From a virus (Duplodnaviria; Caudoviricetes), in the IMG/VR virus record IMGVR_UViG_3300030045_000025, positions 1-29,943 of that record: DNA of 29,943 bases; one strand, written 5' to 3'. Made by a program: the position numbers and the translations under genes. Below are positions 1 through 29,943 of this stretch, in pieces. Every line of letters begins with the position of its first letter. The first letter of the stretch is position 1. Below the pieces are notes generated by a model. That model was not told where the DNA came from. It made no database searches and saw nothing but the letters and a program-made list of their open reading frames with translations.

Positions 1-195
1 GAACGCCCGGCCGTAGAAGCGGATAACGGCCGGGCGGGCCACCTTGAGGCCGTTCCCGCCCGCACTCCATGCGGCGTCGATGGCGTTTTGGCGCTCCGCC
101 TGGGTATCGAATGCGTGGACCTCGAAATTATCCGGCACTCCGTCCCGCGTGGTGGGCGTGGCGTCCGGCGTGGTAAAAATCATCGCGTAAAACAT
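1..195 (-). CDS. Hypothetical phage protein, truncated by window edge
   Basis: ATG at 195 with GGAG 6 nt upstream; open frame MFYAMIFTTPDATPTTRDGVPDNFEVHAFDTQAERQNAIDAAW... runs off the window; downstream of the promoter at 356-385. Confidence 0.65.
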   Translation of the reverse strand, partial: MFYAMIFTTPDATPTTRDGVPDNFEVHAFDTQAERQNAIDAAWSAGGNGLKVARPAVIRFYGRAF

Positions 196-355
196 GGTTG
201 TCTCCAAACTCAGAATTTATGCCCGTAGGCAATCCCAGAAGGCTCGATTAAAGATTCTCTCAATGCCCTAAGCCCGCTCATCCGAATGGATGGCGGGCGA
301 GGGGTTCAATTGTCGAGGCGGGTCATCGTGATTCATGCAATCTCGTTGCACTGAG

Positions 356-385
356 ATTATTTACTCGTCTCAGTGAGTGCGTCAA
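356..385 (-). promoter_or_regulatory. Putative sigma70-type leftward promoter with embedded operator-like sequence
   Basis: Minus strand TTGACG-18 nt-AATAAT with an A-rich UP-like tract upstream; overlapped by inverted repeat CACTGAGA-N11-TCTCAGTG (349-375). Confidence 0.55.
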
Positions 386-421
386 GGGGGTGCGGGATTT
401 ATTTTTCGGAATCTGGCCCGG

Positions 422-1273
422 TCAGGCAAAGAGGCCGGAAAGTTTCGCTGTTGGTTTCGCTTTCGCCGGCGGCTTGTTGCCCGGCATGATTCCGGCACCT
501 GCGATGCGGTTCAGCTCGGCCAGGAGGTCGGGGCGCTTGAATTCCAGGTGAAGGTTTCCGTTCTTGTAGGCGCGGAAACGGAAGTATTCGGTTTCGCCGT
601 GGCCGTCGCTCGACTTGTCGATAGCGTCTCCCAGTGGGCCGTTGTAGGTTTTCGGCATTCCTTCGCCGTCCAAGCGGTGAAACACGGTATCAATCGCGCG
701 GATTTTGTCCACGGCGCTACTGTAGCCGTACCTGACGCTGAATCCTCCTCCGTTCCATTTCTCCTCGACAATCCAGGTGAGAATGACCTTGGAGCCAATC
801 GCGCCGCGCTCGTTTGTCTTGAGGCCCGTCCGTTCCGGTCGCAAATGTCCGTAAACCTCGTTAACCGCTTCTTTCAAAAGCCCTTCCATGTTTTGCATGA
901 AGCCGCCCAGGAAAACGCGGATCTCCTCGGCGTCAATTGGGGGCATCTCGCCGTCAGAAAGTTGCTTGTCCAGTTGCTTGCAACGCTCGGCGCTCATGAA
1001 GCGGCGCACCTCGGCGCGGTTCAAAATGATCAGCCAGACATCGCGCTTCGCCTCTTCCATGAATTTTGCTGGCTCGCGCTTGAGGTCGGAAACATCTTTG
1101 CGGGGAAGTGAGAATGAGCGGCCATATTCCGTCGCTCCCATTGCCGCCTTTAGCCTCGCCTCGGCGCGGTTCAAGAGTCGCGCCGCTTCCACGATTTCGG
1201 CGTAAGAGTCGTTCCAGCAGTCCACAATAGAGCCTATGGTGGTGTACGGCATGAGTTCGGTTGGTTTGAGCAT
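422..1273 (-). CDS. DUF4942-like protein (stand-alone, no methyltransferase domain)
   Basis: 283 aa, RBS AAGGA; C-terminal GETEYFRFRAYKNGNLHLEFKRPDLLAELNRIAG and KTNE..IGSKVIL motifs resemble DUF4942. Confidence 0.75.
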   Translation of the reverse strand: MLKPTELMPYTTIGSIVDCWNDSYAEIVEAARLLNRAEARLKAAMGATEYGRSFSLPRKDVSDLKREPAKFMEEAKRDVWLIILNRAEVRRFMSAERCKQLDKQLSDGEMPPIDAEEIRVFLGGFMQNMEGLLKEAVNEVYGHLRPERTGLKTNERGAIGSKVILTWIVEEKWNGGGFSVRYGYSSAVDKIRAIDTVFHRLDGEGMPKTYNGPLGDAIDKSSDGHGETEYFRFRAYKNGNLHLEFKRPDLLAELNRIAGAGIMPGNKPPAKAKPTAKLSGLFA

Positions 1274-1318
1274 GGTTTCCTTTTTCGTTCAGTCGGGGCG
1301 CCCGGCAGCGCCAGTGAG

Positions 1319-1546
1319 TCAAAACAAGCTGATCTGGCCCTTTGCGTCCGTGGTTTTCACGTCGTCAAAAAGCGATTCCTGAAAGCCGCGCGAGGGGATT
1401 TTCGTTCCGGCCCGGCGCGTGGCTTCGAGCTGGAGTTGGCGGGCGAGTTCGCGGCGCCGTTTCATTTCAAGCGATTCGTCCGGGATGAAAGGCGAATCGC
1501 CGGGACGCGGCGGATTGTGAGTGATGATGATTCGATAGCGGTTCAT
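1319..1546 (-). CDS. Hypothetical protein (75 aa)
   Basis: ATGA overlap with the upstream gene and GGGAG RBS; ends in a QISLF motif. Confidence 0.65.
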   Translation of the reverse strand: MNRYRIIITHNPPRPGDSPFIPDESLEMKRRRELARQLQLEATRRAGTKIPSRGFQESLFDDVKTTDAKGQISLF

Positions 1547-2331
1547 GCTCCCACCTTGGCGTCAAACGCCCGCTTCGCTCGGTCCTGCCAAACCTCGGCC
1601 GGCACACTGTCCAATTGTGAGAGCTGGAACGCGAGCGATCCCGCCAACTTGCGCGCCCTGCCCGGATGGGCCACCGCGAGAGATTCAACGTAGGACCGCG
1701 CCCAATTCACTAAAGCGGGTTCAGCTTCCGTTTTAGATGCCGATTCCGGCCCCGTAGCGCCAATTTCAGACACTTTCACGGGTTCCGCCTTACTGACAGG
1801 CCCGGAAGCACTTTTTCCACGAAGCGCGACCGCGCCGGCGGATACCAGTTCCGCGCCATGCGCCGCGTCCAAAGCCGAGTTGAATTTGCGTGCCCGCCGT
1901 TCGCGGCGAGCTACCACGTTCCGCTCTTCATCCCAGGTGTTAGAACGAAGCCCGGCCATGCGAGCGATGTTATCGCAGTGCATCGGGTGATCGCCGTTCG
2001 CGTGGCAGTATTCGGCCACATTGCCCTCGAAGCGAGCATGAATCACTTCGCGGAACATCTTACGATGGTCTATCGCGTCCACGTTGGCTTTACGTAATTC
2101 GGCGCGCTGGTACTTCTCAATCGCTTCGAGTTCCTCTTGCGACAGCTCGAATACTTCATCGTGCATGGTGTCGAGTTCCTCATCGGTGAAGCCGCCATCG
2201 GGATAAGCGCAGTTATTGCATTGCCCGTCGGCGCGGTCGATGAGTTGGATTAGGTTGCAGGTGGGGCATATCAGGGGAGTTGACATGGTGAGTTCCTTAA
2301 AAAACGGGGAGTTCGGAAGCCGGTCCGACAT
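1543..2331 (-). CDS. Hypothetical protein with N-terminal CxxC-x10-CxxC zinc-ribbon-like motif
   Basis: CPTC...CNNC followed by an acidic helix; start is either near-leaderless at 2331 (5 nt after TACAAT) or at 2286 (AAGGA RBS, MSTPLICPTC). Confidence 0.7.
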   Translation of the reverse strand: MSDRLPNSPFFKELTMSTPLICPTCNLIQLIDRADGQCNNCAYPDGGFTDEELDTMHDEVFELSQEELEAIEKYQRAELRKANVDAIDHRKMFREVIHARFEGNVAEYCHANGDHPMHCDNIARMAGLRSNTWDEERNVVARRERRARKFNSALDAAHGAELVSAGAVALRGKSASGPVSKAEPVKVSEIGATGPESASKTEAEPALVNWARSYVESLAVAHPGRARKLAGSLAFQLSQLDSVPAEVWQDRAKRAFDAKVGA

Positions 2332-2336
2332 GAGGA

Positions 2337-2366
2337 ATTGTAAATCGTATCAGTGAGACGGTGCAA
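2337..2366 (-). promoter_or_regulatory. Putative sigma70-type leftward promoter with palindromic operator
   Basis: Minus strand TTGCAC-18 nt-TACAAT; spacer contains CGTCTCA-C-TGATACG, an imperfect palindrome. Confidence 0.6.
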
Positions 2367-2874
2367 TGGCTGATTACCATGTCTGGACTAATGAGTGTTT
2401 TAAAGACTCTGCGTTGAGTCATTACCAGAACGCGCGGGAGGGGGAGTTTGTTTGAGAAACGACGGATCAAAAATTCTCAATTCACGTTTAAAATCATCCG
2501 CGAGGGGGTGTAATGTATGATTTTCGACGGTTTGAGGCACTTTGCGACTTCATGGCCTTGATTCCTGGAGTTCGCCAGCGCGCCCTTGCCTTGGCTGCCC
2601 ACGTGTGATACCCGCGATCAGAGGAAAGGTTGGGAGAGCCTTGGAAGCCTGGCCGCGAGAGTTTTGTGTTTGAGAACTGCCATTCTCATACACAAAAACC
2701 GTCTGGTTTCCGGCCCAGCTGGCCGAAGGATTTACACAGGGGGGTAGCCTCTTTTTGCCGGAGGGGATGTCCTGAAATTTTCCGGCCCTTCCCGCACTGG
2801 AGGGGAAAAATCCTTTGGGTAAGGGCCACTCAAAAACCGTATCCATTCCCCGCGTTCGTTGCCTAATAATAAAA

Positions 2875-3110
2875 AGTGTCTCAAGTGTCTCACTGGTGTC
2901 TCACGCCAAAAGTGAGACACCGGACTCCGTGGGCAAAAAGTGTCTCACAAAGTCCATCTCTCTCTGTCTTAAGACAGAGATGAGACGGTTGAGACTAATG
3001 CCGGGGCACTGTCTCAGAGACGGTACGCGGCCCTACTAATTGGTCGTGTGTCTCAAGGGTTTTTGAGACTATTAGGTTTTTTCTCATACGGGAAAGGAGG
3101 TTTGAGACGG
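2875..3110. repeat. Iteron cluster / putative replication origin
   Basis: GTCTCA at 2878, 2887, 2898, 2942, 3011, 3050 and TGAGAC at 2913, 2981, 2990, 3064, 3103; perfect 20-bp palindrome TCTCTGTCTTAAGACAGAGA at 2961-2980; A/T-rich flank at 2864-2875; lies at the 3' end of the helicase gene. Confidence 0.75.
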
Positions 3111-4526
3111 TTCGGTGCCGTCCTTGGGGAAATACCGGCCAGCGGACTCCACGACAACATCCGCCGCAACCAACTGTTTTTTGGCCCGCCAGAACGAAGC
3201 ACGGGAGACGGAGGCCGCCTTGCACGCCTCTTCCCACTCCTTGCTCTTAACCGGCCCCGGGAAATTCTGGAGGATGGACAGTACGTTGTTTTGCGTCTCG
3301 GTGACCTCGACCTCTATGACCGTCTGATCCGCGCGGTCAAGAACCATATTGGTTCTTCCCCCCGGCAAGTCCACAAGTCGCCTCGTGAGCCCGAAGTCGT
3401 TGAATTCCAAGGCGCCTTTTAATTTCTGGCAATGGATGGTCAAGGAGATGTCATCTCGGGCGACGGTGATCCGCGTGTCCATGCCGCCGGGAAGGGATGA
3501 CGAGCCGCGCAGATCGCCTCCTTTGCCTTGGTGATGGACCACGATCACCGCCGCGCCCGCAGCTGCAATTCTGGCGATGTTGTGGACAAATATTCCCATG
3601 TCCTGGGCGGAGTTCTCGTCGCCCCCAACCATGCACCTTGCCAGGGTGTCCACAATCACGAGGACCGGAGATGGGTTCATTTTCGCGATTATGGACAGGA
3701 GAAGCCCCACGTCCTCGGATTCCAGAAGTTGTACGGCATCGGGGATGATGCCGGCCGATGGAGGCCATTTCATGCCGCGGGCCACCTGCCACGCGTGAAT
3801 GCGGCTTACGAGGCCGCCCTTCCCCTCGGCGGAAATGTAAAGCACTGGGCCAGGCGTGACGTTGTTTCCGTACCATGCGTGACCCGTGGCGACACATCCC
3901 GCGAGTTCGACGGCCATATAGCTTTTGTACGCGCCTGGCGGCCCCTCAATGGTTCCGACCGTGCGCTCTTGAATCACGCCTTCCACGAGCCATTTTGGTT
4001 CGGGAAAAACCTCAAGTTCCTCAAGTGTGTATACCCGGATCTTGTCCGATGCTTCGCCCGCCGATTGCGCCGTTCGCTTCGAAATCTTGTCCGTCAACTC
4101 GGCCATCTTTTGCGTAATTTCGGACGGCCTGGATCCGTTAAGGGCGCTTTGGCGAAGGAGGTCCAGCCCATCGGCGGCCATGCGCTTGATCGCGGCCTCG
4201 GCAATGAGGGCGAGATAATTCTCGATGTTCTCCAGCTCGCCGGTTGACTGCGCGAGGGCTTCGATTCGCTCAGGGCCGCCGGCCGCGGCGAGATGGCCGC
4301 TCTTGCGTAGCGCCTCGATCACGCTTACCGCATCATGGAAGTGGCCAGCCCGGAAGTCGCCGATCACGATGCGGGCGATTTCCAAGAATTCCGGAACGTT
4401 GAAATCCGCCGGGATGAGTCCGAATTTCTCCACCGCAATGGCGAGCGCGGTGCGGTCCGTCAGGAGGATTTTTAGCGCCGCTTCCTCGGCGTGAGGCGCG
4501 GAGGGGAGTTGAGAGTCAGCGGCCAT
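3084..4526 (-). CDS. Replicative helicase: DnaB N-terminal-like domain + AAA_25 (RepA-like SF4) domain + probable C-terminal winged helix
   Basis: N-terminus LPSAPHAEEAALKILL resembles DnaB_N; WLVEGVI, Walker A GPPGAYKS, VLYISAEG, Walker B LVIVDTLAR, DENSAQDM, VHHQGK..LRGSSSL; GGAGG RBS. Confidence 0.9.
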   Translation of the reverse strand: MAADSQLPSAPHAEEAALKILLTDRTALAIAVEKFGLIPADFNVPEFLEIARIVIGDFRAGHFHDAVSVIEALRKSGHLAAAGGPERIEALAQSTGELENIENYLALIAEAAIKRMAADGLDLLRQSALNGSRPSEITQKMAELTDKISKRTAQSAGEASDKIRVYTLEELEVFPEPKWLVEGVIQERTVGTIEGPPGAYKSYMAVELAGCVATGHAWYGNNVTPGPVLYISAEGKGGLVSRIHAWQVARGMKWPPSAGIIPDAVQLLESEDVGLLLSIIAKMNPSPVLVIVDTLARCMVGGDENSAQDMGIFVHNIARIAAAGAAVIVVHHQGKGGDLRGSSSLPGGMDTRITVARDDISLTIHCQKLKGALEFNDFGLTRRLVDLPGGRTNMVLDRADQTVIEVEVTETQNNVLSILQNFPGPVKSKEWEEACKAASVSRASFWRAKKQLVAADVVVESAGRYFPKDGTEPSQTSFPV

Positions 4527-4803
4527 TTTGCGCCTCCGTGACTTTCTCGATCAGCATTTCGACGGCCATGGGGTCAGCCGGAACGGCGAAGGCGCGATGA
4601 GAGCAAATGAGGCCGAGCCGATCAAGGGGATTTGAAGTGTGGGTGCCGCCGCCCCATGTGTGCTTGCCGCCGCATCCAGGGCAATTGGCCACATGCCAGA
4701 TCCACGCGCCGAGGTGGCGGCGTCCTTGAAATCGTAATTCAGCTCTGGCAATTGGAGGTGTGCGGGATGTGTCGCCGTCTTGGCGCGGAATTTGTATACT
4801 CAC
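4516..4803 (-). CDS. Small putative Zn-binding protein (95 aa)
   Basis: GTG at 4803 with GGAG RBS (the ORF-track start at 4923 would cross the divergent promoter region); CPGCGGKH motif plus a later C; overlaps the helicase start by 11 nt. Confidence 0.6.
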   Translation of the reverse strand: MSIQIPRQDGDTSRTPPIARAELRFQGRRHLGAWIWHVANCPGCGGKHTWGGGTHTSNPLDRLGLICSHRAFAVPADPMAVEMLIEKVTEAQNGR

Positions 4804-4922
4804 GTTGCTCCATTCAGCAAACAGCGCGTCGGGATTGGCTCTCCTGGCGCGCTTTCGTTTGGGTGAAAGGTGCCGGCGCTGTTTGTGGGGATTCCGGCGA
4901 AGCCGGTAGCGATAGGATAGCA

Positions 4923-4957
4923 AAAACGGAAGCTATTCCTCTTTGGTTTGATATAAT
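4923..4957 (+). promoter_or_regulatory. Rightward promoter of the morphogenesis operon, with the repeated motif at its -35 position
   Basis: Extended -10 TG-A-TATAAT (4949-4957), 7 nt before ATG 4965 (leaderless geometry); AAAACGGAAGCTATTCC at 4923-4939. Confidence 0.7.
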
Positions 4958-4964
4958 TCCTTCC

Positions 4965-5393
4965 ATGAAATCGAACCCGACAGAAATCCCCCTTCCGGCG
5001 AATTCCCGCGAGGAACATTTCGCCAACCGCGATGACGCGGAGACGCGCGGCGTGATGGGCAACCTACGCCGCAATCATCCCGGCTGGAGCGAAGAGCGCA
5101 TTCGCGAAGTCGTCGGCGCAGTGCTTTACCCGGTTCGGCGCAAGCTGATCCCGGACAAGCCCCGCGAGCTCACCAAAGAGCAAAAGCGTGAGGCCACCGC
5201 GGTGCGAGAACTCGCGAAGAAACTCCGCAAGAAATTCGTGGGTGCGACCGCTGATTCCCGCACCGAAGCGCTGGCCAAGGTCAAGCGCATGAGCGAAGGC
5301 GCGCGCAAAAAGGTTTGGGCCCAGGCGAAGAAATATGCCGAGGCGCGGCCGGAAGTCGTCAACGGCGCTTACGCGAACCACGGGAGCGAGTAA
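4965..5393 (+). CDS. Hypothetical basic protein (142 aa), first gene of the rightward operon
   Basis: MKSNPTEIPLPANSREEHF...; probably leaderless; ends 5 nt before the TerS start. Confidence 0.7.
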   Translation: MKSNPTEIPLPANSREEHFANRDDAETRGVMGNLRRNHPGWSEERIREVVGAVLYPVRRKLIPDKPRELTKEQKREATAVRELAKKLRKKFVGATADSRTEALAKVKRMSEGARKKVWAQAKKYAEARPEVVNGAYANHGSE

Positions 5394-5398
5394 CTCCG

Positions 5399-6205
5399 AT
5401 GGCTGGATCTCCCCTCAAGCGAGCGCGGCGCGAGGCCAATAAGCCAGGCCCGGCGGATGTTGACGAATTGGTGGCGGAGCGCAAGAAGTTGCGTGATGCT
5501 CGCGAACTTGAAAAGGTGGGCGTGCAGCTCGCCGTCACCAAGCCGTGCGGATCCGCTGAATTCCTTCACCCCACGCTCATAGCCAACGGCTATTGCCGAT
5601 CCGGGAGCGAGAAAGACAACATCGTTCGCTACGGGTACGAATCGATCCGCGCGCATTACATCGAGGGCCCGGGAGACCTGCCGGATTCCGCGCTCGCCGC
5701 GCTCTGGGAGGTCAACGCCAGCACGCTCATGCGCTGGAAAGACGCCGGCCGTTGGGAGGAATTCCGGCAAAGGCGACTGGACTCGCTGCCAGTGCTCCAG
5801 GGGGGAAACAAGGCGGACGAACTGGTTGCCTCGATGCGCCAGAACTTCCGCGAGATGGCGCTCGAATCGATCACGGAGGCCATCGACCTTACGCGCAAGC
5901 GACTTCGAAACGAGACCGAGCAGAAACAAAGCGCGTCCGGAGAAGTCGCGACGATCAACAAGTCCGCCTCCTCGCACAAAGCCGAGACGAACGCCCTCAC
6001 CGACCTGATCACCCACGGCTATACGGCTCTCGGGATGCAAACCAAGTTCACCGGCCAATTTGCCGGCGCGCAGTTCACCGCCAACATTTTCGAAATCAAA
6101 CGTCCCTCCGAGGCCCAGGTGGCGGATTACCTCGCGGACACACTGGCCGAATTCGAAGGCGATATCATCGAAGCCCAGACCGAGCCCGATTTCCCCGAAG
6201 ATTAA
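5399..6205 (+). CDS. terS: Terminase small subunit (putative)
   Basis: Immediately upstream of TerL; HTH-like DSALAALWEVNASTLMRWKDAGRWEEFRQ followed by a helical region; start MAGSPLKRARR. Confidence 0.7.
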   Translation: MAGSPLKRARREANKPGPADVDELVAERKKLRDARELEKVGVQLAVTKPCGSAEFLHPTLIANGYCRSGSEKDNIVRYGYESIRAHYIEGPGDLPDSALAALWEVNASTLMRWKDAGRWEEFRQRRLDSLPVLQGGNKADELVASMRQNFREMALESITEAIDLTRKRLRNETEQKQSASGEVATINKSASSHKAETNALTDLITHGYTALGMQTKFTGQFAGAQFTANIFEIKRPSEAQVADYLADTLAEFEGDIIEAQTEPDFPED

Positions 6206-6210
6206 TCTCC

Positions 6211-7758
6211 ATGGCCCAAGAATTGATGCGGATGGGCGCGAATGGCCGGATGGAGGTCGCTCTTCACCCGGGCCAGGCCCTCGCCATGGATTCCTTGGCC
6301 ACGGAGACCTACATCTCCGCCGGCCTGCAGAGCGGGAAAACTTCGCTATTAGCGCACTGGTTGATAGAAGAAATGATCCGGTGCGGTCCGGGCAATCCGG
6401 AGATTTGCTACCTCGCGATAGGCCCCGAGCTCACGATTTTGCGCAATAAGCTGGTGCCAGGCTTCCGTCGCATCTTCGAAGGGCTGTCGGGCTGGGCGAA
6501 ATTCACCTCCCAGCCAAAAATGAGCCTCACCTTCACGCCCTTGGGCGAACAGGCACTGTGGGGCCACGAGCAAAAAGAGAAGACATCGATCAACTTTTGC
6601 TTCGCGTCGGACTCGGACAGCTTCGCCGGCTACACCGCCCTTGCGGCCGTGGGCGACGAAACCGGGCAAGATGCCTTCCGCCGGTCGTCGCTCCTGGAAA
6701 TGCGCGGACGGCTTTCCATTGCGAGGGGCCAAGTTGCCCCGTACAACAACAAGGTTGGGCGCCCAAATCACCTGAAAATGGGGCGGCTGTGCTTTGGGAG
6801 TATCGTCTACGGCCTTGGGTGGATGTACGACTTCTACAAACAGTGGCGGGCCGCGGCCGAGGACGTCAAGAAGCGCGATTACCGAAATTTCGCCACGCGA
6901 ATGCACCTGGGTACCGTGCATCCGCAAATGCACTTCGTGCGCTTCGATTCGACGCGAAATCCCGCCTTTCCGCCGGAAGAATTTGAAATCGCGCGTCGAT
7001 CGCTGCCGAAATGGCTGTTCGATCAGCGCTACAGGGGTATTTTCACGCGGCCGGCCGGCTTGATTTTCGACCAATGGGATCCACAGTTCGAAGTGGAGGG
7101 CATCGCGACACCGCCGTATTACCCTCGGGCGGCGGCGTTCGACCCGGGCGACGTGAATTTCTACGGCCTTTCGGGCGCGATGGATCCGGTGACCCAGATT
7201 TGGACGATCACGGATCTCTACTGTGACCGCGAGCACAGCATGGAATGGCGCGGCGAGGACATTGTACGCAGGTGGCCGAACCTGATTTGGTGTGCGGTGG
7301 GCCAGATTTCCGAGGAAAGATGGCGCATGGAGTTGCTACGCGGCGGACTCCGATCTACGCCGCCCGCGATCAAGGACTTTTGGGGCCAGGTCAACGCGGT
7401 TAACTCCGCCATGATGCGCGGGCTCCTCCGTGTGGACCGCGCGGCTTGCGCCGAAGTTATTGACGACTTCGGGACGTTCTCGCGGCCCACCGACAAGAAC
7501 ACGGGCGAAGTGATGCAGGGTGAAAAGCCCGTGGATGAGAAGAAGCGGCACTACATGGCCGCCCTCCGATACTTCGGCACCGAGGCATTTCTTGCGAGAG
7601 ACGCAAGCGAGGCCGGCACCGCACCGCCGAGGCAGCACGATGCACCCGCGATAGGCGCCCCCATGGGAGTCTTGGCCGCCGGTATGGGGCTCGGGCAGAT
7701 GAGAGATGGCGGGTTCAGGTTGGACCAGGTGAACCGAGGAGACCGCTTTCTCCGCTAA
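6211..7758 (+). CDS. terL: Terminase large subunit
   Basis: Q motif LHPGQ, Walker A AGLQSGKT, Walker B AAVGDE, STRNPAFP, RYRGIF, nuclease AAFDPG and HYMAALRY; real start 6211 (the track extension to 5593 overlaps TerS). Confidence 0.9.
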   Translation: MAQELMRMGANGRMEVALHPGQALAMDSLATETYISAGLQSGKTSLLAHWLIEEMIRCGPGNPEICYLAIGPELTILRNKLVPGFRRIFEGLSGWAKFTSQPKMSLTFTPLGEQALWGHEQKEKTSINFCFASDSDSFAGYTALAAVGDETGQDAFRRSSLLEMRGRLSIARGQVAPYNNKVGRPNHLKMGRLCFGSIVYGLGWMYDFYKQWRAAAEDVKKRDYRNFATRMHLGTVHPQMHFVRFDSTRNPAFPPEEFEIARRSLPKWLFDQRYRGIFTRPAGLIFDQWDPQFEVEGIATPPYYPRAAAFDPGDVNFYGLSGAMDPVTQIWTITDLYCDREHSMEWRGEDIVRRWPNLIWCAVGQISEERWRMELLRGGLRSTPPAIKDFWGQVNAVNSAMMRGLLRVDRAACAEVIDDFGTFSRPTDKNTGEVMQGEKPVDEKKRHYMAALRYFGTEAFLARDASEAGTAPPRQHDAPAIGAPMGVLAAGMGLGQMRDGGFRLDQVNRGDRFLR

Positions 7759-7775
7759 AACCGGAAGCTGCCCCG
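7757..7775 (+). promoter_or_regulatory. Start-associated repeated motif
   Basis: AAAACCGGAAGCTGCCCCG fills the whole terL-sigma gap and abuts the ATG. Confidence 0.65.
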
Positions 7776-8465
7776 ATGTCCATACCTCTTGACCCAGACA
7801 ACCTGCCGCCGGCCATGGACCAAGCGACGTTCTTGTACTCGCTGGAGCGGTATCGCGCGGGCGATGTCGCGGCCGGGCAGAGGATCGTGGAAGGGAATAT
7901 CCGGCTCGTCTACTACGTGGTTTCAAACCGGTATCGCTCGCTTCCCGCGTCCGACCGGGCGTGCGTGGAGTTCCGGGACCTTGTGCAGGAGGGAACTTTC
8001 GGACTCTACGACGCGATGCGACTCTACGACCCGAAGCGCGGGTTTAAATTCTCCACTTACGCGACCAGATGGATTTGGAAGTACGTCTATCTCGCGGTGG
8101 ACTGTGAGCGCCTGGATCCGTGTTCGACAATGTGGAGGCCGTCCTTTCTTCGTGATCCATCGGAAATTGATGATTACGAAGAGATGGCTGAGTCCGTGCC
8201 GGACACTGGCCCAGCAGTCCATGATTTGGCTGAAAGGCGCGTGGATTCCGCCACGACCGCGGTGGAAATCCGGGCGGCCGTGGCGAAATTACGCCCGGCC
8301 GAGGCGAAGGTCATCACGCTTCTGTACGGCCTGAGCGATGGAAAAACACGCACCCTGGTCGAAGTCGGCGCGATTATGGGCGTCTCGGACGAACGGGTCC
8401 GCGTGATCCGCAACCAGGGCGCCGCGCTACTCAAGTCGATGCTCTCCGACCCCCGCGATTGTTGA
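7776..8465 (+). CDS. Phage-encoded sigma70-family RNA polymerase sigma factor
   Basis: Region 2 AGDVAAGQRIVEGNIRLV...DLVQEGTFGLYDAMRLYDPKRGFKFSTYATRWI; region 4 LRPAEAKVITLLYGL...RTLVEVGAIMGVSDERVRVI. Confidence 0.93.
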   Translation: MSIPLDPDNLPPAMDQATFLYSLERYRAGDVAAGQRIVEGNIRLVYYVVSNRYRSLPASDRACVEFRDLVQEGTFGLYDAMRLYDPKRGFKFSTYATRWIWKYVYLAVDCERLDPCSTMWRPSFLRDPSEIDDYEEMAESVPDTGPAVHDLAERRVDSATTAVEIRAAVAKLRPAEAKVITLLYGLSDGKTRTLVEVGAIMGVSDERVRVIRNQGAALLKSMLSDPRDC

Positions 8466-8491
8466 TTGTGAAAATTCGCGCCCGTACAATG
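8461..8491 (+). promoter_or_regulatory. Promoter for portal
   Basis: TTGATT-17 nt-TACAAT, 5-8 nt before GTG/ATG; 22 of 31 nt identical to 11355-11385. Confidence 0.7.
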
Positions 8492-8495
8492 GGGC

Positions 8496-10262
8496 GTGAT
8501 GGCTCTCCCCAAAAGCGCACCCACACCCGTCAGCATTCCGGACAGAGACGCGACGGTAAATTCCCTGGTCCAGACGGCGGGCGCGCAGGGGATAAATGTC
8601 CAGCAGACCGACCCCCGGCTTGAATATGTCTCCGGCGGCTTCAGCGTCCCCACGTGGATGTGGCTGGCGCAACTCCCCACGCCCGACGACGACCTTGACA
8701 ACCTGATTGGCAACGACGTCTACGGGCGCATGGCGGCGGATGAGCAGATTTTCTCTTCAACGATGACGCTGGTCATGATGACGCTGCGCCGGAAGTTGAC
8801 GCTGCGGCCCGCCTATGCGGATCCAGAGAGAGACCCGGACGATTTTGACAACGGAATCCAGGTCCGTGATTTCTGCCGGCGCGCGCTGGACAATCTGGGC
8901 AAGCGGCACACCACGATTGATGACGTACTCGCGCAAATGTTGTGGGCGGCCATGCGGTTCGGCAACAACATGGCGGAAATCACCTACGAGCGCGGGACCG
9001 GCGAGGACGCGAACCGGTATTACTTCGCCAAAATCAAGCCCAAGAGCCGCCACAACACATTTTTCGTGGTGGACGTGTTTTTCAACTTCCTGGGCTTCGC
9101 GGTTTACACGGGGCCCTACGAGCAATGGCTCGCCGAGCTCACGCGCCTGGTGGAATCGACGGACGGCAAAAACACGCTGGTCACCACGGAGACGCTCCTC
9201 AATGCGCCGGCCAAGCAGATTGTGGATCCCGGCGCGGGCAAGCCGAAGATGGCCACCACGCCGCCGATTATGCCGATCCCGGCCATCTGGAATTTCGTCT
9301 CCCGCGAAAAGTTTGCCGTGCTTACCCTGCTGGACGAATTCGCCGATCCCCGCGGGCGCAGCTGGTGGCGGTCGATTTACAACCAGTGGTATTTGAAAAT
9401 GCACCGGCTGGAACAGGCGAACCTTTACGGTCGCCGGTTTGGCCTGCCCATCCCCATCGGCATTGCTTCGCCGACCGCGCCGGATCAATACCCTTTCAAT
9501 CCGGACGGCACCGTCAACACGAGCGCGCCCAAGATCACGGCTTCGCAAGCCCTCCTTCAGGTACTTCAGTTCATGCAGGCCGGAAATGCCGTCGCGGCGC
9601 CCGCTGGAACCATAATCACGCTTTCTCAAAACGTGAATGATGGCGGCTACCTCGCCGGCTCCATCGAGCAACACGACGCCGCGATTATCAAGGGAATCAC
9701 GTTCCAGAAGTTGGCGACCTCCGCGTCTCCGCACCAAGCCAAGGCGGCCGGCACGGTGCATGAAAACGTGCTCAATACGCCGGTCCACTACCTCAAGGAA
9801 AAAATCTGCCGGATGGTCAAATACGACATTCTGGCCCCGCTGGTGGAGCTCAACTTCGGCCCCGAGTTCCGCAAGTACATCCCTGAGCCGGACCTGGGCA
9901 AGATCGACAACGACGACCTTGTGCCGCTGCTGGTGGGCATCGGCCAGTTCATGGCGAACGGCGGCGGCCATTACTCCATGTTGCCGGAGCTGCAGAATTA
10001 CCTCGGGCTGCCGGAGTGCGATATTCGCCAATGGATGGAAGACATCAAGGCTGAAAAGGCGCTCCTGGTGGCGACGGGCACCCCTGACCCCGCGGGTGAC
10101 GGATCGCAGCCCGGAGGCGCCGGCGGGGGGCTGGATCAGGACGTTAAAAATCGCATTGGCCGCAACGCGGGCGAACGGGTCTCCAAAAAGGTTATGGGGC
10201 GCGACGGAGCCGGATTTTCGCGCCAAACGGAAGCTGTTCCGGTTAACGAGGTGGAAGCATGA
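8496..10262 (+). CDS. Portal protein (DUF935 / Mu gp29-like)
   Basis: Position after TerL; YGRMAADEQI, AMRFGNNMAEITY, DPRGRSWWRSIYNQWYLK...RRFGLPIPIG, AGTVHENV, LAPLVELNFG; start 8496 (GTG) or 8499 (ATG). Confidence 0.88.
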   Translation: MMALPKSAPTPVSIPDRDATVNSLVQTAGAQGINVQQTDPRLEYVSGGFSVPTWMWLAQLPTPDDDLDNLIGNDVYGRMAADEQIFSSTMTLVMMTLRRKLTLRPAYADPERDPDDFDNGIQVRDFCRRALDNLGKRHTTIDDVLAQMLWAAMRFGNNMAEITYERGTGEDANRYYFAKIKPKSRHNTFFVVDVFFNFLGFAVYTGPYEQWLAELTRLVESTDGKNTLVTTETLLNAPAKQIVDPGAGKPKMATTPPIMPIPAIWNFVSREKFAVLTLLDEFADPRGRSWWRSIYNQWYLKMHRLEQANLYGRRFGLPIPIGIASPTAPDQYPFNPDGTVNTSAPKITASQALLQVLQFMQAGNAVAAPAGTIITLSQNVNDGGYLAGSIEQHDAAIIKGITFQKLATSASPHQAKAAGTVHENVLNTPVHYLKEKICRMVKYDILAPLVELNFGPEFRKYIPEPDLGKIDNDDLVPLLVGIGQFMANGGGHYSMLPELQNYLGLPECDIRQWMEDIKAEKALLVATGTPDPAGDGSQPGGAGGGLDQDVKNRIGRNAGERVSKKVMGRDGAGFSRQTEAVPVNEVEA

Positions 10263-10609
10263 AATTTGATTTCTTCGCGCAGTTCCCGCCTTGTGCATCA
10301 CTCCCGGCCGAGCAAGAGGCGAAGCGCATCCCGGACATGGAAGAGGGCGACGACGGATGGGTTTCTCAGTACGCCATCGAAATTCTTCCCGACAAAAGGG
10401 CGTGCGTTGACCTCGCGTATCGCCTGCTTGACGAAGAGCACCGGGACGCCCTGACCCCGATCTTTTTGATTCGCCGGAAGCACGGCTTCGAGGTTCATGT
10501 GCCCTGCGACCTGATCTTTTTTCCGCGGAAGACCTGGGCCGAGATTGAAGACCTCGAGCTCGCTCCCGTCGTGAAGTGGCAAATCACCCAATCGGTTTTG
10601 AACCTTTGA
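10259..10609 (+). CDS. Hypothetical protein (116 aa) between portal and protease
   Basis: ATGA overlap with the portal stop, GAGGTGG RBS; fills the gap; preceded by the repeated motif at 10225-10242. Confidence 0.7.
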   Translation: MKFDFFAQFPPCASLPAEQEAKRIPDMEEGDDGWVSQYAIEILPDKRACVDLAYRLLDEEHRDALTPIFLIRRKHGFEVHVPCDLIFFPRKTWAEIEDLELAPVVKWQITQSVLNL

Positions 10610-10616
10610 GGAACTT

Positions 10617-12023
10617 ATGAGCAAATACGAAGGCCCTTTCAAGGCCAAAAACGGCCCGGTTTTCCGCGCCGGAGACTACAGCGACAAGGGTATCGGCGTC
10701 GTCACCGAGGCCGATTTGTATGCCATCGCCAAGGCCAGCAACGCCCCGGCGCCGGTCAATTATGAGCACATCCCGGGCCTTCTGGACGGCAAGCTGGGCG
10801 ACGTGCACAGCTTTCGCGTGGAAGATGACCCGGAGACCGGCGAGAAGGCCATCTTCGCCACGTGGGAGGAGCCGGAGCCGCTCGCACTCCTCCTGGGCGA
10901 TTCTCATCGCACCGTGAGTGCGGAATTCACCGATTGGCGCACCCGGAAAATTGAAGCCGTGGCGCTGGCCATCGACCCGCGCATTGACGGCGCGGCCTTT
11001 TTCACCAAGGCGCCGGCGGCCTACGCGGCGTTCTCCCAGGGGCGCGGCGTGCAACCGCTCGCTTTCGCATTCAGGTCCAAGGGTGAGCAGGACGCGGCAG
11101 GGGATCAGGACATGGGCGATCCCGACAACAAGCTCTTCCCGGCGCGCACGGCCGAGGAGCGCGACCAGTCCATGAGCCAGTTGCACCGCGCCAAGGATCC
11201 CACAAAGGTCCGGGACCGGTTGGAGAAAATCGCCAAGCGCAAAAAGTTCCCGCCCTACCGCGATTACGCCTATCCGACCCGAGGCGTCTCCGTGGCTCAC
11301 GAGGAGCCGGACGCGGACGATATGACCGCCAGTTTCAACTCCGGCGCTCCGCGTGTTGGGAAACAAAATGATCGCCCGTACAATGACGGTTCAGAACAGA
11401 GGAACAAAATGCCCCAAGAAGCCACCGCCGAAGAAATCGGTCTTGCCGTCAAATTCGGGAAAGCCTTGCGCTCCCTTTTCGTGTCCGAGGAAGGCGCCGG
11501 CGGCGCTTCGGGCGCCCCGGCTGCCGCCAAATCCGCGAACGAACTGGCCCTCGAAGCCCGTCTCGCGACCCTGGAGGCGGAAGCTGAATCCGCCAAGTCC
11601 GCCGCGTTCTCGAATAGCGACGCGGCCCGCGCCACTCGCGCCAACGAAATCGCGGTGCGGCTGCTCGATGAGAACCGCATTATTCCGGCGCAATTGGAAT
11701 CGGTCAAGGCGGATTTCAAGCGGGCGCTTGACGACGACGCCAAGAGCGAGAACCGCGTGACCTTCTCGGTGGGCAAAGGCGACCAAGCGAAGAGCGTGCC
11801 CCTCACCCGCGCCGAATCCCTGGAGGCTGTCTACAGCGGCCTTCCGAGCCACAACCTCACCGGCGAGACCGTCCGCGAACTCCCGGCCCAGTCTCAGGTG
11901 ATCTTTAGCCGAGAGACCACACCGGTCAAGGGCGCGAAGAAAGAGGGGCCGGTCAATGAGGATCTCGTGACCGCCGAAGTCGAACGCCTCACCGGCAAGA
12001 AGCCACGCGCCGCACGCAATTAA
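10617..12023 (+). CDS. Mu I-like prohead protease with C-terminal scaffolding domain
   Basis: PVFRAGDY, APVNYEH (His), HRTVSAEF (Ser), AVAL..DP; Ala/Glu-rich coiled-coil C-terminal half with RIIPAQ; GAGGA RBS. Confidence 0.82.
   Translation: MSKYEGPFKAKNGPVFRAGDYSDKGIGVVTEADLYAIAKASNAPAPVNYEHIPGLLDGKLGDVHSFRVEDDPETGEKAIFATWEEPEPLALLLGDSHRTVSAEFTDWRTRKIEAVALAIDPRIDGAAFFTKAPAAYAAFSQGRGVQPLAFAFRSKGEQDAAGDQDMGDPDNKLFPARTAEERDQSMSQLHRAKDPTKVRDRLEKIAKRKKFPPYRDYAYPTRGVSVAHEEPDADDMTASFNSGAPRVGKQNDRPYNDGSEQRNKMPQEATAEEIGLAVKFGKALRSLFVSEEGAGGASGAPAAAKSANELALEARLATLEAEAESAKSAAFSNSDAARATRANEIAVRLLDENRIIPAQLESVKADFKRALDDDAKSENRVTFSVGKGDQAKSVPLTRAESLEAVYSGLPSHNLTGETVRELPAQSQVIFSRETTPVKGAKKEGPVNEDLVTAEVERLTGKKPRAARN
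11355..11385 (+). promoter_or_regulatory. Internal promoter for scaffold/decoration/capsid genes
   Basis: TTGGGA-17 nt-TACAAT in a locally A-rich patch within the protease CDS; matches 8461-8491. Confidence 0.65.
11409..12023 (+). CDS. Nested in-frame scaffolding protein (Mu Z-like, 204 aa)
   Basis: AGAGGA RBS before in-frame ATG 11409 (MPQEATAEE), 24 nt after the internal -10. Confidence 0.65.
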   Translation: MPQEATAEEIGLAVKFGKALRSLFVSEEGAGGASGAPAAAKSANELALEARLATLEAEAESAKSAAFSNSDAARATRANEIAVRLLDENRIIPAQLESVKADFKRALDDDAKSENRVTFSVGKGDQAKSVPLTRAESLEAVYSGLPSHNLTGETVRELPAQSQVIFSRETTPVKGAKKEGPVNEDLVTAEVERLTGKKPRAARN

Positions 12024-12076
12024 TCAACCTCCGGCATCGCCGAGAGACATAGCGAACCTTCCCCGGAGGGAATACC

Positions 12077-12829
12077 ATGGCCCAGCGTCTACTCCAAGCA
12101 CAAAACCCCAGCAAGATCGAGCCGGCACTTTATCCGGACGATGCGCGCACCATCGCCGTGGCGCTGGCCGCGAGCATTTCCCAGACCGCGCGGGGAACCA
12201 TCCTCGCGCAGAACTCCACTTCGGGGCTCTACAACGCCTATGCGTCCGCCGTGCTCGCGGCGCCCACCACGGCGCTGACGCTCACCCCGACCGGCAGCGA
12301 CGGCACGCTGCCCACCGGCGTTTACCAGGTGGCCTACACGCTGGTCGATGCCGCCGGCAATGAGACCACGATCAATACGCCGGCCTCGGTGACCGTGGGT
12401 TCCACCAATCATATCGCGATCACAGCGATCACGCCCCTCCCGGCCGGTGCAGCTTCCGCCAACATCTACATCACGGACCCGGCCGGCGGAATCTTCCACC
12501 AGGTTTTCTCCGGTTGGACCGGCGCGGCGCACAGCATCACGGCACCGGTTTACGGTGGCCAGCGGGAGCCGATTTACAACAAAGCCGTTTCCGGCGTCGC
12601 GATTGCCATGTTCGATTTCTCCACGGATGCGAGCGGCAATGTGTTCATCGGTCAGAACGTGAACGAAACCGGAATCTATTCCGATGCCAAGCCGACGTTG
12701 CAGTGCTACCACCGCGGCTATTTCAACATCAGCGACTTGCAGGCCGGCGCCGCCGCGATTCTGCAGGGCCTCATCCCCGGAGTCCGGTTCATCAGTTCCG
12801 GATCCACGCAAATCGTTCTCATCCCGTAA
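12077..12829 (+). CDS. Head decoration protein (lambda gpD-like) with inserted beta-rich domain
   Basis: Directly upstream of the capsid gene; RGTILAQNSTSGLYNAY...GVAIAMFD...YHRGYFNISDL; insert GTLPTGVYQVAYTLVDAAGNET; GGAGG RBS. Confidence 0.72.
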   Translation: MAQRLLQAQNPSKIEPALYPDDARTIAVALAASISQTARGTILAQNSTSGLYNAYASAVLAAPTTALTLTPTGSDGTLPTGVYQVAYTLVDAAGNETTINTPASVTVGSTNHIAITAITPLPAGAASANIYITDPAGGIFHQVFSGWTGAAHSITAPVYGGQREPIYNKAVSGVAIAMFDFSTDASGNVFIGQNVNETGIYSDAKPTLQCYHRGYFNISDLQAGAAAILQGLIPGVRFISSGSTQIVLIP

Positions 12830-12880
12830 CTCCGGCCGCAAACCGGAAGCTGTTCCGTTTGACTCTGAGGAAAAACTACC

Positions 12881-13936
12881 ATGACAGTCGTATACGTCTA
12901 CGAACCCCAAGCCACTTACCAGCGGATCGCCGCCGAACTGGTGCCGAACCTCCTGGAAGAGGAAGCACTCAGCGACTTCTTCCCCCTGGAGAACATCCAG
13001 CGCACGCGGCTGATCTGGACTCAGGATGACAACCAGACCGGCATCATGAGCCTGCGCGGCGAAGGCGGTTCGCCGACCAACACGTCTCGCATCGGCCAGA
13101 AGAGCTATGAGGCCACCCCCGGGTTCTTCGGCAACTTCCTGACCCTCGGCGAAACCGAGCTCATGGAGCGCACCGGAACCGGCAACTTCGACGGACTCAA
13201 CGTGGATATCAACGTCCACGACCTGGTGGCCGCCGATCAGGGGCGCCTCGCCGTGCAATACCGCTGGCGCTGGAAACAGATGATGGGCACGCTGCTCAAT
13301 ACGGGCACCCTGACCATCAACCTGCCGGACGGTTCGCCGGGCTACAGCACCAGCTACACCCAGCAGACGTTTTCGCCGGGCACCGCATGGACCACTCACG
13401 CGAGCGCGACTCCGCTGCTTGATCTGATGAATCTGCAGATCAATTACGGTCGCGGAACCAGCAACGATTTTGGTAGTCGCGCCACGGCTTATATGAGCTC
13501 CAAGACCTTTCAGGACTTGCGGTTCAACAGTAACAGCGCGGACCTTTACGGGCGCTTCCCCACCACCACGCCACTCGCCATGCGTTCGCTCAAGGACGTC
13601 AACGAAATCCTCCTGGCGTCCGGTGCCCCGCAGGTCAAGATCGTGGAGACGGGCTACCTGAATGCTTCCGGCACTTGGGTATTGGACTTCCCGGATGGCG
13701 TGGTCCAGGTTCTGGCCGCTCGCCCCACCGGCGAGAAGCCGGGCGCGGCCATCATGACGAAGAACGCGCTCAATCCGGGCATGGCCCCGGGCGTGTACTC
13801 CTTCGTCAACGACTTCCAGAACGCGGTGGGCGGCGTTCGCATCGCGATCCCGCCCCGTATTGATGTTCACATGGGCTTCAACGGGGGCGCCGTGATGAAG
13901 CGGACCCTCCAGGTTGTCACCATCACTTCGGCGTAA
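12881..13936 (+). CDS. Major capsid protein (lambda gpE-like, HK97 fold)
   Basis: 351 aa; LSDFFP, RWKQMMGTLLNTG, WTTHASATPLLDL, AYMSSKTFQDL; position after decoration gene; GAGGA RBS. Confidence 0.88.
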   Translation: MTVVYVYEPQATYQRIAAELVPNLLEEEALSDFFPLENIQRTRLIWTQDDNQTGIMSLRGEGGSPTNTSRIGQKSYEATPGFFGNFLTLGETELMERTGTGNFDGLNVDINVHDLVAADQGRLAVQYRWRWKQMMGTLLNTGTLTINLPDGSPGYSTSYTQQTFSPGTAWTTHASATPLLDLMNLQINYGRGTSNDFGSRATAYMSSKTFQDLRFNSNSADLYGRFPTTTPLAMRSLKDVNEILLASGAPQVKIVETGYLNASGTWVLDFPDGVVQVLAARPTGEKPGAAIMTKNALNPGMAPGVYSFVNDFQNAVGGVRIAIPPRIDVHMGFNGGAVMKRTLQVVTITSA

Positions 13937-13970
13937 CAACCGTCCATCCTCACCCCCAAGGATCAAAACT

Positions 13971-14297
13971 ATGGCCTATTATCAAGTTCTGGTTACCAAA
14001 CTCGGTAACTTCGAAGACAAGAAGAACGGAGGGTTTTTCTCCCTGAACAAGGGAGATGAGCTCTCCGAGCAGGATTTCAAAGACCTGGGCATCAGCGATT
14101 TGAGCTTCCACCTCCGCACCAACGCCATCGCCAAAGTGCGCACCCCGGGCGAACCGGCCGAGCCGGAAGGCAATCGCCCCGCGTTCACGCCGATCAACCC
14201 GAACACGCCCGCCGTCCCGGATGGCGTGCTCGACAAGGCGCCCGTGGTGCAGACCTCGCGAGACGCGGCCACTGCACTCAACCAATCGAGCAAGTAA
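13971..14297 (+). CDS. Small capsid-adjacent protein (108 aa)
   Basis: AAGGA RBS; KGDEL...HLRTNAIAKV followed by a Pro-rich tail, typical of small genes after capsid genes. Confidence 0.7.
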   Translation: MAYYQVLVTKLGNFEDKKNGGFFSLNKGDELSEQDFKDLGISDLSFHLRTNAIAKVRTPGEPAEPEGNRPAFTPINPNTPAVPDGVLDKAPVVQTSRDAATALNQSSK

Positions 14298-14318
14298 CCC
14301 AACCGGTAGAGTCACATC

Positions 14319-14349
14319 AAAGCGCGCGTCCACCCGGGCGCGCGCTTTT
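14319..14349 (+). terminator. Intrinsic terminator after head genes
   Basis: AAAGCGCGCGTCC-ACCC-GGGCGCGCGCTTTT stem-loop with T tract. Confidence 0.75.
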
Positions 14350-14360
14350 CCCTTATCGCC

Positions 14361-14873
14361 ATGTCCGCCACCTACGACCTCACCCGGCTCTCGATCCTGG
14401 ACGAAATCCGCGCCCTGGTGGGCGACAACGCCACGGATGGCGTGGACACGACGGTGACGGACCCGGTTTTCCCCGACGAATATATCAACGGAATCCTCAC
14501 CCTCAAGGGCGACACCCGCTACGCGGCCTTTCAAATCGTCTCATCTTACGCCCAGTATTGGCAGCAACAGGCACGGCGGTTCTCGGACAGCATCACAAAC
14601 ATTGAATTCTCCGACCGTGCCGGGGAACTAACCCGGATCGCGACGGCGATTTGGGACTTTCAAATCATCCTTGGCCAAACGAGCGCCAGCCGCGGTATGC
14701 AGTTCGGGCCGATGGTGGCAGGCGGCAACGTCAAAATCGATCCGGCAACCGGGCTTGTGACCAGCGCGAACCCCTGTGGCAACACGGGCTACGAGAGTAG
14801 CCTGTGGAATTGGTTCGGCACCTTTGGCTTGAACCCTTGGCGCAACGCCATGTGGGAAGGGTGGGGAGCGTAA
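14361..14873 (+). CDS. Head-to-tail adaptor (putative)
   Basis: LDEIRALVGD...PVFPDEYINGIL helical pattern; position first in the neck module. Confidence 0.7.
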   Translation: MSATYDLTRLSILDEIRALVGDNATDGVDTTVTDPVFPDEYINGILTLKGDTRYAAFQIVSSYAQYWQQQARRFSDSITNIEFSDRAGELTRIATAIWDFQIILGQTSASRGMQFGPMVAGGNVKIDPATGLVTSANPCGNTGYESSLWNWFGTFGLNPWRNAMWEGWGA

Positions 14874-15542
14874 ATGCCCAACGTCTACGCCGACATTCAG
14901 CGGCAGGTCACGAATCTGCGCACTCAGGTTTCCCCCGGCACCGGCTCCGATATCGTCCAAGTGTGGCGCCGGCCGATTGCTGGTGCGCCCGTGGCTGGAG
15001 GCGCCGGCGTGGACAAATTCGGCGCGAGGCTCACCCGGGGCACCGATGGGACGCGGCCCGACCAAATGTACTTGCTGGCCGGGACCTACTACGCCAACCA
15101 GGGCGCGAAGAAACAGGCCAAGGATGAGCAGTGGGAAGACCAGCCCGTGGACGTGGTTCCGTGGGTTTTCATCTTCGGAGAGGGCGATAGTCCGGACGTC
15201 CGCATGGCGGATTACCTGACGATCGCGCCCAAGTACGCACCCCTCCAGCTTCTGGCCGGGATTGGCTGGCAGCCGTCGCAGTCCTACGCGGTGGGCCAAT
15301 ACGAGCAGCCGGCCACGAGCGCGAAGATCATGGCGAACCGGCTGTCGTACCAATGCACCACGGCGGGAACCACGGGCGCGAGTGAACCGGCGTGGCCCAC
15401 GACGCTGGGCGCGACGGTGACGGATGGCGGCGTGGTCTGGACGGCGGTTGCCCCATTGTCCATTTTTCAGGTAACCAACCCGAGCGCGCCTTCCACGTTC
15501 GCGGTGAATCGCGCTGTGATGTGCGAGCAGGTATTCAGCTAA
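14874..15542 (+). CDS. Head-closure/stopper-position protein with CBM5/12-like insertion
   Basis: Synteny; DVRMADYLTI...insert WQPSQSYAVG...YQCTTAGTTGASEPAWPTTLGATVTDGGVVW...FQVTNP. Confidence 0.6.
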   Translation: MPNVYADIQRQVTNLRTQVSPGTGSDIVQVWRRPIAGAPVAGGAGVDKFGARLTRGTDGTRPDQMYLLAGTYYANQGAKKQAKDEQWEDQPVDVVPWVFIFGEGDSPDVRMADYLTIAPKYAPLQLLAGIGWQPSQSYAVGQYEQPATSAKIMANRLSYQCTTAGTTGASEPAWPTTLGATVTDGGVVWTAVAPLSIFQVTNPSAPSTFAVNRAVMCEQVFS

Positions 15543-16087
15543 TGCCCTCTTCTCGCATCATCGTCACCACGAACCGGATCAGCGAGGTTCGCGCGCAGTT
15601 GCGCGGCGAGTTCGCGCGACGGATCGGCACCGCGGCGGAAGCGATGCGGGACGATTTGCGGGAGAGCTTCGAAGGCGGCGACCTGCCCCTCCAGCCGGAT
15701 ACTACGGCCCTCGCGCAAAGCCTGGCGGTCCAGGGGACGACGGGCACGGGCATCGAGGGAGATTTCTCGGAGCGAGTTGACGCCGCGCGCGAGGCATACA
15801 CCTCCGGGGACTCGCGCTGGGAGCAACCGGTCCGGGACACGGTAACCCGCATGGCATACACGGAGGAGCATTTCGAGGCGCGCGTAGCCTCGTCTCCGGA
15901 GGAAATCAGCGACGATGACGGCGTGATCCGAGCGGCGGTGTATACGATGCTGGCTTACGGGATCTTCTGGGAGTTCGGGCACAACAATGTTTACACGGGC
16001 CGCTACGAAGAAAGGGCGTGGATGTTGCCTTTCGTTTTGAACTGGTGGGCCACGCACGCCGAAGAGCATTTCGCGGGGATGGTTTAA
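15542..16087 (+). CDS. Neck / tail-completion protein (HK97 gp10-like)
   Basis: TAATG overlap; PDTTALAQSL and YGIFWEFGH...ERAWMLP resemble the gp10-family DTG.L..SI and YA..VEFG...RPF..P motifs. Confidence 0.68.
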   Translation: MPSSRIIVTTNRISEVRAQLRGEFARRIGTAAEAMRDDLRESFEGGDLPLQPDTTALAQSLAVQGTTGTGIEGDFSERVDAAREAYTSGDSRWEQPVRDTVTRMAYTEEHFEARVASSPEEISDDDGVIRAAVYTMLAYGIFWEFGHNNVYTGRYEERAWMLPFVLNWWATHAEEHFAGMV

Positions 16088-16561
16088 ATGGCGACGACTT
16101 CAACCGGATCGAGCGACCTCCTCGCAGCGCTGCGCGCGGTGCTCATTGAGGAGTGCGAAGATATTTCAGCGGCCGGGATCTTCCTGGGTTCGATTCAGGC
16201 TGAGGATCCCATGCCGGCGTTTGTGTTGTGCGTGAAGAGCAATCGCGCCAAAAAGAAGTTGGGCGGCGCGGCCGGCGAGTGCCGGATGATTCAAGTGAGC
16301 ATGAAAGCCGTGTCCTCTGACGTGGCCGGCGAGACCGGCTATGCGGTCGTGGACTCCCTCGCCAACTCCAATTATCAGCTTTGGACCAATGGCGGCGGAT
16401 TGCCGGGGCAGGCGCTTCTCGCGGCCATCCTGGGGCCCGTGGGCTGGCAAGTCGGCGTCCCTGTTGAGATGTGCGATATCGGTCCGTATAATGAGTTGAT
16501 CGACAAAGACGAGCGTTGGCACACCGGCCATCTGTTCCTGTTCACGATCTCCACTGTCTGA
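16088..16561 (+). CDS. Tail terminator (DUF3168-like, putative)
   Basis: 157 aa immediately before the tube genes; LLAALRAVL...PMPAFVL...WHTGHLF pattern. Confidence 0.6.
   Translation: MATTSTGSSDLLAALRAVLIEECEDISAAGIFLGSIQAEDPMPAFVLCVKSNRAKKKLGGAAGECRMIQVSMKAVSSDVAGETGYAVVDSLANSNYQLWTNGGGLPGQALLAAILGPVGWQVGVPVEMCDIGPYNELIDKDERWHTGHLFLFTISTV
16463..16493 (+). promoter_or_regulatory. Internal promoter for tail-tube genes
   Basis: TTGAGA-17 nt-TATAAT inside the terminator-protein CDS, about 80 nt upstream of 16572; fits GTTG-N17-CCGTAYAATG. Confidence 0.65.
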
Positions 16562-16571
16562 GGAATCTAAA

Positions 16572-18881
16572 ATGGCGCAAATTGGAGCCGGAGCACAAAT
16601 CTACCTGGACGGCGTTCCTATTCATCAGGACCAGGCCAAGGCGATGGTCACTTTCTCTCAGGAGGAAGTCGATCACACACGCCTTGGCCAGATCGGCGCG
16701 CCGTGGAAAAGTCACCTGGTGACGCTGAATGATGGCAAGGTGAGCCTGAACGGCGACTGCCCGAGCGTGGATATCGACGCGATCAACCGCCTCGAGAACC
16801 TCATCAACCTGCGCACACTGCACACGCTGGCGCTCTGCCCCTTCGGCGCCGGGTTCAATTACCTCTCGATCATCGCCAACGTCCGCGCCACGAAACCGGC
16901 CGAGATTTCTATTCCCGTCAACGGGATTGTTTCGCTCGACACGGATTTCATCACGTCGGCGGCTTCGCCGGGGATGGTGTGCGGCCGCGTTGGGTGGACG
17001 CCGGTGGGGAACGGGAGTGCGACCAGCACCTCTGGATTGAACCTGGTCTACACCAGCGTTGATGCGAATCAGCGGTTTTGCTTCGTGGTGGATGGCGGGG
17101 CAGTTTCCGCTCCATTCACGGCTGCGACCTCGAATTCGTCGCTCGTGACGCTTCTGGAGGCGCTGCTCGGCGGTACGATCACGGTCACTGGGACGCTCAG
17201 CACTTCAGGTTCTTCCCCGCATGTGTTGTATTCCGGAAGTCTCGCCATTTCCTTCGGGGGCTCACTGGCTGGTACGCCCATTGAACCGCCGGAAATCCGG
17301 AGCGGCGCGGTGCAGTCCTTCACCATCGCCGGTGGCGACGCGGGCGAGTACACCATTGACGGCTCTGGGAACTTCACCTTGGGCGCTTCCTCTTCGACGG
17401 TGCAGGGGCTCTTGCAGGCTCTCGCCGGGATTTACGCGAATGCGACGGTCGTTGGTTCCAGCGCCGCGCCGGTTTCGCCTCAGCAATCTGTGGAGTTCAC
17501 CAACGTCCCGTCGCCGGTCTGGGCGGCCGTTCAGGGCACCGGCAACGCGGCCCTCTCCGACGTTGCGGACCCGACTTCCAACGCGGATTGGATCTCGGCC
17601 ATTGAGGCGTGCGCGGCCTACAGCGGGCAGACGGTCACGGCGTCCGGAGGCATCACCCTTTCCGGCGGTTTGCTCAACGGGACCATCACCTTCACCTTCA
17701 GTTCGTATCCCGCGCCGCTTTTAAAAGTGGTCACCGGCGTGATCGACAACGTGACGGCCTCCGCGGCGATTTCGATTGACGGTGTGACGGTGACGCCGGG
17801 GGATTCGATCTCCACGATCCAGGCGAATTTGCGCGCGGCGGGTGGGAGCGACGCAGAGGTTTATGTGACCGGTACGAGCGCGGCGGGCAGCGGCGGCTCG
17901 GTCGTGATGACCTCCGAGTTTCACGGGTACGACGCATTTACCTACGCCGGCAGTCTGAACGGACAGTTCTATTTCGTTCAAAGTGGCGGCTCCATGGGTG
18001 GCTGGTGGGGCCCGGCCGGCTACCTGTATTGGTCGCCGCCGGACGAACAATGGGTGGTATCCGGCACGCTGGGAGACACCATTGCTGAGTCAGTGACCAC
18101 CTATGGACGCGCCTATTCGCTGCCGCCGGCCGTCGCCGATACGCCGAATCCAGCGGCTGACTTTCCCACCGGAAACGCGGCGTATTGGACGGACCACGGA
18201 GGCAATGACATCGGCGGGGCCGGAGACACCGGTTCATATACCCCGCCGGCCGGCGCTTCCCTCAACCTCAACCTGCTCTACCCCACCGCCGCCGGCGCAG
18301 TCAGCCCCACCGTAACCGTGGGGGTTCTGACCCAGACCGCCGCGAAGGGCACCGTCCTCGCCAACTCCACCATCGCCACCGTTGCCGCCGGCAGCGCTGG
18401 CAGCGGACTCTACAACGCCTATTTCCCGCCCGCGTCCGGCAACGTGCCAGCCGCCGCGACCGGGACCGGAGCCACGGCGGCTGGCACGACCACGGGCGGT
18501 AGCGTGGCCACCGGCATCGTGGACGCGAGCGCGGTGGAAGGCCACACCTACACCAATGCCAACGTCATCAGCGGCACCGGTTCAAGCTCCGACCTCGCCG
18601 ATATCCCGAGCAGCACCACGACCAGCAATGGCGCGATGCTCCAACAGCAGGTACTCTTCGTGAGCGCCGGAGGTTCGCTGACGCAGGCCGTGGACCACGC
18701 GCCGGACGTGGACGGCAGCCCCGGCACCTACGTCGCGCTGGGGACCTTCCCGTCCGCAACCCAACCCGGAACAGCTTCCATTTATATCCCGCCGGGGACC
18801 ACGATTTACCCGCATGTCCGCGTGAATCAAACGGCCGTCACCGGCACCGCGATCTCGCATGTGACGTTCGCAAGGCTGTAA
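16572..18881 (+). CDS. Long tail-tube paralog (769 aa) with large Gly/Ser/Thr/Ala-rich extension
   Basis: N-terminus MAQIGAGAQIY...EEVDHTRLG...WKSHLVTLNDGKVS aligns with 18939-19469; about 620 additional residues; GAGGA RBS. Confidence 0.75.
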   Translation: MAQIGAGAQIYLDGVPIHQDQAKAMVTFSQEEVDHTRLGQIGAPWKSHLVTLNDGKVSLNGDCPSVDIDAINRLENLINLRTLHTLALCPFGAGFNYLSIIANVRATKPAEISIPVNGIVSLDTDFITSAASPGMVCGRVGWTPVGNGSATSTSGLNLVYTSVDANQRFCFVVDGGAVSAPFTAATSNSSLVTLLEALLGGTITVTGTLSTSGSSPHVLYSGSLAISFGGSLAGTPIEPPEIRSGAVQSFTIAGGDAGEYTIDGSGNFTLGASSSTVQGLLQALAGIYANATVVGSSAAPVSPQQSVEFTNVPSPVWAAVQGTGNAALSDVADPTSNADWISAIEACAAYSGQTVTASGGITLSGGLLNGTITFTFSSYPAPLLKVVTGVIDNVTASAAISIDGVTVTPGDSISTIQANLRAAGGSDAEVYVTGTSAAGSGGSVVMTSEFHGYDAFTYAGSLNGQFYFVQSGGSMGGWWGPAGYLYWSPPDEQWVVSGTLGDTIAESVTTYGRAYSLPPAVADTPNPAADFPTGNAAYWTDHGGNDIGGAGDTGSYTPPAGASLNLNLLYPTAAGAVSPTVTVGVLTQTAAKGTVLANSTIATVAAGSAGSGLYNAYFPPASGNVPAAATGTGATAAGTTTGGSVATGIVDASAVEGHTYTNANVISGTGSSSDLADIPSSTTTSNGAMLQQQVLFVSAGGSLTQAVDHAPDVDGSPGTYVALGTFPSATQPGTASIYIPPGTTIYPHVRVNQTAVTGTAISHVTFARL

Positions 18882-18938
18882 TTTCTACCCGGCTCCTGGC
18901 CGATCAACCCACGCAACCTCTCGGAGACAAAACCTACC

Positions 18939-19469
18939 ATGGCACAAATTGGAGCTGGCGCAAGAATCTACATCGGGACCGGCGCTGTCCCCTCCCCTGC
19001 CCTCACCGGCATCAACGGCTTGAGCGGCGGGACGCTCACCACGTTCAAGACCGATTACCAGATCGCCGGCGACGTCAACAATTACCTGTACGACGCCAAG
19101 GTCGCCACGACCGAGGGCGAAGTGGACGTCACCAAGCTGGGCGCCGACGTCAACGGCTTCTGGAAGAGCCACATCGTGGCCCTGAACGACGCCAAGCTCA
19201 CCTGTAAGTACGACACCGGCGACGGCGGAGACCAGACCGGCGCCTTCATCATCTGGATGCAGGGCATCCGCACCGGCATCCTTCACACGCTGGGCCGAGG
19301 CTTCGCGGACATTGTGATCCGGCCCTTCGGTGACGCCACGGGCAAGCTCCAGATTCGCGGCACGCTTTCCATCCCGAGCCTGAGCATCGACATCGCGACC
19401 GCGACCGTGATTGGCGGAGACCTGTCGTTCTCCTTCACCGGCCCGGTCTACTTCGAAGCTCAGTCGTAA
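18939..19469 (+). CDS. Major tail tube protein
   Basis: 176 aa directly before chaperone and tape measure; MAQIGAGARIY...GEVDVTKLG...WKSHIVALNDAKLT...LSFSFTGPV; strong GC3 bias. Confidence 0.8.
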   Translation: MAQIGAGARIYIGTGAVPSPALTGINGLSGGTLTTFKTDYQIAGDVNNYLYDAKVATTEGEVDVTKLGADVNGFWKSHIVALNDAKLTCKYDTGDGGDQTGAFIIWMQGIRTGILHTLGRGFADIVIRPFGDATGKLQIRGTLSIPSLSIDIATATVIGGDLSFSFTGPVYFEAQS

Positions 19470-19514
19470 ACCGGCAACTGTTCCGGAAACCCCTCCGGAA
19501 CCCTACTCACTCAC

Positions 19515-19577
19515 GGGCCACCTTCGGCGTTCACGCTCACGCGTGGGGGACGCGTCGAAGGTGGCCCTCCTGTTTTT
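19515..19577 (+). terminator. Large hairpin / terminator-like structure after tube genes
   Basis: GGGCCACCTTCG (19515-19526) pairs with CGAAGGTGGCCC (19556-19567), inner pairing also possible; followed by TCCTGTTTTT. Confidence 0.6.
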
Positions 19578-19599
19578 ACTCCCCATCCCCAAGGAATCC

Positions 19600-20136
19600 A
19601 TGCCCGATATCTCGCAAGTCCACAACGCCACGACCCCGATCAAGATCCAGCGCGGGAGCGTCGAATTCCAGATTGACGCTTACCTGGAGCGCATCTCCGT
19701 CACGAACGACACCTATCGCCCGCTGGTGGAAGCCGAGGGCGACCTCAAGCGCGAAGTCGTGAAGCTCAAGAGCATTTGCGCGGCCACCGGCGATACCTCC
19801 TACTTCGCCCTCATCATCAACGCGAAAGTTGGCCAGGGCAAGCGGCAGCGCGGCCCCACGCCGGCCGAAATCGAGAAGCGCACCAAAGAGTTCTCGGAAC
19901 AGGTTGAGGCCCTCCTGGGGCAGTTGCGCGCGGCCGAGAAGGCGCTGGCGGCCAACCAGGCTGAACGCATCGCGCACCTGACCGCCAAATGGGACTTGAC
20001 TGATGAGGGTGAACCGTGGCCGGTGACCGTGGAAAATCTGCTGACGTTCTCTCCTGACCTGCTGGAGGGCATTCTCGAAGCTGTTGAGCGCGGTGTGTTC
20101 GGCCCTTTAGCGACCCGGCCGCGTTCTGGGAGCTAG
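19600..20136 (+). CDS. Tail assembly chaperone (gpG-like)
   Basis: AAGGA RBS, ATG 19600; C-terminal KWDLTDEGEPWPVTVENL; between tube and tape measure. Confidence 0.78.
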   Translation: MPDISQVHNATTPIKIQRGSVEFQIDAYLERISVTNDTYRPLVEAEGDLKREVVKLKSICAATGDTSYFALIINAKVGQGKRQRGPTPAEIEKRTKEFSEQVEALLGQLRAAEKALAANQAERIAHLTAKWDLTDEGEPWPVTVENLLTFSPDLLEGILEAVERGVFGPLATRPRSGS

Positions 20137-20474
20137 TTGCCTACCTCGGGCACGAAGGCGAAAAGGACCCGGCCAAGACCGCCATTGGCTTGCGCAAAGA
20201 GAAGGAATTGGAGCGCGCCGCCAAGACGCTCTGGCCGTGCCCGCAACCGGCGTTCATCTCGGACAAGAACATCCAGCGTGTGGGCAAAGCCTACCTGGAG
20301 TACGAGGCGGGCGAGAGGCTCTTGAAGGAGCGGCCGGCTTTGTTCCACCGGCTGGCTGGATGGCTGGACGCGGAGGCGGAAGCTACTCCGATTTTGGACA
20401 AAAACCGGGAAATCAAGCGCGAGCGAGAGCGCAAACACAAGGACGCCCCCGGAAATAACCGAAGGCTGAAATAA
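20103..20474 (+). CDS. gpT-like -1 frameshift extension of the tail chaperone
   Basis: In-frame slippery heptamer C CCT TTA at 20103-20109; the -1 frame is open from there to TGA 20474 (FSDPAAFWELVAYLG...LRKEKELERAAK...) and has no ATG of its own. Confidence 0.75.
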   Translation, partial: PFSDPAAFWELVAYLGHEGEKDPAKTAIGLRKEKELERAAKTLWPCPQPAFISDKNIQRVGKAYLEYEAGERLLKERPALFHRLAGWLDAEAEATPILDKNREIKRERERKHKDAPGNNRRLK

Positions 20475-20476
20475 CC

Positions 20477-23400
20477 ATGGCCACCGATGTAGCAGTTCTC
20501 AGAACCGTTTTGGAGGGCGACGCCTCCGACTTTGACCAAAAGGTCAAGCACGTCGAGGACGTTATGGCCTCTCTGGCGTCCCGCGAGTGGAGTGCCGGGA
20601 GAGTTGACGTTGATGTCGCTTCCGGCATGGCGAACGTCGCGCGGCTCCAGGAGGCCCTCCGGTCCCTCCAGGCTGAATCCCTCAACATCAACATCGGTGT
20701 AAACGGTGGCCCCGGCGGTTCCGGAGGCGGCAGTTTCGGCGGCAATCCGGAGCGGATCGCGGCGGCGACTCAGGCGAAGGTCCAGCAGATTTTGCAAGTG
20801 AGCCAGGAACGGCAGGCGGCGATTTTGCGGGAGGGGCAGGCGGGGGCGGACGCGGTTCTGGAGCAATCGGGGGCGCGGCAGACTTCGATTCAGCAAGAGT
20901 CACAGGCTCGTCAGGAAGCGAGCGCCCAGCAGCACGCCCAGCGGATGGCGCAAATCGCGGAGGAGAGCTCGGCGCGCCAAAGCGAGGCCGAGGCCAAGAC
21001 GTGGGCGCAGCGGGCCTCGAGCGCTGGCGAGAGCCTCGCGGGCAGCGGTTACCGGCAGATGCGCACGGGCGCGATTCTGAGCGCCACGGTGACCGCGCCG
21101 GCGGTTGAGTTGGGTAAGTACGTGATGGACACGACGGGCGACTTTCAAGCCGCCATGCTGCAGGCGACGACGATGACAAATCTCGGCGTCGAGAACATTG
21201 ATAAGTACTCCCAGGCCGTCCTCAAGCTCTCCCAAGACCCCAACATTAAAAACACGCCAACCGAGCTTGCGGACGCGCTGCTGATCGCCGGGTCCAAAAC
21301 CAAGTCCGGTGCCGATGCCATGGAAGTGCTTCGCGTCTCGGCCATCGGTGCCACGGCGGGGCTGGGCGAAGTCAAGGACGTGGTTTCGAGCGTTTCCACG
21401 GTCCTGAACGCTTACAAGATGCCCGTGAGCGACGCGGCCCGTGTGACGGATATTCTGGTCAACACGGCCAAGCAAGGCGGCGTCGAAGCCGCGCAGTTCG
21501 CGATGGCCTTCCCGAAAGTCGTGGAAGCCGCGGCTGGCGCGCACGTGCCGATTGAGCAAGTCGCGGCCTCGATCGCTACGATGACCCGCGTCGGGATTCC
21601 GGCCGGCACCGCAGCGACCGCCCTACAGCGGCTACTCCTCAACTTCGAGAAGCCGTCTCAGCAGGCGCAAAAGGCCGTGGCCGGGCTGGGCGAGACCTTT
21701 GAGGATCTGCGCGAGAAGATGCGGACAGAGGGCTTCGAGTCGATGTTGGAGGGCCTGTTCGCCAAGGTGGGCGACGGCGATGACGCGGAAGCCAAACTCG
21801 CGCCGATCTTCGGCAGCGTCAACGCCCTCAAGGCCGCGATGAGCACGGCCGGCGACCAGGCGCAGGAATACCGGACAATCCTCGAATCCTTTTCCGGGAT
21901 CAACGGCATTTCGCTTTCCGCCGCCGCCGGGCAGATGGAAGGCGCCAATGCCGAATTCGCGAAGTTGAAGGCCACGACGGACGCCGCCGCCATTTCCATT
22001 GGGGAAAGGCTCATGCCCGCGCTCACGAGCCTGGCGCGCGAAGCCGGGCAGGAAATCCCCCAGGCCTTGGACGCGGCCATTAAGGCATGGGACGCGCTTT
22101 CCCCGGCGGAACAAAAGGCCATCGAGGGTTTCGCGGGGATGCTTGTGGCCCTTGGCCCGCTCACGATGATGGCGGCCAACGTCAAAATTCTCGGCGGCGC
22201 GCTCCTGGAGATGGCGGCTATCCCCATGGAAGGGATGGGGATTATTAAGCTCGTGGATGGCCTTGGAGCACTGTTCACGGCGATGAAGGCCATTCAGGCG
22301 GCCGGGGGGATCGGCGCGCTATTCAGTGGTGGCTTGGCCGGTTTGGGAACTGTTGAGCTTGGGGGCGCCGCGCTCGCCCTTTCCGGGCTCGTTGTCACGG
22401 CCGGACTCCTGGGGCTCGCATGGGAAGCGCTCGGCACCGAGACCTACAAGATCCAGGCGGCGATGGATGAAGCCGATACCGCCGCATACAATCTCCAAAC
22501 CCAACTCGACACGATGCAGCGGTCCATCAAAGACGCGTTGCAGTTCTCCGGGGCATCAGCCGGCGCCCAAAAGGCTATTGCGGACCTTGGAGACAAGGCG
22601 GCGGCGGCCAAAGACAATACGGCCGAGTTGTTGAAAGTTTTGAAAGCGGCCTCTGATGAAAAAGCCAAGATCGCGCTTGACCCGAACATTGACGACAACT
22701 CCAAGGCCCTCGTGGAGAATTCGCTCACGCAATTTATCCACGAGCTTGAGACTCACGTGGTCACTTTGGACGTAACGCTTCGGCAGCAAGCCGATATTGC
22801 GGGGGGTGATAATCCGGGAGTGCCCACGCCGGAAGAAAATCGCCGAAAATTGGAACAGCGCGCGAAGGCGGCTGGCGTGACGCTGCCGGACGTGCCGATG
22901 GTCCCGGATTCGAATCAAGACCAGGGCTCGGATTGGAACCCTCTCGACCCGGAACAGCCAATGTCCATGGTGCCGAATCCCACCGACCCCGATTACCTGA
23001 CCAACATGCAAGAGGCCTACGCGGCCATCGAGAAATACGAAGCCGCCCAGCACAAGGCCGCCGGTGCTACCAAGGAAGTCGCCGCCGCAATCAACGAACA
23101 GACGGCAGCATTCGACAAGCTCAATCCGGCCCAACTCGCGGAGGAGCGCGCGCGCCTCAAGAAGCTTCAAGGGGAGGGGCATCCGGACATAAACCGGATG
23201 CGGGAACTCGCGGAGTACAATAAGGCGAATCGTGCGGCCGATTGGCTCAAGGATCAAAAGCCGGATGATGGCGCGTCTGGACTCGGCAATCAAGCCGCCG
23301 ACAACGAAACCGCGCAGCGCCTCCTTGGCGACCAAATCAAATCCGTCGAAGCGGCTATCCGCGCCTGGCAGCAACTTGGATCAACCGTTCAAGGCATGGG

Positions 23401-26383
23401 CGAAAAGCTCAACACGGTTGACGAATCCGCCGGCAACAAGAACGAACTCGCGATGCAGGCCAAGATCGCAGAGGGCGCTTTTGCGGGGATACCGCCTCAC
23501 CTGCTGGATATCCTGACCGGAGTCGCCGCCATCAATGACCAGATGGAGCGCATGACCGGCACTCGGGACCGGCTGCGCACCATCTTCAGCGACATGTACA
23601 AGGACGTGATCAAGGTGGGCGCTGACCCGTCCTTTGTCGAGGGCGCGGCGGCTCAGGCTTCCAAGGAACTGAATTACTCCGGGCGCATGAACGCGCTGTG
23701 GAACACGGGGCAATGGGGCGTCAATACGGTTTACAACGCCTCGGCCGCGCAACAGAACAGCCTCCAGAGCCAACAGGAAGCCCTCCAAGCCGCGTCCAAG
23801 AAGTCGGCGGACGCTTACGCCGGCACCCCCTCCGGTCCCATCGGGGAGGCCATCGCCAAGGCAGCCCAGGCCAAACAGGAAGCCGGTACGGCCGAATATG
23901 CCCACCTTTGCGAGCGCTTGCTTCGCGAAACGGTTCAGGGCATTACACCGGAATTCAATAAAATCTTTGCCGGAGCTGCCACGGCCGCGCAAGCCATGGA
24001 GCGGTTCAAAGCCGCTGGAGTCGGCGTTCCCTATACCGGCCAAGCGCTTTCACCGGGCGATTTGCTTTACGCCGGGCGCGAGGCGGGCGCGGGCGCGGGT
24101 CACGCCATGGCCGTTGGTCCGGACGGCAAGTTTCTGGATCAGTACGGTTCGCACAATGCGCCCACCGTTTGGCCGGACTGGGTCGTCTCGCCCGACGCAC
24201 TGGATCCCAATACTCCGGCCGGCCAGCGCGTGGCCTCGACACCAATCATTGACACGAACCGTGTTCAACCGAGGCGAACTCCCTGGGAGCCCGATTTTAA
24301 CGGAGACCTCCTGCAGGGCAAGCTCCCGATCGGCTGGGGCAAGGAATTTAGCTCGATGGACTTGGCGCCGGGCGAGTCCGGAGAGGCGCGAGAGGAAGTG
24401 CAGGACAGCTTCCTTGACGAGAAGCAAGTCGCGAAGTGGAAAGCCGATGCCGCCAAGAAGGGCGTAGCCTACGACGATTATGCAACCGCGCTTCGCGCCG
24501 TGGCGAACCGCGTGGATTACGTGGTCTCGGTTCAAAAGGCTACTCATGCGGCGGAAACCAAACTCAAGGCTACTCTTCGGGAATCGGCTCTCGCGGGCAA
24601 GAACGATGATATTTCCGCCCTGCTTTTTGACCAGTCTCAAGACCTCTACACCCCCCAGTCCGACAAAAACGAGGCGATAGCCGGGGCCGTTGGTGGCGCT
24701 CAATCAAGTGCCGATGCCGAATCCGCAAAGTTCGTGAAGGGTGAACAAGAGAAGGCGGCGGCTCTTTCCGCCGGAGCATCGCTCCTCCAAGGCTCCGCTG
24801 TCAATATGGCGACCTACACCCGCGCCATCGCCCAGGCGAATGCGGAGATGGAAGCTCATGGCCGGTACTTGAGAGAATTTAATACTGCTGACGCTCTTGC
24901 GGCGGCCGGGCACACTTCGCTCGCCGCTCAGGTCTACACGGCGGCCCAGGGGCACGTACAGGCGGACGTCGCGGCTACCATGGGGAAGTACGATGCCGGC
25001 CAAACTGCCGACGCCCAAACCGGCATTGGGAAGCGCACCGAGCAAGACAACCAGGAGAACGATCTCTTGGACTTCGAAGCCGGACTGATCGCCAAGGGCA
25101 TGGCCAACGCCACGAAGCGCAAGGAAATTGTCGAGCAAGAGAAGGCTTACCGCGAAACTCTCAAGTCGCTGATGGACGCGGCCCACGTCACCACGCCCAC
25201 GGCGGATATGCTCGCCCAGGCCGATGACGCCGCGAACCAAGTGCAGATCGGACAGTTCGGCCGCGACCAGATTAGTAGCTTCGATAGCGATACCCAAGCC
25301 GCCAAGGAACACGCCGCCCGCATGGCCGAACTCGGGATCGACGCGCTTCCGCAGAACGACCTGGCCGGGCGCCGCAATGCCGCTTCGGATGCCGAGAGCG
25401 CCAAACTCGCCGCCGATCCGGGGCTCACCACTGAGCAACAGAAAGCGCGCCTCGCCTTCTATATGGACGAATACGACGCCGAGGAGCGGAACAAGGAGGC
25501 CGAGGAAGAGCGCTCGAAGATCCACGATTACCAGAACCAGGCACTCGAAACCCAGAAGCAAATGCAGCTCGAACTCGCCACCACGGCACAGCAACGGCTC
25601 AGCATTGAACTAGCGTATCAGGACGCCCTCCGCGCGCTCCCGGACGCCAAGCCGGAGACTTCTGGGGAGAAGGCGGCACGCGAGTCCACCGAAGCCGCGC
25701 AGCGCGCCGGAGCCAGCCAGCAGGATTCATTGCAGCGCCTCCGCGCCGTCGGCGCCGACTTTGAGTCGATCATTGACGACGCGATGAACAAGGGCCTTCA
25801 ATCCGGCTGGCGCAAGTTCGAGGAGGATTTGAAGGACGAAGCGCTGTCGGAGGTTTCGAGCTTCCTGACAAACAGCTTGCTTGGGAAGGGGGCGACGGAC
25901 AAAAAGCAGGGGGGATTGCTGGATGAGGGGCAAGGCATCTTTAACTCGCTGTTCGGACATCATGCGAAGGCGCACCCGGCGGCGCCCGAAAAGCTCACCT
26001 TCCCCGCGGTTGACCCGTCTCGGCCCGACACGACTTCGAATTTCCTGGGGACCGCCGGAACCTACTTCGATAAGTTTCACAATCCCCTTGGTCCGGGGAC
26101 TTTGAGCCAAACCGGGCTCGCGCCCACGAGCGCCCTTGGTGCCAACGCCGGAGCGAACCCCATAGAAACCGCCCTGGCCGGAAAAACCATCAATGTAGGT
26201 ACGCTCAACATCACTTCGCCCAGCACAAAGATAACTAGCGCATCCACGACGGTGACCGGCGGCACGGCCTCGAGCCTGGGAGGGCTCGGCTCGCTGTCCG
26301 CGCCCTCGGGTGAACAGTCGATTGGCAACTTCTTCGGCCCTGGCGCTTCGGGTGCCGGAGCCATCGGCCCGCAGGGGATGTAA
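20477..26383 (+). CDS. Tape measure protein (TP901-family core) with internal NlpC/P60/CHAP-like domain
   Basis: 1968 aa, Ala-rich; DFQAAMLQA, TPTELADAL, RVTDILVNTAKQG, AGTAATAL; hydrophobic segment; LCERLLRE...PGDLLY...GHAMAV. Confidence 0.93.
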   Translation: MATDVAVLRTVLEGDASDFDQKVKHVEDVMASLASREWSAGRVDVDVASGMANVARLQEALRSLQAESLNINIGVNGGPGGSGGGSFGGNPERIAAATQAKVQQILQVSQERQAAILREGQAGADAVLEQSGARQTSIQQESQARQEASAQQHAQRMAQIAEESSARQSEAEAKTWAQRASSAGESLAGSGYRQMRTGAILSATVTAPAVELGKYVMDTTGDFQAAMLQATTMTNLGVENIDKYSQAVLKLSQDPNIKNTPTELADALLIAGSKTKSGADAMEVLRVSAIGATAGLGEVKDVVSSVSTVLNAYKMPVSDAARVTDILVNTAKQGGVEAAQFAMAFPKVVEAAAGAHVPIEQVAASIATMTRVGIPAGTAATALQRLLLNFEKPSQQAQKAVAGLGETFEDLREKMRTEGFESMLEGLFAKVGDGDDAEAKLAPIFGSVNALKAAMSTAGDQAQEYRTILESFSGINGISLSAAAGQMEGANAEFAKLKATTDAAAISIGERLMPALTSLAREAGQEIPQALDAAIKAWDALSPAEQKAIEGFAGMLVALGPLTMMAANVKILGGALLEMAAIPMEGMGIIKLVDGLGALFTAMKAIQAAGGIGALFSGGLAGLGTVELGGAALALSGLVVTAGLLGLAWEALGTETYKIQAAMDEADTAAYNLQTQLDTMQRSIKDALQFSGASAGAQKAIADLGDKAAAAKDNTAELLKVLKAASDEKAKIALDPNIDDNSKALVENSLTQFIHELETHVVTLDVTLRQQADIAGGDNPGVPTPEENRRKLEQRAKAAGVTLPDVPMVPDSNQDQGSDWNPLDPEQPMSMVPNPTDPDYLTNMQEAYAAIEKYEAAQHKAAGATKEVAAAINEQTAAFDKLNPAQLAEERARLKKLQGEGHPDINRMRELAEYNKANRAADWLKDQKPDDGASGLGNQAADNETAQRLLGDQIKSVEAAIRAWQQLGSTVQGMGEKLNTVDESAGNKNELAMQAKIAEGAFAGIPPHLLDILTGVAAINDQMERMTGTRDRLRTIFSDMYKDVIKVGADPSFVEGAAAQASKELNYSGRMNALWNTGQWGVNTVYNASAAQQNSLQSQQEALQAASKKSADAYAGTPSGPIGEAIAKAAQAKQEAGTAEYAHLCERLLRETVQGITPEFNKIFAGAATAAQAMERFKAAGVGVPYTGQALSPGDLLYAGREAGAGAGHAMAVGPDGKFLDQYGSHNAPTVWPDWVVSPDALDPNTPAGQRVASTPIIDTNRVQPRRTPWEPDFNGDLLQGKLPIGWGKEFSSMDLAPGESGEAREEVQDSFLDEKQVAKWKADAAKKGVAYDDYATALRAVANRVDYVVSVQKATHAAETKLKATLRESALAGKNDDISALLFDQSQDLYTPQSDKNEAIAGAVGGAQSSADAESAKFVKGEQEKAAALSAGASLLQGSAVNMATYTRAIAQANAEMEAHGRYLREFNTADALAAAGHTSLAAQVYTAAQGHVQADVAATMGKYDAGQTADAQTGIGKRTEQDNQENDLLDFEAGLIAKGMANATKRKEIVEQEKAYRETLKSLMDAAHVTTPTADMLAQADDAANQVQIGQFGRDQISSFDSDTQAAKEHAARMAELGIDALPQNDLAGRRNAASDAESAKLAADPGLTTEQQKARLAFYMDEYDAEERNKEAEEERSKIHDYQNQALETQKQMQLELATTAQQRLSIELAYQDALRALPDAKPETSGEKAARESTEAAQRAGASQQDSLQRLRAVGADFESIIDDAMNKGLQSGWRKFEEDLKDEALSEVSSFLTNSLLGKGATDKKQGGLLDEGQGIFNSLFGHHAKAHPAAPEKLTFPAVDPSRPDTTSNFLGTAGTYFDKFHNPLGPGTLSQTGLAPTSALGANAGANPIETALAGKTINVGTLNITSPSTKITSASTTVTGGTASSLGGLGSLSAPSGEQSIGNFFGPGASGAGAIGPQGM

Positions 26384-26406
26384 AATAGAAACCGGAAGCT
26401 GCCCCT

Positions 26407-26973
26407 ATGGCCACAATCCTCGACATCGAACTCCCGACCGGCTGGATCAAAATGGTGGGTATCCCCACCGCCGACCTGACCCGGCAGGGCAAGATAGGCA
26501 ATTGGGTTCTGCAGGATAACGACCCCTACGCGATCTTCACCATTGCCGCGAGCTACCGCCGGAGCGATTACGAGACGGCCGAGGGCATCAGCTTCGATGA
26601 CCTCTATTCGTTCTTCCTGGTCTCGAAGGGCTGCGGGTTCCTTGTGACGGACCCGATTGACAACGCGGATTCCGACAAGAACGGTTCAGGCATGATCCTG
26701 GAACTCAACGGCACGTGGCGGCTGTTCAAGCGGTACACGAATCAGGGGCTTACCTACGACCATCCGATTACCCGGCCAAATGACGTGACGGTGAACGCGG
26801 GTACGCTGGACCCCGCGACCGGGATCGTGACCGGGATAACGGAAGCTGGCACCTGGACCGGGACGTTTTACCGGCCGATGATCTTCCAGGAGAACGGGCT
26901 GCAATTCGAATTCACGCCGGACGGGATTATTGATGCGTTGGATTTGAGGTTGGAAGAGCAGTTGGAGGTTTGA
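26407..26973 (+). CDS. Distal tail protein (DUF2460-like)
   Basis: Follows tape measure; LYSFFLVSKGCGFLVTDPID, WRLFKRY, PITRP, LDPATGIVT, WTGTFYRPMIF. Confidence 0.78.
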   Translation: MATILDIELPTGWIKMVGIPTADLTRQGKIGNWVLQDNDPYAIFTIAASYRRSDYETAEGISFDDLYSFFLVSKGCGFLVTDPIDNADSDKNGSGMILELNGTWRLFKRYTNQGLTYDHPITRPNDVTVNAGTLDPATGIVTGITEAGTWTGTFYRPMIFQENGLQFEFTPDGIIDALDLRLEEQLEV

Positions 26974-26977
26974 TTCC

Positions 26978-27451
26978 ATGCAAGAGAGCCTATTTCAGTC
27001 GATGCCAGGAATTACTTGGCTCTCCGTGCGGGACGGGAATCCTCACGCGAGGGCTCTCTTCGACAAGCATTATTCCCGGTACATCTATGCGGATGGCCGC
27101 AAACCTAAACTCTTCATAGGGCCCGGTGAGAAGATGGTTCTCATGACCCCGTGTGGGCGCGCGCTATTCGCATGGAGGAAGTTCCGATCCATGGATCACC
27201 AGGAGGGCGTCAATTGTGCCATCTTCCGAAACGAAGGCGCGGGAACGTCAAGCGAACTCATCCGCGCGGCCGTGGAACTTGCAAAGGAGCGTTGGCCCGG
27301 TGATCGTCTTTACACCTACGTGAACCCTCGCGCGGTGGTAAGCGCGAACCCGGGCTTTTGTTTCAAGATGGCCGGGTGGCGTCAATGCGGCGTCACCAAG
27401 AAGCGGAATTTGCTGATCTTTGAGTTTCTTCCCGACCAAACCGGAACCTGA
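26978..27451 (+). CDS. Putative Mom-like / GNAT-fold protein inserted in the tail module
   Basis: GGAGG RBS; ARALFDKHYSR and LYTYVNP...NPGFCFKMAGWRQCG; more A/T-ending codons than its neighbours by eye. Confidence 0.55.
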   Translation: MQESLFQSMPGITWLSVRDGNPHARALFDKHYSRYIYADGRKPKLFIGPGEKMVLMTPCGRALFAWRKFRSMDHQEGVNCAIFRNEGAGTSSELIRAAVELAKERWPGDRLYTYVNPRAVVSANPGFCFKMAGWRQCGVTKKRNLLIFEFLPDQTGT

Positions 27452-27457
27452 CCCGCC

Positions 27458-28372
27458 ATGCCCTCCTCCCTCACCTCCCCGCAACTCGCCTTCCTGACCA
27501 GCCAGAGCACCGCCTTTGCGCTGGCCTTGCGCATTGTGGGCAACCAGGGCACGGTCTACGCCTTCACCAACATCCGGCGCAACTCCTACCTCGCGGATTT
27601 CTCAATCAACTCCATCGACGTTCCGGCCACGACCTACCTCTCCGCCGGCAGTCTCCGCACCTCAAACCTTGAATGGAATCTCAAGGTCGCAGCCCTTGAT
27701 ACCTTCGAGTCCTACCTGACCCTCGGCTCTTGGCTCCCCGCGCTTGACATCGCGACCGGCAAGCTCAAGTCCGCGCCCTTCACCCTCCTCATGTTCGACT
27801 GGCGGACCAACACGGTTATCCGCGGACTCATGCGGGGCACCATCGGCGAGACGACCTACGCGGGTTCCAAGGCGACGCTCAAATGCCGGGGGCTCAAATG
27901 GGCCCTGCAATTCGACGTGGGCGACGTGACCAGCGGTATCAGCCGGGCGCGGACCTGGGATCATCCGGCCCTCGCGTTCTTCACGCCGGGCACAAGCACC
28001 AACACGCCGGACGGCAAAGCCTCGCAACTCTCCACCACAGTGAGCAGCGTGGGCACCTACCCCAACCGGCAGATCACGCTTTCGGCCACGGCGGGATTCC
28101 CGGCCCGGCGGTTCGTGGGCGGGACGGTCACCTTTGCCTCTGGCGCCAACCAGGGCACCTACGGGATCCAGCAATGGGATCCATCGGCGGGCGCCACGGT
28201 GCTTGACGATCCCGGCACGCCAACACCGATGACGGCCGGGGATGCGTGCGTGGTCACGATTGGCCCGCCGGTTACGTTCGAGGATTGGCAGGCGTGTTTT
28301 ACCAGCGGGAAGTATTTCGCCGGAGAGCCGGCGATTCCTGGGCCCGATGGCGTTGTGAGGGTTTCCGGCTAA
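27458..28372 (+). CDS. Tail hub protein (DUF2163 / BR0599-like)
   Basis: ALALRIV...VYAFTN, DIATGKLKSA, FDWR, RGTIGE, CRGLKWALQ..VG, C-terminal FAGEPAIPGPD. Confidence 0.8.
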   Translation: MPSSLTSPQLAFLTSQSTAFALALRIVGNQGTVYAFTNIRRNSYLADFSINSIDVPATTYLSAGSLRTSNLEWNLKVAALDTFESYLTLGSWLPALDIATGKLKSAPFTLLMFDWRTNTVIRGLMRGTIGETTYAGSKATLKCRGLKWALQFDVGDVTSGISRARTWDHPALAFFTPGTSTNTPDGKASQLSTTVSSVGTYPNRQITLSATAGFPARRFVGGTVTFASGANQGTYGIQQWDPSAGATVLDDPGTPTPMTAGDACVVTIGPPVTFEDWQACFTSGKYFAGEPAIPGPDGVVRVSG

Positions 28373-28830
28373 TGCCCATCCAATCCCCCCACCGCGTCGT
28401 CAAGGAAGCGAGAGACCTCCTCGGGGCTCCGTGGCAGCACCAGGGGCGAACGGCCCTGGGCATCGACTGTACGGGCCTCGTGATCGTCTCCGCGCTTCAC
28501 GCTGGCTGGAACCCCGTGGACGGGATGCGAGTGCTTCACCTGAATTACCGCAACACTCCTAACGATGATTCGCTCGAGCGCGCACTGGCGAAAGAGGGTG
28601 TCCGGGTGCCGGTGGACGAACTGAGGCTCGCCGACGTGGTTCTCTTCCACCTCAAGCCCTGCCCGCATCCCTTTCACGTTGGGCTGGTCTCGCAATTCGT
28701 GGGCGACGTGCCGTATGTGATCCACGCCGACGCAACCGCCAAGAAGGTCGTGGAGCACGCCCTCTCGGGTCATTGGCGAGAGCAGGCCGTGTGCGGGTAT
28801 AGGTTCCGCGACCTGGTTTATTTTGAATAA
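28372..28830 (+). CDS. NlpC/P60 family tail-associated peptidase
   Basis: EARDLLGAPWQHQGRTALGIDCTGLV (Cys), ADVVLF, HVGLV (His), VIHAD (His); TAATG overlap start. Confidence 0.9.
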   Translation: MPIQSPHRVVKEARDLLGAPWQHQGRTALGIDCTGLVIVSALHAGWNPVDGMRVLHLNYRNTPNDDSLERALAKEGVRVPVDELRLADVVLFHLKPCPHPFHVGLVSQFVGDVPYVIHADATAKKVVEHALSGHWREQAVCGYRFRDLVYFE

Positions 28831-28844
28831 CGGAAACTGTTCCG

Positions 28845-29078
28845 ATGACCGCGACCGCGCGCGTTGGCCTCTTGGAGTTGGGGCTTGGCACGTGCCTCAC
28901 CGATGAGCAGCGCGAGCGGTATGTGGCGTTCATGGATGCCGTGGAACGCGAGGGGCGAATTCTGGAAGGCGACACCTGGCGCCCTTGCAGCCACGCTTAC
29001 GCGGAGCGGCAGAGTAGCGAGGTTTCGCGGAAACGGCACGAGCGGTATTTGAGAAGCAAGGCAAGAAACGGAAGCTGA
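28845..29078 (+). CDS. Hypothetical protein (77 aa) inserted between NlpC/P60 and tail tip genes
   Basis: Fills the gap exactly; bounded at both ends by the repeated motif. Confidence 0.55.
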   Translation: MTATARVGLLELGLGTCLTDEQRERYVAFMDAVEREGRILEGDTWRPCSHAYAERQSSEVSRKRHERYLRSKARNGS

Positions 29079-29082
29079 TCCT

Positions 29083-29943
29083 ATGGGCAAAGGAACTTCG
29101 GGCGCGGCACTTGGCATTCTCGGCATAGCCGCGTCCGGAGCCAAGGCCAGCACAATCTGGACGCAGCTCGGGATGTTCGCCCTCGGGGAAATCCTCAGCC
29201 CGGCACAGACGCTCCAGGGCGCCCGCCTGACCAATCTGGGCGTGCAGATATCCCAAGAAGGCGCGGACATCCCCTTTGGCTTCGGCAACTGGCGGCAGGC
29301 CGGGCACATCGTTTGGAGCTCCGGGCTGATCGAATCGGCCTACCTGGGACCGGCCGGCGGCAACTCCGGCGGCGGCAAGGGCGCCCCCCAGCAGATTGAG
29401 AATTACACCTACCGCGTCTCCCTGGCGATCATGCTGGGCGAGGCAATGACCCGGCTCGAAGACATCTACATGAATCAGTACGCGATTTATGTTTACAATT
29501 CGGGCGACGAAGAGGGCTTTCCCCTCACGTGGGATTCGAGCGGCTTCTGGTACGGCGAGAGCAGCACCACGGGCACGATAGCGCGCATTTACCCCGGCAG
29601 CATTGACCAGCCCATCGACAGCATGATGGAGACGGCGATGGGCGTGGGGAACTGGACCAATTACCCCGGCAAGTCGATGCTCTACATCGAGGACTTGCAG
29701 CTCACCACGCTCTATAACAACACGGTCCCCACGGTCACGGTTACGCCGTTCAACAACCTCACGGCCCTCAGCGACGTGATAAATTTCATTGGCGCGCGGT
29801 GCGGCTACAGCGACGCCGATTTCAACCTCTCCGCACTCTCGGGCCTCACGGTACAGCCGGAAGCCTCCGAAGGCTTTGTGAACGACTCCAGGCGCCCTGG
29901 CAGCCAAATCCTACAGGAGTTGTGCGACCTCTTCCACTTCGAT
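29083..29943 (+). CDS. Tail tip / host-specificity protein (gpJ / GTA baseplate-like), truncated by window edge
   Basis: Not in the ORF track (no stop in window); MGKGTSGAALG...QGARLTNLGVQISQEGADIPFGFGNWRQAGHIVWSS...GGGKG...YTYRVSLAIMLGE...RIYPGSIDQPID. Confidence 0.85.
   Translation, partial: MGKGTSGAALGILGIAASGAKASTIWTQLGMFALGEILSPAQTLQGARLTNLGVQISQEGADIPFGFGNWRQAGHIVWSSGLIESAYLGPAGGNSGGGKGAPQQIENYTYRVSLAIMLGEAMTRLEDIYMNQYAIYVYNSGDEEGFPLTWDSSGFWYGESSTTGTIARIYPGSIDQPIDSMMETAMGVGNWTNYPGKSMLYIEDLQLTTLYNNTVPTVTVTPFNNLTALSDVINFIGARCGYSDADFNLSALSGLTVQPEASEGFVNDSRRPGSQILQELCDLFHFD

Follow-up and report, generated by a model that had tools for sequence, protein, structure and literature searches.

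What is the nature of a short repeat that recurs at or near gene junctions along the genome of a tailed phage? The window, by which we mean the whole analysed stretch of 29,943 nucleotides, carries such an element, and the first-pass annotation took it for a candidate stoperator or start-associated regulatory system. The source phage is uncultured and comes from peat.

Occurrence of the repeat

All 12 copies listed by the first-pass annotation are present where it placed them, and one at 12670 brings the total to 13, with the consensus AAA(A/C)CGGAAGCTGTTCCG. Their excess over chance, which had been proposed as a check, holds under every background applied. The word CGGAANCTGHYCC has 17 matches with at most one mismatch, against 1.46 ± 1.15 (maximum 5) in 100 dinucleotide shuffles. 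An 18-column weight matrix, built from the 12 listed copies and hence trained on its own sites, returns 13 sites at 19.8–29.9 bits, the next best site scoring 11.0 bits; with each copy held out in turn, every one (12/12) still ranks thirteenth or better among about 60,000 positions, the weakest being 26840 with 11.5 bits when held out. Shuffles that preserve protein and codon usage yield 0.26–1.3 matrix matches (maximum 3–5, 200 shuffles). In a de novo analysis of the window the repeat also comes out as the highest-scoring 13-mer (log10 p −15.4; best non-variant word −5.9), and a literature search found no paper containing the string. Sites at 407, 5139, 12458, 17109, 20377 and 23877 (11.0 bits) were left out of the 13 for their low score. 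The copies and their neighbouring features are as follows.

1717..1730, minus strand: copy 1, CGGAAGCTGAACCC; within ORF 1543-2286, 170 nt ahead of the start of ORF 1319-1546
4914..4922, minus strand: leftward extended −10 box TGcTATCCT; predicted host-sigma promoter toward ORF 4516-4803 and helicase
4927..4940, plus strand: copy 2, CGGAAGCTATTCCT; flanked by two divergent −10 boxes, overlying both predicted −35 slots
4949..4957, plus strand: rightward extended −10 box TGaTATAAT, of putative function; 7 nt ahead of ATG 4965, which has no Shine-Dalgarno (SD) sequence
7762..7775, plus strand: copy 3, CGGAAGCTGCCCCG; directly adjoins the sigma gene ATG
7776..8465, plus strand: phage sigma factor gene, SigA-derived; region 2.3 intact, most of region 3 absent
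10228..10241, plus strand: copy 4, CGGAAGCTGTTCCG; portal 3' end, 17 nt ahead of ORF 10259 with a strong SD between
12670..12683, plus strand: copy 5, CGGAATCTATTCCG, absent from the original list; within ORF 12077-12829, 197 nt ahead of the major capsid gene, adjoining an out-of-frame ATG
12844..12857, plus strand: copy 6, CGGAAGCTGTTCCG; 23 nt ahead of the major capsid gene, SD between
18767..18780, minus strand: copy 7, TGGAAGCTGTTCCG; 3' end of ORF 16572-18881, 158 nt ahead of ORF 18939; sole copy reversed relative to transcription
19472..19485, plus strand: copy 8, CGGCAACTGTTCCG; 114 nt ahead of ORF 19600; sole copy with C at the predicted −11
26393..26406, plus strand: copy 9, CGGAAGCTGCCCCT; directly adjoins the ATG of tail gene 26407
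26840..26853, plus strand: copy 10, partial, CGGAAGCTGGCACC; within 26407-26973, 124 nt ahead of ORF 26978
27442..27455, plus strand: copy 11, CGGAACCTGACCCG; contains the stop codon of 26978-27451, 2 nt from the hub gene ATG
28831..28844, plus strand: copy 12, CGGAAACTGTTCCG; occupies the entire gap from stop codon to ATG 28845
29069..29082, plus strand: copy 13, CGGAAGCTGATCCT; contains the stop codon of 28845-29078 and directly adjoins ATG 29083

Placement relative to genes

Eleven of the 12 listed copies had been described as co-oriented with local transcription, which our analysis bears out; with the copy at 12670 the count becomes 12 of 13 (two-sided p 0.003). Every copy has a start codon at most 200 nt downstream (13/13, background 0.20, p 9e-10), given a cut-off that was set after inspecting the data, where the largest distance is 197, and a hand-curated gene map. 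The same holds for the gene-internal copies with respect to the next start (5/5, background 0.18, p 2e-4). The claimed placement at stop/start junctions stands for eight of the 13 copies, which are intergenic or overlap a stop codon, but not for the five that lie wholly within genes (1730, 10228, 12670, 18780 and 26840). Capsid, tail, hub and tail-tip genes are preceded by the repeat, and the deep interior of the tape measure gene (5.9 kb), like that of the terminase and portal genes, is free of copies.

The 14-mer directly adjoins the ATG of genes 7776, 26407, 28845 and 29083, as first reported, and lies 2 nt ahead of start 27458. Since the distance to the ATG is constant in these five copies (0, 0, 0, 0 and 2 nt) while that to the upstream stop varies (3, 9, 0, −10 and −10 nt), the repeat is anchored to the ATG rather than to the stop codon. 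The segments 7758-7793 and 26389-26424 are 81% alike over 36 nt, extending into the reading frames, so the exact ATG spacing may be inherited through copying. The SDs of the five abutting genes are weaker than usual, at −3.5 to −5.3 kcal/mol where the median is −5.6 (p 0.02), and at 10259 and 12881 the SD is located downstream of the repeat. A plain SD variant, which the first-pass annotation had set against its own proposal, does not fit an element with about 18 conserved positions and eight of 13 copies at least 17 nt from a start. Its broader view of a genome-wide, oriented, start-linked regulatory element is supported by the counts of proximity and orientation given above.

Symmetry of the repeat

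The best copies had been called palindromic, which was thought to reflect either a dimer site in DNA or a tetraloop hairpin in RNA. The DNA dyad finds support, although both 5-bp arms are perfect in only four of 13 copies (10228, 12670, 12844 and 28831). In copies without an ATG the symmetry can be followed over 22 bp, the left half being the stronger and the right arm degenerate; T fills 12 of the 24 slots at positions 16–18 in the eight such copies (p 7e-4), which amounts to outer-arm symmetry at +2 to +4. CC is present at −3/−2 in 12–13 of the 13 copies. The RNA hairpin, by contrast, is not borne out, as the right arm drifts uncompensated: the five stem pairs are kept in 8, 13, 12, 7 and 7 of 13 copies, with pairs 4:11 and 5:10 being the least preserved, and compensatory changes number 0. 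Predicted folds of the copies as RNA range from −0.1 to −6.1 kcal/mol, and an Rfam search of the window and contigs L013, L038 and L041 left the repeat unmatched, with one sub-threshold match to a hairpin at 14319–14358.

Could the repeat nevertheless act in mRNA as a linear sequence to which a protein or RNA attaches, either drawing ribosomes in or keeping them off? The orientation, the ATG anchoring and the weak SDs of abutting genes are what such a signal would produce. It would resemble the start-associated sequences (SAS/ESAS) of cluster K phages, oriented repeats a few bases from the ATG that upstream stop codons can overlap (PMC3203893). These contain AGGAG, lie 3–7 bp from the start, are non-palindromic and accompany non-structural genes, their function being given as unknown in the available text of that source (PMC3203893), whereas the window repeat lacks AGGAG, lies 0–197 nt away and precedes mostly virion genes. 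Only five of 13 copies are within 2 nt of a start; the other eight are at 17–197 nt, and for two of these a true SD lies downstream of the repeat. One copy is antisense, the stem is unconserved, and in this phage as in its relative described below a copy lies at a promoter switch in the DNA. We therefore regard a translational signal as distinctly improbable.

The symmetry points to a dimeric binder, additional to the sigma factor considered in the next section. The accessible 30.6 kb of this phage yielded no such binder. The product of ORF 4965, earlier named as a candidate, finds no support in that role: it is an orphan with two matches (itself and a 19-residue stretch) and no Atlas match, and its predicted structure is helical and of low confidence (pTM 0.29). 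Dyads that recur genome-wide, both between and within genes, are known from cluster O phages such as Corndog, whose 17-bp elements have no known binder in the available text (PMC4351075). As described there, the arms of cluster O dyads do not vary, and the elements show little orientation and are not closely tied to starts (PMC4351075); the window repeat differs in its degenerate right arm, its orientation and its start proximity throughout.

Phage sigma factor and proposed promoter geometry

The gene at 7776, situated between the terminase and portal genes and itself preceded by a copy of the repeat, encodes a 229-aa sigma factor with Sigma70_r2 and Sigma70_r4 domains. Its melting region is kept (FSTYAT..W intact), but two specificity columns depart from the norm: K stands at the Q437 column, where 28/30 homologs have Q, and D at the R584 column, where 26/30 have R. 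In sigma70, Q437 reads position −12 and R584 reads −31, and the suppressor Q437H reads C (PMC2613000). We infer that a lysine at the Q437 column may read G. Counted from the abutting ATGs, GAAGCT occupies −12 to −7, with G-12 in 12/13 copies, A-11 in 12/13 and T-7 in 13/13. The pattern nAnnnT at −12 to −7 occurs at 5/30 starts, four of which belong to repeat-abutting genes; the chance of A and T at two given positions in any 14-mer is about 0.04–0.1. No conserved −35 box was found in the flanks of 12 copies, which are flat. Host-type −10 boxes lie 5–8 nt from two SD-less starts (4965 and 8496/8499), and neither the best host-type promoter of the scanned region (16464–16492, 11/12) nor the portal promoter has a copy nearby. 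The sigma factor had been named earlier only as a candidate binder; because of its residues and the −12 to −7 geometry, its role as reader of a promoter is now the leading interpretation.

We hypothesize, tentatively and at somewhat less than even probability, that the repeat is a late promoter-operator cassette, the left half being read by sigma and the dyad bound by a dimeric protein. Host-sigma promoters at 4949–4957 and 8462–8490 would start the packaging operon containing the sigma gene. The phage sigma would then read GAAGCT as −12 to −7 together with the A-rich CGG flank and without a −35 box, so that RNA would start at repeat position 15. In genes 7776, 26407, 28845 and 29083 this position is the A of the ATG, and the mRNA would be leaderless; in genes 17–23 nt away the leader would carry its own SD, and gene-internal copies would serve the next gene. 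The copy ahead of the sigma gene would provide positive feedback. The 22-bp dyad would be bound by a dimer whose gene lies beyond the window, perhaps a protein resembling ParB/KorB like that of the relative below; this dimer would shut these promoters in the lysogen and occupy the divergent early/late switch at 4914–4957. Among the points against the cassette are the reversed copy 18780, the lack of A-11 in 19472, the opposite polarity of the core in the relative and the need for two functions on one site.

A promoter for the phage sigma only, its symmetry being accidental or a relic, would draw on all the positional, SD and sigma-residue evidence for the cassette, and single-box promoters are known in phiEco32 and predicted in Salmonella phage 7-11 (PMC4331800). 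In those phages, too, a short motif lies upstream of middle and late genes, and a phage sigma gene is present with such a promoter upstream of itself (PMC4331800). The window likewise has a sigma with an intact melting region and an oriented upstream motif without a conserved −35. The differences are that the window repeat has another sequence, being apparently G-led, dyad-symmetric and often abutting the ATG, and that its bearer is probably a temperate siphophage with sigma between terminase and portal. The sigma-only version is improbable in our view, as it leaves unexplained the outer-arm symmetry, the CC at −3/−2, the reversed copy and the perfect dyads of the related phage.

Comparison with a related phage-plasmid

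The only distant relative found, G001, is a phage-plasmid encoding ParA and two ParB-family proteins. It lacks the window repeat sequence (its one window-type match, at 10061 with 16.5 bits, is within chance) but has five near-perfect 33-bp palindromes sharing the GAAGCTG core, and the two motifs are similar at p 0.0015. Two of the G001 dyads have homologous positions: one in the divergent promoter that precedes the packaging genes, corresponding to copy 2, and one in the portal 3' end, on the same codons as copy 4. Each phage has a pair of divergent −10 boxes with a copy of its own element lying over the −35 slots between them. Four of the five G001 dyads have a start no more than about 115 nt away (rough p 0.0015). 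The GAAGCTG strand is antisense to transcription in 5/5 copies, and TAnnnT before starts is not enriched (1/57 ORFs at a spacer of 5–8 nt), so the same promoter geometry is not seen in G001. Its orthologous sigma is 32–34% identical to that of the window and has H at the −12 reader column.

The main rival of the cassette is a pure operator array, in which a dimeric repressor, dedicated or KorB-like, would block initiation or elongation at each dyad, with GGAAG as a weak SD. Such double use of GGAAG would account for the spacing to the ATG, for the orientation and for the left half being the stronger one. The 22-bp dyad in copies without an ATG, the perfect dyads of G001, the covered −35 slots and the start proximity of the reversed copy 18780 (158 nt) all agree with it, and the opposite polarity of the two phages costs a dimer nothing. 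A second G001 motif overlaps the −10 of the divergent promoter bearing the dyad, in the way that KorA sits beside KorB (PMC13768133). However, SD spacing is normally loose and yet identical in four copies; the gene-internal copies are all start-proximal, with none deep in tape measure, terminase or portal; the 16464–16492 and portal promoters have no copy; and the sigma is left without any repeated target. We consider the array unlikely on balance, while giving it appreciable weight.

The stoperator reading proposed at first belongs with this array. Cluster A operators and stoperators (L5, TipsytheTRex) are likewise many short, transcription-oriented sites spread over the genome in short intergenic spaces (PMC9283540), and the window has 13 sites in 30 kb, 12 of them oriented. 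Each cluster A site is an asymmetric 13-mer to which an immunity repressor binds as a monomer (PMC9283540), in contrast to a start-anchored partial dyad of 14–22 bp. The repressor region lies outside the window; next to the S24 repressor gene of G001 the dyad does not occur, and a different motif is repeated there. A stoperator function could still apply, but is not the best fit because all intragenic copies are at most 200 nt from the following start and the dyad is missing at the G001 repressor.

Might the dyads be dispersed parS centromeres of a phage-plasmid, located wherever they are tolerated? The partition genes of G001 would suit this, and its five-copy dyad is the sole strong repeat besides the repA iterons and the repressor-region motif. 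A scan for canonical parS at up to three mismatches found none in the window phage or G001. The dispersed centromeres of phage-plasmid N15 are reportedly palindromic, sit on a ParAB replicon and take part in gene control. A similar case is KorB of plasmid RK2, whose dispersed palindromic OB sites likewise serve gene control on a ParAB replicon (PMC13768133); AGC-N-GCT is common to OB and the G001 core. No OB-like match falls on the repeat, however (at up to two mismatches, two in G001 and one in the window), ParB binding is putative, and the search of 30.6 kb from the window phage turned up neither ParA nor a CTPase-type ParB, although synteny would place a parAB module left of its first base. 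Partition predicts neither the orientation, nor the universal start proximity, nor exact ATG abutment, and most G001 dyads are start-proximal as well. We judge the centromere reading quite improbable.

A more speculative extension, and in our estimate a long shot, is a reversible promoter: the core has a possible −10 on each strand (GAAGCT and CAGCTT), the sigma residue at the −12 column (K in the window, H in G001) would pick the strand, and a ParB-family clamp would be loaded at this dyad as well, linking plasmid partition of the prophage with the silencing of its late promoters. The choice of strand would explain one polarity in 12/13 window copies and the opposite in 5/5 of G001.

Could the copies be footprints of recombination or insertion during accessory gene turnover? 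Copies 28831 and 29069 flank a 77-aa gene, and the 157-aa, NlpC/P60 and 77-aa genes of the window have no tblastn match in G001. Yet most intervals between copies contain core virion genes, and near-identical contigs, G002 included, show no gain, loss or change at any covered copy, which leaves this explanation only a very slim chance. Two further candidates were rejected. A tyrosine-recombinase site (13-7-13 in G001) fails on reasoning, since direct repeats with spacers of equal length would lead to the loss of essential genes. A host-factor or shared site was dismissed after scans with exact patterns matched unrelated contigs at 1 and 15 loci, in single copy each and with no tblastn link to the window; the G001 dyad pattern matches G001 alone.

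Searches for other relatives covered several markers. Capsid, terminase and portal scans of viral contigs returned only near-identical copies, G001 and one contig with a 30% terminase, in which the repeat is absent. Neither the terminase alignment nor G001 ParB had a match when scanned against genome contigs; the terminase had none in phages or plasmids and the portal none in plasmids. The capsid matched two Microcystis phage records at 24%, and four more terminase protein relatives (P0003-P0006) are 41–54% identical. No ParB relatives with DNA context were found. For the early region beyond the window, L013 added 655 bases, and viral scans with DUF4942 and the second repeat yielded nothing more.

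Significance

The available texts on the cluster K sequences and the cluster O dyads leave both without a mechanism (PMC3203893, PMC4351075). The window case offers a named candidate reader, the 229-aa sigma with a copy before its own gene, whose specificity residues depart from those of the host sigma as the repeat would require. Should the promoter-operator cassette prove true, the phage would possess a compact sigma-promoter pair, possibly orthogonal to that of its host, and would express late genes from leaderless mRNAs, the operator forming part of the promoter itself. Should the operator array hold instead, the repeat would represent another dispersed operator network, in a poorly sampled lineage of phage-plasmids.

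Genome context

The fragment (29.9 kb, 61% GC) derives from a tailed phage and occurs in peat metagenome runs. Its assembly ends at the window limits, and one contig supplies 655 extra bases on the left side. The genes and other features are arranged as follows:

Leftward genes: a DUF4942 protein and an AAA helicase among them
2330-3200, after the helicase: non-coding, rich in (T)GAGAC(A) repeats of either orientation, with an AT-rich patch and long inverted repeats at 2662-2697, 2893-2923 and 2955-2982; likely a replication origin
Rightward genes from 4965, in order: probable small terminase, terminase, sigma factor (7776-8465, +), portal, capsid genes, tail genes, tape measure, hub, NlpC/P60, tail tip
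16572 and 18939: adjacent tail genes, derived from an old duplication, whose starts are 80% alike across 41 nt (MAQIGAGA)
26978-27451: 157-aa GNAT-fold protein amid the tail genes, with TM 0.68 to a Mom cluster in structure comparison; possibly a DNA-modifying enzyme near the Mom family; no tblastn match in the relative G001
27763-28228: 465-nt hub-gene patch (against L004) holding 41/41 differences from the near-identical contig G002 over the 12.8 kb compared; likely a recombination tract

The early region carries a second repeat, GGCATTGAGAGA, in four copies (window 256-268, minus strand, and 4874-5783 of the left-extending contig L013), two of which follow a hairpin. In contigs of runs X3 and X4, window position 256 is fused directly to what lies behind another copy, a junction suggestive of loss of the intervening gene. 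About 21 bases of this repeat occur once each in the unrelated viral contigs L038, L039 and L041, and an Rfam search with it gave no match.

The motif and its placement

All 12 motif copies of the first-pass annotation were found in the window, and they are enriched: a degenerate pattern has 17 matches where 1.46 are expected. Scored with a weight matrix, 13 sites (19.8-29.9 bits, the additional one at 12670) stand clear of the remainder (at most 11.0); in leave-one-out runs all 12 training copies rank 13 or better, and protein-preserving codon shuffles yield 0.26-1.3 hits. The information sits mainly in AAA(A/C)CGGAAGCTG and CC, with flat flanks, and near-identical contigs show zero changes within any copy they cover. 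An exact literature search, conducted mostly outside subscription journals, returned no paper with the sequence.

On a hand-curated map of 30 genes, every site lies within 200 nt upstream of a start, a limit chosen post hoc (13/13, background 0.20); eight lie within 25 nt (background 0.027) and five within 2 nt (0.003). Even the five copies wholly within genes are at most 200 nt from the next start (background 0.18). Orientation with transcription, claimed earlier, extends to 12 of the 13. The five nearest copies stand 0, 0, 0, 0 and 2 nt from the ATG, while their distances to the upstream stop vary (3, 9, 0, -10 and -10 nt), so the ATG is the anchor. Directly after copy 12670 starts a 66-codon out-of-frame ORF (12684-12884), whose terminal ATGA overlaps the major capsid start; this could be translational coupling, or chance.

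Could the motif act in translation? Pairing to an anti-SD tail is weaker in the five closest-copy genes than in the other 25 (p 0.02), and ordinary GGAG, GAGG or AGGA words serve most remaining genes. The RNA hairpin raised earlier as a possibility is not supported, its inner stem pairs holding in only 7/13 copies with zero compensation. We consider a translational signal very improbable, notwithstanding the ATG anchoring. The symmetry is real at the DNA level: among the eight copies without a following ATG, T fills 12/24 outer positions (p 7e-4), and the dyad therefore extends to about 22 bp.

Sigma factor and proposed promoter geometry

ORF 7776, the phage sigma gene, is nearest to primary sigma factors and is missing most of region 3. 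Compared with 30 homologs, its region 2.3 core is intact, with K where 28/30 have Q and D where 26/30 have R; a published sigma70 account assigns these two columns to reading -12 and -31 (PMC2613000). If +1 is placed at the abutting ATG, G-12 and A-11 each occur in 12/13 motif copies and T-7 in 13/13. The altered -12 reader and lost -35 reader would suit a promoter that carries G at -12 and lacks a -35, and we infer that the lysine recognises this G. Host-type -10 boxes at 4952 and 8485 lie 5-8 nt before starts without SD, and a strong host-type promoter (16464-16492) has no motif copy nearby; hence late genes seem to be preceded by either the motif or a host-type promoter, the divergent switch (4927), where both meet, being the exception.

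A distant relative

G001 (58.7 kb, 52% GC) is syntenic with the window from terminase through tail tip, with terminases 57% identical and a similarly placed sigma gene carrying H and R at the K and D columns. We read it as a phage-plasmid on the strength of its ParA, two ParB-family proteins, RepA, tyrosine recombinase and S24-type repressor. The window motif pattern has zero matches there. Exactly five 33-bp dyads occur instead, with consensus GAGACATT(G/A)CGAAGC(A/T)GCTTCGCAATGTCTC (38.5-52.4 bits, next 7.0), and GAAGCTG is common to both elements (column-shuffle p 0.0015), its strand antisense in 5/5 dyads, opposite to the window. The dyads differ from the repA iterons and from another motif, a -10 box joined to a probable operator. 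These repeats and one further G001 feature are placed as follows:

28634, 40564, about 40679 (minus) and 43155: TATAATCAGTCAAG motif, spread over the repressor region, two early places and the late promoter
32865-33090: at least five iteron-like repeats in two facing groups, in the 5' part of the repA ORF
12350-13369 (L006): in the probable lysis block, a gene for a hydrophobic N-terminus with PAS and response-regulator receiver domains

Two of the three dyads in the shared region positionally match window copies, one between divergent -10 boxes ahead of the packaging genes and one at identical portal-tail codons. For the third, which precedes the tape measure gene, the window shows no above-threshold equivalent, and no G001 dyad corresponds to any of the remaining 11 window copies. 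On a rough ORF map, 4/5 dyads lie within about 115 nt of starts and stand in front of the packaging, capsid, tail and probable lysis blocks; the remaining one lies within the second parB gene. Centromeres reportedly affect late genes in phage N15. That the motif copies are parS sites appears quite improbable.

Discussion

What could such an element do? Our leading, though tentative, reading of these sequence patterns is a promoter-operator cassette, which the phage sigma would use as a promoter and a dimeric protein would bind as a symmetric operator. If the sigma uses the element as a promoter, its orientation, its proximity to starts, the exact distance to the ATG, the SD pattern and the presence of a copy ahead of the sigma gene would follow; symmetry of the outer arms, the one reversed copy, the location on the divergent switch and the perfect G001 dyads would be explained by the dimeric binder. 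A pure operator array is the main rival, albeit an unlikely one; a pure sigma promoter comes second and is decidedly unlikely. These gradings are judgements, not calculations.

Several observations, however, weigh against the cassette. Its promoter geometry is not repeated in G001, which has no excess of leaderless host promoters (1/57), and the 30.6 kb analysed yielded no dimeric binder. Moreover, two copies are 81% alike across 36 nt, into their genes, so the exact ATG spacing may be inherited. That the copies are recombination footprints we find barely credible, given by us the lowest standing of all.

The closest working likeness combines the single-box promoters of phiEco32 and 7-11 (PMC4331800) with a dispersed operator, exemplified by KorB and its operator OB (PMC13768133). 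Stoperators are defined by an asymmetric site (PMC9283540), the Start-Associated Sequences of cluster K by AGGAG, 3-7 bp spacing and non-structural genes (PMC3203893), and cluster O dyads by invariant arms without orientation (PMC4351075); the window motif departs from each. Particular to this phage is the combination of promoter and dispersed-palindrome signatures on a single element, together with a relative in which the polarity of the element is reversed and the sigma residue differs.
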